DNA from: a virus
Lineage: Duplodnaviria > Heunggongvirae > Uroviricota > Caudoviricetes
DNA: 64,000 nt
Direction: 5' to 3' (one strand)
IMG/VR virus record: IMGVR_UViG_3300037484_000445
Span: 32,001 to 96,000 of that record
Position numbers and translations under genes: made by a program
Shown here: positions 1 through 64,000 of the stretch, piece by piece
Layout of the letters: each line of letters begins with the position of its first letter
Numbering within the stretch: position 1 is the first letter of the stretch
Notes under the pieces: model-generated
Told to the model about the DNA's origin: nothing
Database searches by the model: none
What the model saw: only the letters and a program-made list of their open reading frames with translations

Positions 1-355
1 GTTCACCGTTGAAGAGATCACAGCGTGGTCTATCGATGAACTGATCACGGAGATCCGTGTGCTTCTACCCCCAGGTGTTGCCCTGACGGTAGATTCCCAG
101 CCGGGCTACTTCGTTGTGCGTTTGACCAACGCTGAGGGTTCTCTGGTTCAAGAAGAAGTAAATCCCGATCAGCGGTTGGCTTTGCTCAATATTTTTGGGT
201 GCCTATGGTCGACTCCCAGTGTATCTGATGATTCCCCTTGGCGTCGCAGACGAGAGTTTCCGCGACGCCCGATTGATATGGCCAACCGTCAGGATGTCCC
301 CGATCCCGAGGATTTGAATCCAGACGAAGTCCAGTCCTTGTACAAGCAGCGTTAG
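1..355 (+). CDS. hypothetical protein, 5'-truncated by the window
   Basis: The frame of ORF 59..355 is open back to base 2 (FTVEEITAWSIDELITEIRVLL...). It stops just before the AGGAG RBS of groEL. Confidence 0.55.
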   Translation, partial: FTVEEITAWSIDELITEIRVLLPPGVALTVDSQPGYFVVRLTNAEGSLVQEEVNPDQRLALLNIFGCLWSTPSVSDDSPWRRRREFPRRPIDMANRQDVPDPEDLNPDEVQSLYKQR

Positions 356-1972
<1,617 letters not shown>

Positions 1973-2007
1973 GGTTTGACTCTTTTTCTTGTAAGTCCAC
2001 TTAGGGA

Positions 2008-5000
2008 GTGGATACCCGTTTGTTTCGCATAGAGACCCGTCCAGGGAGGCTCCGTACTCAGGACCTCCCTTTATTGGCTCGGGCCCTGGTCGGCTACTAT
2101 AAGGGCCAGGTCAAGGTCAAGACGGGTATTACTCGAAACCTTCGGTACGTCAGACTTGAAGCTCCCAGTTTTCACGTCCAAGTCTTGGCGGAGGACTGGG
2201 CTAGGATATTACCCTACATCCAAAACGATGACTTCAACCAGCTGATCACTAAGGCCCAGCCGGACTCGGTTTACAAAAACCCTCTTGTGGCCCATGACGT
2301 CGCGATTGTCGATCAAACGGACCGTCAATACTACAACAGGATCCTTGGCGTTCTTGGCACGATCTTCACTGAAGCCTACCCAACAGCTCGACGTCCTTTT
2401 GGCTTCGACCGTATTTTGCTGGATGCCCTAAGTATCGTCGACTTTGCTTCGCCCTCGAAGGACTACGATATCTTCGCTTCGGATGTCCTTAGCGTCACGG
2501 ATCAAGAAGCTGTAGAAATTGAAGTATTCCCGAATGAGGTCATCAGCGTCACCGACCAGGTAAGTATTGACCTGGACTACAACATCTACGTTTCGGATGC
2601 ACTGAATCTTCCGGACCAGGTCAGGACCTATTTAGACTACGATGTTACCGTTGCCGCTGATAGTGTGGCTTTGGTTGATGACATTGACATTGAGGTTGAG
2701 GTCTCCCCTGGAGAAGTCGTAAGTGTCACTGATCAGGTAACTGTCGTTTCAGAGTTCGAACGCCTACCTCTCGATTTGGTTAGCTCTACAGATCTGACGG
2801 CCACAGATCTCTACTTCAATAGGACCGCGTCGGACGTACTTGTCGTAGCGGATCAAGCAAGCATTGAAGTTGGCATCTCCAATTCAGACACTCTCGATCT
2901 TACGGATCAAGTTGCGACGGCCCTTGTTTTCGGAGCCCTTGTTTCAGATGCCCTTGTCGTCACCGACCAAATCGGTATCGATCTGGTCTACGGTGTCATT
3001 GCCTCGGACTCGAATTCAATCACAGATGACATCACCGCGGTTTTGGACATTGGGGCAACACTTACGGACACCATCAGTGTCGCCGACCAAATCGGCACAT
3101 CACTAAACTTCGGTGTTATTGTTTCCGATACTGCAACTCTTACGGACCAGACCAACACAGCTCTTGAATTTGGGGTCTTCGTCTCGGACACCCTTTCCCT
3201 TGTAGACCAGGTGGGTACAACTGTAGATGCCACCCTTACGGACCAGGTCACCTTTACGGACCAGGTTGTCTCGGATCTTAGTTTCAGTCGATTGGTTTCG
3301 GATGCCGATCAGGTTACCGACCAAGTTGCGACGGCCCTCGTCTTTAGTGTGTTAGGTTCGGACACTCTCACTCTCACCGACCAAGCTTCAGCGTCACTCT
3401 ACTTGGAGGTCAGTCGTTCAGATCTTCTGTCGATTACCGATGCCCTGAGCCTCGAGACCTTTATCACAAGTTCCGATGCTATTGACTTGAGTGACGCCCT
3501 ATCCACGGCCCTAAGCTACAATGTCAACCTCTTCGATGCAACCTCGGTAGATGACCAGTTGAGCATCGAGGTCTTGAACACTTCCTTTGACACGATCAGT
3601 ATTGCGGACCAGGTTAGTGTAGCCCTCAGTCTCAATATCACTCTTGTTGATACCGTTTCTATTCTGGACCAGGTCTCCTCTGAAGTATCCATTTCATTCT
3701 CGGATACCGTTGGGGTTACGGACCAGGTGGATGCCTCGGTGGACTTTGGTGTCTTTGCCGCGGACGTGCTCACCGTCACTGACCAAGCATCTACGGCTCA
3801 AACCATTAGCGTTACCGCGTCGGATTCGCTCACTCTCGTAGATGAAGTTAGCTTCGTCCAAGATGCCACGATCTTCGTGTCGGATGCCGTCACGGTCGTT
3901 GATCAGGTTCACACTTCGGTCGATTTCGTTGTAGCGAATTCTGACGCAGTGCTCGTCACGGACGATGTCACTACGAACACCGGTCTCGATATTTCACTTT
4001 CCGATGCGATTGCGATCACAGATACGGCCACCCCCTCTAGGGATCTTGCGTTGTTTGTGTCCGATTCGATTGGCATCACGGACAGCTTCAGTAAGACCGT
4101 ATACGTCACGGCCACGGATTCCCTTGTCCTTACAGATCAGACAAGCACTTCTAGAGTTATAGCTAGGCGAGTTCAAGACACGGTTCTTACGACGGATAGT
4201 GCTCGGGCAAGTCGTGAGTTAGCTGTCGTGGTATCCGATGCCATTAGTGTGACGGACAGCTCAATCTCTGGTCGTGGCGAGGACCTGTTCATCAACGATA
4301 CTTTGAGTGCCTCTGACCAGGTTTCCTTGGCCTTGTCCTACAATAAGACGGTCTCCGATGCTGTGACCGTAGCGGATCAAACGCAATTAGCCCTTGCTTA
4401 CAACATTCCCGTAACCGAGTACATTGCTCTTACCGATCAGGCCCGGACTAGTTTGGTCTTTGGCATCGTGTGCTCGGATGTTGTGAGTGTCACCGATCAA
4501 CTAGCCTCAGTTGAGAGGTTCGTGGGCGTCTCGGATGCGATCTCCGTTTCAGACCAGACGGTTTTGGGTGTCAGTTATGCCAGGGAGTTGTCTGACTCCG
4601 TTAGTACTTCAGATCAGTCCGGTGCGGGTTATGTCGTTGCAGGGGATGCTTCAGACACTACAGATGTCTCGGACCTTGTGTCGATCGTTGTAGACAAAGG
4701 CGTTGCAGACGTCCTCAGTATTTCTGACCAAATCCTACCTGAGATCTCTTATGTAAGAGATTTTGCAGACGTCATCAGTCTCTCGGATTACACCTTAGCT
4801 GAGAGGATTATTGAGGTATTCGACGCCCTCACGGTAACAGACCAGGTGTCCTTGGCTTTCTCGTACGCTAGAAGTGGCACCGACACCCTAAGTACGACGG
4901 ATCAGATTAGCACAGCGGTTAGCGCCTCGGTCATAGCTTCCGACGCCCTTGGCCTTACAGATCAGGCTACAACTTCAGTTACTATTGCTCTCGTTGCTTC

Positions 5001-5274
5001 GGACGCAGTAGACATTTCAGACGCAGCCATCGCTGAAATTGAGATTTCTGCGGCCGACGCCATCAGCGTGGACGACTCTTTGCTTAGGGAGACAGACACC
5101 CAGCGTTTTGTGTCGGACACTGACAGCCTTACAGATCAAGTCGTTGCATCGTTGACATCAGATCGTACCCCTTCAGACTCAATCAATACATCGGACTTGA
5201 TTGCTATTGAGGTGATAATCTCTGCGGCCGACACTCTTAGTACTTCCGACTCAGTTAGCGCCGAGTTGGTCTAA
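2008..5274 (+). CDS. large acidic tandem-repeat protein (about 48 x 18-20 aa SDxxxxxDQ repeats), probable virion fibre or surface protein
   Basis: 1088 aa: about 150-aa unique N-terminus, then continuous S/A-D-x5-D-Q repeats with alternating hydrophobic residues. A T-rich late-type motif lies upstream. Confidence 0.75.
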   Translation: MDTRLFRIETRPGRLRTQDLPLLARALVGYYKGQVKVKTGITRNLRYVRLEAPSFHVQVLAEDWARILPYIQNDDFNQLITKAQPDSVYKNPLVAHDVAIVDQTDRQYYNRILGVLGTIFTEAYPTARRPFGFDRILLDALSIVDFASPSKDYDIFASDVLSVTDQEAVEIEVFPNEVISVTDQVSIDLDYNIYVSDALNLPDQVRTYLDYDVTVAADSVALVDDIDIEVEVSPGEVVSVTDQVTVVSEFERLPLDLVSSTDLTATDLYFNRTASDVLVVADQASIEVGISNSDTLDLTDQVATALVFGALVSDALVVTDQIGIDLVYGVIASDSNSITDDITAVLDIGATLTDTISVADQIGTSLNFGVIVSDTATLTDQTNTALEFGVFVSDTLSLVDQVGTTVDATLTDQVTFTDQVVSDLSFSRLVSDADQVTDQVATALVFSVLGSDTLTLTDQASASLYLEVSRSDLLSITDALSLETFITSSDAIDLSDALSTALSYNVNLFDATSVDDQLSIEVLNTSFDTISIADQVSVALSLNITLVDTVSILDQVSSEVSISFSDTVGVTDQVDASVDFGVFAADVLTVTDQASTAQTISVTASDSLTLVDEVSFVQDATIFVSDAVTVVDQVHTSVDFVVANSDAVLVTDDVTTNTGLDISLSDAIAITDTATPSRDLALFVSDSIGITDSFSKTVYVTATDSLVLTDQTSTSRVIARRVQDTVLTTDSARASRELAVVVSDAISVTDSSISGRGEDLFINDTLSASDQVSLALSYNKTVSDAVTVADQTQLALAYNIPVTEYIALTDQARTSLVFGIVCSDVVSVTDQLASVERFVGVSDAISVSDQTVLGVSYARELSDSVSTSDQSGAGYVVAGDASDTTDVSDLVSIVVDKGVADVLSISDQILPEISYVRDFADVISLSDYTLAERIIEVFDALTVTDQVSLAFSYARSGTDTLSTTDQISTAVSASVIASDALGLTDQATTSVTIALVASDAVDISDAAIAEIEISAADAISVDDSLLRETDTQRFVSDTDSLTDQVVASLTSDRTPSDSINTSDLIAIEVIISAADTLSTSDSVSAELV
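2461..5271 (+). repeat. degenerate coding tandem repeat, 54-60 nt unit
   Basis: By hand I count 48 D-x5-D units (SDVLSVTDQ ... ADTLSTSDS). The repeat is conserved at protein level and diverged at DNA level. Confidence 0.85.
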
Positions 5275-5335
5275 TGAAATCCTAGAATGAGCAACCCGAG
5301 GACACACATGAAGTGTCCATACACATGAGGGTAAC

Positions 5336-5554
5336 ATGAGCATCGATCCATCTGGCACGACACCTGGTTTAGCCCCCAAAGCTGAAGAGAAGCCCCCCAT
5401 CGTCAGCATGCGTTGCAAGGGGACCAACTGTGACTCTATGGACTTCAACGAGATTAAGGTTGAGGGTCCTGAGCATCAAGGCCTTCGGGTCTATCGTTGT
5501 TGCAAGTGCGGCCACGTTCAGACCATTTCTGTTGGTGGTGCCTTCAATTTGTGA
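5336..5554 (+). CDS. small zinc-ribbon protein
   Basis: C-x4-C ... CCKCGH; GAGGG RBS upstream. Confidence 0.65.
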   Translation: MSIDPSGTTPGLAPKAEEKPPIVSMRCKGTNCDSMDFNEIKVEGPEHQGLRVYRCCKCGHVQTISVGGAFNL

Positions 5555-5562
5555 GTTCAACC

Positions 5563-6243
5563 ATGGACAAGACTGACCTTGATGCTTTTGAGCGTACCCT
5601 TGTAGAGATCAACCCGGGCATCAAGGTCAGGTTCAAGGATGAGTCCTTGTTCCAGAAGGCTTTGGGCCTTTTGGTTAGGCCTTTCAACCCCACGTTTTTG
5701 ACGGAATATACGACTACTATCGGAAGCACGGTGTACTTCCCTTCTCGGGAGTTCTATTACGCTAAGCCTGAATCAAGCTTTAGCATCCTTGCTCACGAGT
5801 ATGTACACATCTGGGACTTCAAGCGGGATCGCTGGTTTAAGTTTAAGTACCTTTTCCCACAAATTTTGGGTTTGGTGCCCTTGGTAGTCTTTGGTCTGTT
5901 TGTTTGGTTCTCTGCATGGTGGTGGTTGTCCTTGTTGGGACTGGTCGCTGTGGCTCCTTGGCCAGCAAAAAAACGCACATCATACGAACTCCGGGGTTAC
6001 GGCATGAACGTCGCCATAGCTCAGTGGGTATACGGACGGGTTCAACCCAGTTCGTTGACACACATAGTGGATCAGTTTGTGGGATCCAGTTACTACTACA
6101 TGTGTCGTGACCGGAAGTATGTAGAAGGCGAGCTAGAATCCTTTCGACAGCAGGCGGCATTGGGGGTTTTGCAGAACTATGCTCCCTATGATGTGGCCTA
6201 CCGTTTTCTTTCTTCGCGTAACAACCTATTGCCAAAGTCCTGA
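5563..6243 (+). CDS. membrane-anchored zincin metallopeptidase-like protein
   Basis: ILAHEYVH (HExxH), downstream YELRGY as third-ligand region, with a hydrophobic hairpin between them. Start moved to the ATG at 5563. Confidence 0.7.
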   Translation: MDKTDLDAFERTLVEINPGIKVRFKDESLFQKALGLLVRPFNPTFLTEYTTTIGSTVYFPSREFYYAKPESSFSILAHEYVHIWDFKRDRWFKFKYLFPQILGLVPLVVFGLFVWFSAWWWLSLLGLVAVAPWPAKKRTSYELRGYGMNVAIAQWVYGRVQPSSLTHIVDQFVGSSYYYMCRDRKYVEGELESFRQQAALGVLQNYAPYDVAYRFLSSRNNLLPKS

Positions 6244-6248
6244 AAAAC

Positions 6249-6482
6249 ATGCCCGAGTCAGGTAGCTGTATTCGGTGTCTTCGGTGTAGTAGCCTGAAAG
6301 TCGAGGCAACTGGATCGGATGCGACCCGTTATGTATGTTCTGGTTGTGGCCAGCATTATGTGATGGTAATGCACATGGTTCCGGTTGACACACACACGCA
6401 AGTAGCTTTGTTGGAGGCACCCCTTGTTGAATCAGGTCCAAGAACAGACGGAAGGAGTGAGGTACCTAACGAAGGTCGTTGA
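6249..6482 (+). CDS. small zinc-ribbon protein
   Basis: CLRC ... CSGC pairs; overlaps the start of the delta' gene. Confidence 0.55.
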   Translation: MPESGSCIRCLRCSSLKVEATGSDATRYVCSGCGQHYVMVMHMVPVDTHTQVALLEAPLVESGPRTDGRSEVPNEGR

Positions 6483-7371
6483 GGGCACCTACACATCGCC
6501 GTTGCTGCTCGTTGGTGAAGAGGGCGTTGGGAAACGGTTCTCCGTTCTTCAGGCTATCAAGCAATCGGCTTCTCAAGGGAATCCTGAAGATCCCGCCATC
6601 TTTCAGATCGACTCCAAGGCCCATCCGGACGTTAGTATCATTGAATCCGAAGGTGGTAAGGACATAGGCATCGACGCTGTTCGTGGCGTGCTCTCAAGAG
6701 CGGTCACTTACCCTATGATGGCCCCTTACAAGTACCTCGTGGTAGATGGGGCTGACCGCCTCACCATCCCTGCTGCTAACGCCATTTTGAAGACGTTGGA
6801 AGAGCCACCGGAGAAGACCCGATTTTTTCTGATTGCTGAATCTTCGGACCGGGTGATACCCACCATTCGTTCACGTTGCAGTAGGGTTCGCTACAAGCGT
6901 TTGAGTGAGAAATTCGTCCTAGAAACAGTCCGGAACTTTGTTCCTGACGTGACTAAGTCACTTGTCTACACGCGTCTGGCAGAAGGATCGCTAGGAAGAG
7001 CTCTTTACTACTTCGGTTCGAGTCGTTTAGGTCTTCGTGACCGTTCCTTCGGCCTAATCAAATCCGGCCTCAGTGGGGATCTTTCTTCACTTTTTTCGGC
7101 TGTGAACAACATCGGCAAAGAAGACCTTGGCCTCGCGCTTCGTTTTTTTGAACACCTCCTATACGACTTAGCCATGCTCCCTTACGCACCCGACAAAGTA
7201 GCTAATCTGGACTTGGTAGACGAGTTACAGTCGGTACGGTCCAGCCTTGGGGATAAGCGTATACGTGGATTGCAGCGTGGCTTGTACGATTTGTTGCTTC
7301 GGTCTAGGTACACGCAAATCACTCTAGATTTCCACGTAAAGACCTATCTCGCTCTAGCCTTTACGGAGTAA
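6424..7371 (+). CDS. holB: DNA polymerase III clamp-loader subunit delta'-like
   Basis: GEEGVGK, HPDV, DGADRLTIPAANAILKTLEEPP and TIRSRC (SRC arginine finger); lacks the usual Zn module. Confidence 0.88.
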   Translation: MLNQVQEQTEGVRYLTKVVEGTYTSPLLLVGEEGVGKRFSVLQAIKQSASQGNPEDPAIFQIDSKAHPDVSIIESEGGKDIGIDAVRGVLSRAVTYPMMAPYKYLVVDGADRLTIPAANAILKTLEEPPEKTRFFLIAESSDRVIPTIRSRCSRVRYKRLSEKFVLETVRNFVPDVTKSLVYTRLAEGSLGRALYYFGSSRLGLRDRSFGLIKSGLSGDLSSLFSAVNNIGKEDLGLALRFFEHLLYDLAMLPYAPDKVANLDLVDELQSVRSSLGDKRIRGLQRGLYDLLLRSRYTQITLDFHVKTYLALAFTE

Positions 7372-7382
7372 GAACTTCCACC

Positions 7383-8354
7383 ATGGCGAGATCTGCTGGA
7401 CCATTTACTATTGTTTACGGAGATGAGAGTTTCCTCCTCGACAGGGCCATTGAGACCAAGCGTCTTCAGTGGAAGCAGCAGAAACGTAGCACAACTCTTT
7501 TGGATGGTGAGTCCACAACGGAAGGGCAATTCTTGGCCCTTTGTGAGACACAGTCTATCTTTGAGGATGACCTTCGAGCTATCGTTTTGGACAACGCTCA
7601 AGAGCTGAAGGTTGGGAAGCGTTTGGAAGGCTACCTTACGAACAAGAACCCCAAGGACTTATCGACGATCATCTTGATCGTGTACCGGGGTGCCAACTTG
7701 GCCAAGTCTTGGACGGAGGCCGTTAAAAAAGGCTCCGAGGAACACTACAACAAGTTCAAGCCTTGGGAGCTTGATAAGGTTTACAAGCGTACGGTGGACG
7801 AAGCCAAACAGTTGGGGTTGCGTCTGGGTAAAGGAGTTCCCGAGATGCTCCACTATGCTCTTGGGGACAACCTTCGATTAGTCGTGAACGAGCTCAGGAA
7901 GCTCTCCTATTTAGTAGGGCCTAACGGTCTGGTTGAGAAGGTTGACGCAGCCTCTGTTGTCGCTCCAGATGTCCCCGTTGAGCCTTGGCAAGTGGCCGAG
8001 GCAGCACTTTCGAAAAACCCTGTGAAGGCCATGAATCTTGTAGCCCTGTTGCACGCCTACATGGGTGACGGATTCGTTGTTCCTGTTACGATTGGCCTGC
8101 AGCGACAAGTAGAGAAAATCCTAGTGGCTCGGCAAATGTTGGACAAGGGTGATGCCATTTCCACTATTGCGGCGGCCATGGATAAGTCTGAGTTCTTCTG
8201 CCAGAAGAACGTAATCCCTGTAGCTCGAAGACACACAGTCAGAGAACTCCTTGGGCATATGAACACACTATGTAAATTAGAGTCTAGGGTAAAAGGGGCG
8301 GCTCGATCCAAACGAACCCTGGTTGAGCTAGCCGTGTTGTCCATTGCAGCGTGA
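7383..8354 (+). CDS. holA: DNA polymerase III clamp-loader subunit delta-like
   Basis: N-terminal IVYGDESFLL, SIF-x4-AIVL, GDNLRLVVNELRKL, C-terminal ESRVKG..LVEL; adjacent to holB. Confidence 0.8.
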   Translation: MARSAGPFTIVYGDESFLLDRAIETKRLQWKQQKRSTTLLDGESTTEGQFLALCETQSIFEDDLRAIVLDNAQELKVGKRLEGYLTNKNPKDLSTIILIVYRGANLAKSWTEAVKKGSEEHYNKFKPWELDKVYKRTVDEAKQLGLRLGKGVPEMLHYALGDNLRLVVNELRKLSYLVGPNGLVEKVDAASVVAPDVPVEPWQVAEAALSKNPVKAMNLVALLHAYMGDGFVVPVTIGLQRQVEKILVARQMLDKGDAISTIAAAMDKSEFFCQKNVIPVARRHTVRELLGHMNTLCKLESRVKGAARSKRTLVELAVLSIAA

Positions 8355-10306
8355 GAGAAGTACCTATGGAGATCGTTGACACCACCAAAACAGTTCAACT
8401 TAGGCTGCGTGAAGAGTTCCTAGAGCCTTACCGGCAGAAGGGTGACCCGTTCAATTCTCTCCTGGCCCGTTCGACGTACTTGACTAAGTACTGTCGTGGT
8501 GGTGTAGAGACTTGGACGGACACAATCAGGCGTGTAGTCGAAGGAAATGCCAATCTCGCTCCGGGCGTTTCAGAGAATGAAGCCCAGCTCCTATTCCATA
8601 TGTTTTGGACAGGGCAGTCTTTGCCTCCTGGTCGAGGACTTTGGACTGGTGGTGTTGAAGGGATCCCGGCTGATGCCCGCTTCAATTGCTGGTACACTAC
8701 CCTCTACTCGCCTGAGGATTGGTGTTGGGTTGCTAACCAGCTCATGCTGGGTGGTGGCGTCGGAGTAGGCCTTAGTGATATCGATTCTATGCCTACTTCT
8801 GCCGAAGCACCTGCTAGGTTCGCCATTTGGTGTCGTTCTGATCACAAGGACATCGTCGAGGTCACGCCTGAGGGCCCTTCTTTCCTGAATGGTACGACCC
8901 CTGTTTACCGTGCAGCAGATTCACGTGAGGGTTGGGTTACGGCTCTTCGTCGAGTTCTGACGGCTGCCTACGAAGGCAAGGACTTAGTAGTCGACGTATC
9001 GGACATTCGAAATCGTGGGTCTCTTATCAAGACCTTCGGGGGCATTGCTTGTGGCCCAGGGCCTTTGGCAAACCTATTGAGAGCTTCTTGGAAAATTATC
9101 CGTGGAGCTGCGGGTAGGCGACTCAACAGCATTGAATGCCTTGACATTACCAACCACATTGGCTTGTGCATCAAGAGCGGCAATGTTCGACGAAGTGCCC
9201 TAATCGTTTTAGGTCAGGCAGGGGATCAGGATTTTCGTGACGCCAAGAAGGACTTTGAGGCTGTCATAAGTCATCGTCACACATCGAACAACAGCATAGT
9301 ATTTCGTTCTTCGGACCAGATCGAGAACTTTGACTGGAAGAGCCTAGTGGAAGACAATATCCACTTCGGTGAGCCCGGTATTCTCAATCTGCCCTTAGTA
9401 TGGCGTACGGATCCCGGGGCTAAGGGTATCAATCCTTGCGGTGAGCAGGCCCTCCATGATCGGGAGTCTTGTAACCTGGCCGAAGTATTCCCTGCCAAGT
9501 TCGAGAGCAACACCGATGCCGGTATGATGTTCCGGTTGGTGACGCGCTATTGCATCCGTCAACGACTGACACCACTTTTGGACCCACAAAGCCATGCTGT
9601 GGGGCTCAAGAACATGCGTGTCGGCGTAGGCTTAGGGGGTCTTTGCGACTTCAACTGGACCCCGGAAACATTAGCCACCTGGTTCGGTATGTGTCGTCAG
9701 GAAGCTGATGCTTATGCCGACGAACTTGGTGTTAGCCGCCCTATCACAGTTACGACCGTTAAGCCAAGTGGTACGATTAGCCTACTCAACGGATCGTCTC
9801 CCGGCATACATGCTCCTCACGCTCCTTACTATATTCGACGTACTCGCATTGCCAAGAACGACCCCATGGCTATGGCCATGATGGAAGCGGGTGTGCCATT
9901 TGATGAGGACATCTACGACACCAAGGGGAATACCTGGGTTTTCGAATTCCCAACCAAAGCCGCCCACACGAACTCGAGTTCCAAGACTGAGACCGTAAGA
10001 GAGCAATTTCAACGTCAGGCTACTGTTCAAGAATGGTGGGCGGACAACGCCGTGTCGGCTACCCTCAACTTCACCCCCGATACTGAGAGAGAAGAGTTGG
10101 CTAATTGCCTAAAGGAGTTCGTCCCACGGCTGAAAAGCACCTCATGCCTTCCTCGTACGCACGGCTACAAGCAACCCCCTTATGAGGAGATCGACGAGTT
10201 AACATTCCACCGCATGTCTTCTTTGATTGATAACAACCACCCGCTAGTCCATGGTGGTGATATCGAGGTCGAAGAGTGTTCCAGCGGGTCTTGTCCGGTA
10301 CGTTAG
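8351..10306 (+). CDS. nrdJ: class II (adenosylcobalamin-dependent) ribonucleotide reductase
   Basis: PPGRGLW, FNC, GGGVG, GNVRRSA, NPCGEQ (radical Cys), TTVKPSGT, C-terminal CSSGSCP redox pair; no beta-subunit gene nearby. Confidence 0.93.
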   Translation: MREVPMEIVDTTKTVQLRLREEFLEPYRQKGDPFNSLLARSTYLTKYCRGGVETWTDTIRRVVEGNANLAPGVSENEAQLLFHMFWTGQSLPPGRGLWTGGVEGIPADARFNCWYTTLYSPEDWCWVANQLMLGGGVGVGLSDIDSMPTSAEAPARFAIWCRSDHKDIVEVTPEGPSFLNGTTPVYRAADSREGWVTALRRVLTAAYEGKDLVVDVSDIRNRGSLIKTFGGIACGPGPLANLLRASWKIIRGAAGRRLNSIECLDITNHIGLCIKSGNVRRSALIVLGQAGDQDFRDAKKDFEAVISHRHTSNNSIVFRSSDQIENFDWKSLVEDNIHFGEPGILNLPLVWRTDPGAKGINPCGEQALHDRESCNLAEVFPAKFESNTDAGMMFRLVTRYCIRQRLTPLLDPQSHAVGLKNMRVGVGLGGLCDFNWTPETLATWFGMCRQEADAYADELGVSRPITVTTVKPSGTISLLNGSSPGIHAPHAPYYIRRTRIAKNDPMAMAMMEAGVPFDEDIYDTKGNTWVFEFPTKAAHTNSSSKTETVREQFQRQATVQEWWADNAVSATLNFTPDTEREELANCLKEFVPRLKSTSCLPRTHGYKQPPYEEIDELTFHRMSSLIDNNHPLVHGGDIEVEECSSGSCPVR

Positions 10307-10330
10307 AGATTTCACGTGTCTACACAGTTG

Positions 10331-10359
10331 GCTCGGCCACATTGGTGGTGTGGCCGAGC
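10331..10359 (+). terminator. 11-bp stem-loop after nrdJ, terminator-like (no U-tract)
   Basis: GCTCGGCCACA-ttggtgg-TGTGGCCGAGC, 25 nt after the stop codon. Confidence 0.6.
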
Positions 10360-10434
10360 AGGGTTTGAGGGCTAATTATGTAGCGTGACTTCTGAAGATT
10401 CTCCCTCAAATAGGTTTCTGTGTGTTCGTTGGTT

Positions 10435-10453
10435 GGTGTAGCTGCTGAAGATG
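10435..10453 (+). promoter_or_regulatory. GGTGTA-N10-ATG putative leaderless promoter of the ligase gene
   Basis: Same motif and spacing at 52301, 55870 and 54655(-); no Shine-Dalgarno sequence. Confidence 0.55.
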
Positions 10454-12331
10454 AGCACCTCCGAACGAATTGCCTGGTTGGAGGACAAACTCCGTCAGGC
10501 GAGTGCAGATTATTATGGCGGCGCGGCTAGCGTTGAGGACGAAGTCTACGAGTCCTGGAAGGAAGAGCTAGCAGCCTTGAAATCGGACAGTCCTGTCCTT
10601 CGAGCTATTGGAGCCCCGCCGACTTCGGAGTGTCCTAAAGTTCGACATAAGATCCCTATGGGATCTCTGGATAAGGTTCAAACCCCTGAGGCTATGCGTG
10701 CTTGGATGGCCAAAATGGGTAATAGGCGATGCTTACTTTCTGACAAATTGGATGGCCTATCCATTTCGCTGGAATACCAACGGGGTAAGTTAATCCAGGC
10801 GTTAACTCGAGGGGACGGATTCACGGGTGAGGATGTCACGGGAAACGTCGCCAAAATGCGACGCAACATTGATAGTCGTATGGATTCCTTACCTAGTTCC
10901 TCTGTGGAGGGTATCTTCAGAGGGGAGATCGTGGTCTTTAAGGAAGACCACCTGAAATACTTTGCACACCAGGCCAATACTAGAAATTCAGCCGCTGGCA
11001 CTGTTAGACGCTCGGATGGTACGGGCTGCGAATACCTGTATGTTCTCGTGTACCAGATCATTGAAGGATCTGATGCAACCACTGCTTACGGGCAGATGAT
11101 GGATCTCAATGGCTTTGGCTTCAAAACTCCGGAGTTCTATCTTACTGAAGACCCCACTTGGTATTGGGAACAATACCAAGAGCACAAGCGATCTTCGTTA
11201 CCTTATGATATCGATGGATTGGTCATATCAATCAACGATCTGGCGGACCAGTATGCCCTTGGTGAGACAGATGGTCGTCCCAATGGGGCTATGGCCTTCA
11301 AATTCCCTCCCCCTAAGGGTGTGACTATCTTGCGAGACATTATCTGGCAAGTCGGGGGTACTGGGCGTATCACGCCTGTGGCCGTCTTTGACGAGGTCAA
11401 TCTTCTGGGTACCAAGGTTACTCGGGCCAGTCTCTACAACCAAGAGTATATCGAGCAGTTGGGCCTCGACATAGGCGCTCGGATCATCGTAGCAAGGGCC
11501 AACGACGTAATCCCGAGAGTTGTTAGTGTCATCGAGAGCACGGGTACCGTAGCTAAGCCCCCAAAGACGTGCCCGGTGTGTGGTTCAACCACTGAAAAGG
11601 ACGGGGAATACATCATCTGTCCCAACACTTCTGAGTGCTCGGCCCAAACGGTTGGGCGTCTCAAGCAGTGGATCCGTGAACTGGGTATCCTGGAATGGGG
11701 TGATAGCTTGCTGCAGCGTCTGGTCGATGAAGGCCTCGTACGGAGCGTTGCTGACCTTTACAGGCTCTCCAAGGACAACCTGGCGGCTCTGGACCGTATG
11801 GGTGACAGGTCCGCCGAGAAGGTCTTTGGGACGCTACAGTCAGCAAAGACTCTTCCCTTGGCCCAATTCCTTGGAGCCCAAAGCATACCACTTTGTGCGA
11901 CATCCACTTTGGAGTTGGTCATCAACGCGGGGTTCGATTCTCTAGACAGGCTCCACACGGCATTCCTTGCTGACTTCGAGCGTATTTCAGGGATGGGCCC
12001 CAAGAGGGCCGCTGCCTTACATGATTGGTTGCGCAAGAATGCCTCTGTCATCCAAGATCTGTTGGATGCCGGGGTCAGCATCAAAGCTCGGGCTATCGGG
12101 GCTCTGACGGGCAAGTCTGTGTGCTTTACGGGCAAGTCCGTTCGTAAACGGGGTGAGCTCGAACAAATGGCTGTGGATGCCGGTGGCTCAGTGAAGAATT
12201 CGGTCGGAAAGGGTTTGACCTTCTTGGTTTTGGTCGATCCCAATTCTACATCTTCGAAAGCTCAGGCAGCAAGGCGAGGCGGAACGACCTGCATTTCTGA
12301 AGAAGACTTCGTGAAACTGTGTGGAGGCTAA
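10451..12331 (+). CDS. ligA: NAD+-dependent DNA ligase
   Basis: KLDG adenylation motif, TRGDG..GEDVT, RGE, DIDGLV, AFKF, QVG.TG.ITPV, C4 zinc finger, HhH repeats, C-terminal BRCT. Confidence 0.96.
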   Translation: MSTSERIAWLEDKLRQASADYYGGAASVEDEVYESWKEELAALKSDSPVLRAIGAPPTSECPKVRHKIPMGSLDKVQTPEAMRAWMAKMGNRRCLLSDKLDGLSISLEYQRGKLIQALTRGDGFTGEDVTGNVAKMRRNIDSRMDSLPSSSVEGIFRGEIVVFKEDHLKYFAHQANTRNSAAGTVRRSDGTGCEYLYVLVYQIIEGSDATTAYGQMMDLNGFGFKTPEFYLTEDPTWYWEQYQEHKRSSLPYDIDGLVISINDLADQYALGETDGRPNGAMAFKFPPPKGVTILRDIIWQVGGTGRITPVAVFDEVNLLGTKVTRASLYNQEYIEQLGLDIGARIIVARANDVIPRVVSVIESTGTVAKPPKTCPVCGSTTEKDGEYIICPNTSECSAQTVGRLKQWIRELGILEWGDSLLQRLVDEGLVRSVADLYRLSKDNLAALDRMGDRSAEKVFGTLQSAKTLPLAQFLGAQSIPLCATSTLELVINAGFDSLDRLHTAFLADFERISGMGPKRAAALHDWLRKNASVIQDLLDAGVSIKARAIGALTGKSVCFTGKSVRKRGELEQMAVDAGGSVKNSVGKGLTFLVLVDPNSTSSKAQAARRGGTTCISEEDFVKLCGG

Positions 12332-12335
12332 GTTT

Positions 12336-13265
12336 ATGACACTTGAAGCAGATGCCCTAAAGGGTAAGTACTTTCCGGTTTTGGATCACGGATTTGTGGC
12401 TTTGAAGGATTACATGGGCTGTGATGCCGACGTAGTTCAGTCCGCAAGAGTTTCCTATGGTGCTGGAACTAAGAAACTTTCCGAGGATCGAGGACTTTTG
12501 CGATATCTCTTTCGAAATCGCCATACTACGCCCCTCGAGATGGTGGAGTTGAAGTTTCACGTCAAACTTCCCATTTTTGTTGCCCGACAGTTAATCCGAC
12601 ATCGTACGGCAAGCGTCAATGAATACTCCTTGCGATACTCTCTAGCCCCGCTTCAGAGCTACATCCCCGAGTATGAAGTGTTCCGAAAGCAAAGCGCTTC
12701 AAATCGTCAGGGTCGTGGAGAGAGCGCCGACAGAGCCGTCTATGAACGGATCACGAACATGTGGCGAACCCTGTTCGAACAGTCCGGAGATCTCTACAAG
12801 GAAGCTGCTTTGGTCGAAGAAATTGCCAGGGAGTTAGCTCGCTTGCATTTACCCCTTAGCCTGTACACAGAGTGGTATTGGAAGATTGACCTTCACAATC
12901 TTTTTCACTTCTTGGGTTTACGTAGCGACCATCACGCCCAGTGGGAAATTCAACAGTACTCCAATGTGAAGGCTGGTATCACTAAGATCGTTGCTCCCTT
13001 GTCCTTCGAGGCTTGGGTCGACTACGCCTTCTGTGCTCGGAATTTCAGCCGTATGGAATTGGTAGCTCTTGAGGAGACGCTTCGCGTAGGGAAGCTGTCC
13101 ACCGAACGCCTTCTTGAGCTCGGTCTGTCTTCTAGGGAAGTGGATGAGTTCCTACTGAAGACTTCGGGCGCTCCGGAAGTACCCAATTTCGATCTAGATC
13201 TAACCCAAGCTAAGGACGGCGCCTACTTCCAAGCTTTGGCTGAAGCAGCTGTCCCTCAGGTGTAA
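12336..13265 (+). CDS. thyX: flavin-dependent thymidylate synthase ThyX
   Basis: ARVSY, HTTPLE, RQLIRHRTASVNEYSLRY signature, ELAR, HAQWEI; GGAGG RBS before the ATG at 12336. Confidence 0.95.
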   Translation: MTLEADALKGKYFPVLDHGFVALKDYMGCDADVVQSARVSYGAGTKKLSEDRGLLRYLFRNRHTTPLEMVELKFHVKLPIFVARQLIRHRTASVNEYSLRYSLAPLQSYIPEYEVFRKQSASNRQGRGESADRAVYERITNMWRTLFEQSGDLYKEAALVEEIARELARLHLPLSLYTEWYWKIDLHNLFHFLGLRSDHHAQWEIQQYSNVKAGITKIVAPLSFEAWVDYAFCARNFSRMELVALEETLRVGKLSTERLLELGLSSREVDEFLLKTSGAPEVPNFDLDLTQAKDGAYFQALAEAAVPQV

Positions 13266-13268
13266 TTC

Positions 13269-15527
13269 GTGGCGGAAGTAATAGTTGGGCATGTGCGTTC
13301 AGTAGTCTTCAATCAAGGGGATTACTACATCTTGGACTTCGATGCTGTGAGTCGGGGGCCCACGAAGGCCAAGGGTAGCCTGTACGGATTACTTCAGGTT
13401 CGCTTTGGGGTCCCCATCAAATTCACGGGAAAGTGGATTACTCATTCGAAGTACGGCAAGGAATTTCAGATCCAGAAGTGGGAACCTTGGGCGGAGACGC
13501 CTTCGGAGGCCGCTGTCTTTCTGTCCGTTTGTATCGAGGGTTTCTCAGATCTTCGTGTATCCGATGCTCTAACTTCACGCTATGGCCTAGATGTCTTTCA
13601 GAAGCTCGCTAAAGAGCCTGCCAAGATACAGACGGACTTGGCTGATGTCTTGCCCACAGAGTCCTTAGAGCGGGCCTTGTTGGGGTGGGGCCGCACTATT
13701 GCTCAACGAGATCTGTCCGTGGTGTTGAAAGCGGGGGGACTCACCGTTGGTGACATTCAGGCGGTCATGGCCAAGTTTGGGTCAGAAGCCGCTAAGGTAG
13801 TTGTCGAAAACCCGTTTCGGCTTATGGAGATCGTTGGTATATCCTATGCCAAGGTCGATCGTTTGGCTACTAGGCTAGGTGTAGATCCTGGGGATCCTCG
13901 GCGTCTTCAAGGAGCTATTCTGTGGTCGATCCAGGAGGCTGGGCGCCAAGGTCATCTGTTCCTCAAATGGAACGAGATGACGCTACTCGTGAACGATATT
14001 CTTCATGAGGAGAAGCTAGCTCCTTTGGCTTTAGGTGATAACCCGACGAAGACTTACCAAGACGCCATACGGGTCTTGCTTGAACAGAAGTCTGTTGTGT
14101 TAGATGCGATTTCGGGCTTGTATGTTCCAGAGTACTTCAACTATGAACGAGCCTCGGCCGATCTGCTGAGTAAGCTTCTGACCCCTTCAACGCTTGATGT
14201 TGATAGCCAGGCGTTCGTGACTTCCTATGAGAAGTCTCATCAGATACAGCTGTCCGAAGCTCAGCGTCGTTCGGTAGACCTTCTCGTGAATCACAAGGTA
14301 CTCGTTATCACGGGATTGCCCGGTACTGGTAAGACCACGGTTCTTAGGGCTTTGGTTCAACTTCTCGAAGAAGCCCACCTGACTTTAGCTTTGATGGCAC
14401 CTACAGGGATCGCAGCCAAGCGATTGGCTTCAGTCACGGGCCACGACGCTTCAACAGTGCATAGGGCTTTGAAGTATGATGGTTCTGAGTGGGGTTATCA
14501 TAGCAACAACCGCTATCTAGTCGATGGCGTGATTCTAGATGAAGCCAGTATGATGGATCAGGAGCTGCTTTACAGGCTCTTGTCCGCTCTACGCCCCGAT
14601 ACACGTCTTGTGTTAGTGGGGGATGATGCTCAGCTACCCTCTGTGGGCCCGGGCAATGTGCTGCGTGAACTTGTGGAGTGCGAGGAGGTTCCACACGTTC
14701 GTTTGACGGAGATCTTTAGGCAATCGAGTAAGAGCGAGATCGTCATCAACTCACATAGGATCAACTCTGGTAAGATGCCGGAGCTCACATCTTCTAGGGA
14801 GGACTCTGAGTTCAAGTTTGTTCGAGTTTACGATGAATCCCGTATAGCCATTCTCATTATCCAAATGGCTTCGAAACTCAAGGCCCGTAACGCTAATTTC
14901 CAAGTGTTGTCGCCCAAGTACGATGGCACGGTTGGCGTGGACAACTTGAACAGCTTGTTGCGGGATGCCCTGAATCCGTCAGGTCCTGACTCACAGGACT
15001 GGGACAAGGGCCCCCAGTCGTTTCGACGTGGAGACCGTTTGATGGTGACCGCCAATGACTACAAGTTGAATGTCTACAACGGTGACGTTGGAAAGCTTGT
15101 GGTTATTGGAAAAGAGGGCCTGATTGTCAGGATTCACGGTGTTGGTAAAGGCTTGGACATGGATGTCCCTTTTCCCAATGACGTGGCCAAGACAAAACTT
15201 CGCTTGGCTTACGCCATCACAGCACACAAGTCACAAGGATCTGAGTTTGACACCATCATAATGCCCATTGTGAAGACACAGGGGCGAATGCTTCAACGCA
15301 ATCTTCTCTACACAGCGGTAACCCGAGCACGTAAACGAGTTTGGTTGATCGGTGACGAGATGGCCATTCAATTGGCCGTGAACAACAACAAAGTGGTGCG
15401 ACGCAACACAGTGTTGGCAAAAGCCCTAATCCAAAGTTTGGCCGCTGGTGTAGCTGTTCAGAACAACGAAAGCGTCAATGTTGAGCATCTACCCGTAGAG
15501 GCCGGAGTCACCAATGGACCAGAATAG
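13269..15527 (+). CDS. recD2: RecD2/TraA-family SF1B helicase
   Basis: N-terminal OB/HhH (NPFRL), GLPGTGKT, APTG.AA, DEASM, VGD..QLPSVGPG, LTEIFRQ, NGDVG, AYAITAHKSQGSEF, LYTAVTRAR. Confidence 0.93.
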   Translation: MAEVIVGHVRSVVFNQGDYYILDFDAVSRGPTKAKGSLYGLLQVRFGVPIKFTGKWITHSKYGKEFQIQKWEPWAETPSEAAVFLSVCIEGFSDLRVSDALTSRYGLDVFQKLAKEPAKIQTDLADVLPTESLERALLGWGRTIAQRDLSVVLKAGGLTVGDIQAVMAKFGSEAAKVVVENPFRLMEIVGISYAKVDRLATRLGVDPGDPRRLQGAILWSIQEAGRQGHLFLKWNEMTLLVNDILHEEKLAPLALGDNPTKTYQDAIRVLLEQKSVVLDAISGLYVPEYFNYERASADLLSKLLTPSTLDVDSQAFVTSYEKSHQIQLSEAQRRSVDLLVNHKVLVITGLPGTGKTTVLRALVQLLEEAHLTLALMAPTGIAAKRLASVTGHDASTVHRALKYDGSEWGYHSNNRYLVDGVILDEASMMDQELLYRLLSALRPDTRLVLVGDDAQLPSVGPGNVLRELVECEEVPHVRLTEIFRQSSKSEIVINSHRINSGKMPELTSSREDSEFKFVRVYDESRIAILIIQMASKLKARNANFQVLSPKYDGTVGVDNLNSLLRDALNPSGPDSQDWDKGPQSFRRGDRLMVTANDYKLNVYNGDVGKLVVIGKEGLIVRIHGVGKGLDMDVPFPNDVAKTKLRLAYAITAHKSQGSEFDTIIMPIVKTQGRMLQRNLLYTAVTRARKRVWLIGDEMAIQLAVNNNKVVRRNTVLAKALIQSLAAGVAVQNNESVNVEHLPVEAGVTNGPE

Positions 15528-16314
15528 GGTTACTAAAATTTACGATGAGTTGGGGCAGATGTTGGTGGGGTTAGATCCGGACCCAGCTTCTCGAGGTCCA
15601 GGCTACCTTCAGGAGTTGATATCTCGCACGAGAGGCTACTTGAATCGCACGAGTATCCTCACACAGGAAGCACACCAACAGCATCAATGGTTGGATCGGG
15701 ATCTCAATGCAAAGAAGACGGCGTTTCAGCTATGCTCGGACGAGATGTTGGCCGGGGATAAGCGCGTTACGCTGTTGCCTAACATTGATGACCGTAAGGC
15801 TATGATCAACCTACTCTTGAGGGATGAACGGCAAGAGATCGCTCAGTTGGAGCAGGCTGTCCGGGAAGTCGCCTATGTGGAGAAGGCTATCAAGCACCGC
15901 CACAAGGAGTTGGATAACACTATTAGTGCTATTCGAATGCAGAAGTCCTTGATTGAGTCTGAATCCCGCACGGGCTCGTTTTATGGAGACGAGGGTAATG
16001 CCTCTCGAGGCGATGTCTATGCCGGGAAGGCGGGCACGCCGGCCTCCTTGGACAATGACTTGGATGGGGATGAGATCGGCCGTCTTTTGGCAGAAAGTAT
16101 GGGTGAGACCGGCGCCAAGGACGAGGACCCGGTGGCGCCAGAGACGTTCAACGTTAGTGTAGGGGAGCCTACCCCACCCCAACCTGTTGGGGTCACACAC
16201 ACTGAAGAGCCGACAATTTCTGAAAAATCTGTGACTGACGAGAGTGAGTTTGATAAATTCCTACAAGGGGACGATTTGGACGACATTTTCGCTGGTCTAG
16301 ATATGGAAGTCTAG
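15514..16314 (+). CDS. coiled-coil protein with acidic tail (possible recombination mediator)
   Basis: Helical N-terminal 150 aa and an acidic disordered C-terminus; lies between the helicase and the SSB-like gene. Function is inferred from position. Confidence 0.5.
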   Translation: MDQNRVTKIYDELGQMLVGLDPDPASRGPGYLQELISRTRGYLNRTSILTQEAHQQHQWLDRDLNAKKTAFQLCSDEMLAGDKRVTLLPNIDDRKAMINLLLRDERQEIAQLEQAVREVAYVEKAIKHRHKELDNTISAIRMQKSLIESESRTGSFYGDEGNASRGDVYAGKAGTPASLDNDLDGDEIGRLLAESMGETGAKDEDPVAPETFNVSVGEPTPPQPVGVTHTEEPTISEKSVTDESEFDKFLQGDDLDDIFAGLDMEV

Positions 16315-16393
16315 TGTAGTATTCGGTCTGTTCGTTGGCCCTCACCCATAACAACTTGTGGGGGAAAGCGACCTTGAAAGGACAGCTAAAGCT

Positions 16394-17272
16394 ATGTCTA
16401 CGTCTATTGATTTGGATGGATACGACGAGTTCGAAGGCGATGTTGGGCTTGGTTCTGAGGACAAAAAGCACGCGAAGTCCAACCAGCTAGAGTGGTTCAA
16501 AGGGGAAAAGGGGCGTAAGTACCGGGCAGCTCTGGTTTACTTCCACCCTCTCGTCGCGAGTTTGGTTGTTGCGGCAAAGGCAAAGGCCAAGCGTGGCGAG
16601 GCCGTGCCGACCAAAGAAGAACTTCAAACGGCTCTTCAGGCGGCGCTAAACAAGCGGGCCACGTTCTTCGACAAGCCTGTCGATCAGCTGGCAGACTACG
16701 AGCAATTGGACATGTCCAATGCCAAGTTCAAGATGGTCGAAGCCCACTACAAGGACGGCTTCGGGTTCGTTGTTTCTAGGCTTGGTTTGGATGGGCCAGA
16801 GGCAGATCTTCTGTGGAAGAGCTTGGGTGACCCGAAGAAGTACTTCGCCACGGCCCTGTTGCTGTATCCGACGAAGAACCGCGAGGGTGAGCTTGACCGA
16901 GACAACGTCAAGAACTTCGTTGTTTCGCCGTGGAGGATCAGCGGAAAGCTCTATGAGACCTTTCACACGCGAGCAGCAAGCTTACGTGAGAATGGGTTGA
17001 ACCTTGCTTCCCAAGATCTGTTGCTGACCTGCACCAACACTGACTATCAAAACTTCGACGTTGATGCAGCAGGCCCGGCTCTTTGGGTCAAGAACAAGGG
17101 TTTGGCGTCGCTCGTGTTGGCCAAGGCTCACGCCTTATACGACAAGCTCCAACCGTTCCGTGTCATGAGTACGGCCGATCTCAGCATCAAGCTGGGTGTG
17201 AATATGCCGTCCGGATCCGACATGTCTGTTGGTGCCGAAGAAGAGTTCAAGGATCTTCTCGCGGGCGTTTGA
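16394..17272 (+). CDS. probable single-stranded DNA-binding protein (gp32-like)
   Basis: About 290 aa with an acidic-hydrophobic C-terminal tail (EEEFKDLLAGV), DLLLTC..YQ pattern, and position before ruvC/recA. Start moved to the ATG at 16394. Confidence 0.5.
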   Translation: MSTSIDLDGYDEFEGDVGLGSEDKKHAKSNQLEWFKGEKGRKYRAALVYFHPLVASLVVAAKAKAKRGEAVPTKEELQTALQAALNKRATFFDKPVDQLADYEQLDMSNAKFKMVEAHYKDGFGFVVSRLGLDGPEADLLWKSLGDPKKYFATALLLYPTKNREGELDRDNVKNFVVSPWRISGKLYETFHTRAASLRENGLNLASQDLLLTCTNTDYQNFDVDAAGPALWVKNKGLASLVLAKAHALYDKLQPFRVMSTADLSIKLGVNMPSGSDMSVGAEEEFKDLLAGV

Positions 17273-17281
17273 GTAGGAGAT

Positions 17282-17305
17282 TGAAGGGGCCGTAAGGCCC
17301 CTTCA
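17282..17305 (+). promoter_or_regulatory. perfect 10-bp GNRA hairpin between the SD and the start codon of the resolvase gene
   Basis: TGAAGGGGCC-GTAA-GGCCCCTTCA; AGGAG at 17275-17279; ATG at 17310. Confidence 0.65.
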
Positions 17306-17309
17306 GCCC

Positions 17310-18119
17310 ATGATAACCCTTGGCATTGATCCGTCTTTGACCGGATTCGGATGGTGTATACACAATTCATCCGTTACGGGACCAGCACGTGTCATTGCTA
17401 GGGGTGTTGTCAACACACCTGCTGCTGAGATCTTTGTTAGTCGGTACATTTTTCTTCGAACGCAGTTGATTCATTTGATCGCTGAATACCCGGAGATTCA
17501 AGCCGTTGGGGTTGAATCTCCGCCGTTTGGGGAAGACTTTAGTGAGGGTCTCTATGCGTTGTTTGTCTACGTGAACGAAGCTCTTTATCTCTTGCGTAAG
17601 GACGTCGTTTACTTCGATCCGTTGACTGTGAAGTTGTTGGCGAAAATGGACCCTAAGGTAATCCAAGGGACTATGGACAAGAACAACATGATTGTGGCGG
17701 CCCGAGCAGAAACAGGCATTCATAGTTGGAACAACAATGCCGCCGACGCATACCTCATTGGAAGATCAGCAGCACGGTTTTGGCGACTTGAGTCCGGAGA
17801 AATCACACTCGAAAACCTGACCCCCGCCGAGGCACATTCCTTCAGTCGTGTACACACCTTTACGCGAGGAGCCAAAGCAGGGCAAACCAAACGTGATGGT
17901 TTGGTGTTTCGTGAAGGGGAACGGTTCTTCAAGTTCTCGCATCTACCCCCTAGTCCGATAGAGAGTGAGTACATACAATGGCTTCTAAGAAGCTCTCAAA
18001 AGAGTCTGGAAAAGGATCCGCTTCAACCGGATCTAGCCCCAAGCCCTCTCCAGCTGCAGCGCCCCAGGTTAAAGCCGCCCCCCAAGCCAAAGCAACCCCC
18101 AAAGCCTCCGCCAAGTTGA
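17310..18119 (+). CDS. ruvC: RuvC-like Holliday junction resolvase
   Basis: LGIDPSLTGFG, VGVE, K, NNAADA catalytic motifs. The 3' end overlaps recA by 142 nt. Confidence 0.8.
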   Translation: MITLGIDPSLTGFGWCIHNSSVTGPARVIARGVVNTPAAEIFVSRYIFLRTQLIHLIAEYPEIQAVGVESPPFGEDFSEGLYALFVYVNEALYLLRKDVVYFDPLTVKLLAKMDPKVIQGTMDKNNMIVAARAETGIHSWNNNAADAYLIGRSAARFWRLESGEITLENLTPAEAHSFSRVHTFTRGAKAGQTKRDGLVFREGERFFKFSHLPPSPIESEYIQWLLRSSQKSLEKDPLQPDLAPSPLQLQRPRLKPPPKPKQPPKPPPS

Positions 18120-19390
18120 ACCTTGCCGGTTCGGCGGCCCTGAAAGCCGTCTGTGCCGCGGTTCTCAAGACTACCGGTCATAAGCCTATCCTTGAGAACA
18201 AGAAGCCCCTACCAGCGGTACCTAGCGGTTCTATGGCCATCGATGACTTGATCGGCGGTACTCTGTCCGCTGACAAGACCGGGCCAAAATGCCCCGGCTA
18301 CCCTCGACGGAAGATCACCGAGATCTATGGTCCTGAGTCAAGTGGTAAGACCACTGCCGCTATTCAGGCCATAGCTGCCGCACAGAAGGCTGGGGGCACG
18401 GCCATGTTCTTGGACTTCGAACATGCTTTGGATCACCAGTACGCTAAGCGTGTGGGTATGTCCTTCGATTCGGACAAGCTTGTGTTGTTTGCTCCGGATT
18501 CTTTGGAGCAGGGTTGGAAGATGATCAACATCGGCATCCGGGCAGGTGTCGATTTGATTGTTGTCGACTCTGTCGCTTCGATGGTGCCCCAAGCAGAGAT
18601 TGATAAGCCTCCAGGTGATGCGGCTCGTATTGGTGCTGTGGCAGCGGCGATGTCCTCGACGCTTCCCAAGATAGTTGGTTGGTTGGGTAGCCAGGATCCG
18701 CAGTACAACCGCAACCCGTTAGGTACGGCTCTTGTATTCTTGAACCAGATCCGAGCCACGATTCAAACGGGTGGTCATGGTGGGGGTGGCGGCGGTGAAG
18801 GGGACAACACCTCTGGTGGTAAGGCCCTCAAGTACTACGCCTACCTAAGAGTCAAGTTCACGAGAATCCGTGGAGAATCCGTAAAACGTAAGGACCCGAT
18901 GACGGGTAAGGAGCGGACCTATAACTACGGAAATCACACCCAGGTCAAGCTCGTCAAATCCAAAGTTGATGGCAAGCAAGGCTTCACGACGGACATCTTC
19001 ATTCGTTTCAACTACGGTATTGACGATCATTACTCGTTGATCGAAGCGGGTGTGTCCAACAAGCTGATCTCCAAGAGTGGGGCCAGTTATGAGTACGCGG
19101 GACAGAAGTTCGTAGGTAAGGACAAGATCCGCAAGTTCTTCTTGGATAACCCCAAGTTGTTCTCGGAACTTAGGTTCAAGATCTTGAAGTCCATTCGGGA
19201 TGATGATGTTGACACAAGTACGTTGGAAGACGAAGAGTCCCAGATCTTCGCCGCTTTGGATGACGTCGCAATCGTAGAAGACACATCTAGTCCCGACGAA
19301 GATCCCGGTGGCGAACTTGAGCCCATTGAAGAAGACATTGACACTGACGACTTTGAACCTCCTGCTGAAGACGTGACTGGCGAAGAGTAA
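17978..19390 (+). CDS. recA: RecA/UvsX recombinase
   Basis: GYPRRKITEIYGPESSGKT, FLDFEHALD, VVDSVASMVP, FLNQIR, SGGKALKYYA, VKSKV; has an A/K/P-rich N-terminal and an acidic C-terminal extension. Confidence 0.95.
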   Translation: MASKKLSKESGKGSASTGSSPKPSPAAAPQVKAAPQAKATPKASAKLNLAGSAALKAVCAAVLKTTGHKPILENKKPLPAVPSGSMAIDDLIGGTLSADKTGPKCPGYPRRKITEIYGPESSGKTTAAIQAIAAAQKAGGTAMFLDFEHALDHQYAKRVGMSFDSDKLVLFAPDSLEQGWKMINIGIRAGVDLIVVDSVASMVPQAEIDKPPGDAARIGAVAAAMSSTLPKIVGWLGSQDPQYNRNPLGTALVFLNQIRATIQTGGHGGGGGGEGDNTSGGKALKYYAYLRVKFTRIRGESVKRKDPMTGKERTYNYGNHTQVKLVKSKVDGKQGFTTDIFIRFNYGIDDHYSLIEAGVSNKLISKSGASYEYAGQKFVGKDKIRKFFLDNPKLFSELRFKILKSIRDDDVDTSTLEDEESQIFAALDDVAIVEDTSSPDEDPGGELEPIEEDIDTDDFEPPAEDVTGEE

Positions 19391-19395
19391 GGGCT

Positions 19396-20880
19396 ATGCT
19401 TGAACTCGAGGTCCACAACTTCCAGTCAGTTCTTCGTGCTAAGGTAGTAGTGGACGGGTTCACTGCTATCGAGGGGCGTTCGAACATCGGTAAGAGCGCC
19501 TTCATTCGAGCAGTTCAGTGTGCTTTGACAGGGGCCGTGGGGACGGACTTCGTTCGTCACGGCCCCGCTTGTGAACGCTATGTTCGAGGGAACAAGAAGT
19601 GCAGTTGCTTTTCTACCGTCATATTTCGTTCTTCCAAGTTGACGCTCACTTGGGAGAAGGGGGATAGCGTCAATCGCTACACAGTCGTTCGCCCAGACAG
19701 CTCTACACCCGAAGTATTCAACGGCTTGGAACGTGGAACGCCGAACTTTCTACTGCCCGATTTTCAAATGGTTCAGATCGGCGCGAAGAAAGAATTGGTC
19801 CAAATTCCGGATCAGTTTGAGCCGATCTTTCTGTTGAACCAATCCGGGCCTTCTGTTGCCGATGTCTTGAGTGATGTAGCTCGGCTCGACTGCATCAATA
19901 AGGCTATGGTGTTGGTGGGTAAAGACCGTAAGGAAACGGCGTCTAAGCGTAAGGTTCGAGAGGAGGATATCAAAAACCTTACGGCCAGTTTGAGCTTGTA
20001 TGCTGGCTTGGATGCCGTTCCGGTTAGGAGTGTTGAAGTCCTAGGGGCTAAATTACGCAAGGCCCAACAGACCCTTAGCCAGGTAGAGGGGTACATAAGC
20101 AAACTTCAGGGTCTCAAGGTCACTCTTCAGGCTCTATTTCGGGCACTTGAACCCAATCTGCCTGACTTGCGGCCACTGGAGACCACATACTCTGGTTTGG
20201 TTCAAGTGGAAGGATTTCAAGCCCGAGCTACTGCAGGCACAGCAGTTGTTCTTGACTTGTCAACGGCGTTAAAGCCCGATCTACCGAGTATTGATCCCTT
20301 ACTGAGCACTAACTCTAGTTTGACTTGTGCCAGCAGTTTCCTGGTCAGGTATCAAGAACGAGCCCAAATCCTCGACACCTTGACTGGCGTTGACCAGGTC
20401 GGTGTGCCTGATGTGCCTAAGTTAGGTGACAGCTTCAGTACTTTGCAGCGAATCTCTTCCCTAACTCAGCGTTTGAAGGCCGTAACCGAGGTTACCGATC
20501 AATATGAGGGTCTGGACCAGGTTTCTGTTCCGGATGGATCAAAGCTTGTTCAGCTATGGCCTCAGATATCTCAGTTGGAAGAGTACTTGCAAAAGCATAC
20601 GCAGTTGCAAGCAGATGTCTTTCGGGGAGACGCGGCTCAAGGGGCTTCCGAACTAGATATGGGAAATCTTCCGAAGAGACTTGAAATGTTGGGCAAAGTC
20701 TCTTCGATGCTCGGTCGTCTATCCGCTCTCAAGACAGTGTTCTTAGCAACCAAGCAGGAACATGCCGTGGCTGAGGTTGAGGTGCGACAAACGGTTATGG
20801 ACCTAGAAGCTCTTGGAACATGCCCTACTTGCAGCCAATCCTTTGCTAAAGGTCAGCACTTGCATTTGGAGGGCTCGTGA
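19396..20880 (+). CDS. Rad50/SbcC ATPase, N-terminal half (Walker A, coiled coil, zinc hook)
   Basis: VHNFQS, GRSNIGKS Walker A, Q-loop-like DQFEPIFLL; ends at CPTC with no signature or Walker B motif. Confidence 0.85.
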   Translation: MLELEVHNFQSVLRAKVVVDGFTAIEGRSNIGKSAFIRAVQCALTGAVGTDFVRHGPACERYVRGNKKCSCFSTVIFRSSKLTLTWEKGDSVNRYTVVRPDSSTPEVFNGLERGTPNFLLPDFQMVQIGAKKELVQIPDQFEPIFLLNQSGPSVADVLSDVARLDCINKAMVLVGKDRKETASKRKVREEDIKNLTASLSLYAGLDAVPVRSVEVLGAKLRKAQQTLSQVEGYISKLQGLKVTLQALFRALEPNLPDLRPLETTYSGLVQVEGFQARATAGTAVVLDLSTALKPDLPSIDPLLSTNSSLTCASSFLVRYQERAQILDTLTGVDQVGVPDVPKLGDSFSTLQRISSLTQRLKAVTEVTDQYEGLDQVSVPDGSKLVQLWPQISQLEEYLQKHTQLQADVFRGDAAQGASELDMGNLPKRLEMLGKVSSMLGRLSALKTVFLATKQEHAVAEVEVRQTVMDLEALGTCPTCSQSFAKGQHLHLEGS

Positions 20881-21857
20881 CCAGGATATCCTTCTTATTT
20901 CGCACCGATGTGCATGTTGCGGACAAAAACCCCATTTCTTGGAAGGGAGACTATCGATCTGAGATCCTAGATGACTTGGTCCAGATTGGACAGTTGGCAG
21001 ATCTCCATCAGGTTGAAGCTGTTCTTGATGGAGGTGATTTCTTCCATGTCAAGACGGCCGTACGCACATCACACGGCTTGGTGATTGATGTTCTGAAGAT
21101 TCACCGAGATCACTACAAGAAGAGCGTCTATGGTATCGAGGGCAATCACGACATCTTCGGGAACAACCTGGAGACGATCGACTCGCAGCCCTTAGGTGTG
21201 CTCTACAACACATTGGCCTTTCGAAACTTACGCAACGAGGTATTCGAGAAAGACGGCCTCAGAATTAGGGTCGTGGGGTTCCCTTATAGTCCTACTCGGA
21301 CGCTGAGGGAAATTCAGGCGGTTCGAAAGCAGCCAGGTGACGACTATATGGTAGCTGTCATTCATGCCTTGGCAGGTAAGGATCCACCGGCTCATGTCGA
21401 GGAATTCTACGGTGAACCTGTCTTTCGGTACGATAGTTTGATCTATGAAGGTGGTCCAGATGTGTTTTGCTTTGGGCATTGGCACAAGGACCAGGGGGTA
21501 GTTTGCCTGGAAGGGCGTCACTTTGTTAACCAGGGGGCGGTGTCTCGAGGGTCACTCACCCAGGACAACCTTAGTCGGGTCCCCCAGGTAGCTCTTTTGG
21601 AGTTCACTCCTGAGGGTATCGGGATCAAGACCATTCCCCTGAAGGTGGCGGCGCCCGAAGAAGTCTACGACCTAGAACGTAAGGGTCGTCAAGAGAAAGT
21701 GTCTTTGGTCATCAGCCAGTTTATCGATCAACTCCAACAGGGCCTTGTTGTAGACTCGGACCAGGATATCGAGGATAGCATTCGGAACATACCTAACGTG
21801 GCCCCTGATGTGCAGGCTCGGGCCTTAGCCTACCTTGAGACAGCGAGGACTTCGTAG
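20877..21857 (+). CDS. sbcD: Mre11/SbcD metallophosphoesterase nuclease
   Basis: TDVH, GGDFFH, GNHD, IH and GHWH motifs. Confidence 0.9.
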   Translation: MTRISFLFRTDVHVADKNPISWKGDYRSEILDDLVQIGQLADLHQVEAVLDGGDFFHVKTAVRTSHGLVIDVLKIHRDHYKKSVYGIEGNHDIFGNNLETIDSQPLGVLYNTLAFRNLRNEVFEKDGLRIRVVGFPYSPTRTLREIQAVRKQPGDDYMVAVIHALAGKDPPAHVEEFYGEPVFRYDSLIYEGGPDVFCFGHWHKDQGVVCLEGRHFVNQGAVSRGSLTQDNLSRVPQVALLEFTPEGIGIKTIPLKVAAPEEVYDLERKGRQEKVSLVISQFIDQLQQGLVVDSDQDIEDSIRNIPNVAPDVQARALAYLETARTS

Positions 21858-22772
21858 ATGTATCTGTCATATTCTGGCTTCAAAAAGGCCATCACGTGCT
21901 TGTTCTCGTACTGGCATGAATACCCCAACAAGACGCCTAAGACAGGACCTGATGATCGTTTGGGTTCAATCTATGGGTCTGTTGTGGGTAAGTTGTTCGA
22001 GGACTTTTATGTCCAGAGGGTGTGGCTGCAGCCCAATCCTAAGGAGTTCTTGCTCGGACGCGTGACTCAGACCGTAGATGCTGTGATAAAACAGGAAACC
22101 ACGACCAAGGGTTGGAAAACAGGGGGAGTCCTTCTTTGGAAGGGATCGGAATCAAATCAAAATCCTAAGGGTATGTACGCCAATCGAGCTGAACTAGAGG
22201 CAGACATCCGAGACACCATTCCTCGAGGGTTGGACATCATTCGCCAGTACAAGCTCATCGGTCCTCGTGCGGACGCTGAGTACAAACTCGACTTTAGCAC
22301 CCCTGAAAAGCACACATTGGCGGGTCGTGCGGACTTCATCATCCAAAGGGTTAGGCCGTTCAGCGACCTACTCATTGTGGATGGGAAGGGATCCAAACAC
22401 CGAGGTGACTACGTGGACCCGCAACAACTCGTTTGGTATGCGATGTTGTTTTACCTACACTCTGTGAGTCAAGGCAAGCCCCAGTTGCCCAATAAACTGG
22501 CTTTCCTCTATTGGCGTTGCAATCCGGATAATGCCGTGGATTGGTTGAGTGTGTCGGAGGACGACGTTAAGGCCCTCCTGGCTACTGTGTTGGACACAAT
22601 TCGACAAATCGAGGAGAAACTCAAAATACTCCCTGCCGGTGTGTCCATGGATACGGTAAGAGGTGTATTCAAACCTAAGGCTAACGAATCAAACTGTAGG
22701 TTTTGCCCCTATATCGCGGCTTGTCCCTCAGGCTACAAGATTCAAGAGGAACTCAAATGTCGTCAACGCTAG
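21858..22772 (+). CDS. PD-(D/E)xK nuclease, RecB/AddB/Cas4-like
   Basis: LSYS..C, E, GRAD, IVDGK, QL.WYA and C-terminal CRFCPY..ACP (1+3 Cys, Fe-S type). Confidence 0.82.
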   Translation: MYLSYSGFKKAITCLFSYWHEYPNKTPKTGPDDRLGSIYGSVVGKLFEDFYVQRVWLQPNPKEFLLGRVTQTVDAVIKQETTTKGWKTGGVLLWKGSESNQNPKGMYANRAELEADIRDTIPRGLDIIRQYKLIGPRADAEYKLDFSTPEKHTLAGRADFIIQRVRPFSDLLIVDGKGSKHRGDYVDPQQLVWYAMLFYLHSVSQGKPQLPNKLAFLYWRCNPDNAVDWLSVSEDDVKALLATVLDTIRQIEEKLKILPAGVSMDTVRGVFKPKANESNCRFCPYIAACPSGYKIQEELKCRQR

Positions 22773-23041
22773 AACAGATCAAAGAACGCGTAGATGCCCT
22801 TAGTGTGAGGTTCAAGAAGGCTAGTGAGAAGAAGGCCAACCTCAGCGGGCTTTTGCAGGCCAAGAAAGAAGAGCTGAACGCTCTCGTCGAAGAGATTCGG
22901 ACTGCCGGACTCGATCCCAAGAAACTCAAAGAACACCGTGATGACCTGAAGCTGGAAGTCGAGACTATGATCAAGGAACTCGACGAGAAGCTTACATCTG
23001 TAGAAGGGGCCTTACAGGCCTATGATAAGGGAACGCCATGA
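22757..23041 (+). CDS. small coiled-coil protein
   Basis: Two heptad helices joined by GLDP; GAGGA RBS before the ATG at 22757. Confidence 0.7.
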   Translation: MSSTLEQIKERVDALSVRFKKASEKKANLSGLLQAKKEELNALVEEIRTAGLDPKKLKEHRDDLKLEVETMIKELDEKLTSVEGALQAYDKGTP

Positions 23042-24309
23042 AGATCAAACTATCCCTCAGTGCCTTGAATGAAGCTTTAGACCGAGTATCTGTTGTGAAG
23101 GCCTTTACTGGATCTAGCAAGATCGAAGCCTACTTGTTCACAGTCAAGGAAGGCCGTTGTCATATCCACTCGATGAACCTTGACACTATGGCAAGTCGCG
23201 TGGAAGTTCCTATTTTGGAGTCCGATTCCGACTTCAGCTTTGCCTATCCTTCGGACCGTGTTGCCGCCTTTAAGACGTTGGACGGCTGGATCGAGATCGA
23301 AGCGGGCAATACGGATACAGGGTTTTGGGTCAAGTACCTCACTGAGGGCGGTGCTTCCGCGGAACGTTCGACCTTTAGCTACAAGGGTTTGAACACGGTC
23401 GATATTCCTGATGAGACCCTGGCTAAGACGATGGTCTTCTCCACGGCCGTTCTAAAGGAGGCCCTCAATACGGCGGCTGAACCGATCGAGACCAATAGGG
23501 CCTCCAATGACTCGGAGAGCTCACACCTTCAGACGGTTCAGTTGTTTGACACCAGCCAGGATGATTGGGCTAAGGGTGATGGGACTTGCTTTGGTACCAA
23601 TGACGGGAATCGAAGCAACTACTTTCACAGTCCTAGTTTGATGGGTAAGGGATTCGCCATCCACGCCTTGAAGCTCGGCACTTTCATCAGCTTCCTGAAC
23701 AAATGCGGGAAGTCCGTCAAGATCGCCGTCGGCGATGGCAAGACCTACGCTATCGATCAGGTCGTTGGTGAGGGCGGGGAAGTGAAAGATGGGGCGGTAT
23801 TCGTTTGGTCGCAGCACAAGAAGCTCCACGGTAAGTATCGCTATGTCGGGGCCAAGCAAGACAAATTGGTTTTGTTGACGCCCAGGGAACTCATTCTGAA
23901 AGCTCTTCGGCAGGTTCGCCTCGAGATGCAAGATGCCAACCAGAACAAAATCCGTCTGGTCTATTCGAATGGCACCATACGATTCTTGGGCGGCGTCAAT
24001 AAGGAGACTGTGAAGAGCGTTGAAGTTCCGGTCAGGGTGTTGAGTGATAGTCTCGAGGACAGCCACAAGGATAGTGGTGGGGAATTCAAGGCCAACGCCA
24101 ATGTCCTCTACTTCATCGACCTGTTCTCCGACAGCAAAGTCAATGAAGTCGAACTCCGCGTTACGGTGTCTGATACGGGAAAGAGGGCCTTCAAGACGAT
24201 CGAGAAGTTCTTCTTGAATGATAGCGGCAAGATCGAAATCTCCCCTGAGAGCGCCAAGGAGGCCTGCCACGAATGCCTAGTGACCCGGTTCATGATGGCC
24301 ATGGAATAG
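23038..24309 (+). CDS. DNA polymerase III beta sliding clamp-like protein (divergent)
   Basis: MKIKL....LNEALDRV start and three alpha/beta domains with L.EAL/L.KAL helices as in DnaN; clamp-loader genes are present. Confidence 0.62.
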   Translation: MKIKLSLSALNEALDRVSVVKAFTGSSKIEAYLFTVKEGRCHIHSMNLDTMASRVEVPILESDSDFSFAYPSDRVAAFKTLDGWIEIEAGNTDTGFWVKYLTEGGASAERSTFSYKGLNTVDIPDETLAKTMVFSTAVLKEALNTAAEPIETNRASNDSESSHLQTVQLFDTSQDDWAKGDGTCFGTNDGNRSNYFHSPSLMGKGFAIHALKLGTFISFLNKCGKSVKIAVGDGKTYAIDQVVGEGGEVKDGAVFVWSQHKKLHGKYRYVGAKQDKLVLLTPRELILKALRQVRLEMQDANQNKIRLVYSNGTIRFLGGVNKETVKSVEVPVRVLSDSLEDSHKDSGGEFKANANVLYFIDLFSDSKVNEVELRVTVSDTGKRAFKTIEKFFLNDSGKIEISPESAKEACHECLVTRFMMAME

Positions 24310-24965
24310 CGAGCCTTGAAGCTCGTGTCCTAAAGGTCTTGGAATCTCGGACACGTCTTACAACCCTTCGAGATCAACTGGCGAACGACTTAGTTTCTAA
24401 GGAAGCTGAGGTCGTTCGCCTCACCAATGAATTGGACGTCCTAACAAAGGTGACGGAGTTGTTCCGCCACCTTATGGACCAGCTGATCGACAAGCAAGTA
24501 AAAGTGGTCGAGCGAGTGGCCACCGAAGGCCTACAAACGGTCTTTCCTGACTTGAATTTGAGTCTTGAGGCTGAAGTTGAGCCTAAGTACAACAAGATTT
24601 CGGTGGATTTCTTCTTCCGGCGGGGGCCTAAAGGTCATCGTGGATCACACCGGGGACATCCCTTATCGTCTTTCGGTGGGGGGCCCGCGTCCGTGGTGTC
24701 TTTGATTCTGCGAGTGCTAACTGTTAAGAAGCTAAACTTGGCGCCGTGCCTAATACTGGATGAATCCCTGGGGGCAGTTTCCCCAGAGTACATCGAATCA
24801 ACAAGCCAATTCATCGGGGCTTTAGCCGAGAAATTAGGGTTTGATATCCTATTGGTCACGCATAAGCCAAGTTTCTTGGCCCACGCAAAACACTCCTACC
24901 GTTGCCAGGAAGATCTTGAGGATGACGGTGTATCCACTCATTTGTCACTAAAGAGGATCTCGTGA
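24273..24965 (+). CDS. Rad50/SbcC ATPase, C-terminal half
   Basis: Short coil, SFGGG ABC signature, ILDESLG Walker B/D-loop, LVTH H-loop; no Walker A. Confidence 0.85.
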   Translation: MPSDPVHDGHGIASLEARVLKVLESRTRLTTLRDQLANDLVSKEAEVVRLTNELDVLTKVTELFRHLMDQLIDKQVKVVERVATEGLQTVFPDLNLSLEAEVEPKYNKISVDFFFRRGPKGHRGSHRGHPLSSFGGGPASVVSLILRVLTVKKLNLAPCLILDESLGAVSPEYIESTSQFIGALAEKLGFDILLVTHKPSFLAHAKHSYRCQEDLEDDGVSTHLSLKRIS

Positions 24966-25507
24966 AAAACCCCGAAGAGATTCGAGCCAGGGCTCGGTGG
25001 TACATCGAAACCGAGTTGGAACGGCGCCTTAGCCAGGCAAGCCGCCGACTGCCGGTATTATGCCAACATAACCACCGTCAAGCTTTGGATACCCGAAAAC
25101 ACGTAGAAGGGGAGCCCAACCCCGACTACAACAAGCAAACTGGCCCAACGATAGGGTTGTGCATGTTGGGTTCAGATGGGATCATTTGGCAGGGTACCGT
25201 CTGCGAAGACGATATCGATGCTCAGACTTGTGCCTATTTCTCCCCGATTGCTACGAAAGATAGTGTGTTAGCACAATTTCGTGAGGAGTTAGCCGACATC
25301 TCTTGGGTTGAAGCTAACATGCCTACGTTGTACGAGCTCCTTTGGGTGTTGAGTGACTTCACACCACCAGCGCCCAGGCTTTGGTTCAAGCTCTGGTGCT
25401 TCTTCATGCGCATTAAGCTTGAGCCAGTTCGACCTCGGTTGAACCCAGTCGATATGCTAGACGGTTTCACTGAGGCTCCGAGCAGAGAGGTCCAGCCTCC
25501 GGGCTAG
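24962..25507 (+). CDS. hypothetical Cys-containing protein
   Basis: 181-aa ORF coupled to the upstream stop (GTGA); contains CQHN, LC, VC and C residues. Confidence 0.6.
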   Translation: MKNPEEIRARARWYIETELERRLSQASRRLPVLCQHNHRQALDTRKHVEGEPNPDYNKQTGPTIGLCMLGSDGIIWQGTVCEDDIDAQTCAYFSPIATKDSVLAQFREELADISWVEANMPTLYELLWVLSDFTPPAPRLWFKLWCFFMRIKLEPVRPRLNPVDMLDGFTEAPSREVQPPG

Positions 25508-25514
25508 GTCACTT

Positions 25515-26144
25515 ATGTCCATGAAACTGTCGATTCTTGAGCGTCTTCTAACCGTAGGCCGGCATCGCCCTCATCTTCATCCTGAGGTTTTGGATTTTGC
25601 TCCCCCGGTGGCGATGCAGTACCCGACGACCCATGATGAGGGACCTTGGGTCACATCCCTTTCTAAGGGGCGTTTTACCCGAACTAGGGCCAATCTCGAG
25701 GGCTACGTAGGGCAAGCTTTTCATACTTGCCCTATCGAGGAGGAAGACCGCCTGTTTGCCAACTTCTATGAGGACCTTTGGAAGATCTCCTCGGAGGCCG
25801 GATGGTCTAACCGTTGCATTTCAATCGAGGACGCCTTTCGGCAGATGAACGGTACCGGCTACGAGGGACGTGTGTTGGTGGTGCCCTATGCTTCTTTGCG
25901 TGAAGCTGTGGGTAAAGATTTGTCTGAGGAAGAAGCTGAACAAATCAGCCTTGCCAAGGGTTGTGTGGCTGAGGTGCAGGGTGTGAAGGTCATTTCGGCT
26001 CGAAGTTCTTTACCTGTGGGCTCAGCTGTATTGGCCACCGTAAAATCTTTGACGGGATACTACACAAGAGTCCGTGACCATGTTGGTGTAACGATCCTTC
26101 ACGCGGATCGATCGCTGATTTTGGTCGGACATGAAGTGGCTTGA
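25515..26144 (+). CDS. degenerate HK97-fold major capsid protein paralog
   Basis: By-eye colinear match to the C-terminal half of 51347..52225 (DAF; KGCVAEVQGVKVISAR vs TGLQATLWGAQIITSR; LPVG vs VPAG; HVGV vs NLGI). Confidence 0.55.
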   Translation: MSMKLSILERLLTVGRHRPHLHPEVLDFAPPVAMQYPTTHDEGPWVTSLSKGRFTRTRANLEGYVGQAFHTCPIEEEDRLFANFYEDLWKISSEAGWSNRCISIEDAFRQMNGTGYEGRVLVVPYASLREAVGKDLSEEEAEQISLAKGCVAEVQGVKVISARSSLPVGSAVLATVKSLTGYYTRVRDHVGVTILHADRSLILVGHEVA

Positions 26145-26850
26145 AACCTTAGTCCAATACGCTCACGCTAATCTCCAAGGCGACCGTGAACTGGAGGCCT
26201 TGTGGGAACGGGGAGCGTCTGATGAACAAATCCGAGATTTTCGGATAGGTTACCTGGACAAACAGCTCCCGCTCCTTCAAAATGCCCAGGAGTTCTATTC
26301 CTGGTATGGGTTCAACAAGTCAAAGTTGTTGGACGTGTTCGTTTTTCCCTTGACGAACGCCCTCGGTCAGGTGAAAGGTCTACAGTTTCGAAGGGTTGAA
26401 CGTAGAGCCAAAGGATACCTCGACTACCTCCCGGTTAAGGACGAACCCGCCTTCTTTGGGTTGAGTCAAGCCATGCCTCATGTGTGGAAGACTCGGACTA
26501 TCTGTTTAGTCGAAGGAGCTTTCGACCATTTTCCCGTGCAACGAGTCTTCCCGAACACCGTACCCACTATGACCTCAAGTGTTTCCACAGCCTTTTACAG
26601 ATTTCTGCGACGTAATGTGCAAGAGGTGTGGTTCTGCTACGATATGGATTCTGCCGGTAGAAAAGGTGTGTGGGAATTCCTCGAGAGTTACCGATTGGAA
26701 TTCAAGCGAATATTGCACCCTCAACTCCCCAGACTTGTGGCTGTGAACGGTCGCCTCACTAAGGATCCCGGTGAGCTGTGGGAGTGCCTAGGGGACGATC
26801 AGTTCCGTATGCGTCTGAAAACTGCGTTCGAAGGAGTCTGTTATGCCTAG
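26131..26850 (+). CDS. DnaG-type primase catalytic (TOPRIM) core lacking the zinc-binding domain
   Basis: FRIGY, VFPL...GQVKG..FR, LVEGAFD, YDMDSAG, KDPGE. Confidence 0.8.
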   Translation: MKWLETLVQYAHANLQGDRELEALWERGASDEQIRDFRIGYLDKQLPLLQNAQEFYSWYGFNKSKLLDVFVFPLTNALGQVKGLQFRRVERRAKGYLDYLPVKDEPAFFGLSQAMPHVWKTRTICLVEGAFDHFPVQRVFPNTVPTMTSSVSTAFYRFLRRNVQEVWFCYDMDSAGRKGVWEFLESYRLEFKRILHPQLPRLVAVNGRLTKDPGELWECLGDDQFRMRLKTAFEGVCYA

Positions 26851-27340
26851 AGAATGGTCAAAAGCTGATGATGCAATTGAGCGTATGGCCGAGGGCCTGA
26901 TCGCCAATTACCACCCCGAGCTGTCCACCGCTCGAATCATGTACGTGTTCATCTCTGAGGCCCCGAGTAAAGGTGGCCACAAGCTGTATGGAAAGGTATC
27001 CAAAGCGTCAGGCTTTTTGGAGTGGGCTTTGGAGCAAGACTTCATAGTGATGATCTCCGGGGACATCTGGAACACGAGTGAGTCCCACGAGCGTACTGCA
27101 ATTCTTGATCATCTCTTGGAGCGTTGTACTGGCGAAGAAGATGAAAAGGACGCTTCCATGAGCTGGAAGATCCGAGAACCTGACGTTCAGGAGTTCTCTT
27201 CGATCCTTGATCGTCATGGCGCTTGGAATACAACCTTAGCTGGCTTCATTTCCGTTGCGAAGAAGGTTGACCTTTCGGGATTTGAAGAGAACAGTGAAAA
27301 GGGCGTCGACCTAACTACTGTTGAAACCACGGAGGGCTGA
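26843..27340 (+). CDS. putative phage metallopeptidase-family protein with degenerate metal site
   Basis: Family-like pattern I.YVF..GK..K, DFIV.I..DIW, AILDHLLER, REPDVQEF...RHGAW. Confidence 0.6.
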   Translation: MPREWSKADDAIERMAEGLIANYHPELSTARIMYVFISEAPSKGGHKLYGKVSKASGFLEWALEQDFIVMISGDIWNTSESHERTAILDHLLERCTGEEDEKDASMSWKIREPDVQEFSSILDRHGAWNTTLAGFISVAKKVDLSGFEENSEKGVDLTTVETTEG

Positions 27341-27345
27341 GCACC

Positions 27346-28782
27346 GTGTGGGATGTAAGATACCGTCCAATGTGTTTTGGTGATGTCCTTGGACAGGATG
27401 GAGCCGTCAAGGTTCTTAAGTCTCGCCTCGAGAAGGGCACGGCAACGGACACCTCTTACATCTTCAGTGGTGGAGCGGGCCGCGGTAAAACGACGCTTGC
27501 TCGTATCTTGGGTAGATCCCTGTTGTGCCAGCAGCTAACACCCGAATCTGAACCGTGCAACCAGTGTGACAACTGTAGGGACGCCCTAAGCGAGACGTCT
27601 TCGATTCTTTCGGAGATGGATGCGGCTAGTCGTGGCACCATTGAACACACTAGAGCCATTGTTGATAGCTTGGCTTTTGGCGTTCAAGGGGCGTCCAAAA
27701 AGGTCTACATCATCGACGAGGTACATCGTATGGGTCGGGACGCCCAGGATGTGCTGCTGAAACCCATTGAGGACAAACAATTAGTCTGTATTTTCTGCAC
27801 GACGGAGCCTGAGAAGATCCGGGGCCCTATTCGATCCCGTTGTGAAGAGTACAAGATCCGTAAAATAACGCGTGAGGATGTCCTTAAGCGTATGGCTTGG
27901 ATTCTGAACCGCGAGAAGATTGAGTACGAGCCTGATGCCATCCTTATCGTGATAGACCATTCAGGCGGTCATGTTCGAGATGTCATCAACAAGTTGGAGA
28001 TGATCGCTCAGTTGGGCCCTGTCTCTGTAGAGGCCGTTCGAGATAACTTGAACTTGTCGGCTGTCTCAACGTACTATCAAATCCTTTTGGCTCTAGGTAA
28101 TCCGAGTGAGGCCATACGCTTAGCTGAAGAAGCCTGTGATCGTGTGGGACATGAAGAGGTATCGGAAGGCTTGGCTGAGGCAGCCATGAACTCCTACCGA
28201 CTAGCCCACAAAATGGAATCCGAGTTCTCCTACTTTGATCGAGACTTGGCCATTAGGGTCTATGACGCTTACAAGGATGCAACTGTTCGTCTAGCCGAGT
28301 ACTTTCTTCGCTCCTACAAGGTCTCGAGGATGAGCCTTTTTGGTGACATATTGGCCTGCCATTCGGGCGTTCCAACCCCGAAATCTGAGGCTTCAGTCAC
28401 TATCAGCGTCGCGGCCCCTGTGGTGGCTCCTGTGGCGTCACTTCCTGCTTCGTCTCCGGCAGCCCTTGTAGAAGACGAGAAAACGCCAGAACCTGTGACT
28501 TCAGCGCCTGTGGCGCCGTCTCAGCCCGCACCTAGTCCGCAACCAGCGACACCCCCGCCACTGGGGTCCAATCTTCGAGCTGACAAGGTAGGTAATCTCG
28601 GTTCTGGCGATCCTGAAGCCCTCACTTCGATTGACATTCACACAGTACCTATAGACCCTCCTCGAGGGCACGAACCTGAAATTCCTATTCGATCCACAGT
28701 TTCGAAGGAAAAGTTTCTTACCGCCGACGAGTGGAAGGCCAAGTTTTCTCAACGTTTAGAGGCAGCCTCTTGGGGTAAATAA
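27346..28782 (+). CDS. dnaX: DNA polymerase III subunit gamma/tau (clamp-loader ATPase)
   Basis: YRP..F.DVLGQ, GGAGRGKTT, PCNQCDNC, DAAS, IIDEVH, CTTEPEK, IRSRC, G.VRD; Pro-rich linker. Confidence 0.92.
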   Translation: MWDVRYRPMCFGDVLGQDGAVKVLKSRLEKGTATDTSYIFSGGAGRGKTTLARILGRSLLCQQLTPESEPCNQCDNCRDALSETSSILSEMDAASRGTIEHTRAIVDSLAFGVQGASKKVYIIDEVHRMGRDAQDVLLKPIEDKQLVCIFCTTEPEKIRGPIRSRCEEYKIRKITREDVLKRMAWILNREKIEYEPDAILIVIDHSGGHVRDVINKLEMIAQLGPVSVEAVRDNLNLSAVSTYYQILLALGNPSEAIRLAEEACDRVGHEEVSEGLAEAAMNSYRLAHKMESEFSYFDRDLAIRVYDAYKDATVRLAEYFLRSYKVSRMSLFGDILACHSGVPTPKSEASVTISVAAPVVAPVASLPASSPAALVEDEKTPEPVTSAPVAPSQPAPSPQPATPPPLGSNLRADKVGNLGSGDPEALTSIDIHTVPIDPPRGHEPEIPIRSTVSKEKFLTADEWKAKFSQRLEAASWGK

Positions 28783-30609
28783 GTGGGGCTGTGGGTTGTA
28801 CTAGAGACAGTCGTACGTAGTGAACAGCCCGATCCGGAAGCTGTTCGTAAGGCTATTTCGCGTGTATTGCCAGGCACTGAAGTGTTCGTGCCAGCAGCTG
28901 TATCTCAAGTAGGATCGGATAGAGTCACATCGTACTTGCTTGAGGGGTATGTCTTCGTTCGTTACGATCGATCGGCTTCCGATTATTTCAAGCTCGACGG
29001 TACAAAGTACATTCAGAACGTTCTTCTGTCTCCGGGCAGCCAAAACCGAAACAAACGCATCTCGACGGTGGATGATGTCCACGTCTTGAAGATGCGCGAG
29101 CAGATCAAGCAGCTCGTCGACAAGGGTATCAGCATAGGTGATACCGTGATGATCACCTCGGGCCCCTATCGGAACATGACCGCTGTTGTACTCGAGGATT
29201 TTCCCGAGGAGAACAAGGTTCAGGTTCACATTGGCCTAAGGTCTAAGCAAAGTCTCATCTCCTTTCCACGGTCGTTTTTGACGGTCGTGTCAAAGTCCCC
29301 ACTTTCTTCAATCCTTAGCCACCTGAAGTCCTTACAGGATTGGGTCAAAATTGTTGAGCCGATCCTGACTTGGGAAGCTTCAGTGGAACCTCTACAGCGG
29401 TCGTATAGGGCTTACATACGATCCGTGGAGTTTTTCGATCGTTCCATCAATTCCATCTGGTTTAGGATGTTCTCGAGTATGGTTCCTAACTACTTGGTAG
29501 CCATCAATACTCGGATGGGATCTTTGACTCGTTGGGAAAATGCACCCGAACGCTTGAGTCATCTTACGACCTTTGTTCACGTCTATGAGAGCCGAGAAAC
29601 AGCGGAACTCCTGAAGAAGCTTCGGGCTAAAATGAACCGCCTTGTTTGGCTTGAAAGTGTCTTGAACCGTATTCAAACCCTGTGGAACGATGTGGACAAG
29701 CTTTCCAAGTCTCTTGCCAGAAAAGATAAAGGTAGGGTCATGAATCACAATGTGTTGGTGGATGGACACAATCTGGCTTTTCGCTGTCTTTATGCTCCGG
29801 GTATAGCGGACCTGAGGGACAGCCAGAGTAGACCTACTGGGATGATTTTAGGTGTTCTACGGAGCTTAGCGTCCCTCAAGAAGCGATTCCCGGATGCTAC
29901 CCTTATGGTGGCTTGGGATGGATCCTCTCAACGACGTAAGCGGAAATTCTCTGAGTATAAGGCCAACCGTAAAGCTCACGAAGTCGTTGCAGAGGGGGCG
30001 TTTGATCCCTTAGGGTTCATCAAAGTAATTCTACCTCTTTTAGGGGTACCTCAAATTTGGAATCCTAAGGAAGAAGCCGACGATGTCATCGCTACCTTAG
30101 TGAAAGGTAAGCTAAAGGGTGACATAAACATAGTTTTCTCTACAGACCGAGATTTACTGCAATTGGTGACCCCCACAACACACCTGTTGGTGCCGCCTGT
30201 TGGTAGTCGGAACGAGATCCTGTTTGATCCAGAGGCAGTTCAGGAGGCTATGGGGGTACCTCCAAACAAAGTTGTGGAACTTCGGGCGCTCTATGGAGAC
30301 ACATCGGACAACATCCCTGGCGTGCCTCGAGTGCCGAAAAAAGTGCTTAAAGACCTCATTCAGGCACATGGTTCTGTGGATGGTTTGTACCGTTCAGGGC
30401 TGGCAGGGCTAAACAAGGGTCAATATGAAAGGTTGCGTTCTGCGGAACCTCAAGTCAGAATCAACTTGGATCTGGCGACCTTGGTTGACGTGGTCGTCTC
30501 TACCACCCCCTCAGATGTGGACCCTGACCGCGCAACAACGTTGTTGCGCGAGCTGGACATAAACCCCAGTAGTCTTCTCGACGTCTTTTTTGGGAACTTA
30601 CCACCATGA
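28783..30609 (+). CDS. NusG-like (NGN+KOW) domain fused to PolI-type 5'-3' exonuclease/flap endonuclease
   Basis: N-terminal WVVL, VFVP, LLEGYVFV and GDTVMITSGPY (KOW). From 29740: LVDG.N, PTG, WDG, YKANR, EADD, STDRD..QL, GDTSDNIPGV. No stop codon between the two parts. Confidence 0.88.
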   Translation: MGLWVVLETVVRSEQPDPEAVRKAISRVLPGTEVFVPAAVSQVGSDRVTSYLLEGYVFVRYDRSASDYFKLDGTKYIQNVLLSPGSQNRNKRISTVDDVHVLKMREQIKQLVDKGISIGDTVMITSGPYRNMTAVVLEDFPEENKVQVHIGLRSKQSLISFPRSFLTVVSKSPLSSILSHLKSLQDWVKIVEPILTWEASVEPLQRSYRAYIRSVEFFDRSINSIWFRMFSSMVPNYLVAINTRMGSLTRWENAPERLSHLTTFVHVYESRETAELLKKLRAKMNRLVWLESVLNRIQTLWNDVDKLSKSLARKDKGRVMNHNVLVDGHNLAFRCLYAPGIADLRDSQSRPTGMILGVLRSLASLKKRFPDATLMVAWDGSSQRRKRKFSEYKANRKAHEVVAEGAFDPLGFIKVILPLLGVPQIWNPKEEADDVIATLVKGKLKGDINIVFSTDRDLLQLVTPTTHLLVPPVGSRNEILFDPEAVQEAMGVPPNKVVELRALYGDTSDNIPGVPRVPKKVLKDLIQAHGSVDGLYRSGLAGLNKGQYERLRSAEPQVRINLDLATLVDVVVSTTPSDVDPDRATTLLRELDINPSSLLDVFFGNLPP

Positions 30610-31343
30610 GTTCAGGCTATGTCATCCCCACAAACCCTCTGGAATTGGCCTCTCGCGTACAGTACCATGATCCTAGGTTTGAGGAGGATGACGAGGAGTA
30701 CCTCGATCCGGAAGAAGCCGAGGTTCGAAACGTAAGCCTTGATACTTTTGCCAGCTACTTTCCAGACGGGGACTACGAGAGTCGTATCGTCCCTTTGTTG
30801 GATCGCATCCCTGAGCGCGAGGCCGACTTCATTGAGATGTACTTTTTGCAGAAGAAGATCCAGGCGGACATAGCCCAGATCTTCGGGGTGACTCAGGCAG
30901 CTGTTAGTTATCGTCTAGTCCGTGGTGTGAAGCGTCTCAAGTTCCTGATCACCATCCCACAGGTGACCGAAGAAGAACTTAGGGCTGACTTACCTAAGAT
31001 TTTCCCAGCTAGATTAGGGTGTCCCGTTTGCGAACGTTCTTCGAACAGAGATTGCCCCGTGTGTCATGGATCTAGGATCATACTTTTAGATGTTGAGATC
31101 CTAGTAGGTATGTGGGGGATCACCTGCCAATCGAAAGTGGCTGACAAGTTAGGCCTGACTCAGGGGAGAGTCAGGCACCGCTTTTTTAGGGCTGTAGGGA
31201 CCCTGGCGTCGGCGGCAAAGGTGGACGAACGGTTCTTGCCCTACCACCAGATATTTAGCATTATGTCCTCTAAGAAGTTCAACATCCTTCATGAGGTACG
31301 CCTTCCGCAGTGGGCGGATCGTGGCGTGGATGAATGCGCCTAA
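30606..31343 (+). CDS. double HTH (sigma-70 region 4-like) transcription factor with Zn-ribbon insert
   Basis: LDRIPERE...QADIAQIFGVTQAAVSYRL; CPVC..CPVC; QSKVADKLGLTQGRVRHRF. Confidence 0.7.
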   Translation: MSSGYVIPTNPLELASRVQYHDPRFEEDDEEYLDPEEAEVRNVSLDTFASYFPDGDYESRIVPLLDRIPEREADFIEMYFLQKKIQADIAQIFGVTQAAVSYRLVRGVKRLKFLITIPQVTEEELRADLPKIFPARLGCPVCERSSNRDCPVCHGSRIILLDVEILVGMWGITCQSKVADKLGLTQGRVRHRFFRAVGTLASAAKVDERFLPYHQIFSIMSSKKFNILHEVRLPQWADRGVDECA

Positions 31344-31374
31344 GCGGCTAGGTAAGGGGGTCAAAAAGTAGGCT

Positions 31375-31399
31375 TTTCTTCTTATAGCCTCACTGTTGA
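31375..31399 (+). promoter_or_regulatory. pyrimidine-rich YTTAT-N10-TTGA putative late promoter at the start of the structural module
   Basis: Same pattern at 43222, 49235, 54673, 56928 and 61373. Confidence 0.45.
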
Positions 31400-31415
31400 C
31401 GGAGGAGTCCATCCC

Positions 31416-32324
31416 TTGCCGATTTCCGCCGCCAACCTCAGTAACCAAGATTTAGGGTTCAGCCTGAACCTAAACGGTCGTGTTTGGAGGTGGAAGACCC
31501 GCATGGATGTGTCGGGTTTGACACCGACCTTCCAAATCATCGACATTCTGACCCCCTATGGGGTTTTTCGGGATGCCGTACCGCTTCCGGGGGAAGTCGT
31601 GCAGGCTATGAGCGATTCAATCGCTTCTTTGCTGGCCAACTTCCAGCCAAGCATACTCCTTGGACCACCGAGCTCTCTGGTCTTTACGGTGGACGAAGGT
31701 CGCGGATATTCACAGCCACTATCGGGTCGCCTTACAAATAATGGCGTCTTTGGTTCGTTGCTCAGTGGCACGTTGATTCCGTCGGCGCCTTATATCCACA
31801 TTTCCCCTGAGGTGGTGGGCCACCTGGCATCGAACCAGTACGGCTTGTTCGATGTCTCTGTGGATTCGACGGACTTGTTGGCGTCTTCCAGCCCCTACGC
31901 GGCGTCTATCACCGTTCAAGACACGTCGGCTTCAAATTCTCCCCAAACTCTGCCTGTGGTCATTAACGTTCGACCTTTGGCCATTGTTGCAGCAACTCCC
32001 ACGCCACTAAACTTCGCTGTGATTCGTCCTGTGAGTGGCCCGTTTCCGGCGATCCCCACGCAGACTTTCAATGCGGAAAACACGGGACCTGCGGGTTCTT
32101 ACCTCGAGTACCAAATCACTCGCCTGACAGGGCTATCTCAGAACTGGTTGGCTGGGTTCAGCCCAACTTATGGGGCTCTCACGTCGGGGACTCAACAGGC
32201 TATCACGGTCACAGTGACTCCTGTTGAAGGTTTATTGCCCGGTGTGTACGAGGAAACCTTGAGAGTCAGTGGGTACTCCTTCAATTCTTACGCGGATGTT
32301 CTAGTACGACTGACCATTACGTGA
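31416..32324 (+). CDS. virion protein with two BACON/Ig-like domains
   Basis: P.SLVF...G.S..L.N.G / NWL..SP..G.L..G....I.V.V..L.PG.Y...L.V pattern; GGAGGAG RBS. Confidence 0.65.
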   Translation: MPISAANLSNQDLGFSLNLNGRVWRWKTRMDVSGLTPTFQIIDILTPYGVFRDAVPLPGEVVQAMSDSIASLLANFQPSILLGPPSSLVFTVDEGRGYSQPLSGRLTNNGVFGSLLSGTLIPSAPYIHISPEVVGHLASNQYGLFDVSVDSTDLLASSSPYAASITVQDTSASNSPQTLPVVINVRPLAIVAATPTPLNFAVIRPVSGPFPAIPTQTFNAENTGPAGSYLEYQITRLTGLSQNWLAGFSPTYGALTSGTQQAITVTVTPVEGLLPGVYEETLRVSGYSFNSYADVLVRLTIT

Positions 32325-32332
32325 GGCTAACG

Positions 32333-32620
32333 ATGAGCGACTTCAAATTGGACCAGATTCAAACGGGGTCGTCCGGCATGGATGCCTTTTTCGAGCAAGA
32401 ACCCCAGATGATCCAACCATTTGGGCAGAAGGCTGCCGCAACTACAAGGCCTCCCCGTATCAAGGTTGGTTCGTTGGCCCAGCTCAATGGGTTCAATAGG
32501 ATTTCAGCTGAAACCCTGATCCACAAGTCAACCCAGGACCTTTGGACCATCACCAATGAGGGTGGTGACCTTTACATCCAACGGTTGTTTTCGGACAACG
32601 GGGGCCCTCTAAAGGGTTAA
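32333..32620 (+). CDS. small head-module protein
   Basis: 95 aa, translationally coupled; LIHKS.QDLW and RLF.D.G.PLKG. Confidence 0.6.
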   Translation: MSDFKLDQIQTGSSGMDAFFEQEPQMIQPFGQKAAATTRPPRIKVGSLAQLNGFNRISAETLIHKSTQDLWTITNEGGDLYIQRLFSDNGGPLKG

Positions 32621-32624
32621 GGTC

Positions 32625-34019
32625 TTGAGCACCAACACCGCACAAAGAAGGCTCATAGCCAGGTACCTCAACGCGAAACCCGTGGAGAACAAAATCGATC
32701 TTCACACAGAGTTTCCGATTGCTATGTTGCGTCTGGCGGGATCCGAACGAACCGCGGCCTTTCCTCCTTTTTCCAAGAATGGTCCCCCTGAACAACCAGT
32801 TGAAGGGGGCGGTACTTCAAAGCGAAACATTCCCAAGGATCACCCTTACGACCCACGATCCTTGAAGCCTATGGCCAAGTCGTTGTGGGCTGCGAGCGTG
32901 AGTTTAGGTCATGCCCTAACGGCTTATCGTCACTTGAGCCGCTTGAAGTCCGGTACCATCAGCCCCGATGGGATGCTTGGGGGGCGGGGTTACGTGATGG
33001 GTATAGCGGATATCCGCAAGAAGCTCTATGACGCTTGTGAAGCCCTAAGTGCCATCACGGATACCCTTCACGACGAGATCATGGCACCTCATTGGAAGCC
33101 TCGTTTAGCTCAATTGGATGCTGAAGAGGCCGAGGACGTCGAGAACTACGTTGAGGAATCCCAGGAAATATTAGCCAATCCTGAGGATGAGGCTGAAGAA
33201 GAGGCTGACGAGATCGAAAGTCACAAGCCCAAGGCAAAGGGCGCTGATGACGAAGATGAGAAGGACGAGGACGAAGGATCCTCGGAATTACCCGGTGGTG
33301 GAAGCCCACCTGAAGCGTCGGCACCCCAACCGATGACGCCCAAGATGGCTAATTCGGCGTGGCCTACAGGAGTGCTTCCTGGGGGCCCTAGAATTGTGCA
33401 TTTGGATCGTCAAGATCCAGACCCCAACCCTCCTGAGGCCTACCCTTCCGATGACTGGGGGACTCCAACGGAAAAAGAGTACCTGTACCCCACACCGTTT
33501 ATGGGTGTCACGGTGCAGGCTGAATCCGTTGTGCCCGACGCTACAACGGAAGACACACCCACGGAAGCTTGGGACTTTGGATTGGGCTACGGTGCTCACG
33601 GACAGGGTGCTGGCGGGTACGAGAACCCTTCGGACGAAGGTGTTGGCAACAAGGGTGTTTGGGGACCACACAGTGGTCTGCCTGGAACTCCCCCTATTTC
33701 TTCCGGGGATAGTACACCAGAACTAGATTACAAGACCAATGAACACTTGGCCCAAGGGCTTCTCCCGAATGACGGCCAACCCCCTGTAGCTCGGACGGAC
33801 TATTTCCGTGGGGATCGTGGAAATCTGATCAACACGCAATCCACTTTACCAGGAGAGTCGACGCCAAGCGGAGAGTTTGCTCCTAGCTTGATGAACACCG
33901 ACTTCACCTATGAGGACGTAGAAACCCCTTACGTCCGATATGACTACACCACTCACGATTACAGGAAAGACCCCCTTCATGCTTGGCCTCAAAAAGCTGA
34001 GCAGGACAAAGAGCCATGA
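32625..34019 (+). CDS. putative internal head protein (acidic, low complexity)
   Basis: 464 aa; RRLIARYLNA tag and RLAG, RTAA, KMAN, VQAE motifs between segments. Confidence 0.6.
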   Translation: MSTNTAQRRLIARYLNAKPVENKIDLHTEFPIAMLRLAGSERTAAFPPFSKNGPPEQPVEGGGTSKRNIPKDHPYDPRSLKPMAKSLWAASVSLGHALTAYRHLSRLKSGTISPDGMLGGRGYVMGIADIRKKLYDACEALSAITDTLHDEIMAPHWKPRLAQLDAEEAEDVENYVEESQEILANPEDEAEEEADEIESHKPKAKGADDEDEKDEDEGSSELPGGGSPPEASAPQPMTPKMANSAWPTGVLPGGPRIVHLDRQDPDPNPPEAYPSDDWGTPTEKEYLYPTPFMGVTVQAESVVPDATTEDTPTEAWDFGLGYGAHGQGAGGYENPSDEGVGNKGVWGPHSGLPGTPPISSGDSTPELDYKTNEHLAQGLLPNDGQPPVARTDYFRGDRGNLINTQSTLPGESTPSGEFAPSLMNTDFTYEDVETPYVRYDYTTHDYRKDPLHAWPQKAEQDKEP

Positions 34020-35983
34020 CTGAACTTGGAGACTTGACTAGCTTCTTCAAAGAGGGTTCAGCTGTTTCCAACCTCGATTGGTTGGACGTTGACGAGCAAG
34101 CCTATCGTGAGTTGGAGACGCTCCCGAAGCAGAACTTGGATATAGCTCCAGACCTTGAGGCTCTGTGGAGTCATCAAGATGGGTCTCCGTCCAAACTCGT
34201 TCCAAACACAGGTGCCCCAAGAACTATGGGGGATCTTTCTGAGGCTCACGGGCGACTGCGTTCGGTGCCTGAGGATTTGATCCGAACGGCTCGATTGGCC
34301 ATAATCCAAACGACGAACCCCCAAAAGATCAGTAACTTACTGAAGGTTCGTTATGACGGCGATACCCTGGCCGCGGCGAAAACAGCCTTAGGTCAGGTAT
34401 TTGCTGAGCGTGGTCTATTGGGCAGGCTCTATATTGCTGCCAGCGATTTCACCAATTGTCAGGCATCGGCGGACTTTGTTCGACGCTTTGCTTCCGAGGC
34501 TAAGTACGTTTTAGCCAAGCAAGCTTGCGGTGATTGTACCCGCAGACATGCCCAGGCTAATGGATCCAGTCATTGTAGTGTGTTTCACAAGGAAATACAG
34601 CTGGATGTTCCCTACTCAGAGGCTTTGGCTCGCGAAGTCGAAAAGCGAGAAGTTTCTAAGAGTAAGGCAATACAAGCCTCGAGTGCAGATCCTAAAGAGA
34701 GGATCCGTAATGCCTTCTTGGCAGAGGAGTTCGCAACCTCAGCTAGCTTCACAGGACGTACTCAGGTGGTTTCACCTCGAGTGGCCGTTGATACTAGTCA
34801 GGTTCTGATATCTGCCGAGAACCTGACCAAACAACGTAAGGCTAGCGAGCAAAAGGCCCTAGCTGAAGTCAAAGCTCGTCCAATTGTGGCCCTACTCCGT
34901 CGAGAGATGATCAAAGGTCGCTCCGCTGAAGAGTTGGTCAAGACCTTGAGGTTGGCATTCGATGTTAGGGACTTGGGTGAGACTCAAGCCGTGTGGGCTC
35001 CTTTGTTTAAGGAAGCTGGCCTCTATGGTGCAGTCTACATCACACAGGAATCCTTCGACGATTGCCGTGAAGGGGCTGACTTCACGAACAAGCATGCTTC
35101 CAAGGCTAGGGCCATTGTGGCCGGCAACAAATGCTCTAGTTGCTTCTTCCGTCAGGCAGCTCGTTGCATGATGTACGGCCGTAAGCTGATTGGTTCGGCT
35201 GAAGAGGTGCTCACAACCGAAACCGTTCAAGCCGTGATTGATGAAGGTCGTATCGCTGGTAAACTGCCCTACGACGCAGCTCAGAGGCATTGGGGGTCTA
35301 CTCCAGTAGAGGCTCTGAAAGCCCTTCACAAGGCAGCCTCGGCGCCCCTGGCTGGGACCGTCTTGGATGTCCGCGGTACCATTGAAAGAGCCTTCCATGG
35401 TGCCACCCGCGTCACTCAGACAGGTGAGCTCACGAAGCGCAACATTGTAAAGGCAACTTCGCGGTATCTGAATGAAGGTCTTTATGGAGAAGACCTCAAA
35501 CAGGTACTTCAGAGTAGCTTTGGCCCGAGGGATCTTCTGGCTGCAGCCCAAGAACTCAAGGTGGTTCTGGCTGAGCAAGGACTCCAAGGCATCAAGTACA
35601 TCGATCCGACAGTCTATGCCGATTACGGAAAGGGTTGTGCTGAAGCGTCTCGGCTTCATCGATCGCGATCTGCAGTTCGCTACGCAAAGGTGGGTCCCAG
35701 TTGTGGATCTTGTGTCCACCAATCTTGCCCAGGTACATGCTCGGTCCTCAACAAGCTGTTAGTCGTTGAGCCCCCCTATATTGACAAGTTGGCAGAACAG
35801 CAAGCCATCCTAGATTCAGGGCGTTCGACAGAGGTTACTTACGCCTCTTTGGTGAACAACGGTCTCACAACAATGCAGGAGTACCAGTTGCAGAACCAAG
35901 ACATGTCCTTGGATCTCAATCCTGTAATGGCTTCAGATGCCACTTGGGTTGAGTTTGGTGTGCAGCAGGAGCTCAAACTGTGA
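34016..35983 (+). CDS. head-module protein with three about 190-200 aa Cys-rich repeats
   Basis: Three copies of GLxGxxYI..C..CxxC..C starting near 34409, 35015 and 35576. Confidence 0.7.
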   Translation: MTELGDLTSFFKEGSAVSNLDWLDVDEQAYRELETLPKQNLDIAPDLEALWSHQDGSPSKLVPNTGAPRTMGDLSEAHGRLRSVPEDLIRTARLAIIQTTNPQKISNLLKVRYDGDTLAAAKTALGQVFAERGLLGRLYIAASDFTNCQASADFVRRFASEAKYVLAKQACGDCTRRHAQANGSSHCSVFHKEIQLDVPYSEALAREVEKREVSKSKAIQASSADPKERIRNAFLAEEFATSASFTGRTQVVSPRVAVDTSQVLISAENLTKQRKASEQKALAEVKARPIVALLRREMIKGRSAEELVKTLRLAFDVRDLGETQAVWAPLFKEAGLYGAVYITQESFDDCREGADFTNKHASKARAIVAGNKCSSCFFRQAARCMMYGRKLIGSAEEVLTTETVQAVIDEGRIAGKLPYDAAQRHWGSTPVEALKALHKAASAPLAGTVLDVRGTIERAFHGATRVTQTGELTKRNIVKATSRYLNEGLYGEDLKQVLQSSFGPRDLLAAAQELKVVLAEQGLQGIKYIDPTVYADYGKGCAEASRLHRSRSAVRYAKVGPSCGSCVHQSCPGTCSVLNKLLVVEPPYIDKLAEQQAILDSGRSTEVTYASLVNNGLTTMQEYQLQNQDMSLDLNPVMASDATWVEFGVQQELKL

Positions 35984-36471
35984 AACGTCTTCGTGGCCAA
36001 TACGAGTATGTAGCCATTTTTGATGACGCCTCCTATTTTCCGGGCGTGTCAAAGGCGGCTAAAAAAGTTGCCGCTGCTTTTAGGGCTTCGACAGTGGTTC
36101 ATCGTTTGGTCGCTCGTTACAAGACAGCAAATCAGCCTCCAGGAGCTCGGCAGAAGGCTAGGAAGAACACGAACCCCATCAACAAACCTAGGGGTATTGT
36201 CAAGGAAGTAGCCAAAGAACACGGCGCTATGCGAGTAGAGGGGGACGACAACGTCAGGCCTCAATCTCGAGACATTTTGCCTAAGGACGTCTTCACACCC
36301 ACCCCCGATCATACAGGGGTCCTGAACCTAGCTCAGAGTGGGAAGGACTTGTCCAAACCTATCAATAAGCAGGTCCCCAAGGATAAGGGTTACGACGTTG
36401 TTCGCAACCTCTCTCAGTACCTGATCCGAACGAAAGGTACCGGAGAAGAGGGGACCGAGGAAGGTCGTTAG
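35980..36471 (+). CDS. basic putative internal head protein
   Basis: KVAA, FRAS, and HRLVARYKTA tag followed by a K/R-rich region. Confidence 0.6.
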   Translation: MKRLRGQYEYVAIFDDASYFPGVSKAAKKVAAAFRASTVVHRLVARYKTANQPPGARQKARKNTNPINKPRGIVKEVAKEHGAMRVEGDDNVRPQSRDILPKDVFTPTPDHTGVLNLAQSGKDLSKPINKQVPKDKGYDVVRNLSQYLIRTKGTGEEGTEEGR

Positions 36472-36472
36472 T

Positions 36473-37093
36473 ATGTCAGACGGGAATAGCACGTCCATTG
36501 AATCAGTCCCACCAACAGACGACAACAAGCCCATAGGGTCCGTCGCCAAAGTGGTCGGTTTACCCCTACCAATTCACGCGGTTACAGGGGGTCAAGTAGT
36601 CAAGAGGCGCCCGGGTAGGCCCAAGAAGATCAACCCACGTCCAACTATGGAGGATCTCGACTACCATGCCGAGACGTCCAAGCTGAAGGATGCCTTCATT
36701 CAACAGGATCCTCTGGTTAAGGCGGCTTCTTCAGGCCAAACATCCATCGAGGTCCTTCAACGGATTAAGACCGAGATTGCTCGGGAGTCCGCGGCTCTTC
36801 TGTTCGCTCGCAATGAGGAGGAAAAGTACGGCCGAGACACCTCACAGATGTCTTCTAGGCGTATCTCGGCTCTTCGTGAGATTGCCAGTCTAGAGATGGA
36901 GATTAGAACTCTAGGATCGACTGTGATTGATCTTCGCAGTGAGCAATTCCAGAAGATCATCTCCTACTTCTTGGAATGCATCAAAGAGGTGGCCGTCGAA
37001 ACTCTCACTACAGAGCAGGTGAATATCTTCTTCAATCGTCTCGAGACAAGACTCGAGGATTGGGAGGAACGTGCCCAGAATTTGGTTCGGTGA
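36473..37093 (+). CDS. probable terminase small subunit
   Basis: Directly upstream of TerL; AT-hook-like RRPGRPKK followed by a helical oligomerisation-type region. Confidence 0.55.
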   Translation: MSDGNSTSIESVPPTDDNKPIGSVAKVVGLPLPIHAVTGGQVVKRRPGRPKKINPRPTMEDLDYHAETSKLKDAFIQQDPLVKAASSGQTSIEVLQRIKTEIARESAALLFARNEEEKYGRDTSQMSSRRISALREIASLEMEIRTLGSTVIDLRSEQFQKIISYFLECIKEVAVETLTTEQVNIFFNRLETRLEDWEERAQNLVR

Positions 37094-37096
37094 TTT

Positions 37097-39088
37097 ATGG
37101 CCAAAACCAAAGGCCTGTCCAGCCTTGTTCGTCAGGTTGGGCAAAAGATCAGAAGCAACAGCGGGGGCGAGGTAGTCGGGTCTGATGGTCCGAAGATTTT
37201 CAATATTCTCGACTACATAGAACAGCCTTGGGGTCTCAACATGACCCTTTACCCAGCTCAGCGCTTCATTGTGAAGCTCTACTATGGGTTGGAGTTGGAC
37301 ACCACCTTACCTGAGGATCCCAATCAGCGGATCCAGGTGACGGATATGTTCAAGTCCGAGGTGAAGTACGAGTTCACCGAGGTGGAGTACCTTCATTACC
37401 TGTTCAATGAGGGTCGATGTAACATTGGTGCTCAGGACCATAGCCGACGAGAGTTGGTTATGCCCATCGGTCGCCGTGGCGGCAAGACTACTCTTTCAGG
37501 CATTTTTGCCAGTTATGAGATCTACCGCCTTCTCAACCTGTACAACCCACAGTCTTACTATGGGTTGCCGAATGGCAACCGTATTCAGATCATGTCGGTT
37601 GCAACAGGCAAAGAGCAGGCTGGTTTGCTCTTCAATGAAGTCACCTCGCATTTAGCCAAGTGCGAGTACTTTAGCCCTTTCATTGCGAACAACACCCTGT
37701 CGCATGTGAATTTTCGTACCCCCTACGACATTGAGAAGTTCGGGCCAGCCGCTCGACAAGAGAACGGCAAGTTCGTCAGCTTCAATGGTAAGGCCACTCT
37801 TCGCGTAACCTTCAATAGCTGCATAGCTAAGGGTCTTCGTGGTCACGGTAACATCGTGATCATTTTGGATGAGGTCGCTCACTTTCAGGACAAGGGCAAT
37901 AGTTCGGCTCAAGAGGTTTACAACGCTGTTACGCCGTCGTCAGCCGCCTTCTCCTACAAGGATCCTAAGACTCACCGTCCTGCCATCGATCGCGTAACGG
38001 GCAAAGAGGCAGAAGTCGAGAGTCGCATTATCTTGATTTCGTCCCCCTTAGGTCGTTCGGGGTTGTTTTACAACCGCTACGACTTAGCCATGAGAGGTGG
38101 CGAAGGGGCCGAGAACATTCTGGCTATTCAGGCACCTACTTGGGAGATCAATCCTACGGTTCCGGGGGCCTACTACAAGCAAAAGTACCATGAAAACCCA
38201 CCAGTTTTCATGGTTGAGCACGGGGCACAATTCAGCGACCAAACTCGAGGCTGGATTGAGCGTGAATCGGATCTCACAGCTTGTATTAGGTCTTCGTTGC
38301 GCCCCAAGAGAATGGCTGCCCCGCGGCAACCCCATCAAATGGGGATTGACGTTGGTTTGGTCCGTGGTGGCGACGGTACCACTGTAGCCATCACACACAC
38401 AGAGGAAGACCGGATAATTCTTGATTACCATGAGGGCTGGTACGCCGGCATCGATTGGCGTGTAACTAACCCTCACTTGGATGGGATTTTTTCGGTCGAT
38501 TATGCCCGTAGAATAGCCGACGTTGAACGCCTGGACTTTGACGAGATCGCCGAGTGGATCAAATCCCTTTGCCAGAAGTTCCACATTACGGCTGGGTTAT
38601 TTGACCGTTGGAACGGTATTCCGCTTGAACAAGCCCTACATAAGAAAGGCCTGAAGCAGTTCAAGTCAGAGTTCTTTCCGAGGGACACAACGAGCAAAAT
38701 CTACCAAACCGTCAAGATGACCATGTACGACCAGAAGTTGGTTCTCTATGACTACCCCTTACCTGAACGTGTCACAGAGGGATCTCGTCATTCCCCTCTG
38801 ATTGCAGAGCTATTGTCTCTGCAAGCCACCCAGGTTTCCAAGAACATGGTGGTCGTCGAAGCCCCGGAAAAATCAGGTAGTCACGACGATTTCAGCGATG
38901 CCTTGGTCCGGTCTGTCTGGCTTTCGACCGAAGTCATTATGAACCGCAAGCACACTTCTCACGGGAGTCCTTATCATCCGGTAATAGCATCATCTATGAG
39001 TCCTCAACGGTACCAACTGTCGCGAGCTCGACACCACGGTATAAGTGACCGTAGTTTGGTTGGTCGTAGCATTGTGAGGCCGAGGTAA
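37097..39088 (+). CDS. terL: terminase large subunit
   Basis: LYPAQ, IGRRGGKT Walker A, QA, IILDE Walker B, LISSP coupling motif, nuclease GID and HDDFSDA. Confidence 0.92.
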   Translation: MAKTKGLSSLVRQVGQKIRSNSGGEVVGSDGPKIFNILDYIEQPWGLNMTLYPAQRFIVKLYYGLELDTTLPEDPNQRIQVTDMFKSEVKYEFTEVEYLHYLFNEGRCNIGAQDHSRRELVMPIGRRGGKTTLSGIFASYEIYRLLNLYNPQSYYGLPNGNRIQIMSVATGKEQAGLLFNEVTSHLAKCEYFSPFIANNTLSHVNFRTPYDIEKFGPAARQENGKFVSFNGKATLRVTFNSCIAKGLRGHGNIVIILDEVAHFQDKGNSSAQEVYNAVTPSSAAFSYKDPKTHRPAIDRVTGKEAEVESRIILISSPLGRSGLFYNRYDLAMRGGEGAENILAIQAPTWEINPTVPGAYYKQKYHENPPVFMVEHGAQFSDQTRGWIERESDLTACIRSSLRPKRMAAPRQPHQMGIDVGLVRGGDGTTVAITHTEEDRIILDYHEGWYAGIDWRVTNPHLDGIFSVDYARRIADVERLDFDEIAEWIKSLCQKFHITAGLFDRWNGIPLEQALHKKGLKQFKSEFFPRDTTSKIYQTVKMTMYDQKLVLYDYPLPERVTEGSRHSPLIAELLSLQATQVSKNMVVVEAPEKSGSHDDFSDALVRSVWLSTEVIMNRKHTSHGSPYHPVIASSMSPQRYQLSRARHHGISDRSLVGRSIVRPR

Positions 39089-39090
39089 TT

Positions 39091-39342
39091 TTGGATACCC
39101 CTAAGGACCCCCCTAGCGTATTCGCCAACAGAGTGATTCGGCAGATTGCCGACCATTTGTTGGGTGAGGACTTGGTCATCGAGCCTAAGGACTTCATGAT
39201 TTTGCGGTTGGTCTATCGGCGTTTGGGCGGCACTTGGGATGGATTGATTCACGGTAACGGTAAGTACCTACAGATTCTGGAGAAGACCATCACCAATTGG
39301 GGGAAGATGCCAGGGCGCAAGCGGGAGAGTCCTGATGCTTGA
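39091..39342 (+). CDS. hypothetical protein
   Basis: 83-aa ORF exactly filling the gap between terL and the paralog trio. Confidence 0.55.
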   Translation: MDTPKDPPSVFANRVIRQIADHLLGEDLVIEPKDFMILRLVYRRLGGTWDGLIHGNGKYLQILEKTITNWGKMPGRKRESPDA

Positions 39343-39856
39343 GCAGGCACGTACTAGAGACTGTGTCATTCTTTACAAGGGTGACGCCTATCCGGTAACG
39401 GTTGATCCCGTTATGGCGGCTACTGGATGGCGTGGGGGTCAAGGGGTTCAGTGGGTATCTTCCTCCAAGGATGAACTTCTAGTTACCTTCTCGGATGGTC
39501 TATACTCAGGGTTTTTGCTCTGGGGATCCGATGAATCCTCTGACCTCCATACGGCTTCAACCCGGAATCAACCTGCCTACCAGTTCACAACTATTGGTGC
39601 TGGTGGCTGGATTATCATGACCAACACCTTTGAGAAGTACACGTACACTTCTCGAACGGGTGGAGGTCCTCTGGTTCCTATTGTTTACAACGCCAGTGAC
39701 CGATTGGTTTTTTCTCTCAGAGGCTACTTTACTAAGGAAGACGAATGGACCCTGTCGGGGGATCCGAGAGCTCCCAACGACTACTTCATCGCCTTCGTGA
39801 TACAGGCGCCTAGTGCCGTCACTTCTGACTACATGACGATCCAGGTGTCCATATGA
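39335..39856 (+). CDS. decoration/cement-like structural protein, paralog 1 of 3
   Basis: RTRDC..KGD, GW.GGQGV.W, GF.LWGSDE, EKYTY.SR.GGGP, FSLRG..T.EDE. Confidence 0.7.
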   Translation: MLEQARTRDCVILYKGDAYPVTVDPVMAATGWRGGQGVQWVSSSKDELLVTFSDGLYSGFLLWGSDESSDLHTASTRNQPAYQFTTIGAGGWIIMTNTFEKYTYTSRTGGGPLVPIVYNASDRLVFSLRGYFTKEDEWTLSGDPRAPNDYFIAFVIQAPSAVTSDYMTIQVSI

Positions 39857-40371
39857 GCGAACTCTTCCGCACCCGGGACTGTGTCGTCCTTTTCAAGGGG
39901 GATGCCTACACAGTTTCTTTGTCGACAGCCCTACGCAACAACGGTTGGTCTGGTGGTCAAGGTGTGATGTGGGAAGACTCTTCTTTGGATGAGTTTCGTG
40001 TTACATTTTCCAACGGTCTCTACGGTGGGTTCTTGTTGTGGGGGTCTGACGAATCCTCGGATCAGTATGTCTCTTTCTTGAGGAATCAAGTAGTCGTCGG
40101 CGCCGGGGTGATTTGCTTGGGGGGTTGGTTGATCACTACGAGCACCTATGAGAAGTACACTTACACTTCTCGTACTGGTGGCGGACCCTTGATCCCAATC
40201 GTTTACCAAGAGGGCCTTCGTCTCAGGTTCTCTCTTAGAGGTCTTTGGACTATCGAGGATGAATGGAATTTGTCGAATCCCTTGACCTCCAACCCCTATT
40301 TCGTTGGATCTGTGACACAAGCGCCTAAGGCTTCGAACAACAACTATCTTGGTATTCAAACGTCAATCTAA
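39853..40371 (+). CDS. decoration/cement-like structural protein, paralog 2 of 3
   Basis: Same motifs as paralog 1; ATGA coupling. Confidence 0.7.
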   Translation: MSELFRTRDCVVLFKGDAYTVSLSTALRNNGWSGGQGVMWEDSSLDEFRVTFSNGLYGGFLLWGSDESSDQYVSFLRNQVVVGAGVICLGGWLITTSTYEKYTYTSRTGGGPLIPIVYQEGLRLRFSLRGLWTIEDEWNLSNPLTSNPYFVGSVTQAPKASNNNYLGIQTSI

Positions 40372-40895
40372 TGACTGAAATCATTCGAACCCGTAACTGT
40401 AACGTCTACTTCAAGGGTGACTCCACAACGGTCACCATTTCGGACGCTATGGTGGCTTCTGGCTGGGCTGGGGGTCAGGGGGTCCAATGGGTAGGGGCCG
40501 TTGGGGATGACCGCGTAGTAACCTATTCAAGTGGGTTGTACGGGGGTTTTCTCATTTGGGGCTCAGATGAGCCTGGTGATGACTTTGCGGCCATTACCCG
40601 GCAACAACCAGCCTATCGCTACGCCACCATGTGCTTTGGGGGGTCTCTACTGACAACCTCGACCTACGAGCGGTACACCTACGCTTCTCGAGTTGCGGGG
40701 GGTCCCCAGGTTCCGTTGACCTACAACATCAATGACCCACTGTACTTTTCATCTCGAGGTTTGTTCACCAACGAGGATGAATTGTCTCAACAAGTGCCTA
40801 TAAGCCTGTTGGCACCAGCATTCTTTGTGGGATTTGTGGCCCAAGTACCCAAGGCCTCTAACGATTATTGGTTGGGTGTTCAAACTAGTATGTGA
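40371..40895 (+). CDS. decoration/cement-like structural protein, paralog 3 of 3
   Basis: Same motifs as paralog 1; TAATG coupling. Confidence 0.7.
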   Translation: MTEIIRTRNCNVYFKGDSTTVTISDAMVASGWAGGQGVQWVGAVGDDRVVTYSSGLYGGFLIWGSDEPGDDFAAITRQQPAYRYATMCFGGSLLTTSTYERYTYASRVAGGPQVPLTYNINDPLYFSSRGLFTNEDELSQQVPISLLAPAFFVGFVAQVPKASNDYWLGVQTSM

Positions 40896-40911
40896 TAGTG
40901 TGAGTGAGCAT

Positions 40912-41385
40912 ATGCCAAGCCCCTCTACCCCAGAATCCTCAGCTGCCAAACGTGTCGAGCATGAGGCTGCTCTTGCCGAGCGTGAAGAACGTGAGGTTGA
41001 GGCGTTAATCCAGAAAGTTAGGGAAGCTAAGAGCGAAGCCATGGAAAAGCTCTTGGCTTTGGGCACTTGTGCAGATGCCTTACGCCAACATGGGCGCCGT
41101 AACCACACGGACATGTCCGGTGCCTTGATTATGTTTGCCACGGCCCACATGAGAATTGCGGGGGCCGCAATTCAAGGGATCCGTCGGACAGGCCCAGTTG
41201 ATCGTGTAGTTGATCGCGCCAAGTCTGAAAGGACTGAGGCCATCCGTTTCGAGGAAGAGCGTTTGGTGAGAGAAAATTCCCGCAAGGCTCGCGAGAAAGC
41301 TCAACGACAGGTCGATCGTCTAACCTTCCCTGTTGATAACGACGCTATCGATGAACTTTACGGGGAGGTAGATTCAGATGCCTAA
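40912..41385 (+). CDS. helical hypothetical protein
   Basis: Charged coiled-coil ORF overlapping the portal start; the ATG at 40912 avoids an upstream overlap. Confidence 0.6.
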   Translation: MPSPSTPESSAAKRVEHEAALAEREEREVEALIQKVREAKSEAMEKLLALGTCADALRQHGRRNHTDMSGALIMFATAHMRIAGAAIQGIRRTGPVDRVVDRAKSERTEAIRFEEERLVRENSRKAREKAQRQVDRLTFPVDNDAIDELYGEVDSDA

Positions 41386-43210
41386 TTACACGAACAGCCC
41401 AGTAGGGCCTCAATATATTGTACGTACTTCGCTACGTCAACATCGCCCCTATGTGGCCAGCAGTTTTTCGAGTCAACTGACTCCTAAAGAGCGTCTAGCC
41501 CGGCAGCAGCAAAAAGTCGCCAACGGGATGGGGACTGCGGGTGGATATGGAGTTGGTGGAGGATTTGGCGGCAGTAGTATCGGTATGGGTGGTGCTGGCA
41601 GCACGATCTTGAGTTCTCAGGGTAACTTCTTCAGTCCACAACTCTCGACTGACTTCCTCGAGTTACCTCAGAGCATTCGTGAGCGCCGAGAGATCTACAG
41701 GCACTTCTACAATTCCGATGAGTTGGTGGGTCAGGCTCTAGACATCCACACTGAGCTACCTCTTTCCAAAGTTCGGTTGGCAGCGCCTAAACCTAGACTA
41801 GCCCCTAAGGGTTTCAAAAGTCCCGAGGATTACGGTAAGTACATTCTCAGTCGATTCCAACGTATGTGTGATAGGGTTAAGCTATTTCAGCGCCTCATCA
41901 CCATGGTCCACCACTATTGGTTGGATGGGCTGGCCTGCATTTTTGCTGAGGATAGCGTAGTCGAGGTTCCTCCTGAAGTGGGTCACACTCGCCAGCGGGT
42001 AAAGCAAGCTGTCCTTAAGGAAGATGGTGTGCCTGTTGAAGAGGAAGTGGACATTTGGACTGAGGATGAGACTACTGAAGAGCGAGAATTTACGTACTAT
42101 CGTAAGCATTACCGTGGGTGGGAAAAGCTCATTGTCCTTCCGATCGATAGGGTCAAGATCACAACCTTCGATTACACAGACAAGTCTATTGTCGAGCTGA
42201 TTCCTTCGAACAGAGACCGAGTTCTCATCGATAAAGCTCGAACAGGTGATCCCGTAGCCCAGAAGTTGGTCCAAGAGATTCCCGATGAGGTTAGGGACCA
42301 TATCGAGAAGGGCCAAGCCATACCTTTGGGAACAGATCCCGAAGAAGGCTCTTTTGCCTACATCCTCACGGGTAGCAAAGATGCGGATTCTTCCTTGGGT
42401 CATTCGATCCTAGATCGGTGCCTAAGGACCTTGTATTACAGGGAAAAACTACGTCAAGCTCAGACGTCGATTGCTTCTCGGGCTATGACACCCAAGCGCA
42501 TTGTTTGGGCTGAAGGGCTTTCTGATGTGGACGTCGACATGCTCCGTGAGCAGGTAGATTTGTCCTTGGTTGACCCGGACTACTCTATCGTCACGAACTA
42601 TGAGGTTCATTGGGAGGAGATGGGTTCTAGGGACCGTTTGTTGGATCTCTCCACCGAGTATGAACAGACGGAACGGCGCCTTTTGGCAGGTCTTGGTGTG
42701 ACCGAGAGCCTTATGTCTGGGGAGTCTCTCTATTCGGGAGATCGCCTCAAGCTAGAGGTCATCAACCAACGATACTTACATCTTCGTGAGATCCTGCAGG
42801 AGTACGTCGAAGAAAGCCTATTCCGTCCAGTAGCTCAGCGTATGGGCTTCATCGAGGAGGATGAGTGGGGTCAGGAAGTCGTGTTGTTTCCACGGTTGAG
42901 TTTCACGCGGATGCCCCTACGTGACAGTCAGGACACGTTCGATGCTTTGATGAACCTGTATCAAAAGGGTTCGATATCTATCGATCTCATCCTCGAGTTA
43001 CTAAATATCGATCCCGATGACACACGGATGAAAATCGAACGTGACCTGTTCACGGTCAATGACGCCTTGTTCAACGAAATCCTTCGATCGCTTTACAACG
43101 AAGTGGGTCGTATGTTGGCCGAGAAGTCGGACGTTTTGGACCGTGTTGCCAAGTACATGCAGCTGAAGCTGAAACCTGAGGAGCCTGAAGAGGGGGCCAG
43201 TCGTTTCTAA
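41378..43210 (+). CDS. portal protein
   Basis: 610 aa between TerL and the protease; FY..D.LV..ALD.H.ELPLS, G.SIL.RC.R.L, LLAGLGV.ESL.SGE..YS, portal-like helical layout. Confidence 0.82.
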   Translation: MPNYTNSPVGPQYIVRTSLRQHRPYVASSFSSQLTPKERLARQQQKVANGMGTAGGYGVGGGFGGSSIGMGGAGSTILSSQGNFFSPQLSTDFLELPQSIRERREIYRHFYNSDELVGQALDIHTELPLSKVRLAAPKPRLAPKGFKSPEDYGKYILSRFQRMCDRVKLFQRLITMVHHYWLDGLACIFAEDSVVEVPPEVGHTRQRVKQAVLKEDGVPVEEEVDIWTEDETTEEREFTYYRKHYRGWEKLIVLPIDRVKITTFDYTDKSIVELIPSNRDRVLIDKARTGDPVAQKLVQEIPDEVRDHIEKGQAIPLGTDPEEGSFAYILTGSKDADSSLGHSILDRCLRTLYYREKLRQAQTSIASRAMTPKRIVWAEGLSDVDVDMLREQVDLSLVDPDYSIVTNYEVHWEEMGSRDRLLDLSTEYEQTERRLLAGLGVTESLMSGESLYSGDRLKLEVINQRYLHLREILQEYVEESLFRPVAQRMGFIEEDEWGQEVVLFPRLSFTRMPLRDSQDTFDALMNLYQKGSISIDLILELLNIDPDDTRMKIERDLFTVNDALFNEILRSLYNEVGRMLAEKSDVLDRVAKYMQLKLKPEEPEEGASRF

Positions 43211-43217
43211 CGGTCGC

Positions 43218-43242
43218 CTTTTTATCAGTTGGCCTAAGGTGA
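43218..43242 (+). promoter_or_regulatory. TTTAT-N13-GTGA putative late promoter directly before the ATG
   Basis: CCTTTTTATCAGTTGGCCTAAGGTGA-ATG. Confidence 0.45.
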
Positions 43243-46200
43243 ATGCACCGTGAGGCCACAAAGACTGATCTGCAGAAGCAGGATGAGGAGTTTCAGCGCT
43301 TAGTAAGGCCTAGCCCTAAGCAAAAACCTCCTCGTCATGACCTGCGTCGTGAGCGGGTCGACCTTGAAAGTGATCCAGACAATGAGGATCCTTCAGACAA
43401 GAAGGATCGCAGTCGTAATTTCAAGGATATTGGTGGGTCTGTCATTGCTCGTCTGGTTCATCGAGCCCGGACTGAGCGAATTCCCGCTAGGAGCCGTGAA
43501 ACCGGCGATGTTGTTCAAATCTCACCGAAGACACTGAAGGAGCGCCCGGGTGAGTATGAGGTCGTTGAACCCGAAGAGGAAAGCTCAAAAACCGAAGGTA
43601 TTGAGCCTAAGGAAGAAGAACCTGAAGCGAAGCCCGAAGGTCCGACAGAGTCGTCGAAACGTACGAAGTTCTACCAAGATGCCGGGAACGCTCTACGTGA
43701 CTTAGCTCAAGGTGATCCTAAGCTCACAAATAAGTTGAAGGACTTTGGGCGTCCTGATTCACAGATTTCTGGTCTTGCCAAGGAGAATCCGGATTTTCCT
43801 GCAGCCAAGCTGTTTCCCGGCGTTACCCTACCTAAGGGTTTGAACACCCTGGGGGACATCAAGGAGGCTTTAGCTAACGCTGTGAAGCCTTCAAAGAAGA
43901 CGAAGGCACCATCCACGAAGCCTCCACCAGCTGAGGCTCCTCAAGAATCCCCAGGGGCAAAGGCCCAAACTGAAGAGCCCCCTTCAGCAACTGAAGAGCC
44001 CCCAGCAGCGCCTAAGAAGAAGGAACCACCTAAGCCCCCTAGCCCCAGAGCTCAGGCTCCACAGGAGGCGCCTGAGGCCAAAGAGCCACCCACTAAGGCC
44101 AAGGCTCCTAAGAGCAAGAAAGGGCCCGGGACCCCGCCTCAAAAGCCTGAGGCTAAGCCAGAAGCCCAGAAGCCCCAGCGTCCCAAAGAAGAGGGTGACC
44201 TTGAGTCTCCCAAGTCTGGGGTGGAGGTTCTTGATCACATCCCCACGAAGGCTGAGCTCTACCAAATCAAAAAGCCCCCGCGGCGCGAAGTTTCATCGGA
44301 CGAACGACAGGCAGCCCTGAGTCTTTTGATGGACACGTTTCCGCCGAACATTTCGTCGGAGCTCATAGCCAAGAACATTCACCCGGATGATGTGCGTGAA
44401 CTTGTTCGTAGTTACGGTGCTGCTAAGGCAGCGGGCCCAAAGAATCTGGATCGTCTAGTCTCCACGGTTTCTAAGGTTTACCAGACCGATCCCGATGAGG
44501 TTGATCCCCCTACCGAAGGGCTTAACGCTCAGGGTGCGACGGTTTCGTTTGACCAGTTAACCCCGGAAGAACAGGCGGAAGCTACCTTGAAGCATCAACT
44601 TCAAGTGTCGGCATTAAGCCTTGCGGCACACGATATTCTCACGGACAAATTGTCTCAAAAGGGCGCCATTTCTGGAAGGGCCCGTGTTCCCTCGAGTTTG
44701 GCTTCGACTCTGGCCGATAACATCCTCAGACCGCCGGATCCGAGCAATGTCGCAGCCATAGCATCGGAGACGTTCAAGGCTGCTCTTGAAGGGGGCGGCG
44801 GTTCTCTGAGTCCTAAATCAGCTAAGGCTCTGTTAACACGAATCTCTAAGTACCCTGGCGCAAAAGAGATCGCCACAGCCTACATGCAGGCTGCCGATTA
44901 CACTCAAGCTAAGACCGAATTCCTAGATAGCGCTGAGATTAGTGAATGGGATAGGCCAGGCAAGATCGTCAAAGGCCTAGGTAAAGCCGAGGAGTTCTTC
45001 CGTAAGCGCAATGCTGAGTACGGCACTTCTGGAGAGCATCCGGCGGCACGGATGTTTAGACAGCGAGTTGTTAACCGTTTGAATGCCCTTGATCCTACTA
45101 AGGCTAAGGCTGTTAGAGGTCGTTTGGCAGAACTCGAGAAGTCCGAATACGCCGACCAGGTGAAGGACTGGCACGAGGCTATGAAAGAGTACTTGGAGCG
45201 TAAGAAAGAACACGCCCAAGCCCATGCTGAGTACCTTTCGAACCCCCAAGGCAAGTCGCCTCCGGGTCCGTTTTTGGATGTTGCGCCCACAGAGCCAGCC
45301 AAACCGGCCCACAGTTTCGACAAAGAGGAAGGTTCCAAGTTGTGGAGTGACCTAAGGGAGCCTTCAAAGAAACCGAAGCCTGCCAAACCGGCTACTCCAA
45401 AGACGCCTGAATCCACGGAAACTCCCGAGCAAATTGCTGCTGTTGCAGATGAAGCCTGGGACAAAGCCCAACAGGAACAGGGGAAGACCGCTTCAGCGGT
45501 TGATAGATTCACTTATTCATTACGTTCTGTGATGGCCCCCTCTGCCAAGACCAGTGTGTATCACGGGATTGATCCAAAAACGAACCGTCCAAAAGCCTAT
45601 GAGGGTTGGAGTCAGTTCCACCAGCGGGATTTTGGGGAAAAGGACGTTCAGGCTATCTTGGCTTCGGCTCAGGATTGGCTTAAGTCTCCCTTACTGACGG
45701 TGGCTGTGAATGAGATGGTGCCAGACGCCAAACTTAGGGCGGCTTTGGACTTGGCCATCTACACAGGTCCTTACAATGGGGCCATACCTGCCAAGACTTA
45801 TGATGAACTGTTGGCTAAGTTTGCTGGCGTCAAAGAGCCCGGCCGTGGCGAAACTCTCCTGACAAAAACAGCTGATTTCAAGACGGAAAACGTCTTTCTT
45901 GCTGTTTATGGCCCGACGCCAATTGATGAACGTGTACTGAAGGCTCTCGAAGGCCCTAAGTTCACCTTCATAGACGCTTCGGGGACTGTGTTTGAGGACG
46001 GCACTATCGAGCCTCGTCTCGTACGACAAGGTTCTGTGGGTGCTGGACCAGGGTATGTGGGTGAAACCCTTGTGAGGATCAATTTCCCAGAGGGATCATC
46101 GGATGCTGCCCTCAAAATAGCCACTGGTGTTTTGGGATCCTTGAGGCTTAGGGCTGAAAAAGTTACTGCGTCGTACACACCTTCGTCGAGGGCGGCAGAC

Positions 46201-46524
46201 GAATCCTCTTTTATTCCAACTCCTAGTGATCCCCTCGAAAGTCGACTTTCTATGAAGGCTTCTACCGAAATTCGTAAGTTTGCAGCTCTCGCTGCAAAGA
46301 CCAACCCCAAGCTTGCTTTCGACATGTTGGCTTTTGCCGACCATGTCGCTGAGGAAGAGGGTGCTCAGAAGCCTGAGGAAGCCAGCGAGGCTAAGGGGCA
46401 GCAGAAGGAGGCTTCAAATCGGTTTGCCTCTCTACGGTCCCTCATCATTCGACAAGCGTCTTCTTTGGATGCTTCACAACGTGGGCCTTGGCTGCCTGTT
46501 CTTCAGGCCCTCAAGGATTTGTAA
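43243..46524 (+). CDS. large modular putative internal head protein or polyprotein
   Basis: 1093 aa; P/E/K-rich linkers; segments bounded by HREA, KTAS, KTAD, VTAS, MKAS, QKEAS; possible internal starts at 45532 and 46252. Confidence 0.7.
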   Translation: MHREATKTDLQKQDEEFQRLVRPSPKQKPPRHDLRRERVDLESDPDNEDPSDKKDRSRNFKDIGGSVIARLVHRARTERIPARSRETGDVVQISPKTLKERPGEYEVVEPEEESSKTEGIEPKEEEPEAKPEGPTESSKRTKFYQDAGNALRDLAQGDPKLTNKLKDFGRPDSQISGLAKENPDFPAAKLFPGVTLPKGLNTLGDIKEALANAVKPSKKTKAPSTKPPPAEAPQESPGAKAQTEEPPSATEEPPAAPKKKEPPKPPSPRAQAPQEAPEAKEPPTKAKAPKSKKGPGTPPQKPEAKPEAQKPQRPKEEGDLESPKSGVEVLDHIPTKAELYQIKKPPRREVSSDERQAALSLLMDTFPPNISSELIAKNIHPDDVRELVRSYGAAKAAGPKNLDRLVSTVSKVYQTDPDEVDPPTEGLNAQGATVSFDQLTPEEQAEATLKHQLQVSALSLAAHDILTDKLSQKGAISGRARVPSSLASTLADNILRPPDPSNVAAIASETFKAALEGGGGSLSPKSAKALLTRISKYPGAKEIATAYMQAADYTQAKTEFLDSAEISEWDRPGKIVKGLGKAEEFFRKRNAEYGTSGEHPAARMFRQRVVNRLNALDPTKAKAVRGRLAELEKSEYADQVKDWHEAMKEYLERKKEHAQAHAEYLSNPQGKSPPGPFLDVAPTEPAKPAHSFDKEEGSKLWSDLREPSKKPKPAKPATPKTPESTETPEQIAAVADEAWDKAQQEQGKTASAVDRFTYSLRSVMAPSAKTSVYHGIDPKTNRPKAYEGWSQFHQRDFGEKDVQAILASAQDWLKSPLLTVAVNEMVPDAKLRAALDLAIYTGPYNGAIPAKTYDELLAKFAGVKEPGRGETLLTKTADFKTENVFLAVYGPTPIDERVLKALEGPKFTFIDASGTVFEDGTIEPRLVRQGSVGAGPGYVGETLVRINFPEGSSDAALKIATGVLGSLRLRAEKVTASYTPSSRAADESSFIPTPSDPLESRLSMKASTEIRKFAALAAKTNPKLAFDMLAFADHVAEEEGAQKPEEASEAKGQQKEASNRFASLRSLIIRQASSLDASQRGPWLPVLQALKDL

Positions 46525-46554
46525 CTCAACACCCTGGAACAGGAACAAACAGTC

Positions 46555-46947
46555 ATGAAGAAACTATCGAAAGAGCAGTCCGTAGCCGCTAGCCAAATGC
46601 TGGGTCGTGTGGATACCTTGGCTCAGACCGTCATGCAGCGTTATGCTAGCTGGGGGATGAGTCAGGATGACGCCAAGAGGGTAGTGAATGCCCTTGATTC
46701 CGTTGCCGATGACTTCGAGCGTTGTGCTTTTGGTGAGGAGTCCCTTCAGGCTCGCCAGATTGAAGTTCTGAAGCAAGCCAAGGTAATTCAACAGGACAGC
46801 GACGAGTCCTACATGGGCACGTTCAATGCTCCTACGGCCCCCATTCAAACGGACGGTGATGAGCCTTACATGCAGGCTTACAAGGATGATCAGACCACTG
46901 CGGTCAACTCCGGTAAGTCAACTGTTGGTCGTCCTCTCGCTCCGTAA
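46555..46947 (+). CDS. head-module hypothetical protein
   Basis: 130 aa, AGGA RBS; KQA followed by a duplicated IQ.D.DE.YM segment. Confidence 0.65.
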   Translation: MKKLSKEQSVAASQMLGRVDTLAQTVMQRYASWGMSQDDAKRVVNALDSVADDFERCAFGEESLQARQIEVLKQAKVIQQDSDESYMGTFNAPTAPIQTDGDEPYMQAYKDDQTTAVNSGKSTVGRPLAP

Positions 46948-46961
46948 TTTCGGGGGTTATC

Positions 46962-47678
46962 TTGATTGATTATTGGACACTGGCGAAGGATTTTGCTCCA
47001 GGTGACTTCGTACAGAAGTACGCACCTAGTCAAAACATGTGCCTTTCCCCCTATGTGGGCCGTGTTCTTGCGGTTCTGCGAGGGATCGGCTTTCTCGACG
47101 TTCAGTGGCCGTTTGGAGTAGAGCGGACCTCTCCCGAGGAAGTCGTCAAGGTCAACCAACAGTATGCGACGTACCTGCCTCCCATGCAGGACTTCTCTTA
47201 CTATCCAGGGCTAGAGCAGGAGAGGGCTCGGTTGGCTTCCAAACTACCGTGGAAGACAGCCGAGCTCCCTCCAGGCTTCCATAAGGAGCTAGCTCGGGCA
47301 TGGCATCGAGGAGCGAATGAAGTCCAGGCCTACGACGAGCTTTGGCATCGTTACGCCTCATTTTCGCACGATGAACTCATTCGTGAAGAGGTCGCTAAGG
47401 TATACCGTTTTGCACGCACCTCGTCGGATCTATTTTTTGAGGCGTATGCGAACAAGACAGCCACTTACTGGGCTGCCCAAAACCGTCAACACCGGGCAAC
47501 TCGTTCGGAGGTTGAAATCAAGCGACCCAACTGTCCTAAGTGTGGGACGGCTATGCGTAAAGCTACCTACAAGATGGCAGAAGGTCAAAGAATTCGGCTT
47601 TTTGCCTGCCCTACGGATCTGTATCTGATCAAACAGACAGACATTCTAGGGCCTGGTGGTGAACCCGTTGTGTGGTGA
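46962..47678 (+). CDS. head-module protein with SH3-like N-terminus and C-terminal zinc ribbon
   Basis: F.PGD.V...GRV....DVQWP; RLAS, KTAT; CPKCG...ACP. Confidence 0.62.
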   Translation: MIDYWTLAKDFAPGDFVQKYAPSQNMCLSPYVGRVLAVLRGIGFLDVQWPFGVERTSPEEVVKVNQQYATYLPPMQDFSYYPGLEQERARLASKLPWKTAELPPGFHKELARAWHRGANEVQAYDELWHRYASFSHDELIREEVAKVYRFARTSSDLFFEAYANKTATYWAAQNRQHRATRSEVEIKRPNCPKCGTAMRKATYKMAEGQRIRLFACPTDLYLIKQTDILGPGGEPVVW

Positions 47679-47698
47679 CCGTCTAAGGGATTCCTTGA

Positions 47699-49228
47699 AT
47701 GGCCTTTTCAAAGTACGCTAACGCTGTCGTAGCAAAGCCTGTTGTGAGCCTTGACGCTTGGCGGGACTTTCGTGCTAACAGTCTTCCATTCGACAAGAGA
47801 GCGGCTGCTTCTAAGCTTCTTTTGCAGAAGTACGACCCCTCTAATGTGCTCTTGAGCCATGCCACAATCATGGCTTCGGTGGACATAGAGAATGGCCCTG
47901 GATCATTAGGGAGACACCTAGAACAGGGACAAGAGATTGATCGTAGGTTTGCAGATTACTACATAACCCCTAACACTTCCAAGTACGTCAATTCGAACGG
48001 CGATTCTTGGAGTAGGGCCGTTCTTCTTGCTACCTATAAGGGTTTCATTGGGGCACAGAACTACTGTGAACACCTTCAGATCCCGGAGCTTTCTAAGGGT
48101 CGAATCATTGATGCTGCAGCGAGGGACATTGGGGACAGCATCTACATTGATATTTTGGTGGCCACGGAGAAGAAGCACCAACCCCTGATTAAGGCTATCA
48201 CTTCGGGGCAGCTGAACACCATGAGCATGGGGTGTTCGGTTGAGTTCACCCAGTGTAGTAAGTGTGGCAACGTTGCTGTCGACGAGACTCAGCTTTGCCG
48301 CTGTGTTAAGTACTCGAAACTGTCAACATTCTTCGACACTTTAGGCCAAAAGCGTGTAATCGCCGAGCTTTGCGGGCACAGTTCTCTCCCTAACTCGGTG
48401 AAGTTCATCGAGGCTTCGTGGGTAGGCAACCCAGCTTTTAAGGGTGCTGTGATCCGAAACATTCTTTCGCCGGACGAGTTGGCTCAATTTGCTCCTCAAA
48501 TCGGCAAGGTCTTTTCGTTCCCAGCGCCTATTGCAGACCCGTCTTTGATGGCCAAGGCTGCTCGGGACCAAGGATATATTGTTAGGCATCTAGGTGACCC
48601 CCGGAGCCGCGTCATTCTAGGGCAGGGACAGGGGTTTGACTTCGGCCAAGGTGGTCAGTTCGAAGGGGCTGATGACGCTCCGAAAGCCGAAGAAACATCC
48701 AAAGAAGACCCACTTCAGAAGGCCGTCGATGACTTAGCAGGGATCCTCAAAGAGAAAGCCCTGGAAAAGGTTCGTGGTGAGATCACACAGAAGGAAGTAG
48801 CTCCTCGTGCGGATCTCAACGAGAACAAGAACGAAGGTTTGATCCGTGAAGCCTCACACGATGCTTATTGGCGTGAAATAGCCAGTTCTGTCGTGGCTAA
48901 GGTTAAGGATCCCACAAGATCTCGTCGGATACTATTAGGTCTTCTGCTGTTCAAGAACGGTGGATGGCACGCGATTCGTGAAGCGAATTGTTTCTCTGGT
49001 CGCGAAGTACTCGGAATCTCTAAGTTTTTGGACGAGTTCGAAGGCGTAAAGATTGCTGGTGAGGCTCGTGTGTACCGAACTGTTTTGGCAGTCGGTGGGG
49101 CCTCCCCATATGGAGATGTAGAAGGCTTTTTAGCGGCATGTCGCCGTGTTTTTCGTCGAGAGTTGACTTCCTCTGAGCGAGACGCCCTCATCACTAAGGG
49201 ACGCCTCTATGACCTCGGGTCGTTGTAA
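47699..49228 (+). CDS. prohead (maturation) serine protease, HK97/assemblin clan, with Zn-ribbon insert
   Basis: N.NGD, YCEH (His), KGRIID, MSMG (Ser), CSKCG..C.C, FIEASWVGNPAF; directly upstream of scaffold and capsid genes. Confidence 0.8.
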   Translation: MAFSKYANAVVAKPVVSLDAWRDFRANSLPFDKRAAASKLLLQKYDPSNVLLSHATIMASVDIENGPGSLGRHLEQGQEIDRRFADYYITPNTSKYVNSNGDSWSRAVLLATYKGFIGAQNYCEHLQIPELSKGRIIDAAARDIGDSIYIDILVATEKKHQPLIKAITSGQLNTMSMGCSVEFTQCSKCGNVAVDETQLCRCVKYSKLSTFFDTLGQKRVIAELCGHSSLPNSVKFIEASWVGNPAFKGAVIRNILSPDELAQFAPQIGKVFSFPAPIADPSLMAKAARDQGYIVRHLGDPRSRVILGQGQGFDFGQGGQFEGADDAPKAEETSKEDPLQKAVDDLAGILKEKALEKVRGEITQKEVAPRADLNENKNEGLIREASHDAYWREIASSVVAKVKDPTRSRRILLGLLLFKNGGWHAIREANCFSGREVLGISKFLDEFEGVKIAGEARVYRTVLAVGGASPYGDVEGFLAACRRVFRRELTSSERDALITKGRLYDLGSL

Positions 49229-49230
49229 TT

Positions 49231-49252
49231 CTCTTTATAGATACACACTTGA
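49231..49252 (+). promoter_or_regulatory. CTTTAT-N10-TTGA putative late promoter of the scaffold-decoration-MCP operon
   Basis: CTCTTTATAGATACACACTTGA. Confidence 0.45.
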
Positions 49253-49272
49253 GTAGAAAGGGTGATCCCGTC

Positions 49273-50577
49273 ATGCGTGAGAGAACCACTTGGAACCGTA
49301 ACACCATTTGTCGGTTGGCCAGCGCTCTTAGGACCGCTGAAGACCCGACCGCAATGAATCAAGATCACATCAAGCAGCAGCCAGCTGCTGACAAGTACGT
49401 AACGGGCGACCCTTCCTCTTTCGCCGAGGATGTCCATCCCTCTACCGGTACTTGGAAGGCCGAATACTCAGGTGATGAGGTCAAGCGCAATGAGATCGGG
49501 TTGCCCGAAATGCGTGGCGACACCTTCAATCACAAGGAAAAGACGGCTGCCGACGACGATGACGATGATGACGGGGATGACGACGAATTCCTCGAGAAAA
49601 AGGCTGAGGTTTGCCTTGGTCTAGCTCGACGAGTTCTCGCCAAGACCGCTTCGGAATCAGTCGTCGAAGACCAAGCTTTCGCCTTCATGCACCTCCCTGA
49701 CGCAGCTTTGATCGAGACTGTGAATCGTCTGGCCTCACAGGAAGAGGATGACGACAAGGATCAGCAGCAGAAGCAAGGCGGTAAGATCCCACCCCAGTTC
49801 CTCGAGAACATCCAGAAGAAGAAGGATGAGGCCAAGGACGACAAAGGTGAGGACAAGGGCCAACAGCAGAAGGAAGCCCAAGGTCAGCAACAGCAGGACG
49901 ACGGCGATAAGGGCCAGCAACAGCAGAAGCAGGCCCAGGGCCAGCAACAGCAGGACGAGGACAAGGGCCAACAGCAGAAGGAAGCTCAAGGCCAACAGCA
50001 ACAGCAGGACGAGGGCCAGCAGCAGAAGCAAGCCCAACAGGATCAGATCTCTCAGTTGCAACAGCAGGCTCAGCAACTCCAGGATCAAATCGCCCAACTG
50101 GTTCAACAGTCTCAGTTGCAACAGCAACAGTCCCAGCTGCAACAGCAGCAGGGCCAATTGCAGGGCCAACCAGCTCCTGTTATGAGTGACGACCAGATGT
50201 TGGACCAATTGATCCAACAGCAGACGATCCCACAGCAGCAACAGTTCACAGCTAGTGAGTCTTTCGATATTCAACTCGAAGGACCCTCGATTGACACTGG
50301 TGTGCATCTGGGCAGCGAAGACGAGGCCCTTAGTGCCATCTTTGCCAGCCACTCTGAGGTTCGTGAAGCTGCACAAGCTCAAGCTCTCCAAACGGGTATC
50401 CCCGTTCAGGCGAGTATAGGAATGACCCGTACGGCATCGACTCGCACTGTTGGTACTCGTCCGAGTGCCGGCGTTTCGCAACTCGGTGGCAACACCAGTT
50501 CTGGATCACGAAGTGAAGTCGACAAGCTAGCCGGGCTTTGGCAGTCAGCTCCGGATGTGTCGAGTGTGTTCGACTGA
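49273..50577 (+). CDS. capsid scaffold protein with poly-Q/acidic repeats
   Basis: Lies between protease and decoration/MCP; low complexity with a coiled coil and many K/R-x-A motifs; ATG at 49273. Confidence 0.72.
   Translation: MRERTTWNRNTICRLASALRTAEDPTAMNQDHIKQQPAADKYVTGDPSSFAEDVHPSTGTWKAEYSGDEVKRNEIGLPEMRGDTFNHKEKTAADDDDDDDGDDDEFLEKKAEVCLGLARRVLAKTASESVVEDQAFAFMHLPDAALIETVNRLASQEEDDDKDQQQKQGGKIPPQFLENIQKKKDEAKDDKGEDKGQQQKEAQGQQQQDDGDKGQQQQKQAQGQQQQDEDKGQQQKEAQGQQQQQDEGQQQKQAQQDQISQLQQQAQQLQDQIAQLVQQSQLQQQQSQLQQQQGQLQGQPAPVMSDDQMLDQLIQQQTIPQQQQFTASESFDIQLEGPSIDTGVHLGSEDEALSAIFASHSEVREAAQAQALQTGIPVQASIGMTRTASTRTVGTRPSAGVSQLGGNTSSGSRSEVDKLAGLWQSAPDVSSVFD
49849..50040 (+). repeat. about 4 tandem copies of a roughly 50-nt coding repeat (DKGQQQK[E/Q]AQGQQQQD)
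   Basis: GAGGACAAGGGCCAACAGCAGAAGGAAGC recurs exactly; CAG/CAA-rich tract continues to about 50245. Confidence 0.85.
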
Positions 50578-50657
50578 TCCTGAGTAACACTCCCAAATTT
50601 GCCCCTAGATCAGATGTAAATTGTCTACCCCAGCAAGGATATTAGGAGACTACAACA

Positions 50658-51293
50658 ATGCCTCTTCAAGCCGGTCAGAGCTCGGGTGACTTCCGGGAAA
50701 CCAGTGGACGCGTCCAGATTCTTCACGAAGGCATCCGTAACTCGGTTGGTATTCTTACCGCCGATGCCTTCACGCAGTCCAATCCCGCGATTGTCGCCGT
50801 AGTGGGTCCACCCACCACCATCAGCACGCAACTTTCGGGCATCACCAAGAAGGGTGTGCTCGGAGGTACGGTTGCTTTCACTCGTCCCGATGCCGGTAAC
50901 GGCTATCATGGTGGCCCGGTTCAAGTCGGTGCCGCATATGTTGCGGGACAGAAGCCACTCGGCCTCTTCATCAACGATTCCCTAGGAAATGCCTTCGAGA
51001 ACACCCCCGGCGTTGCCTCCGGTCGTGGCCCCTACCTCTGTGGTCGTGGCACGGTTGCCGTTAGTGTGTGGGAAACGCTTCAGCAGATCACCCCATCTGC
51101 TACGGCTCTTACGTACACCGCAGGTAACAAGCTCTACGCCAGCGTCAATGGGTTGCTCACCAACCGTATTGAAGATGCGTACGAGTACAACGTTGCGGCT
51201 CAGAACGATCCCGACTTCGTAACAGTTGTTGGAATCGTGAAGATCGCTCCTGACGCCAACAACACCCTCATGGTGCTCGACCTTCGCATCTGA
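50658..51293 (+). CDS. capsid decoration/cement protein
   Basis: Directly upstream of MCP; PLGLF.ND..G..FEN.P..ASG, Y.AG.KLYAS.NGLLT, VGIV...P; AGGAG RBS. Confidence 0.72.
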   Translation: MPLQAGQSSGDFRETSGRVQILHEGIRNSVGILTADAFTQSNPAIVAVVGPPTTISTQLSGITKKGVLGGTVAFTRPDAGNGYHGGPVQVGAAYVAGQKPLGLFINDSLGNAFENTPGVASGRGPYLCGRGTVAVSVWETLQQITPSATALTYTAGNKLYASVNGLLTNRIEDAYEYNVAAQNDPDFVTVVGIVKIAPDANNTLMVLDLRI

Positions 51294-51346
51294 GCGGAGA
51301 AGATACGTCTTCAAACTAGGAAATTCCCCGCAAGGAAAACACAGTC

Positions 51347-52225
51347 ATGCACCAAGTTTCAAATGAACTGAAGCAACAGATCATCAGTGAGTACGTCAAG
51401 ACCGCCGCTGGTCGTGCCAAGCTCGCTGCTTCGATGGTTCAACCGCTCCGCATGCGTCGTGATTACACGGCGGTAGGTCGTAAGACCTTCTTGGTGGAGC
51501 AGCTTCCGGATGGGGCACTGCCCATCTACGATAAGGATCCCGACGTGTCAGCCTTTGTGGTTGGCGAAGAGGGTCAGAACATCCTTGCCATCCAGAAGCC
51601 ACGTAGGGTCATCTTCCCGTTGTTCGAGATCGCCTCGAACCCCGAGATCCCCCTCACGCAGATCAAGGAGCGTCGTTTCGACCTCATCGAACGTAGCCAG
51701 GACCTTGCAAAGGCCCAGATTCAGGCTGCCGAAGATGAGCGTGTGTTTGCAGTTCTCGACTCGATCGCGATGTCGGGCTTCGACACTCTCCCTGGTCAGC
51801 TGAACCCCGACGTCGCCGTCGTAGCTCCGATCAGCCCATCAGTCCTCGCGGACGCCTTTGCTGAGATCGAGCGTCACGACTTGCGTGTTGCCCGTATCTA
51901 CATGAATGCCGTCGACTACGCCGACATTCGTAAGTTCGGTCGCGACATTCTCGACATCGAGAGCCAGGCCACGTTGCTGAAGACCGGTCTTCAGGCAACC
52001 CTCTGGGGCGCCCAAATCATCACGAGCCGTCTGGTCCCAGCCGGTTACGTGTACGTTTGCGGCGAGCCGGAGAACTTCGGTCGTATGCCGGTTCGTACGG
52101 AACTCACGGTTCTGTCCGCGGACGACCCGAAGGCTCGTACGATAGGATTTTCTTGCTTTGAAAACCTGGGTATTGGGGCGTTCAACCCCCGTGCTCAGAC
52201 CCGTCTGGTTGTCACTCGCGTGTAA
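51347..52225 (+). CDS. major capsid protein (HK97 fold)
   Basis: 292 aa after protease/scaffold/decoration; R..LA.SM.QPLR...DY..VGRK, spine helix AKAQIQAAED, LWGA.I..SR.VP.G; followed by a strong hairpin. Confidence 0.88.
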   Translation: MHQVSNELKQQIISEYVKTAAGRAKLAASMVQPLRMRRDYTAVGRKTFLVEQLPDGALPIYDKDPDVSAFVVGEEGQNILAIQKPRRVIFPLFEIASNPEIPLTQIKERRFDLIERSQDLAKAQIQAAEDERVFAVLDSIAMSGFDTLPGQLNPDVAVVAPISPSVLADAFAEIERHDLRVARIYMNAVDYADIRKFGRDILDIESQATLLKTGLQATLWGAQIITSRLVPAGYVYVCGEPENFGRMPVRTELTVLSADDPKARTIGFSCFENLGIGAFNPRAQTRLVVTRV

Positions 52226-52252
52226 TCAGATCAAGCCTAGAAAGGCTGAATT

Positions 52253-52286
52253 CGAAGGTCACCTTGGGAAACCTTGGTGGCCTTCG
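52253..52286 (+). terminator. long GAAA-loop hairpin after MCP, terminator-like
   Basis: CGAAGGTCACC-tt-GG-GAAA-CC-tt-GGTGGCCTTCG followed by a weak T-rich tail. Confidence 0.65.
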
Positions 52287-52300
52287 GCCATTTGGTATTT

Positions 52301-52318
52301 GGTGTACAACATTCTATG
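52301..52318 (+). promoter_or_regulatory. GGTGTA-N9-ATG putative leaderless promoter of ung
   Basis: GGTGTACAACATTCT-ATG. Confidence 0.55.
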
Positions 52319-52957
52319 CACTCCTCGTGGAAGACATTCCTGTCCCAAGAGTTCAAAAAGCCCTACTTCAGGGATCTTGCAGAATTCGTTCGGGAAGAAC
52401 GCTCGAAGCAGGTCGTGTTTCCTGCTTCAGGAGATGTTTTCAACGCTTACAAGCTACCCCTCGAGAAGGTCCGAGTCGTTATCTTAGGGCAGGACCCTTA
52501 TCACAATGCGGGACAGGCCCACGGTTTGAGCTTCTCTGTGCTCCCTGGAGTAAAGCCCCCTCCCAGCCTTCAGAACATCTTCAAGGAGCTCCACGAGGAT
52601 TTGGGTGTTCCAATTCCAAAGCACGGGCATTTGGCAACGTGGGCTGAGCAGGGGGTCTTCCTGCTCAATGCCACGCTCACGGTCCGAGCTCACTCACCCG
52701 GTTCTCATCAGGGTAAGGGTTGGGAGACTTTCACCGACGCTACCATCAAAGTCCTTGGTCAACGTTCGGAACCCATCGTCTTCGTGTTGTGGGGTAAATA
52801 TGCTCGATCCAAGGCGCCCCTAATACCTGAACACCATCATATCCTCGAGTCCCCTCACCCTTCGCCTATGTCCGCCCATCAGGGATTTTTTGGTAGCCGC
52901 CCATTCTCCAAGATTAATGCGGCTTTAGGGGGTGAGGGTGTCAATTGGGCATTGTAG
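52316..52957 (+). CDS. ung: family 1 uracil-DNA glycosylase
   Basis: GQDPYH, GLSFS, PPSL.NI, GVFLLN, LWG, HPSP; natural start MHSSW at 52316. Confidence 0.97.
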   Translation: MHSSWKTFLSQEFKKPYFRDLAEFVREERSKQVVFPASGDVFNAYKLPLEKVRVVILGQDPYHNAGQAHGLSFSVLPGVKPPPSLQNIFKELHEDLGVPIPKHGHLATWAEQGVFLLNATLTVRAHSPGSHQGKGWETFTDATIKVLGQRSEPIVFVLWGKYARSKAPLIPEHHHILESPHPSPMSAHQGFFGSRPFSKINAALGGEGVNWAL

Positions 52958-52983
52958 TTCATTTGTGAAGCGCCTAAAGCAAG

Positions 52984-53607
52984 ATGACCTCGGTTCAAGC
53001 CAGCAACCTTGTTCGCCGCTTCAAGGAAGCCTATAGCCCCAGTGTTACTATACCGAGGCCAGCGTACTTGCCTCCACAAGTTCGAGGCATGGATCCAATG
53101 GTCCCTGAGGGCACGGATATAGCTATCTGGCTTTGGGAAGAAAACGGTAAGCCCTACGGAATCGCCTTTCAGGCCAAATCCAATAAGCCCTTGTGGCACT
53201 TCAGTTTCCGAAACGAGGCTGAACGGGACCGCCGAGTTAAGCAGACCATAGACTCACGAAAGCTTACGTTGGAACGTAAGCAAAAAGAACAGCAGGAACG
53301 GCGTGAGTTCAAGCACCCTTACAATGAAGGGGATATTCTCTACTCCTCTTGGGGGTATGACGAGACTCACATCAACTTCTATCAGGTGACGGATCTCAAG
53401 GGGAAAATGGTTCTAGTCCGTCCTATAGCTTCCAAGACCACCAAAGAGGAGAAGGGTGCTGACTACGTGAGTGCCGCCAAGGATCACTTCACGGGGTCCG
53501 CAGTCAAGGTTCTACCGACGCCGAATGGTTTGAAGATTGACGGCCACTACGCCACCATTTGGGACGGAAAGCCCAAGTACGAGACGGCTATGGGTTGGGG
53601 ACACTAA
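52984..53607 (+). CDS. putative internal head (cargo) protein
   Basis: N-terminal VQASNLVRRFKEA leader, then a domain containing GDILYSSWGYDET..NFYQV. Confidence 0.65.
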   Translation: MTSVQASNLVRRFKEAYSPSVTIPRPAYLPPQVRGMDPMVPEGTDIAIWLWEENGKPYGIAFQAKSNKPLWHFSFRNEAERDRRVKQTIDSRKLTLERKQKEQQERREFKHPYNEGDILYSSWGYDETHINFYQVTDLKGKMVLVRPIASKTTKEEKGADYVSAAKDHFTGSAVKVLPTPNGLKIDGHYATIWDGKPKYETAMGWGH

Positions 53608-53609
53608 TA

Positions 53610-54173
53610 ATGGTCGTTGACCGTATAGTCTTGTACCACGGCACAGACTTGTCTCGGGCCCCTATCCTTAGGGTACGTAGCTACTCAACAACGGACTTTT
53701 GGATAGCTGCTTCGTATGGTTTGGATAAGACGGATCAGAAGGAATGCTACGTTCACGAGTATGTCGTAGACAATCCCTTTGAGATCATTAATCCTGACGA
53801 AAAGCATTGGTGGAACCAACAGCAAAGGCTGGACTCCAAGTACAACACTGAGATGGGCCATGACGCTTTCTTGAACAACGAGCCTCTTAAATCTTCTGGT
53901 AAGAAGTGGCACTTTGTCTTGAAGCCCGAAAAGACTCTTGGCTCTAATAAGTGGCACAACTACGACATTACGCCCAGACCGCCGCAACCTATGAGATCTG
54001 CCTCAGTTCGCCGCATTGTGGCTCGCTACAAGAGGGCTGTTATCCGCAAGGAGAAAGGGGAGTACTGTGTTAGGTCCCCTAACAATCCCGATTGGAATGG
54101 AGGGTGCTACCCCTCCAAAGAGAAGGCTGAGGAGCGACTTCGAGAGGTTGAGTACTTCAAGCACAAGGACTAG
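53610..54173 (+). CDS. ADP-ribosyltransferase-like domain plus tag plus small C-terminal module
   Basis: LYHGT ... YSTTD..IA.SYG ... VHEY; RRIVARYKRA; IRKE.GEYCV.S....G.Y.SKE.A.ERL.EVEYFKH. Confidence 0.5.
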   Translation: MVVDRIVLYHGTDLSRAPILRVRSYSTTDFWIAASYGLDKTDQKECYVHEYVVDNPFEIINPDEKHWWNQQQRLDSKYNTEMGHDAFLNNEPLKSSGKKWHFVLKPEKTLGSNKWHNYDITPRPPQPMRSASVRRIVARYKRAVIRKEKGEYCVRSPNNPDWNGGCYPSKEKAEERLREVEYFKHKD

Positions 54174-54640
54174 TCTTTGTGGTTAGCCTCGCTGCGAAGC
54201 TTCATGAGCCACTCGATTCCTGTGTCTAGGACTTTGAGTAAGTCTTGAACACTGCCTGATTTGTAGGCGTCTAGAGCCCTTTTGCCAAAGCGTTCATTTA
54301 GGTCGAGTAGCTTCGGCTCTTGGGCGCCTTTAGAATGGTTGTTTACGTGTCTAAGGGCTAGTTCACTGAGAATTGGCTGAAGATAGTAGACCCTTGGCAC
54401 ATCGGAAACGATCTCGGGCACGAGCTCCCAATCGGTTTCTAGGAGGTCTCTCTCGATTCCGACATAGGAAAAGCCGCGGCTACTACCGTCTCTATCGTAG
54501 TGGTCGAATATACTCAGGTCCGAGGCGGTTCCCGAGCGCATTCCGTATTCGGAAGCACCAACACACTTTCCTGCAGGCCAGGCAGCTCTACGGGCTAGTC
54601 TGCCAGACTTTATGGCGGGGAGGGCGTCTTCGAACTTCAT
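54170..54640 (-). CDS. DUF2829 / Tad2-like (Thoeris anti-defence sponge family) protein with C-terminal extension
   Basis: MKFEDAL.AIKSG..ARRAAW and DLLETDWELV motifs; only credible minus-strand gene in the window. Confidence 0.7.
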   Translation of the reverse strand: MKFEDALPAIKSGRLARRAAWPAGKCVGASEYGMRSGTASDLSIFDHYDRDGSSRGFSYVGIERDLLETDWELVPEIVSDVPRVYYLQPILSELALRHVNNHSKGAQEPKLLDLNERFGKRALDAYKSGSVQDLLKVLDTGIEWLMKLRSEANHKD

Positions 54641-54655
54641 GCCTATACATACACC
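54638..54655 (-). promoter_or_regulatory. GGTGTA-N9-ATG putative leaderless promoter (minus strand)
   Basis: Reverse complement reads GGTGTATGTATAGGC-ATG. Confidence 0.55.
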
Positions 54656-54732
54656 GCTTATCGCTATTCCACTTATCAGTCCTTTCCTATGAGGCCCCCT
54701 CTTTTCCTATCGGGAGCCCATAGGAGATTCAG

Positions 54733-55845
54733 ATGAGCACACAGATTCAATTTAGACAGGGGGAGTACATCAAATTCACGGCCGCTCGTGACTTCTCCCT
54801 CGGTGGAGTTGGGATCTCTATTCAGTCCGGAATGGAGCTTTTGTTCGATGGAACCAACGTAATCTACAACGGTGGGCCACCAACCAACATGTTCCAGCTT
54901 CGTGGTGCCTGTAAGGCGGGATGGCTCATCCCCACCGAGATCTACGATCCGGAAGATACCTCAGCCAGCATGCCCAAGTCCGCTGGGATTAGGGTTCGTA
55001 ATGCTGTCGGTGGCAATCCTATGGACGTTCAGACCCGAACGATTGTCACGACCGCGGCAGCTGAGGAGCAGGAGGTTGGCCATGTCGCCAGCCACTCCCA
55101 ACAGACGAGGACGCGTAATGCTAACCACCATTTTCAAGGCACTGTCCAAAGGGGTGCCATGATAGTGGATGAGCAAGAGGGTATTCCGGTTCGCACTGTA
55201 TCGACCCCTGCCAAGCAAGACGCAAACCTCGAATTCGAGAGTGCTGGTGAGATTCTTCGCCGAGCTCATAACGTCCAGATTCAACCAGGTGTTGGTAAGA
55301 CGCGTGACGAAGTTTTGGCCGAGATGTCTGCGGAGGATCGAGAAGAGTATCTGGTTAGAATCGAAGCTGGTCGTGCCTCGAAGCCTGGTGGGGATCGTGA
55401 TGCCAACGGCAACTCGATCGTTGGTAGTGTTGCAGCACCGAAGACCATTGAGAGTGGTGGCTTTACCATCAACAACTCTGTGGCGCGTGGCAGCACCCCA
55501 GTTGCAGACCTGAGTGGGACTACGGGTCAAACGGATGTGCAAGTGATTGAGGTGGATGGCATTAAGCTCACGAACACTAATGGACCCAGGCGAGAAGCCA
55601 TAAGGCCCGCTACAAGGCCCGCTGCTCCAAGGGACGCAGATCCACGGCGTACCATTGCTCGATCTATTTGTGCGGATTTTCCGGACAACTACAACTTCAA
55701 CGATCCTGTTCGCAAGAAGATTGCCCGTCTACAGGCGGACTTCGATGACCGTCCAGATGTCATTCGAGCGGTAGCTGCAGCCGAAACGGATGGCGAGGTT
55801 AAGTCTCGCTTGGTCACAGAATTCCCAGACGCTTTCACGGGTTAA
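54733..55845 (+). CDS. hypothetical late protein
   Basis: 370 aa, AGGAG RBS, upstream CTTAT-N12-ATGA motif. Confidence 0.7.
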   Translation: MSTQIQFRQGEYIKFTAARDFSLGGVGISIQSGMELLFDGTNVIYNGGPPTNMFQLRGACKAGWLIPTEIYDPEDTSASMPKSAGIRVRNAVGGNPMDVQTRTIVTTAAAEEQEVGHVASHSQQTRTRNANHHFQGTVQRGAMIVDEQEGIPVRTVSTPAKQDANLEFESAGEILRRAHNVQIQPGVGKTRDEVLAEMSAEDREEYLVRIEAGRASKPGGDRDANGNSIVGSVAAPKTIESGGFTINNSVARGSTPVADLSGTTGQTDVQVIEVDGIKLTNTNGPRREAIRPATRPAAPRDADPRRTIARSICADFPDNYNFNDPVRKKIARLQADFDDRPDVIRAVAAAETDGEVKSRLVTEFPDAFTG

Positions 55846-55869
55846 GTCGACTTCAAGCGTAGAACCCTT

Positions 55870-55887
55870 GGTGTACTACGCTGTATG
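55870..55887 (+). promoter_or_regulatory. GGTGTA-N9-ATG putative leaderless promoter of the methyltransferase
   Basis: GGTGTACTACGCTGT-ATG. Confidence 0.55.
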
Positions 55888-56922
55888 CCTTCGCCTAGCA
55901 CGGTTGGTCGAGGAAAAAAGGTAACCCTTTACGATCCTGGTTCTCGCATCAGCCACACAGATAACAGGGTGTCCCTGCATTTAGGGGACGCCCTGGATTT
56001 CTATGATCGTTGGGCGACCCCTACGGCTATCATTTCGGATGGAGCCTATGGTATCCTGGGTTTTGAGGGGGACACCTCGAGTTCTCAAGGGTTGGTCGAT
56101 TGGTATGAACCCCACGTACAGTGGTGGTCAAAGCGAGCGACTCCAAACACTACCTTGTGGTTCTGGAACTCCGAGATTGGGTGGGCTGCGACGCACGATC
56201 TCCTTGAGAGGTATGGCTGGCGCTACATCAATGCCAACATCTGGGACAAGGGAATTGGACATGTGGCCGGAAACGTTAACACGCAAAAGATTCGACGCTT
56301 TCCGGTGGTTACAGAGGTTTGTGTACAATACGTCTTCGAAGCTTCGGTTCGTGGGACGCCCTTGAAGCGTTGGCTTCGAGATGAATGGGTTCGGGCGGGG
56401 TTGGCTCTCAAGCGAGCCAATGAAGCTTGTGGGGTAAAGGATGCCGCGGTCAGGAAATACTTGGACCAAGGGCACCTTTGGTACATGCCGCCGACAGAGG
56501 CCATGATGAAGCTCAGTGCCTACGCCAATTACTACGGGGATGACCTAGGCAAGCCTTACTACTCCTTGGATCGTATCAAACCCGTCACAGAGGCCCAGTG
56601 GACGCGAATGAGGGCCAAGTTTCAGTGCCCTCATGGAGTGACCAACTGCTGGCATCGCCCGACCCTAAGGGGTGTCGAGAGGGTTAAGATCGAAGGTAAG
56701 CCAATTCATTTGAACCAGAAGCCGTTGGACCTAATGGCCCTGATCATCAACGCTTCTACGGATGTGAAGGACGTGGTGTGGGAGCCTTTTGGGGGACTTT
56801 TTAGTGGGTGCCTTGCCGCTGCCCAGTTGGGTCGTAAGGGCTTGGGTACGGAAATTGACCCAACTTACTTTGAGTTCGGGTGCCGGCGCTGTGAGTCCGA
56901 GCTCCCTAGATTACCCCTCTAG
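55885..56922 (+). CDS. beta-class N4-C/N6-A DNA methyltransferase (orphan)
   Basis: GDAL, motif IV variant SDGAYG, IWDKG, H.NQKP..L, motif I WEPFGG..SG, GR...G.EID. Confidence 0.85.
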   Translation: MPSPSTVGRGKKVTLYDPGSRISHTDNRVSLHLGDALDFYDRWATPTAIISDGAYGILGFEGDTSSSQGLVDWYEPHVQWWSKRATPNTTLWFWNSEIGWAATHDLLERYGWRYINANIWDKGIGHVAGNVNTQKIRRFPVVTEVCVQYVFEASVRGTPLKRWLRDEWVRAGLALKRANEACGVKDAAVRKYLDQGHLWYMPPTEAMMKLSAYANYYGDDLGKPYYSLDRIKPVTEAQWTRMRAKFQCPHGVTNCWHRPTLRGVERVKIEGKPIHLNQKPLDLMALIINASTDVKDVVWEPFGGLFSGCLAAAQLGRKGLGTEIDPTYFEFGCRRCESELPRLPL

Positions 56923-56960
56923 TCTACTTATGGGCCTTCTTCGAGTGAACCTCGGAGAAA

Positions 56961-59102
56961 TTGGCCCCTATGTCCGGACAAGATAGCGGTAGCCCTCAAA
57001 CCCCAAAAACGGCCGGGGCGACACTCTACCTTATGGAAGAACTTGGGGACGCCCGGTTGAGGTGTGACCAGCTCACTCGGTACATTGCCGAGGCAGTCAA
57101 GCTCATCAACAAGTCCGATCATAGGGATCACTTCTTTGAAGTGGCAGGACATCTGCTTCAAGGGATCCCTGAGACGGCCTTTAAGCTTCAAAAAGCTCTT
57201 CAGGCGGTAGCCCTTGCTGCAGACCGCATTGACTACGAGGAGCTCAAGCTTGAGTTGCGCCCTGAAAAGGTCGAAGAGCTAGAAAAGGTCCTCAAAGAGG
57301 TTAGGATTCATCAGGTCCAACATCGTTCGGAGACTCCCATGACGCCAAAGCAAGTAGCCACACAGTTACGAACTCTCGCCAAGACTGCCCGTGAAGAAGG
57401 CTGTCTTCCCATTCACGAAATTGCCGCCCTTGTGGGTAAACTTGATACTAACCGTGTGGCTGGGGCGCCCGTATCGGCTGCTGATGCTTTGGACAAAATC
57501 GCTGAGTCTTTGGAGACTGCTAAGGACAAGCCCAGTCGCATTCAGTTAGCTAACCTGCTTTCTAGGGTGGCTATGGAGTCCGACTTCGACGAACTGGTAC
57601 GTCTCTCCAGCAAGGGTCTGATGAGTCAATTGGACCAGCTCTCAAGCGTCGAAGAGGTCAAAGAAAAGTTCAAGGCCGAGAACCCGAACATCTCGGACGC
57701 CGACTTAGATGAGATTGCCAAGCAGTGGAAGGCTAACAAGGACGTCGTCAAGGACAAGCATTCGGCATCATTTTTGACGCCGAAGGAAACCCTGACCCTA
57801 AACTTTGATGAGATCAAAGTTCTAGCCCTCAAGGCTTTGCAGGCGGCGAAGAGTGAGCGTTGGAAGCCTGCTTTACACAGTATCTACTTCTTGGTCGATA
57901 CTATCGGGACTCTTCTGGTTAACATGGGTTCTATGGACACGGTCAAGGTGGAAGCTTTGAAGCGGGAGATACGAGAACTTCTCCCAAGAGCTGAGGAGAG
58001 CGTTTCAAACATGCAAGTAGCACCTGCTGTTGTGACGGCTTCGACTGATAAGCTTGAACGTCTCGTTTCGAATATCGAGGAACAAGCTAAGGAGATGCGT
58101 CATGCTTTGGATACGTACAATAGGGATCCGGGTAGGTATGCTCCACAACTAAAGAATCTCAGGGATGCTGGATGGTCTATCGCTACATCCCTTCGAGTGT
58201 TGGACCGTGTTCTACCTGATATGATGAAGATGGCTTCGGACAAGGATCCAGTCATTTTCATCGCTCGAAATACCCTTGCAGAGCTAACCACACAACTAGA
58301 ACACGACCTCAAGGGTGATAAGGATTGGCACGATAATATTGTCGATGCTGCCGAAAGAACCTTGAAGGCCAATGTCCTTCAAGAGCGAGCCAACAATCTT
58401 CTGCAGAGAGTCGCGGCTTCTATTCTTTGGCTGTACACAGATGACGATGGTAAGGACTTTTACCTGTCCACCAGACGCCGCGGTACCATTCGATCGCCCT
58501 ACACTGGTAAGGCTTTTACGGCCGACGCTAAGAGGGCCACCATGGGAGAAGTTGGCAAGGAGCTCAAGGAGGATGAAGTCAAGATTAAGGGTTCCTTGTG
58601 GAAGTACGTTGACGGAGATGACAACGAATTTTACCTTCCTGAGCGCCTCACAACGACTTTACGGTCTCCAACCACAGGCAAGACTTTCAAGCCCAAGGCT
58701 GAGCGATTCACGTTGAGTGAAGTCGGTAAGAATCTCCGAGAAGAGGGTAAGAAGGCATCATCTGAAGATGACGCCAAGCGTTCTCGTTTCGAGGAAGGAA
58801 AGCCAGCGGATCCCACAGAAAACATGGATCCTGAGGACGCCAAGAAGTGGAAGTCCAATACGGACGAGTACGGTGACAAGTTCAAGAGCGCCGCTAAGGG
58901 TGATCCCTACTGGATGAAGGCAAAAAACCCCGGAAAAGCTCAAGACGGGACGCCTTTTAAGAAGGGTGAGGACATCTTCTACTACCCACGCACTAAGACC
59001 ATCCTCGTTGGAGATAAGGCCGATAAGGCCTCACGTGAGTTTGACTCAGCCGCTGACGATGAACGAACAGCCTCCGCAGACATCTTGGCCTGGAAAGCCT
59101 AA
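56961..59102 (+). CDS. modular putative internal head polyprotein
   Basis: 713 aa of short modules separated by KTAG, KTAR, RVAG, HSAS, VTAS, KMAS, RVAA, KKAS, KSAA, RTAS; internal 50-aa duplication. Confidence 0.7.
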   Translation: MAPMSGQDSGSPQTPKTAGATLYLMEELGDARLRCDQLTRYIAEAVKLINKSDHRDHFFEVAGHLLQGIPETAFKLQKALQAVALAADRIDYEELKLELRPEKVEELEKVLKEVRIHQVQHRSETPMTPKQVATQLRTLAKTAREEGCLPIHEIAALVGKLDTNRVAGAPVSAADALDKIAESLETAKDKPSRIQLANLLSRVAMESDFDELVRLSSKGLMSQLDQLSSVEEVKEKFKAENPNISDADLDEIAKQWKANKDVVKDKHSASFLTPKETLTLNFDEIKVLALKALQAAKSERWKPALHSIYFLVDTIGTLLVNMGSMDTVKVEALKREIRELLPRAEESVSNMQVAPAVVTASTDKLERLVSNIEEQAKEMRHALDTYNRDPGRYAPQLKNLRDAGWSIATSLRVLDRVLPDMMKMASDKDPVIFIARNTLAELTTQLEHDLKGDKDWHDNIVDAAERTLKANVLQERANNLLQRVAASILWLYTDDDGKDFYLSTRRRGTIRSPYTGKAFTADAKRATMGEVGKELKEDEVKIKGSLWKYVDGDDNEFYLPERLTTTLRSPTTGKTFKPKAERFTLSEVGKNLREEGKKASSEDDAKRSRFEEGKPADPTENMDPEDAKKWKSNTDEYGDKFKSAAKGDPYWMKAKNPGKAQDGTPFKKGEDIFYYPRTKTILVGDKADKASREFDSAADDERTASADILAWKA

Positions 59103-60283
59103 TGGGTTCACCTCTTGTATCCCGTCCGCCCTATGGAGAGGGCACCGCGAGGACCCCTAGGGCTGTGGCCGAACTACCCTCTGGGGGTCCTACGGATAAG
59201 GGTATACCTCTTGACTCGGGGATCCCGGGGGCAGCCACGTACTCCAAGCCTGAGGATGATATTCGCAGGCCCCAAATCACGGACACGTCCCCCAGGCGTA
59301 TTGACGGCCCGGATGACATGTTGAAGGACCGTGATCGTATTGAGGTACGAGAGGACAGTGCGGACTCGAGTACGAGCTACAACGGTTTGGGTAAACCAGA
59401 TCCCCCAAACAAGACCAAGTACCCCTACCGGGATGAGATTCCTAATGCACACAATGCCGCTTTTTTGGCTGAGCTGTGGAAGTTGGAGGGATCTCGAGTA
59501 GCCGTAATCAACGGTTCGATCCAGGTCAAGATAGCCTCCAATGTTGAAGAGATCTTGACGGGTCTCGATCAGAAGTTTCAGGAACGAGCCAAGAAATGCT
59601 CAGCTCAAGTCAAGCGTGCTGACATCAAGAATCTTCGTTGGATTTTCAGTGTGGATTGTGGACATGGCCCTAAGGCGGTCAAGGTTCGAGCCATTCCGAA
59701 GGGGCGTAGCAAGAAGTTCTCAACTCTTGATTTGGAGCTTTCCTGTTCGTGTCCTGCCTGGCAATGGTTAGGACCTGAGTTCCACGCCAAGAGCGAGAAG
59801 TTCATGCTGAAGCCTCAAAATGGCACAGCCTCGACTCCCGATATCCGGGATCCTGAACGGGATAATCGCGTCTGTAAACATGTGGCAGCAGCTTTAGCTA
59901 TCACTAAGCATTGGGAGATCCCCAAGGTCAAAATGCAGAAGGCCGTGAAGAAGGCCATGCGAGTACGTAGGGCTGTGCGGGCTGCTATGGATAGGCGTGC
60001 CATTCAGCTTCTTTGGGCCACTGAAGCCCTCAATCCCGACAATTGGCAGGAGGGGCTCAGGATGGATTGGGCCACGCCAGATGGGCTAGTAACGGCCTAC
60101 ATTCGGGCCCGGGGTGATGTGGCGGATTACGCAGAATTTCAATTCCGGAGAGAGGGTACTTCGTGGCCTAAACTCTGGAACAAGACTCGCGACCTAGTTG
60201 GAGCCTTAGGTCGTTTAGGTGTTACCCAAAAGTGGGCTTCTGTGCCACCTAAGGTGCAAATCTGGCTCCAAGAGAAAATGTAA
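59102..60283 (+). CDS. SWIM zinc-finger protein
   Basis: SCSCPAW ... VCKH (CxC-xn-CxH) after a disordered N-terminus ending in KIAS. Confidence 0.7.
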   Translation: MGSPLVSRPPYGEGTARTPRAVAELPSGGPTDKGIPLDSGIPGAATYSKPEDDIRRPQITDTSPRRIDGPDDMLKDRDRIEVREDSADSSTSYNGLGKPDPPNKTKYPYRDEIPNAHNAAFLAELWKLEGSRVAVINGSIQVKIASNVEEILTGLDQKFQERAKKCSAQVKRADIKNLRWIFSVDCGHGPKAVKVRAIPKGRSKKFSTLDLELSCSCPAWQWLGPEFHAKSEKFMLKPQNGTASTPDIRDPERDNRVCKHVAAALAITKHWEIPKVKMQKAVKKAMRVRRAVRAAMDRRAIQLLWATEALNPDNWQEGLRMDWATPDGLVTAYIRARGDVADYAEFQFRREGTSWPKLWNKTRDLVGALGRLGVTQKWASVPPKVQIWLQEKM

Positions 60284-60285
60284 AA

Positions 60286-60696
60286 ATGCCTACATATACC
60301 TTCAGAAAACCGTCAGATGGGACTCAGATCAGCAAGCGCTTGACCTTTACGGAGTACGAGTCTGTTAAGTCCGGTGAGAACGTGATCGAGGATGAGACTG
60401 GCGAAGCCCTTGAGATTGTTTTCAATCCAGGCCAAGTGGGTTTCGTGATGAAGGATGGGGAATCGGGAGGGTGGACTTCTAAGGCCGATAAGGAAAATCG
60501 GTTTCGTCAGGTACGAAGCGCCCAGATGGCTAGGCGGGAAAAAGACCATGTCTTCAAGTCTCGTTTGGTCCCGAACTATAAGGGTCAGGAAGCCCACTGT
60601 TGGGCTGATGTCCAAGACCATGTTCGAAGCACACAAGGTGTTGCGGCAGCTCAGACATATAGCTCTCACGTTGCAAAAGAACGGAGCAACTCGTGA
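60286..60696 (+). CDS. FmdB-like protein lacking the zinc-ribbon cysteines
   Basis: MPTYTFR start and F..K...GGW pattern of the FmdB family, with no CxxC. Confidence 0.5.
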   Translation: MPTYTFRKPSDGTQISKRLTFTEYESVKSGENVIEDETGEALEIVFNPGQVGFVMKDGESGGWTSKADKENRFRQVRSAQMARREKDHVFKSRLVPNYKGQEAHCWADVQDHVRSTQGVAAAQTYSSHVAKERSNS

Positions 60697-61346
60697 TTAC
60701 CAGGGATTTCAACGTCATTCGGCGACGCCCCCACATCGTAGATATTCTCACTCGGAAGCGGGTGGGCGTTCAGGGGTATCGTTTGGAAGCGGCCACCAAT
60801 TTTGACGCCGTTTTCACACCCATTATCACGGCAGACATCTCGTCGGGATATTTGGACCCTGCCATTAACCCCAACGTTTTGCATACCGTGCCGAATCAAG
60901 ACCAAATTCGGATCGTCTTCAATCCCCACACTTTCACTGGTGTTGCGGGTATTACGGACGACAACCACTTTTGGCTTAGGTTCGTGCCGATCGACTTTGC
61001 AGGGGCCCCAGGAACTCCTGGTAATCCAGCCTTAGTCATCACGGACTATGAACACTATGGCATGAGTCGTGTGCTCATTGCCGGAGATGTCCCCCAAGCC
61101 GCATCAGTGGCGGGTTCCTTGCAATTGGACCTACCCTTTACGTCACAGGACCTTTACATCAAGAACGAGGATCCTACAGGGGGTCAAGACCTGTACTTGG
61201 CTTCACTGCCTGGTGGTGCTGAGCAGCAGATCAGCCCTCAAGAGGTATTGACCATGTTCTTCGGACCCTTGGATTCCCTTATTGTTCGTGGGGCCGGTGG
61301 GACTACTCGTTTTTCCGCTTCGTTCACTAACTATCTACCGATCTGA
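60693..61346 (+). CDS. probable virion structural protein (beta-rich)
   Basis: 217 aa, G/P/T-rich, GTGA-coupled. Confidence 0.6.
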   Translation: MITRDFNVIRRRPHIVDILTRKRVGVQGYRLEAATNFDAVFTPIITADISSGYLDPAINPNVLHTVPNQDQIRIVFNPHTFTGVAGITDDNHFWLRFVPIDFAGAPGTPGNPALVITDYEHYGMSRVLIAGDVPQAASVAGSLQLDLPFTSQDLYIKNEDPTGGQDLYLASLPGGAEQQISPQEVLTMFFGPLDSLIVRGAGGTTRFSASFTNYLPI

Positions 61347-61403
61347 GGCTCTACTAAGTACTGAGGTTTCTTTTATTGCTTCGGATCCACTGAGGAGTAT
61401 CGC

Positions 61404-62297
61404 ATGCTGAGGCTAATTCACAACCAGGTAGGACAGGGCCGCATCCTTGTCGACGATATCGACGATGGTCTGCCAAACAAGGCTAATCACCGTCTTGGCA
61501 GTGAGGGTGACCCGAAGGCTTACAAGCGTGATGGTTACGCGAATGAGCCTAAGCAACCTTGCTACATCCCACGGACAAAGCTCAATGAGCCGGCTATTGC
61601 CGGGTATATTGACCTCCGTGAGACCCAGCGGGTTCTTCTTTCGGCTGGGAAGGGCAAGATCTACAAGCTTCAGCAAGCTGGCCTCATCACGGTGGTTTCC
61701 CTGTTGCCCACGGATTTGGCAACTCCTGTCGTGGCTACCGCGACTCTGGGCACTCCTGGTGCTGGAGACCTTACCTTAAGTGGTACGGGCTTCCTTTCAG
61801 TACTTCCAGACATCAGCACTGTGACCCTAAGTGGCGCTGGTGTTGGCAGCGTAACGCTCACGAGAACACAAATTCTCGCAGGAGCAGGCGGTGCCTTTAC
61901 TGGTACTTCCATCGTCATCGATACCCTTCTAGCCCCTGGCCTAGCTGATGGGGATACCATCACTGTTCGAGCCGATGGGCGAACGAGTAACACGTTCATC
62001 CTGCGAGCCAGCCCGATTATTACGGGTGACACTTTGGGAGCTCCAGGAGCCGGCGACGTAACGTTGGCTGGTACGAGCTTCTTGTCGGATGACGGTTCTG
62101 CTAACACGGTCACCTTTGCGGGTGCCGGTGTTGGTAGTGTCACTCTTACGAGGGCTCAAGTTCTGGCCGGAGCTGGTGGTGTGTTCACAGACACGGCCAT
62201 CGTGGTCGACACTTTGCTGGTCCCTGGCCTTCTCGCCAACGATACAGCAACTGTTCTAGCCAATGCTCATACGAGCAACACTTTCACCCTTGTGTAA
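61404..62297 (+). CDS. virion protein with two tandem IPT/TIG-like domains
   Basis: About 95-aa duplication (LG.PGAGD.TL.GT.FLS...GAGVGSVTLTR.Q.LAGAGG.FT...DTLL.PGL...SNTF); GAGGAG RBS. Confidence 0.72.
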   Translation: MLRLIHNQVGQGRILVDDIDDGLPNKANHRLGSEGDPKAYKRDGYANEPKQPCYIPRTKLNEPAIAGYIDLRETQRVLLSAGKGKIYKLQQAGLITVVSLLPTDLATPVVATATLGTPGAGDLTLSGTGFLSVLPDISTVTLSGAGVGSVTLTRTQILAGAGGAFTGTSIVIDTLLAPGLADGDTITVRADGRTSNTFILRASPIITGDTLGAPGAGDVTLAGTSFLSDDGSANTVTFAGAGVGSVTLTRAQVLAGAGGVFTDTAIVVDTLLVPGLLANDTATVLANAHTSNTFTLV

Positions 62298-62307
62298 GTA
62301 ACGTGAC

Positions 62308-62667
62308 GTGGCGTTTACCCTACTCCCAGAGATCGTTCGAGTCGAAGGCACCAGCTTCTATCGCACAGACAGAAGGTGGCAGCCCAAAGACCTCATTCCG
62401 GATCCGTACCGGAGGAACCTTCTCAAGGATGCCCAGGGGCGCCTCAATCGGTTGGAAGAGGCGGTCGACGAATTTCAGCAGCTCGATCGGGCGCCTCTTT
62501 ACATCAAGCTCCTCGCTCGTATGCGGCTTTACGTTAAGAGGGCTCAGTTTGCTTGGCGTACTGATGACCTCGAATTTCTCAAGCAAATCGCCAAGTTTTT
62601 CACTGATTATGGGCTTGTCCTTCAGAACTTGAAAATCGATCAGGCACGAGGACGGCTTGCAGTCTGA
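62308..62667 (+). CDS. hypothetical helical protein
   Basis: 119-aa ORF filling the gap between structural genes. Confidence 0.55.
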   Translation: MAFTLLPEIVRVEGTSFYRTDRRWQPKDLIPDPYRRNLLKDAQGRLNRLEEAVDEFQQLDRAPLYIKLLARMRLYVKRAQFAWRTDDLEFLKQIAKFFTDYGLVLQNLKIDQARGRLAV

Positions 62668-62682
62668 TTAGGAGTCCTAACC

Positions 62683-63804
62683 ATGCGTATCGGAGTCATT
62701 CGTGGCGATCTTCCAGGCCCAATCCACCTTCAAGACTTGGAGGTAGTCTCTCAATACAACCCGACCACGGAACCTCGTGGCCAGGAACGCTACATCGGCC
62801 GTCCAACGACGGTAGAACTCGAAGCGGTTCTTGCCAACGCTGTTTTTGGTGCAGGTGCAACCATTGAGGGTTCAGATATCGTAGGATCGTTCCCCCTTAC
62901 GATCACGCTTGGTGCCGACGACACCCTACAGGTTCGCACATCAGCCACGGCTTCGTACACTACCGTCGTTATTGCGGCGGCTGTTTATGCAACCTTCGCA
63001 ACCTTCTTGGTAGCTGTCAATGCGGCTTTGAATGGTACGGGAGTTGTTGCCCGGCAGGGAACTGGTTCGGGGACGAGGCTCGCCCTCGAGTCTTTGACCC
63101 GAGGTGTTGGTTCGTATCTTGGCGTCGCTGCGGCAGCCACTTCCACCTTCAATACCCCGGCGGGTTTTGGGGCTCTGGCTTTGGTCAGGACTATGCCGTC
63201 AGCAGCCGCTTTCATTTTGGCATTGAACCCTGTTGCCGGCGTTCTTGACGTCTCGACGGCGACCATCAATGGTGTTGGAGCTACAACCAATGCCAACGCC
63301 ATCGGGCTCATTCCAGCGGCTCGTGGCACGACTACGGCCATAGCCGAAGCCATCGCTCCAAGGATTGTCGAGACCTATACGGCTATCGACAGTTTCTTGG
63401 TCGGCATGATCTCGGAATACCGTAGTGCAAGCTACAATCCGGATTCCCGCCGTGGCTTGACCAACGGGGCAGCTATCTCCGTGGTTCAGGATGATGGTGT
63501 GACGCCTTATGCCCCAACATTGCCAGTGTTGACAACGGCCGACTTCAACACCCCTGTGCCAGGATCTATGACCATAACAGGTACTGGCTTGGGCACGTAC
63601 GAGAGCAAGGACACTGTGGTCAAGGTTGTTGGACCTACGATCAACAAGACTTTGGCTCAAAGTACCATCGAAGCCGCTGGCGGTACCATTGCTGATACCA
63701 CAATTGTGATACCGGCTTCGTTGCTCACTGGGGCAACACTGACGACCTCTACGGCCAGAGTCAAGGTTCGACAGCGTGTCTCTAGCGCTGTTGCCTTGAC
63801 CTAA
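62683..63804 (+). CDS. virion structural protein with C-terminal IPT/TIG-like domain
   Basis: A/G/T-rich; the C-terminal domain resembles the 61404 repeats (TITGTG, AAGG.I.DT.IVI); AGGAG RBS. Confidence 0.68.
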   Translation: MRIGVIRGDLPGPIHLQDLEVVSQYNPTTEPRGQERYIGRPTTVELEAVLANAVFGAGATIEGSDIVGSFPLTITLGADDTLQVRTSATASYTTVVIAAAVYATFATFLVAVNAALNGTGVVARQGTGSGTRLALESLTRGVGSYLGVAAAATSTFNTPAGFGALALVRTMPSAAAFILALNPVAGVLDVSTATINGVGATTNANAIGLIPAARGTTTAIAEAIAPRIVETYTAIDSFLVGMISEYRSASYNPDSRRGLTNGAAISVVQDDGVTPYAPTLPVLTTADFNTPVPGSMTITGTGLGTYESKDTVVKVVGPTINKTLAQSTIEAAGGTIADTTIVIPASLLTGATLTTSTARVKVRQRVSSAVALT

Positions 63805-63841
63805 GCTTAGGTCACGTTAGGGGGCCCTATTGTGGGCCCCC
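63797..63841. promoter_or_regulatory. perfect 18-bp palindrome over the stop codon plus a GC hairpin
   Basis: TGACCTAAGCTTAGGTCA (63797-63814); GGGGGCCC-tattgt-GGGCCCCC (63820-63841). Confidence 0.55.
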
Positions 63842-63920
63842 AGATGAACATCAAAACCCAGATCTACAGATCAGACTCAGAACTTTACGGCTCCTTCGGG
63901 GGTCGAGATTGGGATGCGAT

Positions 63921-64000
63921 ATGAAGAATGAAAACGAGTTCCGGACGTCGGATCTCTATTTTGCAGCGTATCTGCAAGTAGCTGGTGTTGCGATGGTTCG
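63921..64000 (+). CDS. DUF5659-like small protein, 3'-truncated by the window
   Basis: MKNENEFRTSDLYFAAYL... (F.T.DL..AA.L pattern). Confidence 0.5.
   Translation, partial: MKNENEFRTSDLYFAAYLQVAGVAMV

Follow-up and report, generated by a model that had tools for sequence, protein, structure and literature searches.

Why would a bacteriophage join a transcription elongation factor of the NusG family to a 5' nuclease of the DNA polymerase I type in a single polypeptide? NusG/Spt5 is the sole transcription factor common to all domains of life; to our knowledge its known paralogues recruit their partners non-covalently and none has been described with an attached nuclease, and our literature searches found no description of a NusG-nuclease fusion. 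The gene considered here belongs to an uncultured phage with a 452-kb genome and lies within a stretch of 64,000 nucleotides (henceforth referred to as 'the window', whose positions are used throughout). A sequence-only reading had proposed that one 608-amino acid ORF comprises an NGN domain, a KOW domain, a helical spacer and a complete Pol I-type 5' nuclease (flap endonuclease, FEN), and all four parts were confirmed. ORF analysis returned a single open frame without a break, beginning at a GTG codon, which divides as follows:

28783..30609, + strand: NusG-like/FEN fusion ORF, 608 aa; the GTG start abuts the clamp-loader stop codon, and full-length homologues exist
28783..29118, + strand: NGN domain, aa 1-112, with the hydrophobic patch L53/Y56/F58 (family profile, Foldseek, VIA-align, alignment to E. 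coli NusG and RfaH)
29119..29298, + strand: KOW domain, predicted beta-barrel, aa 113-172, with the invariant LRSK loop at 152-155 (Pfam, VIA-align, alignments)
29299..29739, + strand: predicted helical spacer, aa 173-319 (model prediction; KOW-to-FEN distances in homologues)
29740..29742, + strand: in-frame ATG (M320), preceded by AAAGGTAGGGTC, four residues before FEN strand 1; candidate internal or relic start
29752..30255, + strand: FEN PIN-like catalytic domain, aa 324-491, including the putative arch motif Y392-K393-x-x-R396 (Pfam, alignment, FenA structural match)
30256..30516, + strand: FEN H3TH/SAM-fold DNA-binding domain, aa 492-578, with GDxSDNIPG (Pfam, alignment)
30517..30606, + strand: conserved tail at the C-terminus, aa 579-608, with the end motif (I/L)L(D/E)xFFG (homologue alignment)

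The N-terminal module resembles NusG and RfaH

Judged by a family profile, a Foldseek search and VIA-align comparison of its predicted structure, the N-terminal module is NusG-like. The family profile picks up the NusG proteins of A. aeolicus (8.6e-10) and T. maritima (4e-9), and the best-ranked Foldseek matches listed are chains of NusG, RfaH or Spt5, or complexes in which these occur. In the AF2 model of the module, where pLDDT exceeds 90 across the NGN domain, VIA-align matched the predicted NGN to that of RfaH (8pen_P; Z 10.0, 97/101 residues) and of E. coli NusG (6vz7; Z 8.6), and the KOW domain to that of T. maritima NusG (Z 11, rmsd 1.1 A over 55 residues); the KOW is modelled as a beta-barrel and not in the autoinhibitory alpha-helical state of RfaH, a prediction that is compatible with fold switching. 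At the level of single Pfam models, the KOW match (aa 119-149) reaches 24.3 bits (cut-off 22.3) and is the sole KOW genome-wide, and the NusG NGN model scores 17.1 bits on aa 4-95, under its cut-off of 22.2, which three relatives (P0177, P0197 and P0204) exceed. The equivalog models of housekeeping NusG (TIGR00922; 31.4 bits, cut-off 135.7) and of RfaH (TIGR01955; 22.3 bits, cut-off 144.5) were not reached.

The hydrophobic patch by which NusG and RfaH contact the beta' clamp helices of RNA polymerase (PMC5314768, PMC7593976) is represented in the alignment, with phage L53/Y56/F58 corresponding to F65/Y68/L70 of NusG and F51/Y54/F56 of RfaH. Y56 and F58 are invariant among 30 homologues, and F58 occupies the position of F56, which RfaH needs to bind RNA polymerase (PMC7593976). 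The loop through which NusG contacts Rho, I164-F165-G166 (PMC7593976), is replaced: it aligns with the invariant L152-R153-S154 of the LRSK loop. As to the polymerase concerned, Pfam models for beta, beta' and T7-like enzymes and a search for the NADFDGD motif found no recognisable phage RNA polymerase in the genome, although the T7-like model was run without a positive control and a very divergent phage polymerase could escape these models; phage sigma factors, on the other hand, are encoded. One relative, P0200 (a single sighting, on a short contig), joins a sigma protein with regions 2 and 4 to an NGN-KOW of the same subfamily, and NGN and sigma region 2 use a common site on the beta' clamp helices (PMC5314768). 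Docking of the N-terminal module on RNA polymerase is thus supported only indirectly, by the NusG-like fold and the conserved patch with its RfaH-type Phe, by the presence of phage sigma factors where no phage polymerase was found, and by the sigma fusion in one relative. The module may instead have been re-purposed for another partner, for instance a replisome protein, the ribosome (via S10) or nucleic acid, and the protein would then be purely a replication or repair enzyme. The LRSK loop, being both family-specific and invariant, does imply a dedicated partner, and the gene lies within a replication operon; we nevertheless find such re-purposing very doubtful, because the polymerase-binding patch is conserved, a relative carries the sigma-NGN fusion and a sigma-4 gene is always adjacent.

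The C-terminal half is a Pol I-type 5' nuclease

Both halves of the nuclease are recognized by Pfam, the catalytic domain as 5_3_exonuc_N (PF02739, aa 324-491; 5e-29, 101.4 bits, cut-off 34.3) and the DNA-binding domain as the 5_3_exonuc SAM fold (PF01367, aa 492-578; 5e-15, 56.2 bits, cut-off 40). The acidic motifs had been read as intact, and the alignment bears this out: nine acidic residues (D327, E430, E431, D433, D434, D455, D457, D506 and D509) show no variation across 30 homologues, at least 90% of which also retain D379. Y392, K393 and R396, which fall within the arch segment of the predicted model, are also invariant; in the T5 enzyme the conserved Lys of the helical arch is K83 (PMC5499597). 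The best structural match of the domain is M. smegmatis FenA (6c33; E 1.5e-17, TM 0.77); ExoIX, Taq and T5 FEN match as well. The DNA polymerase I models NF004397 and TIGR00593 score 169.6 bits (cut-off 720) and cover profile positions 4-252 only, and the family A polymerase of this phage has an ORF of its own (940 aa) at another place in the genome and carries no 5' nuclease. The fusion holds the sole FEN of a genome whose replication set further includes a clamp, a clamp loader, a primase, an NAD ligase (LigA) and RNase HII.

These features bear on the outcomes suggested for a polymerase-tethered nuclease, which were torpedo-like termination, R-loop removal, host mRNA destruction and replication-coupled late transcription. 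A nuclease carried by RNA polymerase could in principle degrade nascent or host RNA 5' to 3', as a covalent analogue of Spt5 with Xrn2/Rat1, and such a scheme has a precedent in that Spt5 contacts and stimulates Xrn2 on Pol II (PMC11695829), and XRN and Pol I 5' nucleases fall into the same FEN-like structural group (PMC5499597). The phage domain is nonetheless of the PF02739/PF01367 type, with no XRN_N match in a Pfam scan of the fusion protein at E values up to 1, and its nearest structures are DNA flap endonucleases. The bacterial torpedoes known so far are, moreover, of the RNase J type. Since the nuclease is Pol I-type, is the only one available to the phage's own replisome genes and is encoded beside them in a replication operon, torpedo termination and host mRNA destruction rank lowest among the four outcomes, and we regard this reading as highly improbable.

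Between the two functional halves, the spacer (about 145 residues) is predicted to form four or five helices and gave neither a structural match nor an Atlas match. Its sequence drifts (mean identity 27%), yet its length is tightly constrained, the distance from KOW to FEN having a median of 174 aa and quartiles of 172-178 (n=147). The conserved tail at the other end of the nuclease ends like no other ORF of the genome. A role for it as a clamp-binding motif was considered and set aside as a guess without support: with the motif absent from every other ORF of the genome, there is no sign that it serves as a clamp-binding peptide.

The fusion is conserved among related phages

Relatives of the gene do not always come as two genes: the full-length fusion is kept in at least 151 homologues (cluster representatives) and in 11 independent viral contigs of 49-529 kb, which share the order clamp, clamp loader, fusion, sigma-4, and it is retained down to 37-44% identity. 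An open frame that is kept so widely argues against an assembly artefact. In a 407-kb relative (L096), however, the two halves are overlapping genes divided exactly at the junction, and they stay adjacent with an ATGA overlap; covalent linkage is thus not obligatory. A second apparent case was rejected, because P0276 (320 aa, on a 437-kb contig), called as a stand-alone FEN, proved to be an internal-start gene call within a fused 605-aa ORF. Stand-alone FEN protein matches cannot therefore be counted as splits without DNA, and L096 is the sole DNA-verified split. For two short N-module proteins, P0132 and P0273, the nearest viral relatives have fused ORFs, and a scan of genome contigs for P0273 found nothing. 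In INPHARED an N-module homologue was present in one uncultured 485-kb phage only, as a stand-alone ORF of about 207 aa. Besides P0200, one further odd fusion was seen once, again on a short contig, namely a FEN-sigma4 protein (P0314) that looks like a read-through of an intergenic stretch; a scan of viral contigs for P0200 and P0314 found nothing.

The existence of a split form raises the question of whether the nuclease is also made on its own. The in-frame ATG at 29740 and the GGTAGGG ahead of it, both pointed out from the sequence, are present in the DNA. A Met occurs at position -4 or -5 relative to the FEN in 78/151 homologues versus about 10% expected, and the FEN gene of the split relative begins at the Met equivalent to M320; the Shine-Dalgarno-like signal ahead of the internal Met is inconsistent over 10 DNA loci. 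M320 may be an internal start or the relic of an ancestral FEN start, and a free FEN made from it would weaken the argument for tethering. In that direction lies the reading that two independent and uncoupled functions merely share a polypeptide, an antiterminator and competitor of host NusG on the one hand and a replication FEN on the other, with M320 perhaps adding free FEN. The clean split in one relative, the excess of Met residues at the junction and the poor sequence conservation of the spacer all fit it. The persistence of the fusion in distant homologues, the near-constant spacer length, the adjacency of even the split genes and the irregular Shine-Dalgarno-like signal speak against it, and overall we consider it rather unlikely.

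The fusion lies between a clamp loader and a double sigma-4 protein

The neighbourhood had been described as the border of the replication and late modules; genes for terminase and portal are found 6.5-11 kb downstream of the fusion. The immediate neighbours were identified correctly, the fusion being preceded by a clamp loader and followed by a protein that gives two sigma-70 region-4 matches:

Window 23038-24309: phage clamp
27346..28782, + strand: clamp loader (DnaX/delta'-like AAA+), whose stop codon abuts the fusion start
30606..31343, + strand: protein with two sigma-70 region-4-like HTH domains, whose ATG overlaps the TGA of the fusion (ATGA)

In relatives the double sigma-4 gene always directly follows the fusion. 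This arrangement invites the proposal that the fusion is an adaptor for replication-coupled late transcription, with the NGN domain at the sigma region 2 site, the double sigma-4 protein providing flap and promoter contacts, and the FEN and tail anchoring the complex to nicks, flaps or the sliding clamp, in the manner of T4 gp55/gp33/gp45. The gene order with its translational coupling just upstream of packaging and head genes, the binding site common to NGN and sigma region 2 (PMC5314768), the sigma-NGN and FEN-sigma-4 fusions and the conserved hydrophobic tail are all compatible with such an adaptor. A pure adaptor, though, would not need invariant catalytic residues, and the tail, confined to this one ORF, bears no sign of a clamp-binding peptide. 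NGN domains, moreover, are not known to open promoters. We therefore judge a late-transcription adaptor unlikely. Quite unlikely is its specific form in which the NGN-FEN fusion and the double sigma-4 protein would jointly replace sigma on the host RNA polymerase, the NGN taking the sigma-2 site and the sigma-4 domains the flap, with the FEN using nicks, flaps or the clamp as a loading signal. If it were true, replication would license late transcription in huge phages through a nuclease domain, and we know of no system in which transcription is licensed in that way.

Proposed role of the fusion

The reading that we favour, at somewhat less than even confidence, is that the fusion acts as an RfaH-like factor on the host RNA polymerase and keeps the replication flap nuclease on phage DNA that is being transcribed. 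The protein would be a specialised RfaH-like NusG paralogue, tied covalently through a helical spacer of fixed length to the sole replication flap endonuclease of the phage. Its NGN domain would dock on host RNA polymerase transcribing phage DNA, at the beta' clamp helices, with an affinity that may be as high as that of RfaH, given that the residue corresponding to RfaH F56 is also a Phe, and would thereby exclude host NusG; since the Rho-contact loop is not kept, the long same-strand operons of the phage may be shielded from Rho. The tethered FEN would in this way be concentrated on transcribed, replicating phage DNA, where it would remove primers and flaps and probably also clear RNA-DNA hybrids, or the mRNA-primed ends that encounters between replisomes and RNA polymerase leave behind. 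The double sigma-4 protein, which is translationally coupled to the fusion, probably belongs to one set of RNA polymerase-modifying factors with it.

The conserved fusion points to an undescribed link of phage transcription and DNA replication. It suggests, in huge phages, a direct physical connection between transcription and the processing of the lagging strand or of R-loops, and so is relevant to the ways in which phage genomes of 400 kb, with their long same-strand operons, cope with replication-transcription conflicts and with Rho.

Comparison with known systems

Like the specialised NusG paralogues RfaH, LoaP, UpxY and ActX/TaA, the phage protein has an NGN and one KOW domain, has lost the Rho-contact loop of NusG and is encoded on a horizontally mobile element with long operons; with RfaH in particular it shares the patch with the RfaH-type Phe (phage F58, RfaH F56). 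It differs from these paralogues in that all its NCBIfam scores are far under the cut-offs, in its family-specific LRSK loop, and in that the KOW is followed by the helical spacer and an enzyme domain. With the stand-alone and Pol I-linked 5' nucleases of bacteria and phages (M. smegmatis FenA, E. coli ExoIX/Xni, the Taq/Pol I 5' domain, T5 D15 and T4 RNase H), the nuclease half shares the PIN-like and H3TH domains and all the acidic metal ligands, and it has a putative arch motif, YKxxR, whereas at its N-terminus it is joined to a transcription-factor module, not a polymerase, and it has an extra conserved C-terminal tail.

Late transcription in T4, with gp55, gp33 and gp45 (the sliding clamp), is an example of factors at the sigma-2 and sigma-4 sites of the host RNA polymerase being tied to replication proteins. 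A functional analogy between these proteins and the fusion with its double sigma-4 neighbour is possible and serves as a lead only; the two systems have no sequence relationship, clamp binding by the phage fusion is conjecture, and in the phage an enzyme domain takes part. Another parallel is Spt5 (DSIF) with Xrn2/Rat1 on RNA polymerase II, in which a factor of the NusG family and a 5'-3' nuclease from the FEN-like structural group are physically associated on an elongating polymerase (PMC11695829, PMC5499597). That pairing is non-covalent, employs an XRN-type exoribonuclease and results in termination, whereas the phage link is covalent and employs a Pol I-type DNA flap endonuclease; the fusion would represent a natural covalent counterpart of the eukaryotic Spt5-Xrn2 pair.

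Results

A sequence-only reading of this region had described one uninterrupted 608-aa ORF comprising NGN and KOW domains, a helical spacer and a complete Pol I-type 5' nuclease, and this description was borne out by the ORF itself, Pfam matches, structural models and alignment.

Features of the fusion (aa, positions in the protein)
28783–30609, + strand: NusG-like/FEN fusion ORF, open without interruption over 608 codons
aa 119–149: KOW (Pfam, over the curated cut-off)
aa 324–491: 5'-3' exonuclease N domain (Pfam, 5e-29)
aa 492–578: SAM/H3TH domain of 5'-3' exonuclease (Pfam, 5e-15)

The start codon is a GTG immediately 3' of the clamp-loader TAA, and the TGA shares ATGA with the ATG of the next gene, which encodes a protein with two sigma-70 region-4-like domains (henceforth referred to as 'double sigma-4'). 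The Pfam NusG NGN model matched aa 4–95 with a score under the cut-off; NCBIfam gave partial Pol I and FEN matches on the C-terminal half and NusG, LoaP, RfaH and UpxY matches, all sub-threshold, on the N-terminal half; and the PHROGs labels were 'exonuclease' and 'transcription antiterminator'.

The fusion is genuine and old. By word-indexed search, more than 120 full-length proteins (600–640 aa, 44–97% identity) were retrieved on contigs of up to 476 kb, some of them named 'exonuclease/transcription antitermination factor NusG' by the JGI pipeline, and an exhaustive HMMER search with aa 1–320 alone gave 61 representatives at E <1e-30, ~45 of 512–691 aa and the remainder shorter. Altogether 151 distinct full-length fused forms were counted, and the ORF was uninterrupted in 11 viral contigs of 49–529 kb (L004–L011, L084, L093 and L095; 37–53% identity), which answers in the affirmative whether related phages keep the fusion. 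Mean identity to the window protein was 64% over FEN, 60% over KOW, 49% over NGN and 27% over the spacer. L004–L011 share, as far as the contigs extend, the order clamp, ATPase, two unknowns, primase, metallopeptidase, clamp loader, fusion, double sigma-4 and five unknowns (the check on L084, L093 and L095 covered just the continuity of the ORF). The 407-kb contig L096 encodes the halves as two genes, 320 and 309 aa, that are read in different frames and overlap by an ATGA right at the domain junction; the sigma-4 gene comes next. This two-gene form could reflect a true split or be due to a frameshift error. A candidate stand-alone FEN, the 320-aa JGI call P0276, was rejected, as its start is an ATG inside a fused ORF of 605 aa (L095:4146–5963). 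'Stand-alone FEN' database entries in this clade can thus be calling artefacts, and 'short forms' should count as splits only with DNA to back them.

Several neighbouring genes were also noted. A phage metallopeptidase gene (PF18894, 1.5e-20) lies at 26843–27340, flanked by the Toprim-only primase and clamp-loader genes, and is syntenic in relatives; the primase ORF (26131–26850) is short at 239 aa and shows a Toprim domain and a weak match to the DnaG N terminus, no zinc-finger domain being detected. Between the two HTH domains of the double sigma-4 protein (30606–31343) lies a 25-aa zinc-ribbon-like insert, CPVC...CPVC (about 31011–31085), that is missing from the L096 orthologue. Five ORFs of 302, 99, 464, 655 and 163 aa follow at 31416–36471, between replication and packaging genes and in identical order in every related huge-phage contig; a Pfam/PHROG scan of the 302-, 464-, 655- and 163-aa ORFs gave no match. 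A GroEL/Cpn60-type chaperonin gene (359–1972, 1.6e-69) opens the window, with genes for B12-type ribonucleotide reductase and NAD-dependent ligase downstream of it.

The C-terminal module is predicted to be a complete Pol I-type flap endonuclease with its active site residues intact. The full-length model (mean pLDDT 81.5) best matched M. smegmatis FenA (6c33; E 1.5e-17, TM 0.77), followed by plastid exonuclease, ExoIX, Taq and T5 FEN. Across A1, an alignment of 30 homologues 44–90% identical, nine acidic residues are invariant (D327, E430, E431, D433, D434, D455, D457, D506 and D509), in line with the intact acidic motifs first read, and Y392, K393 and R396, in the arch segment of the model, are likewise invariant. 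A torpedo or RNA destroyer would have a eukaryotic parallel in Spt5, which binds and stimulates Xrn2 (PMC11695829), and a FEN-like fold is common to XRN nucleases (PMC5499597); however, the nuclease domain of the fusion is of the DNA flap endonuclease type, and we regard such a role as highly improbable.

The earlier suggestion of an internal start at 29740 held in part: the in-frame ATG is present, with AAAGGTAGGGTC just upstream, but the purine-rich signal is inconsistent over ten DNA loci, two of which have no start codon there. In 78 of 151 homologues, versus ~10% expected, a Met lies ≤7 residues ahead of FEN strand 1, most often at -4 or -5; the majority of the remainder carry Val at that position, and the L096 FEN gene begins at the equivalent Met. 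This Met is explained equally well by a relic of an ancestral FEN start and by a working internal start, and production of free FEN is, roughly judged, possible but doubtful.

Residues 173–318 form four or five predicted helices in the models, for which no structural match was found. From the KOW loop to FEN strand 1 the spacing varies little (median 174 aa, quartiles 172–178, n = 147), so that the spacer behaves like a ruler rather than junk. That one chain simply carries two independent functions we consider fairly unlikely.

The source virus record is 451,925 bp long and an estimated 94% complete. The fusion is the sole FEN and sole KOW of the genome, the family A DNA polymerase being a separate 940-aa ORF without a 5' nuclease domain; NAD ligase, RecD2, RecA, Mre11 and a PD-(D/E)XK nuclease lie upstream within the window, RNase HII is encoded elsewhere and RNase HI is absent from the genome. 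The sigma complement of the genome consists of a complete 250-aa factor (r2+r4), a further, weak r2 match and, beside the fusion, the double region-4 protein, and no beta, beta' or T7-like RNA polymerase or NADFDGD motif was found in the genome; judging from this gene content, it is most likely host RNA polymerase that the phage redirects. The terminase, portal and protease genes start 6.5 kb downstream, thus placing the fusion at the replication/structural border, as first read. A replication-coupled late-transcription adaptor, by analogy with T4, would be an unlikely role for it.

The N-terminal module belongs to the NusG family and consists of an NGN and a KOW. Searched against PDB sequences, a profile built from 30 such modules (A2) matched A. 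aeolicus NusG (8.6e-10) and T. maritima NusG (4e-9), with Spt5 and E. coli NusG ranked lower. The AlphaFold2 model of aa 1–320 had pLDDT >90 over NGN and KOW, and the top Foldseek matches listed were NusG, RfaH or Spt5 chains or complexes containing them. By VIA-align, KOW superposed on that of T. maritima NusG (Z 11, rmsd 1.1 A, 55 residues), and NGN on RNA-polymerase-bound RfaH (Z 10, 97/101 residues) and E. coli NusG (Z 8.6).

Discussion

No description of a NusG–nuclease fusion was found in the literature searched, and among cultured and deposited phages one uncultured 485-kb record only has an N-module homologue, which stands alone. We tentatively favour a NusG-like module on host RNA polymerase that holds FEN on transcribed phage DNA. 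The NGN would dock on the polymerase with RfaH-like affinity, displacing host NusG and bringing no Rho; the spacer of fixed length would keep FEN on the transcribed phage DNA, where it would remove primers and flaps and clear RNA–DNA hybrids; and the double sigma-4 protein would be a member of the same set.

Two further architectures were each sighted once. P0200 (541 aa, 18-kb JGI metagenome contig) joins sigma-70 r2+r4 through a basic, tandem-repeat linker to an NGN–KOW of the window protein's subfamily, which fits with NGN and sigma region 2 binding RNA polymerase at one and the same place, the beta' clamp helices (PMC5314768). P0314 (496 aa, 4.5-kb Logan contig) has FEN in frame with a double sigma-4 orthologue (42% identity), and its joint resembles intergenic sequence that is being translated (read-through).

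When the N module was aligned with NusG and RfaH of E. coli MG1655, L53, Y56 and F58 corresponded to NusG F65, Y68 and L70 and to RfaH F51, Y54 and F56. The NusG hydrophobic patch includes F65 and Y68 (PMC5314768), and RNA polymerase binding by RfaH requires F56, the Leu of NusG giving weaker binding (PMC7593976); F58 is invariant in the 30 A1 homologues. The invariant L152-R153-S154-K155 aligns with the NusG loop I164-F165-G166, which makes key Rho contacts (PMC7593976). Because of the RfaH-type F58 and LRSK in place of the Rho loop, the N module looks like a tight-binding, specialised NusG paralogue that would bring in no Rho and whose KOW surface looks to be retained for some partner; that the N module binds a non-polymerase partner in place of RNA polymerase is quite improbable. 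The fusion thus has in common with RfaH a Phe at the F56 position, whereas E. coli NusG has Leu there and its own Rho loop where the fusion has L152-R153-S154.

Follow-up and report, generated by a model that had tools for sequence, protein, structure and literature searches.

A short linear motif, [K/R]-x-A-[S>A], is probably the sequence at which the prohead protease of a 452-kb relative of Bacillus phage G cuts a subset of head proteins, freeing itself and dismantling the scaffold. The window analysed here, a 64,000-nucleotide stretch of DNA, contains the head module of this phage. Comparison with related phages supports the motif being a linear signal under selection and linked to phages with this protease clade. 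The features discussed are collected in Table 1.

Table 1 Features of the head module (window positions)
Feature	Position	Strand	Basis
655-aa protein, five motif copies in window	34016..35983	+	Motif count
186-aa protein upstream of portal; family with motif excess	40825..41385	+	Family counts
Predicted substrate of 1093 aa, encoded between portal and protease	43243..46524	+	Family excess
130-aa protein; family with motif excess	46555..46947	+	Family counts
238-aa protein; predicted substrate or carrier of structurally conserved motif copies	46962..47678	+	Family excess
Prohead (capsid maturation) serine protease, 509 aa	47699..49228	+	phrog_18299 head maturation protease match, 8e-10
N-terminal candidate site K33-R-A-A-A-S38	47795..47812	+	Model confidence begins rising at K33-S38
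Protease domain, aa 45-265, assemblin/T4 gp21 fold (model)	47831..48493	+	pLDDT >90
His125, candidate catalytic His	48071..48073	+	Invariant, 74 homologues
Ser176 (Ser of MSMG), candidate nucleophile	48224..48226	+	S176, M177, G178 invariant, 74 homologues
Cys cluster C186-x2-C189...C200-x-C202 within protease domain, zinc-ribbon-like	48254..48304	+	C186, C189, C200 invariant
Candidate self-release site K286-A287-A288↓R289, directly after protease domain	48554..48565	+	Conserved motif columns
R383-E-A-S386, start of C-terminal helical domain	48845..48856	+	Weakly conserved, 6/39
Scaffold-like protein, 442 aa, acidic, Gln-rich; main predicted substrate	49249..50577	+	Motif excess
Scaffold site R22-L-A-S	49312..49323	+	24/50 homologues
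Scaffold site K98-T-A-A, immediately ahead of poly-Asp run	49540..49551	+	15/17 homologues
Scaffold site K132-T-A-S	49642..49653	+	32/62 homologues
Scaffold site R160-L-A-S, ahead of acidic/Gln-rich region	49726..49737	+	22/62 homologues
Scaffold site R394-T-A-S, 46 aa from C-terminus	50428..50439	+	56/61 homologues
Major capsid protein	51347..52225	+	phrog_2522 match, 1e-50
713-aa protein, helical modules and flexible linkers; predicted multi-site substrate	56961..59102	+	Family excess

Structure of the prohead protease

The protease gene lies between the portal and the scaffold and capsid genes (portal 41378, protease 47699, scaffold 49249, capsid protein 51347), and its product has 1227 homologues at E<1e-3. 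An AF2 model of the protein (mean pLDDT 80) places the protease domain in the assemblin/gp21 fold: VIA-align scores reached Z 11.4 with the VZV protease, 10.9 with the PRV protease and 10.3 with T4 gp21, against 7.1 or below for the nearest unrelated folds (MCE/MlaD), and the best Foldseek matches were likewise herpesvirus proteases and gp21. By sequence the protease forms a clade of its own (phrog_18299/phrog_2774) that falls outside the S21 and S77 profiles. It matched no Pfam family at E<=0.01, including no peptidase family and no S21, and no PDB chain at E<=1, and its hhalign probability against gp21 was 0.4, a negligible sequence similarity.

His125 and Ser176 are likely to be the catalytic pair. 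They are 51 residues apart with the His first, and in T4 gp21 the corresponding residues, H85 and S140, are 55 apart (PMC12991175). The preliminary description of this DNA, made from the sequence alone, had proposed a protease with an assemblin-like P1-Ala specificity and a basic P3, a reading partly supported by the fold and by the invariance of His125 and the Ser of MSMG. In herpesvirus enzymes the third catalytic residue is a second His; among the 74 homologues of the window protease H54 is also invariant and H227 nearly so. The Cys cluster has counterparts in phage G gp19, Catera gp94 and E3 gp77, which carry a C-x2-C...C-x-H pattern.

Enrichment of the motif

Motif counts in the 25 open reading frames (ORFs) between 32625 and 60283 were compared with those after shuffling within 15- or 30-residue blocks. 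[KR].AS was observed 23 times against 7.3-7.4 expected (z 5.7-5.9), [KR].A[SA] 40 times against 18.5-19.0 (z 4.8-5.1) and [KRV].A[SA] 58 times against 27-28 (z 5.6-5.7), and under the same local shuffles eight permuted residue orders showed no excess (z -1.75 to +2.5). The tetrapeptides listed in the preliminary description are all present in the ORFs to which it assigned them, and the contrast it proposed to test against replication genes and shuffled controls was found: the late ORFs are enriched (23 vs 7.3), whereas 26 replication and metabolism ORFs upstream are not (10 vs 6.6, z 1.3). Its looser variants (KEAQ/KQAQ, KTAD and the capsid protein KTAA/KLAA) have no individual support. A Glu-type code ([LI].E, [AGS].E) is not enriched in the window.

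Across the 452-kb genome, [KR].AS reaches 23/7.0 observed/expected in the head module (3.3x) and 89/73.3 in the other 543 ORFs (1.2x), the excess peaking in the genes that flank the protease, with the scaffold ranking first among all ORFs. When 13,746 short patterns were scanned in the window without preselection, R.AS ranked 6th, with I.AS, KTA, R.A and AS also in the top 25. Taken by itself, the window leaves the motif only borderline after multiple testing; it is the relatives that make the case.

Across some 80 loci of related uncultured phages, a set dereplicated to below 70% identity, the excess is limited to about eight protein families, for which z-scores are inflated because homologues are statistically non-independent. 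[KR].AS counts were 197 against 18.6 expected in the scaffold family (62 homologues below 70% identity), 61 against 13.4 for ORF 56961, 34 against 5.4 for ORF 46962 and 70 against 37.0 for ORF 43243 (41 homologues). The protease family (54 vs 24.6) and the families of ORFs 46555 (19 vs 6.2), 34016 (9 vs 1.9, only 5 homologues) and 40825 (8 vs 2.6, 15 homologues) complete the set. Counts in this family-wide test were flat for TerL (3/8.2), portal (9/6.6) and capsid protein (0/1.1), and there was no excess in three 172-174-aa paralogues, in ORFs 50658, 52274, 59102 and 60286 or, across the same loci, in decoration-like proteins. Shell and packaging proteins are without the signal. The earlier statement that the motif occurs in nearly every head-module protein was too broad, and the view that the protease processes most of the head proteome was overstated, TerL, portal, capsid protein and others showing no family-wide excess.

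The excess recurs in five lineages with unalignable substrates: phage G (24/8.6 observed/expected), Tunturi_5 (26/10), mycobacteriophage Catera (23/9.9), Rhodococcus phage E3 ([KR].AS, 11/4) and LR745208 (49/22), whose homologue of ORF 34016 has 10 copies against 1.9 expected. It tracks the protease clade across Bacillus, Acidobacteria and Actinobacteria hosts. Phage G gp19, Tunturiibacter phage Tunturi_5 gp331, Catera/Bxz1 gp94 and E3 gp77 are genuine homologues of the window's protease domain, which is 33-39% identical to the phage G and Tunturi_5 proteins and 28-32% to those of the actinophages; the capsid protein is 39% identical to phage G gp27 and 49% to its Tunturi_5 counterpart. As a control of the method, T4 substrates returned their known [LI].E code (46/24) and no excess of [KR].A[SA] (3/4.4).

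Motif sites in the protease and scaffold

The protease itself carries the motif at a candidate processing position, in the linker that follows its catalytic domain. [KR]-x-A occupies these columns in 67 of 75 homologues (P3 K53/R18, P1 A70, P1' S38, R9, A8), flanked by columns in which the maximum residue frequency is 0.03-0.29, and in the AF2 model the site lies inside a disordered stretch, residues 273-335, with pLDDT<50. At the N-terminus, residues 20-32 have pLDDT below 50; the candidate site that follows reads L-[VI]-x-Q-A-S or [VI]-R-[TV]-A-S in homologues, and a KTAA stands at the equivalent place in Tunturi_5 and phage G. The position of R383-E-A-S386 is occupied by [RHK]-[EQ]-A-[SVT] in near relatives. 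A conserved I-E-A-S in the protease core looks structural.

The window scaffold has 6 [KR].A[SA] sites against 0.6 expected, and its family gives the logo P5 L, P4 V, P3 K/R, P2 T, P1 A, P1' S. Past R394-T-A-S is a conserved C-terminal tail ending L-W-x-S-A-P-D-V, a placement that mirrors the herpesvirus M site, of which R394-T-A-S may be the analogue. Positional conservation, which the preliminary description had proposed to check, is strong at this scaffold site and at the protease self-site, and was not found for the window site of ORF 46555 (0/15) or, beyond 6/39, for R383-E-A-S386.

Motif sites in other head proteins

In ORF 56961, whose repeat units end F-K-x-A, seven of nine listed sites (aa 16, 165, 267, 358, 423, 642 and 702) fall inside low-pLDDT linkers or no more than 2 residues from one, with a rough binomial estimate of about 0.01 from a weak model (mean pLDDT 61). 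The C-terminal sites of ORF 43243 (aa 1012-1073) are kept in 5-15 of 32-36 homologues. ORF 46962 has R-Y-A-S at aa 130, kept in 13/22, and a copy near aa 90 between two conserved blocks; its R-Y-A-S and K-T-A-[AT]-Y-W are conserved copies that look structural. The window copy of ORF 40825 has zero motifs.

By a crude sequence proxy, motif sites prefer flexible segments (p 9e-4), with no special left/right contrast around them (p 0.21). The earlier placement of the motifs at boundaries stands for the protease linker and for the seven ORF 56961 sites, and not as a general contrast between the two sides.

The major capsid protein is probably not a substrate. Its KTAA/KLAA copies (aa 18 and 25) persist only in near relatives and are missing from phage G and the actinophages; these N-arm copies look structural.

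Alternative explanations

Enrichment fixes the constrained positions (K/R, A and S), not the bond that is cut, and P1' varies at the protease self-site. The protease might thus recognize the motif and cut elsewhere, one residue further on or after Lys/Arg, HK97 maturation involving a Lys↓Ser cut; we consider this quite improbable. Cutting after K/R would move the strongest constraints (Ala 70/75, then Ser) to P2' and P3', unusual for the fold, whereas A↓S puts them at P3, P1 and P1', matching the constrained positions of gp21 (P3, P1) and assemblin (P3, P1, P1'). Nor does enrichment alone separate cutting from binding, and the confinement of the motif to flexible segments of internal or scaffold-type proteins would suit a non-proteolytic linear signal, such as a tag for docking or packaging to the procapsid interior or scaffold. 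Such a tag seems unlikely: many copies per protein, at every linker of a modular protein, would be unexpected, as would its precise coincidence with the protease-domain end in 67/75 homologues, and T4 demonstrates that a true cleavage motif yields a signal of this kind. A Ser-modification site was ruled out by the actinophages, whose copies are mostly R-x-A-A.

Small-residue P1 preferences are common among peptidases, which leaves room for cutting at the motif by a host peptidase with an Ala-x-Ala-like preference or by a second phage protease encoded elsewhere in the 452-kb genome. That the excess follows the protease clade across such different hosts, marks the protease's own linker and peaks in protease-flanking genes makes another enzyme very improbable. 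Finally, the motif was picked after the sequence was seen, in the window R.AS lies close to the limit set by multiple testing, and homologues share descent, all of which could favour an artefact without function, produced by composition, helical periodicity or common ancestry. This is hardly credible, being already contradicted by the local shuffles and permuted orders, by the family-wide counts, by recurrence in five lineages, by islands of conservation within variable linkers and by T4, which lacks the excess.

Relation to known proteases

Herpesvirus assemblins (MEROPS S21) cut at R and M sites with the sequence (V/L)-x-A↓S. They are the best structural matches of the window protease (VZV 1vzv, PRV 4v08, HSV-2 1at3, HCMV, KSHV and EBV; Z 11.4-8.4), and the proposed site shares their small P1 Ala and P1' Ser, with one copy where the protease domain ends and another close to the scaffold C-terminus. 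The window protease differs in its basic P3 (Val/Leu in assemblin), in the dozens of sites spread over several proteins (two in herpesvirus), in the conserved Cys cluster inserted in its protease domain and in having no Pfam S21 match at the sequence level. Its scaffold is encoded by a separate gene, unlike the herpesvirus fusion, whereas the actinophage relatives Catera gp94 and E3 gp77 are protease-scaffold fusions like pUL26.

T4 gp21 (MEROPS S77), whose substrates are cut at (L/I)-x-E↓, has a common fold with the window protease (PDB 5jbl, Z 10.3, rmsd 2.4 over 124 residues) and the same order of His and Ser at similar spacing. In both phages a single short motif labels the scaffold as well as internal proteins and the protease, P1 being Glu in T4 and, as proposed, Ala here. 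Trimming in T4 extends to the capsid and vertex proteins, whereas the window capsid protein lacks a leader. The prohead proteases phiKZ gp175 and SPN3US gp245 cut after Glu, at S/A/G-x-E↓, and belong to a separate lineage, the 227 phage records that the window protease matched including no phiKZ-like one. The predicted processing nevertheless resembles that of these giant phages, where numerous internal head proteins undergo processing at a single short motif (PMC13282480, PMC10052503).

Phage G, Tunturi_5, Catera/Bxz1 and E3 have the motif at equivalent places and an excess in neighbouring proteins; the actinophage proteases differ from that of the window phage in being fused to scaffold and in favouring R-x-A-A. 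In the literature we found no report of K/R-x-A-S/A specificity, no cleavage specificity for the proteases of these four and no cleavage products or termini for relatives.

Proposed processing pathway

We propose that the protease recognizes [K/R]-x-A-[S>A] in flexible segments, frequently with a Thr in P2 and with Val or Leu in P4 and P5. By analogy with the A↓S sites of herpesviruses and with the P3/P1 logic of gp21, the scissile bond would lie between the Ala and the following Ser or Ala. The protease would first release itself at K286-A-A↓R289, probably also near residue 37. It would then dismantle the scaffold at four or five sites, the cut at R394-T-A↓S detaching the conserved C-terminal tail, and internal head proteins (ORFs 43243, 56961 and 34016, probably 46962 and 46555) would be cut into modules. 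With one motif directly after the protease domain and another 46 aa from the scaffold C-terminus, the phage appears to mirror the R and M sites of herpesviruses.

Genomic setting of the head module

The window spans bases 32001–96000 of a single 451,925-bp contig, and all of its main genes lie on the + strand. Genes for replication and metabolism occupy its first 31 kb, and the head module begins at approximately 32.6 kb. The major capsid protein shares 82% identity with that of LR745208, a 485-kb metagenomic phage, 49% with that of Tunturiibacter phage Tunturi_5 and 39% with gp27 of Bacillus phage G, with farther matches in cluster C mycobacteriophages; the relatives of the predicted prohead serine protease form the same set. 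In the early ORF set (positions 1–31343), the tripeptides TDQ (20 versus 1.7 expected) and DQV (19 versus 2.5) are in excess, which suggests a repeated domain, probably in ORF 2008–5274 (1088 aa), for which a Pfam search gave no match.

Features of the window, with observed and expected [KR].AS counts in the corresponding protein families among relatives
Feature	Position	Strand	Observed	Expected
Early-region proteins: GroEL-like chaperonin, ribonucleotide reductase, NAD-dependent ligase, RecD2-like helicase, RecA, clamp-loader subunit, KOW/5′-nuclease fusion	first 31 kb	+		
GroEL-type chaperonin gene, opening the window (Cpn60_TCP1, 1.6e-69)	359–1972			
ORF 34016			9	1.9
Large terminase (TerL)	37097–39088	+	3	8.2
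ORFs 39335, 39853 and 40371			0–1	
ORF 40825			8	2.6
Portal	41378–43210	+	9	6.6
Portal P-Y-V-A-S (aa 23–27)	41444–41458			
ORF 43243 (1093 aa)	43243	+	70	37.0
ORF 46555			19	6.2
ORF 46962			34	5.4
Protease	47699–49228	+	54	24.6
Protease Cys cluster	48254–48304			
Scaffold-like protein, acidic, Gln-rich	49249–50577	+	197	18.6
ORF 50658			1	2.8
Major capsid protein	51347–52225	+	0	1.1
ORF 52274			0	1.1
DNA methyltransferase gene within the head module (phrog_67, 7.7e-21)	55885–56922			
ORF 56961			61	13.4
Tandem unit of ORF 56961	58749–58895			
ORF 59102 (borderline SWIM zinc-finger match)	59102–60283		4	4.3
ORF 60286			0	1.8

A basic-x-Ala-Ser motif is enriched in head proteins

The tetrapeptides named in the preliminary description, which proposed [K/R/V]-x-A-[S/A] as a cleavage signal in late proteins, were all found in the sequence, and the proposed late-gene excess was borne out against shuffles within 15- or 30-residue blocks. 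The 25 late ORFs contain 23 copies of [KR].AS (7.3–7.4 expected, z 5.7–5.9) and 40 of [KR].A[SA] (18.5–19.0 expected, z 4.8–5.1), whereas the 26 replication ORFs contain 10 of [KR].AS (6.6 expected, z 1.3). Of the 81 Ala-Ser dipeptides in the late set, 41 have R, K, I or V at P3. Genome-wide, the head module has 23 copies of [KR].AS against 7.0 expected and the remaining 543 ORFs (129,898 aa) have 89 against 73.3, the scaffold ranking first among all ORFs for motif excess. When 13,746 short patterns were scanned without bias, R.AS came sixth, and the top 25 also included I.AS, KTA, R.A and AS. Taken alone, the window gives a coherent signal, yet one close to the multiple-testing limit.

Shuffling, both locally and over whole proteins, rules out an artefact of composition or periodicity, as do eight permuted residue orders, which gave z-scores of −1.75 to +2.5 in the late ORFs. 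A T4/phiKZ-type code, with cleavage after Glu, was rejected for this phage, neither [LI].E nor [AGS].E being enriched in the window. A phosphorylation-type R-x-x-S site was likewise rejected: no position varies less than the Ala at −1, and the actinophage copies read R-x-A-A.

Two viral-contig scans yielded approximately 80 syntenic loci, on contigs of up to 437 kb, whose ORFs were grouped by similarity to those of the window, each group being dereplicated below 70% identity. Family-wide, permuted orders gave scattered excesses at most, chiefly on small counts. As shared descent inflates the family-wide z-scores, lineages with substrates that cannot be aligned to those of the window were also tested; [KR].A[SA] occurs 24 times in phage G (8.6 expected), 26 in Tunturi_5 (10.0), 23 in the mycobacteriophage Catera (9.9; chiefly R-x-A-A) and 49 in LR745208 (22.2), and [KR].AS 11 times in Rhodococcus phage E3 (4.0). 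When calibrated on T4 gp67, gp68, gp21, gp22, gp23 and gp24, the same method picks up the established gp21 motif ([LI].E, 46 versus 24.0 expected; [LIV].E[AGS], 24 versus 7.0), with no K-x-A excess in that set (3 versus 4.4). On these sequence comparisons, the relatives can be taken to settle the question of enrichment. Scaffold homologues favour L at P5, V at P4, K/R at P3 (6–7-fold), T at P2 (6.7-fold), A at P1 and, at P1′, S (4.3-fold) followed by A/N.

The protease has an assemblin-like fold and carries the motif

The 509-residue protease has 1227 homologues at E<1e-3 (50%-identity representatives). Residues H54, S60, E124, H125, S176-M-G, C186, C189 and C200, which include the candidate catalytic H125 and S176, are invariant in 74 intein-free homologues. 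The AF2 model comprises a confident domain (residues 45–265), disordered segments (273–299 and 301–335) and a helical C-terminal domain (338–509). The protease domain superposes best on the proteases of VZV (Z 11.4) and PRV (10.9) and on T4 gp21 (10.3), with unrelated folds at 7.1 or below. Searches of PDB sequences and Pfam gave no match, profile comparison with gp21 gave nothing, and at sequence level the protease belongs to neither S21 nor S77.

In the disordered linker that directly follows the domain, [KR]-x-A occupies the K286-A287-A288 columns in 67 of 75 homologues (P3 K in 53, R in 18; P1 A in 70; P1′ S in 38, R in 9, A in 8), between flanking columns with nearly no conservation. Most homologues also contain L-[VI]-x-Q-A-S and [VI]-R-[TV]-A-S within their N-terminal 50 residues; phage G gp19 and Tunturi_5 gp331 have KTAA in the N-terminal region and KVAS/KIAS after the protease domain.

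A Cys cluster (C-x2-C...C-x-[CH]) inserted in the assemblin-fold domain is present clade-wide, including phage G and the actinophages, and from its sequence looks like a zinc ribbon; we know of no such insertion in T4 gp21 or the herpesvirus proteases. In actinophage relatives the protease forms a single protein with a long scaffold-like region (Catera gp94, L086:7342–11451, 1369 aa; E3 gp77, L087:7866–10553, 895 aa), resembling herpesvirus pUL26, whereas the window's protease has its own helical C-terminal domain and the scaffold is a separate gene. Intein-like insertions occur in head genes of relatives: in locus L006, the protease (8432–11266) has Hint and LAGLIDADG domains inserted before a conserved D-S-W and the portal (37–3342) a LAGLIDADG domain; in locus L004, TerL (1394–4708) has an Intein_splicing match (3.5e-16). 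Many protease representatives are 900–1960 aa long, with 2–5 matched stretches. The window's protease, TerL and portal have no intein-like insertions.

Predicted substrates

Positional conservation holds in the scaffold: R394-T-A-S, followed by a conserved 46-residue tail, is kept in 56 of 61 homologues, K98-T-A-A in 15 of 17, K132-T-A-S in 32 of 62, R22-L-A-S in 24 of 50 and R160-L-A-S in 22 of 62.

The placement of sites at boundaries between folded and low-complexity segments was upheld in part: window sites favour segments in which order-promoting residues are scarce (p 9e-4), but when boundaries were tested, a crude order/disorder proxy showed no special left/right contrast. In the AF2 model of ORF 56961, which is weak because its mean pLDDT is 61, helical modules are joined by low-confidence linkers, and 7 of the 9 listed sites lie in, or within 2 residues of, these linkers. 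The C-terminal repeat units of this protein terminate in F-K-x-A. In ORF 56961 and its homologues they form a tandem unit of approximately 45–50 aa (F-E-x-G-K-x-x-D-P-T ... W-K ... F-K-x-A); relatives differ in how many copies they carry and have protein lengths of 330 to 918 aa.

The portal's N-terminal P-Y-V-A-S, whose form differs from that of the main motif, recurs in most relatives as P-[YHS]-[VIA]-A-x amid variable surroundings; it may represent a variant of the site in which P3 is aromatic or hydrophobic, like that of the herpesvirus R site. The capsid N-terminal KTAA/KLAA, not conserved in phage G or actinophages, were rejected as cleavage sites; motif copies in the capsid N-arm, ORF 46962 (R-Y-A-S and K-T-A-[AT]-Y-W) and the protease core (I-E-A-S) are probably of structural origin. 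Judged by sequence, approximately eight protein families bear the predicted signal and neither the shell nor the packaging proteins are marked, so the earlier proposal that most of the head proteome is processed was too wide in scope.

A candidate Ala|Ser cleavage rule

The simplest reading of the motif data is the assemblin-like specificity suggested in the preliminary description, in which the motif is the cleavage code of this protease clade, with a basic P3, Ala at P1 and Ser/Ala at P1′; from the motif we infer both the cut and the scissile bond. The motif lies at the protease-domain end and near the scaffold C-terminus, as do the herpesvirus R and M sites, and the many-substrate logic is shared with T4 and phiKZ. 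The clade comprises more than 1200 protease representatives (50% clustering), including those of phage G and cluster C mycobacteriophages. We lean slightly towards the view that, in this very large clade, whose large phages are of soil, aquatic or actinobacterial origin, a herpesvirus-like Ala|Ser rule replaces the cut-after-Glu rule followed by every characterized gp21-type phage protease.

To our knowledge, prohead-protease specificity has been established for few phages only. No reported specificity was found in the literature on phage G, cluster C phages, phage I3 and Arash, and the phage G and Arash papers give protein lists without termini. Those characterized giant-phage and T4-type prohead proteases that were checked cleave after Glu, and the sole motif cited in a 2026 jumbo-phage review is the S/A/G-x-E of phiKZ.

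Non-tryptic termini escape default mass-spectrometry search settings, so the rule would usefully direct such searches. It would also strengthen the case that capsid maturation in phages and in herpesviruses is functionally linked and, if true, suggest that small-P1 specificity is old and common to both branches. Bacterial CBASS immunity detects prohead-protease cleavage (PMC12991175), and protease specificity may therefore also determine which defences a phage triggers. If the rule holds, the [K/R]-x-A-[S/A] tag would make capsid-internal, possibly injected, cargo readable from sequence, and such a testable rule for the phage G and cluster C clade would make mature virion proteins and packaged cargo predictable for thousands of uncultured large phages.

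Follow-up and report, generated by a model that had tools for sequence, protein, structure and literature searches.

An amphipathic basic peptide on unrelated proteins of a huge-phage clade as a candidate address label for capsid cargo

Around the head genes of an uncultured huge phage, four open reading frames (ORFs) encode almost the same short basic peptide in otherwise dissimilar proteins, which raises the question of what this peptide is, how widely it is used and what may read it. The first-pass annotation of the window, as we call the whole stretch of 64,000 nucleotides that was analysed, had taken it for a portable label that directs accessory cargo to the capsid and is then clipped out. 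The copies in the window are the following:

32646 to 32675, plus strand: tag copy 1, RRLIARYLNA, residues 8-17 of a 464-aa ORF
36100 to 36129, plus strand: tag copy 2, HRLVARYKTA, at residue ~43 of the longest ORF, 35980 to 36471
53005 to 53031, plus strand: tag copy 3, NLVRRFKEA, residues 8-16 of a 207-aa ORF
54009 to 54038, plus strand: tag copy 4, RRIVARYKRA, 6 codons past an in-frame ATG at 53991
43447 to 43476, plus strand: degenerate tag, ARLVHRARTE, with Ala instead of the aromatic residue, directly following a conserved NFKDIGGS motif

The shared peptide and the level at which it is selected

The four canonical peptides are translated exactly at these positions, and the ORFs that contain them (32625-34019, 35980-36471, 52984-53607 and 53559-54173) show no similarity to one another beyond the motif. 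The weaker site noted in the ORF that starts at 43243 is also genuine: the orthologous site in relatives holds canonical tags, of which this one is a degenerate version. The stretch RLASALRTA in the scaffold (49312), on the other hand, had been listed as a further weak copy and lacks the invariant Arg-aromatic pair, with no profile score. A tag-like stretch in a 130-aa protein at 46555 was dropped, as it is not kept in orthologues.

The tag follows the consensus A-x-R-[VIL]-[VA]-x-R-[YFW]-[KLQ]-x-[AKS], a two-turn amphipathic basic helix on which a hydrophobic stripe is flanked by Arg residues, with a net charge of +2 to +5 over 10-12 residues. The Arg and the aromatic residue are invariant, and Arg at -1 is present in only ~65% of copies. 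Two details of the initial description do not hold. The supposed xAS pre-motif falls in a different register from copy to copy, the residues that recur being Ala at -3 and Arg at -1. The presumed cleavage Ala at +7 is found in only 28/67 instances (42%) and is mostly replaced by Lys in G001 (7/12 copies). Across the 67 copies no residue after the aromatic is conserved and the sequence holds no conserved cleavage site, so that clipping at the terminal Ala is unsupported.

The motif [LIV][LIV]xR[YF][KL]xA occurs 9 times in the proteome of the 452-kb genome, compared with 0.34 times in shuffles, and its reverse does not occur. In five related huge phages, the core h-[VA]-x-R-[YF] at ORF residues 5-13 is counted 13, 9, 6, 17 and 4 times, where 0.4-0.75 occurrences are expected, and it occurs 0 times in the outgroups Tunturi_5 and phage G, which have the same capsid type. 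A de novo search of these outgroups for a different N-terminal motif returned only noise. The density of the core at residues 5-13 is about 10 times that of protein interiors, and when shuffling is confined to the first 21 residues, 0.68 occurrences are expected against 13 observed, with 0-2 hits for reversed-motif controls. Synonymous codons differ among tag copies, and the Arg, Leu, Val and Ala codon families are all used, which indicates selection on the peptide and not on DNA or RNA. The motif is thus not a product of chance, and it is selected as a peptide.

The tag starts at residues 6-16 in 47/67 copies, usually 5-10 residues past the initiator Met, and 8 of the remaining copies have a Met 4-11 residues upstream. 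The proposal that the label may be N-terminal or internal therefore stands in its first part only: internal placement is not an equal option, since many such copies follow an in-frame Met or are fusion relics, and true internal copies are relics of gene fusion that are able to decay. C-terminal copies also occur. In the 20 residues past the tag (+8 to +28), K, R, Q and E are enriched and hydrophobic residues (V, F, G) are depleted; mean hydrophobicity is negative.

Carriers, their histories and genome-specific dialects

The portable label extends far beyond the copies first noticed. About 18 carriers are present in the 452-kb genome and 64 in four genomes, with 15-25 per genome, or ~3% of ORFs, and the tag spans one huge-phage clade with >575 relatives, as judged by the capsid protein. 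We found no description of this N-terminal tag in the searchable literature. Carriers include four type-IB topoisomerases (TopoIB), Tad3, a CCA-adding enzyme with HD, a Zeta-like kinase, LPD1, a KOW protein, a DnaJ-like protein and many orphans; the absence of homology among them rules out that they are paralogues. The carriers in the window, together with a large protein beside the portal gene, are:

32625 to 34019, plus strand: carrier 1, a 464-aa orphan upstream of TerL whose middle is acidic and of low complexity
35980 to 36471, plus strand: carrier 2, a 163-aa orphan, two genes upstream of TerL
43243 to 46524, plus strand: portal-adjacent head-module protein, 1093 aa
52984 to 53607, plus strand: carrier 3, a 207-aa phrog_37844 protein
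53559 to 54173, plus strand: carrier 4, a 204-aa ORF

The orthologues of carrier 1 in G002 and G004 have no tag. The G004 orthologue of carrier 2, a protein for which an atlas search gave no match above noise, starts just before the tag, and a GTG lies at 36094. In the AF2 model of carrier 3 the tag forms a separate helix (residues 4-15, low pLDDT) followed by a confident core, and distant orthologues begin directly at that core. In G004 (132 aa) and L197 (57 aa), the part of carrier 4 from 53991 onwards exists as a separate N-tagged gene, and the upstream part of the carrier has no homologue in three relatives. Among orthologues the tag has been gained, lost or decayed, and units of tag plus domain are split or fused between genomes; tag gain, loss and decay are independent of cargo.

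Copies within one genome also resemble each other, in genome-specific tag dialects (Fisher p from 1e-3 to 7e-6), of which that of G001 has Ala at +1 and that of G002 has Phe at +4. Such concerted drift within each genome points to one common co-evolving reader per phage.

The portal-adjacent protein, which varies from 900 to 1350 aa in the clade, carries a canonical tag at the same site in 17/33 distinct orthologues. It has no Pfam, PHROG or PDB match, no named homologue, no recognisable domain and no similarity to Tunturi_5 gp328; we infer a virion role for it from synteny alone. Tagged genes that stand free exchange modules with this large protein: between residues 47-283 of G000_195762, a free tagged protein, and residues 720-943 of the portal-adjacent protein in the relative L236, identity is 44%. 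A link to the 'capsid-piece' proteins was discarded, as the four proteins that bear fragments of the major capsid protein (MCP) are all untagged.

Upstream of tagged genes, [CT]TTAT is found at 12-40 nt in 5/18 cases against 25/630 in the 452-kb genome (p=0.0008), an enrichment that is unreplicated. A position weight matrix (PWM) of structural genes did not recover the tagged genes in any of four genomes, and the GGTGTA element is present at 0 N-tagged genes. The failure to establish a late-promoter signal common to the tagged genes was counted against capsid targeting.

What could read the tag

The head module of the window contains the following genes, three of which encode candidates for the reader:

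41378 to 43210, plus strand: portal protein, untagged
47699 to 49228, plus strand: prohead protease; its all-helical C-terminal domain of ~220 aa, from ~48596, is specific to the clade; candidate reader or anchor
49249 to 50577, plus strand: putative scaffold, 442 aa, poorly conserved, untagged; candidate reader
51347 to 52225, plus strand: MCP (phage-G type), 88-91% identity across the clade; candidate reader

Our best reading, which we hold tentatively, is that the tag is a portable address label likely read by the cargo-loading machinery of the prohead. A flexible linker connects it to cargo domains, whose folds are unrelated. It would be recognised within the prohead assembly core, by the protease C-terminal domain, by the scaffold or by the MCP at its inner face or N-arm; tagged enzymes and anti-defence proteins would then enter the capsid as it assembles and be delivered together with the DNA, in the manner of the T4 capsid targeting sequence (CTS) and the N-terminus of P1 DarB. 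The link to the capsid is drawn because a canonical tag sits on the portal-adjacent protein, modules are exchanged with that protein, and the head module holds modestly more of the tagged genes than its share of the genome predicts (9/64 vs 6.4%, p=0.02), the other ~85% lying among accessory genes. Effector-like cargo also counts in favour, since it resembles polyvalent proteins, which are predicted to be packaged (PMC5512222), and so does the clade-limited long protease. The latter is present in 45/45 clade head modules and absent in the tag-less outgroups, a single clade-versus-outgroup contrast. An MCP-based locus search returned clade members only, at 84-95% identity. The protease C-terminal domain gives a confident all-helical model, for which structure comparison yielded nothing meaningful (Foldseek E>1; best VIA Z 5.7), and the N-arm of the MCP, which is of the HK97 or phage-G type, has a clade-specific tag-like helix. 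With still more reserve, we consider a clade-wide cargo-loading code, by which 15-25 proteins per phage would enter the capsid and the protease C-terminal domain or another assembly-core protein would be the reader.

Several observations were counted against capsid targeting. The head module encodes a minority of the carriers, and none of the core head proteins (portal, protease, scaffold, MCP, TerL) is tagged. A CCA-adding enzyme and a DnaJ-like protein are atypical capsid cargo, and the C-terminal copies of the tag are unlike the T4 signal.

The foremost competing explanation, which we regard as rather unlikely, makes the tag a docking peptide for a non-capsid hub that gathers diverse enzymes at one place in the infected cell, be it a chaperone, a host protein or something of the phage's own, such as a replication or transcription factory, its RNA particles (Ro60-like or tRNA-like RNAs) or its ubiquitin-like system. 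The location of most carriers in accessory regions would suit such a hub, as would the action of several of them on nucleic acids (TopoIB, CCA-adding enzyme, Zeta-like kinase, KOW) and the N-terminal, internal and C-terminal placements, which are shared with many short linear motifs; the dialects are compatible with any single reader. Against it stand the retention of the tag on the portal-adjacent protein, the module exchange with that protein and the excess of tagged genes in the head module; the analysis also turned up no candidate hub.

Alternatively, the tag could be a degron, recognised by a protease of phage or host that keeps accessory proteins short-lived. Its terminal location and its fast-evolving accessory carriers would fit, and dialects could follow different hosts. 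Yet the motif is sharply defined by its invariant Arg and aromatic residue, is limited to one phage clade without tracking hosts and is retained on a conserved head-module protein, so that we judge a degron improbable. About as improbable is self-pairing, in which tags would associate as homotypic amphipathic helices into a multi-protein body or condensate with no separate reader: it would agree with the hydrophobic stripe between Arg residues and would equally predict concerted drift within a genome, but it is disfavoured by the net charge on so short a helix and by the lack of heptad periodicity past two turns.

A membrane-binding amphipathic helix or a Tat-type secretion signal might be suspected from the basic amphipathic N-terminal helix and the paired Arg of some copies. 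Both are very improbable: hydrophobicity is negative on average, the segment after the tag is rich in K, R, Q and E, and the carriers are soluble nucleic-acid enzymes. A Tat signal peptide (RR + h-region + AxA) was rejected in particular, as the twin Arg is not conserved and there is no h-region. Finally, the fixed distance from start codons might suggest an artefact of chance or composition, or a signal in the nucleotides, for instance a translation enhancer within the coding sequence. This explanation is effectively refuted by the 13-17 occurrences observed against ~0.7 expected with N-terminal composition preserved, the near-empty reversed controls, the varied codon use and the internal and C-terminal copies.

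Comparison with known packaging signals and biological meaning

Among known systems, the T4 CTS is one of the closest to the tag. It is an N-terminal, portable signal of ~10 residues on internal proteins IPI-III, with processing that depends on CTS positions 8 and 10 (PMC9026906; Mullaney and Black 1996 as cited there). Both are short N-terminal peptides common to unrelated, fast-evolving accessory proteins whose genes are scattered in the genome, as the predominance of N-terminal starts and the non-homology of the carriers attest here. Unlike the CTS, the present tag is not followed by a conserved protease site, and it is found on many more and larger proteins, enzymes included, with internal and C-terminal copies. 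Moreover, the CTS loads cargo into the capsid, a role that is proposed for the present tag. Judged by consensus, we know of no resemblance between the two.

An N-terminal signal is also shared with P1 DarB, a large anti-restriction protein that is packaged into the head by means of its first 30 residues, of which about residues 6-10 are critical (PMC9024508). The P1 Dar proteins have no common consensus signal, in contrast to the single consensus found here on dozens of proteins in a whole clade. In turn, the description of polyvalent proteins in phages and conjugative elements, for which packaging and injection are predicted, includes no common address peptide (PMC5512222). The present set may resemble such proteins in its shuffled effector-like domains (LPD1, Zeta-like kinase, peptidase-like), variable fusions and coding position beside the portal, and the portal-adjacent protein swaps a module with a free tagged gene; that large protein itself has no recognisable domain. 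Here, unlike in polyvalent proteins, most modules are free-standing and each is tagged.

Cellular organelles provide a further comparison. Encapsulin cargo-loading peptides and the encapsulation peptides of bacterial microcompartments are short helices, at either terminus, that steer unrelated enzymes into a protein shell; the binding sites on the shells are known, and the encapsulin shell has the HK97 fold. Their consensus differs from that of the phage tag.

If the tag loads capsids, it would provide a sequence-readable list of what uncultured giant phages inject with their DNA. New cargo would be recruited by appending ~15 residues, and the peptide would offer a compact handle for packaging foreign proteins. 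Were the clade-wide code true, no other defined set of phage capsid cargo with a single readable signal would come near this one in size; it would comprise type-IB topoisomerase, tRNA CCA-adding enzyme, kinases and anti-defence proteins. Even with a non-capsid reader, the tag singles out ~20 proteins per genome as acting in one location. As orphans make up most of the tagged set, alongside several enzymes that work on nucleic acids and an established anti-Thoeris protein, it constitutes a strong functional grouping of otherwise unannotatable genes.

Reality and distribution of the tag

The record that holds the window comprises 451,925 bp and is estimated to be 94% complete (IMG/VR virus record; the window corresponds to bases 32001-96000). 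The whole genome (G000) was laid out, and 648-651 ORFs were called and scanned for a short basic motif that the first-pass annotation had seen in four ORFs. The four peptides (32646, 36100, 53005 and 54009) translate exactly as reported there, and their ORFs have no similarity outside the motif. In G000 ORFs, the original pattern occurs 6 times versus 0.9 in shuffles, and the wider pattern [LIV][LIV]xR[YF][KL]xA occurs 9 times versus 0.34 in shuffles and 0 in reversed sequences. Further copies lie far outside the window, nearly all of them 6-12 residues from the ORF start.

Three relatives, complete or near-complete, were fetched whole: G001 (437 kb), G002 (412 kb) and G004 (398 kb), which are 61-67% identical to G000 in TerL and 88-91% in the major capsid protein (MCP). 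The closest public phage records by MCP identity are LR745208.1 (82%), Tunturiibacter phage Tunturi_5 (49%) and Bacillus phage G (39%). ORFs starting M-x(3-9)-[RKQ]-[VIL]-[VA]-x-R-[YF] number 15-28 in each of the three whole relatives. A profile built from ORFs of this kind finds, at a cut-off of at least 7 bits, 67 instances in 64 proteins, 47 of them starting at residues 6-16, and the density of the bare core at residues 5-13 is about 10 times that in protein interiors. Under a strict null, in which only the first 21 residues were shuffled, the core is counted 13 times in G000, 9 in G001, 6 in G002, 17 in G004 and 4 in LR745208.1 (expected 0.4-0.75), and not once in Tunturi_5 or phage G. Since counts exceed the null in the former and are zero in the outgroups, the tag is real and limited to a clade with MCPs at least about 82% identical. 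This clade is large, with more than 575 MCP relatives in IMG/VR, the best 80 of which are all 84-95% identical.

An element acting at the DNA or RNA level is ruled out, given that every synonymous codon family for Arg, Leu, Val and Ala is in use across tag copies; selection therefore acts on the peptide.

Two upstream elements were also observed. Genome-wide, about 57 start codons are preceded at a fixed 15-19 nt by GGTGTA, in many cases as TGGTGTA[TA] and in some as palindromic pairs placed back to back. This element is found at none of the N-tagged genes and resembles a promoter or short-leader signal belonging to a single gene class; two examples from the window are listed below. [CT]TTAT precedes a number of head-module genes, and a number of tagged genes as well, by 12-40 nt; a PWM did not reproduce its enrichment at tagged genes. 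In addition, ATTTATGCTAA-N3-TTG is common to two tagged genes.

Upstream of 54640 (minus strand): GGTGTA
Upstream of 55885: GGTGTA
Window 43243, 49249, 31416, 56961, 61404: [CT]TTAT
Genome 99471, 195762, 216088, 405547: [CT]TTAT

Anatomy and genome-specific dialects

The consensus reads Ala at -3, Arg at -1, [VIL] at 0, [VA] at +1, any residue, an invariant Arg at +3, an aromatic at +4 (Y or F, with W in some copies), and then [KLQA], any residue and [AKS]. In helical form, the residues at -3, 0/+1 and +4 line up as a hydrophobic stripe with the two Arg at its flanks. The net charge is +2 to +5, and the 20 residues that follow are rich in K, R, Q and E rather than hydrophobic. AF2 models the 52984-53607 carrier (207 aa) with the tag as a helix (residues 4-15, pLDDT ~55-62) that a coil joins to a confident core (pLDDT >84).

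The proposal of a cleavage Ala at the end of the motif finds no support: Ala is present in 28 of the 67 copies, Lys mostly takes its place in G001, and no residue C-terminal of the aromatic is conserved among these copies. In the T4 capsid-targeting sequence (CTS), targeting through positions 4 and 7 is coupled with processing through positions 8 and 10 (PMC9026906); no such coupling is visible in the huge-phage tag. The tag may nevertheless be removed, although the sequence gives no support for this.

Each genome has its own dialect (Fisher p 1e-3 to 7e-6). Leu at position 0 is exclusive to G000 (8/18 tags versus 0/49 elsewhere); Lys at +5 occurs in 10/18 copies there and in 1/24 in G004, where Leu takes 13/24. 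Ala at +1 is present in 12/12 copies in G001, and Phe at +4 in 10/13 in G002 versus 1/12 in G001. Tags thus drift in concert across non-homologous carriers, as co-evolution with a single partner would predict; we infer one putative reader per genome.

Carriers and portability

Carriers are mostly orphans; the median length is 190 aa. Those recognisable include type-IB topoisomerase (4), poly(A)/CCA nucleotidyltransferase with HD, a Zeta-toxin-like P-loop kinase, Tad3 (a Thoeris inhibitor), LPD1 and DUF5662; matches to DnaJ (sub-threshold) and to an M66-like domain (weak) were also obtained. The observation of one shared motif on unrelated proteins is confirmed and greatly extended, to 64 proteins with varied cargo.

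Gain and loss are seen within families. The orthologues closest to the 52984 carrier retain a diverged tag (aromatic to His or Trp), and all distant orthologues and one from G004 start at the conserved core, without it. The 32625 carrier also has orthologues without tag, and the CCA-adding enzyme is tagged in G002 and G004 and untagged in G000:

G002 98643-100133: tagged full-length tRNA nucleotidyltransferase (PolyA_pol, RNA-binding and HD)
G004 248288-249712: tagged full-length tRNA nucleotidyltransferase (same domains)
G000 273841-275196: untagged homologue

Tag-plus-domain units found as separate genes in one genome are joined into a single protein in another, where the tag persists at the junction. 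In G000 and G001, type-IB topoisomerase is a free protein with an N-terminal tag; in G004 it follows an internal tag within a protein of 955 aa. A 288-aa protein (genome 448048) reads tag-domain-tag-domain, its first unit being a separate 91-aa gene in G004. Among the 18 non-N-terminal copies, 8 lie 4-11 residues after a Met and 4 are C-terminal. The tag at 54009 is preceded by an ATG at 53991, and the segment from there onward corresponds to tagged genes that stand alone in G004 (132 aa) and in relative L197 (57 aa). The stretch before it (53559-53990), encoding the first ~145 of the ORF's 204 residues, has a 49-nt overlap with the preceding gene, no homologue in the three whole relatives and no match in Pfam or PHROGs. 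In the G002_96360 fusion (N-terminal tag, Tad3, C-domain), the internal copy, intact in stand-alone orthologues, has decayed, which would fit one working tag per polypeptide.

A second shared element, ~EARKxYLxxHPxADPxxHTV, occurs in 1-3 proteins per genome, where it comes after a helix that is often the tag (genome 30640, 195762 and 408154, outside the window; also in G001 and G004). One 1013-aa G004 protein has three copies, and in relatives L196 and L198 the element directly follows a tag variant in the portal-adjacent protein.

Possible link to the capsid

The head module lies inside the window:

37097-39088: TerL
41378-43210: portal
43243-46524: portal-adjacent protein, 1093 aa, unannotated
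47699-49228: prohead protease
49249-50577: scaffold-like gene
51347-52225: MCP, phage-G type

The higher identity of the MCP than of TerL among the relatives reverses the usual order and hints at an unusually strong constraint on the capsid protein. MCP fragments (residues 4-67, 55-140 and 246-280) are embedded in other proteins (genome 349512, 366358 and 423386; G001 111116), none of them tagged. The 130-aa gene at 46555-46947, an ORF of its own in G000, is the C-terminal domain of the portal-adjacent protein in the three whole relatives.

Across 51 head-module neighbourhoods of the clade, with 33 distinct portal-adjacent sequences, the tag comes right after the conserved motif NYKxIGGS, near residue 70, and is canonical in 17, degenerate in ~9 and lost in ~6. 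A site that the first-pass annotation had called weak (43447) is one such degenerate copy, its aromatic replaced by Ala, as in the closest relatives. By synteny, this protein may have a head role. Residues 47-283 of a free tagged 450-aa protein (genome 195762) match residues 720-943 of the portal-adjacent protein of relative L236 (44% identity, E 1e-48), so this head-module protein and the free tagged genes exchange modules. Tagged genes in the head module, 9/64 for 6.4% of the genome (binomial p=0.02), include TerL and MCP neighbours in several genomes.

The prohead protease has at least 486 aa in every tag-bearing genome and in 45/45 clade head modules, versus 287-300 aa in the tag-less outgroups, and the long form has an additional C-terminal domain, all-helical and predicted with confidence. 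The clade-specific extension (~220 aa, an acidic linker plus this domain) is fused in all 59 database clusters; the domain gave no Pfam or fold match and no convincing structural relative. The MCP, besides being more conserved than TerL, has a clade-specific tag-like stretch in its N-arm helix. Because these are single clade-versus-outgroup contrasts, both are taken as leads only.

Against a capsid reading, most carriers are among accessory genes and some of the cargo is atypical for capsids. None of the core head proteins carries the tag, and the upstream-element evidence for a shared promoter failed to replicate.

P1 DarB has a capsid signal within its first 30 residues (PMC9024508), and the tag behaves like this signal and the T4 CTS (PMC9026906). 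It differs from both in sequence and in its dozens of carriers, enzymes included; it has one clade-wide consensus, whereas the P1 Dar proteins have none, and, unlike known N-terminal capsid signals, it is also internal and C-terminal. Encapsulins and microcompartments have shell-loading peptides, to which the likeness is looser. No description of this tag was found in the literature searched. In their effector types the carriers are similar to the 'polyvalent proteins', for which Iyer and colleagues predicted loading into heads and injection (PMC5512222); a shared peptide is not described there.

Together, our findings make it probable that the element is an address tag, a reading we regard as well supported. 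Loading into the capsid is its leading putative mechanism, which we hold tentatively, at slightly below even chances.
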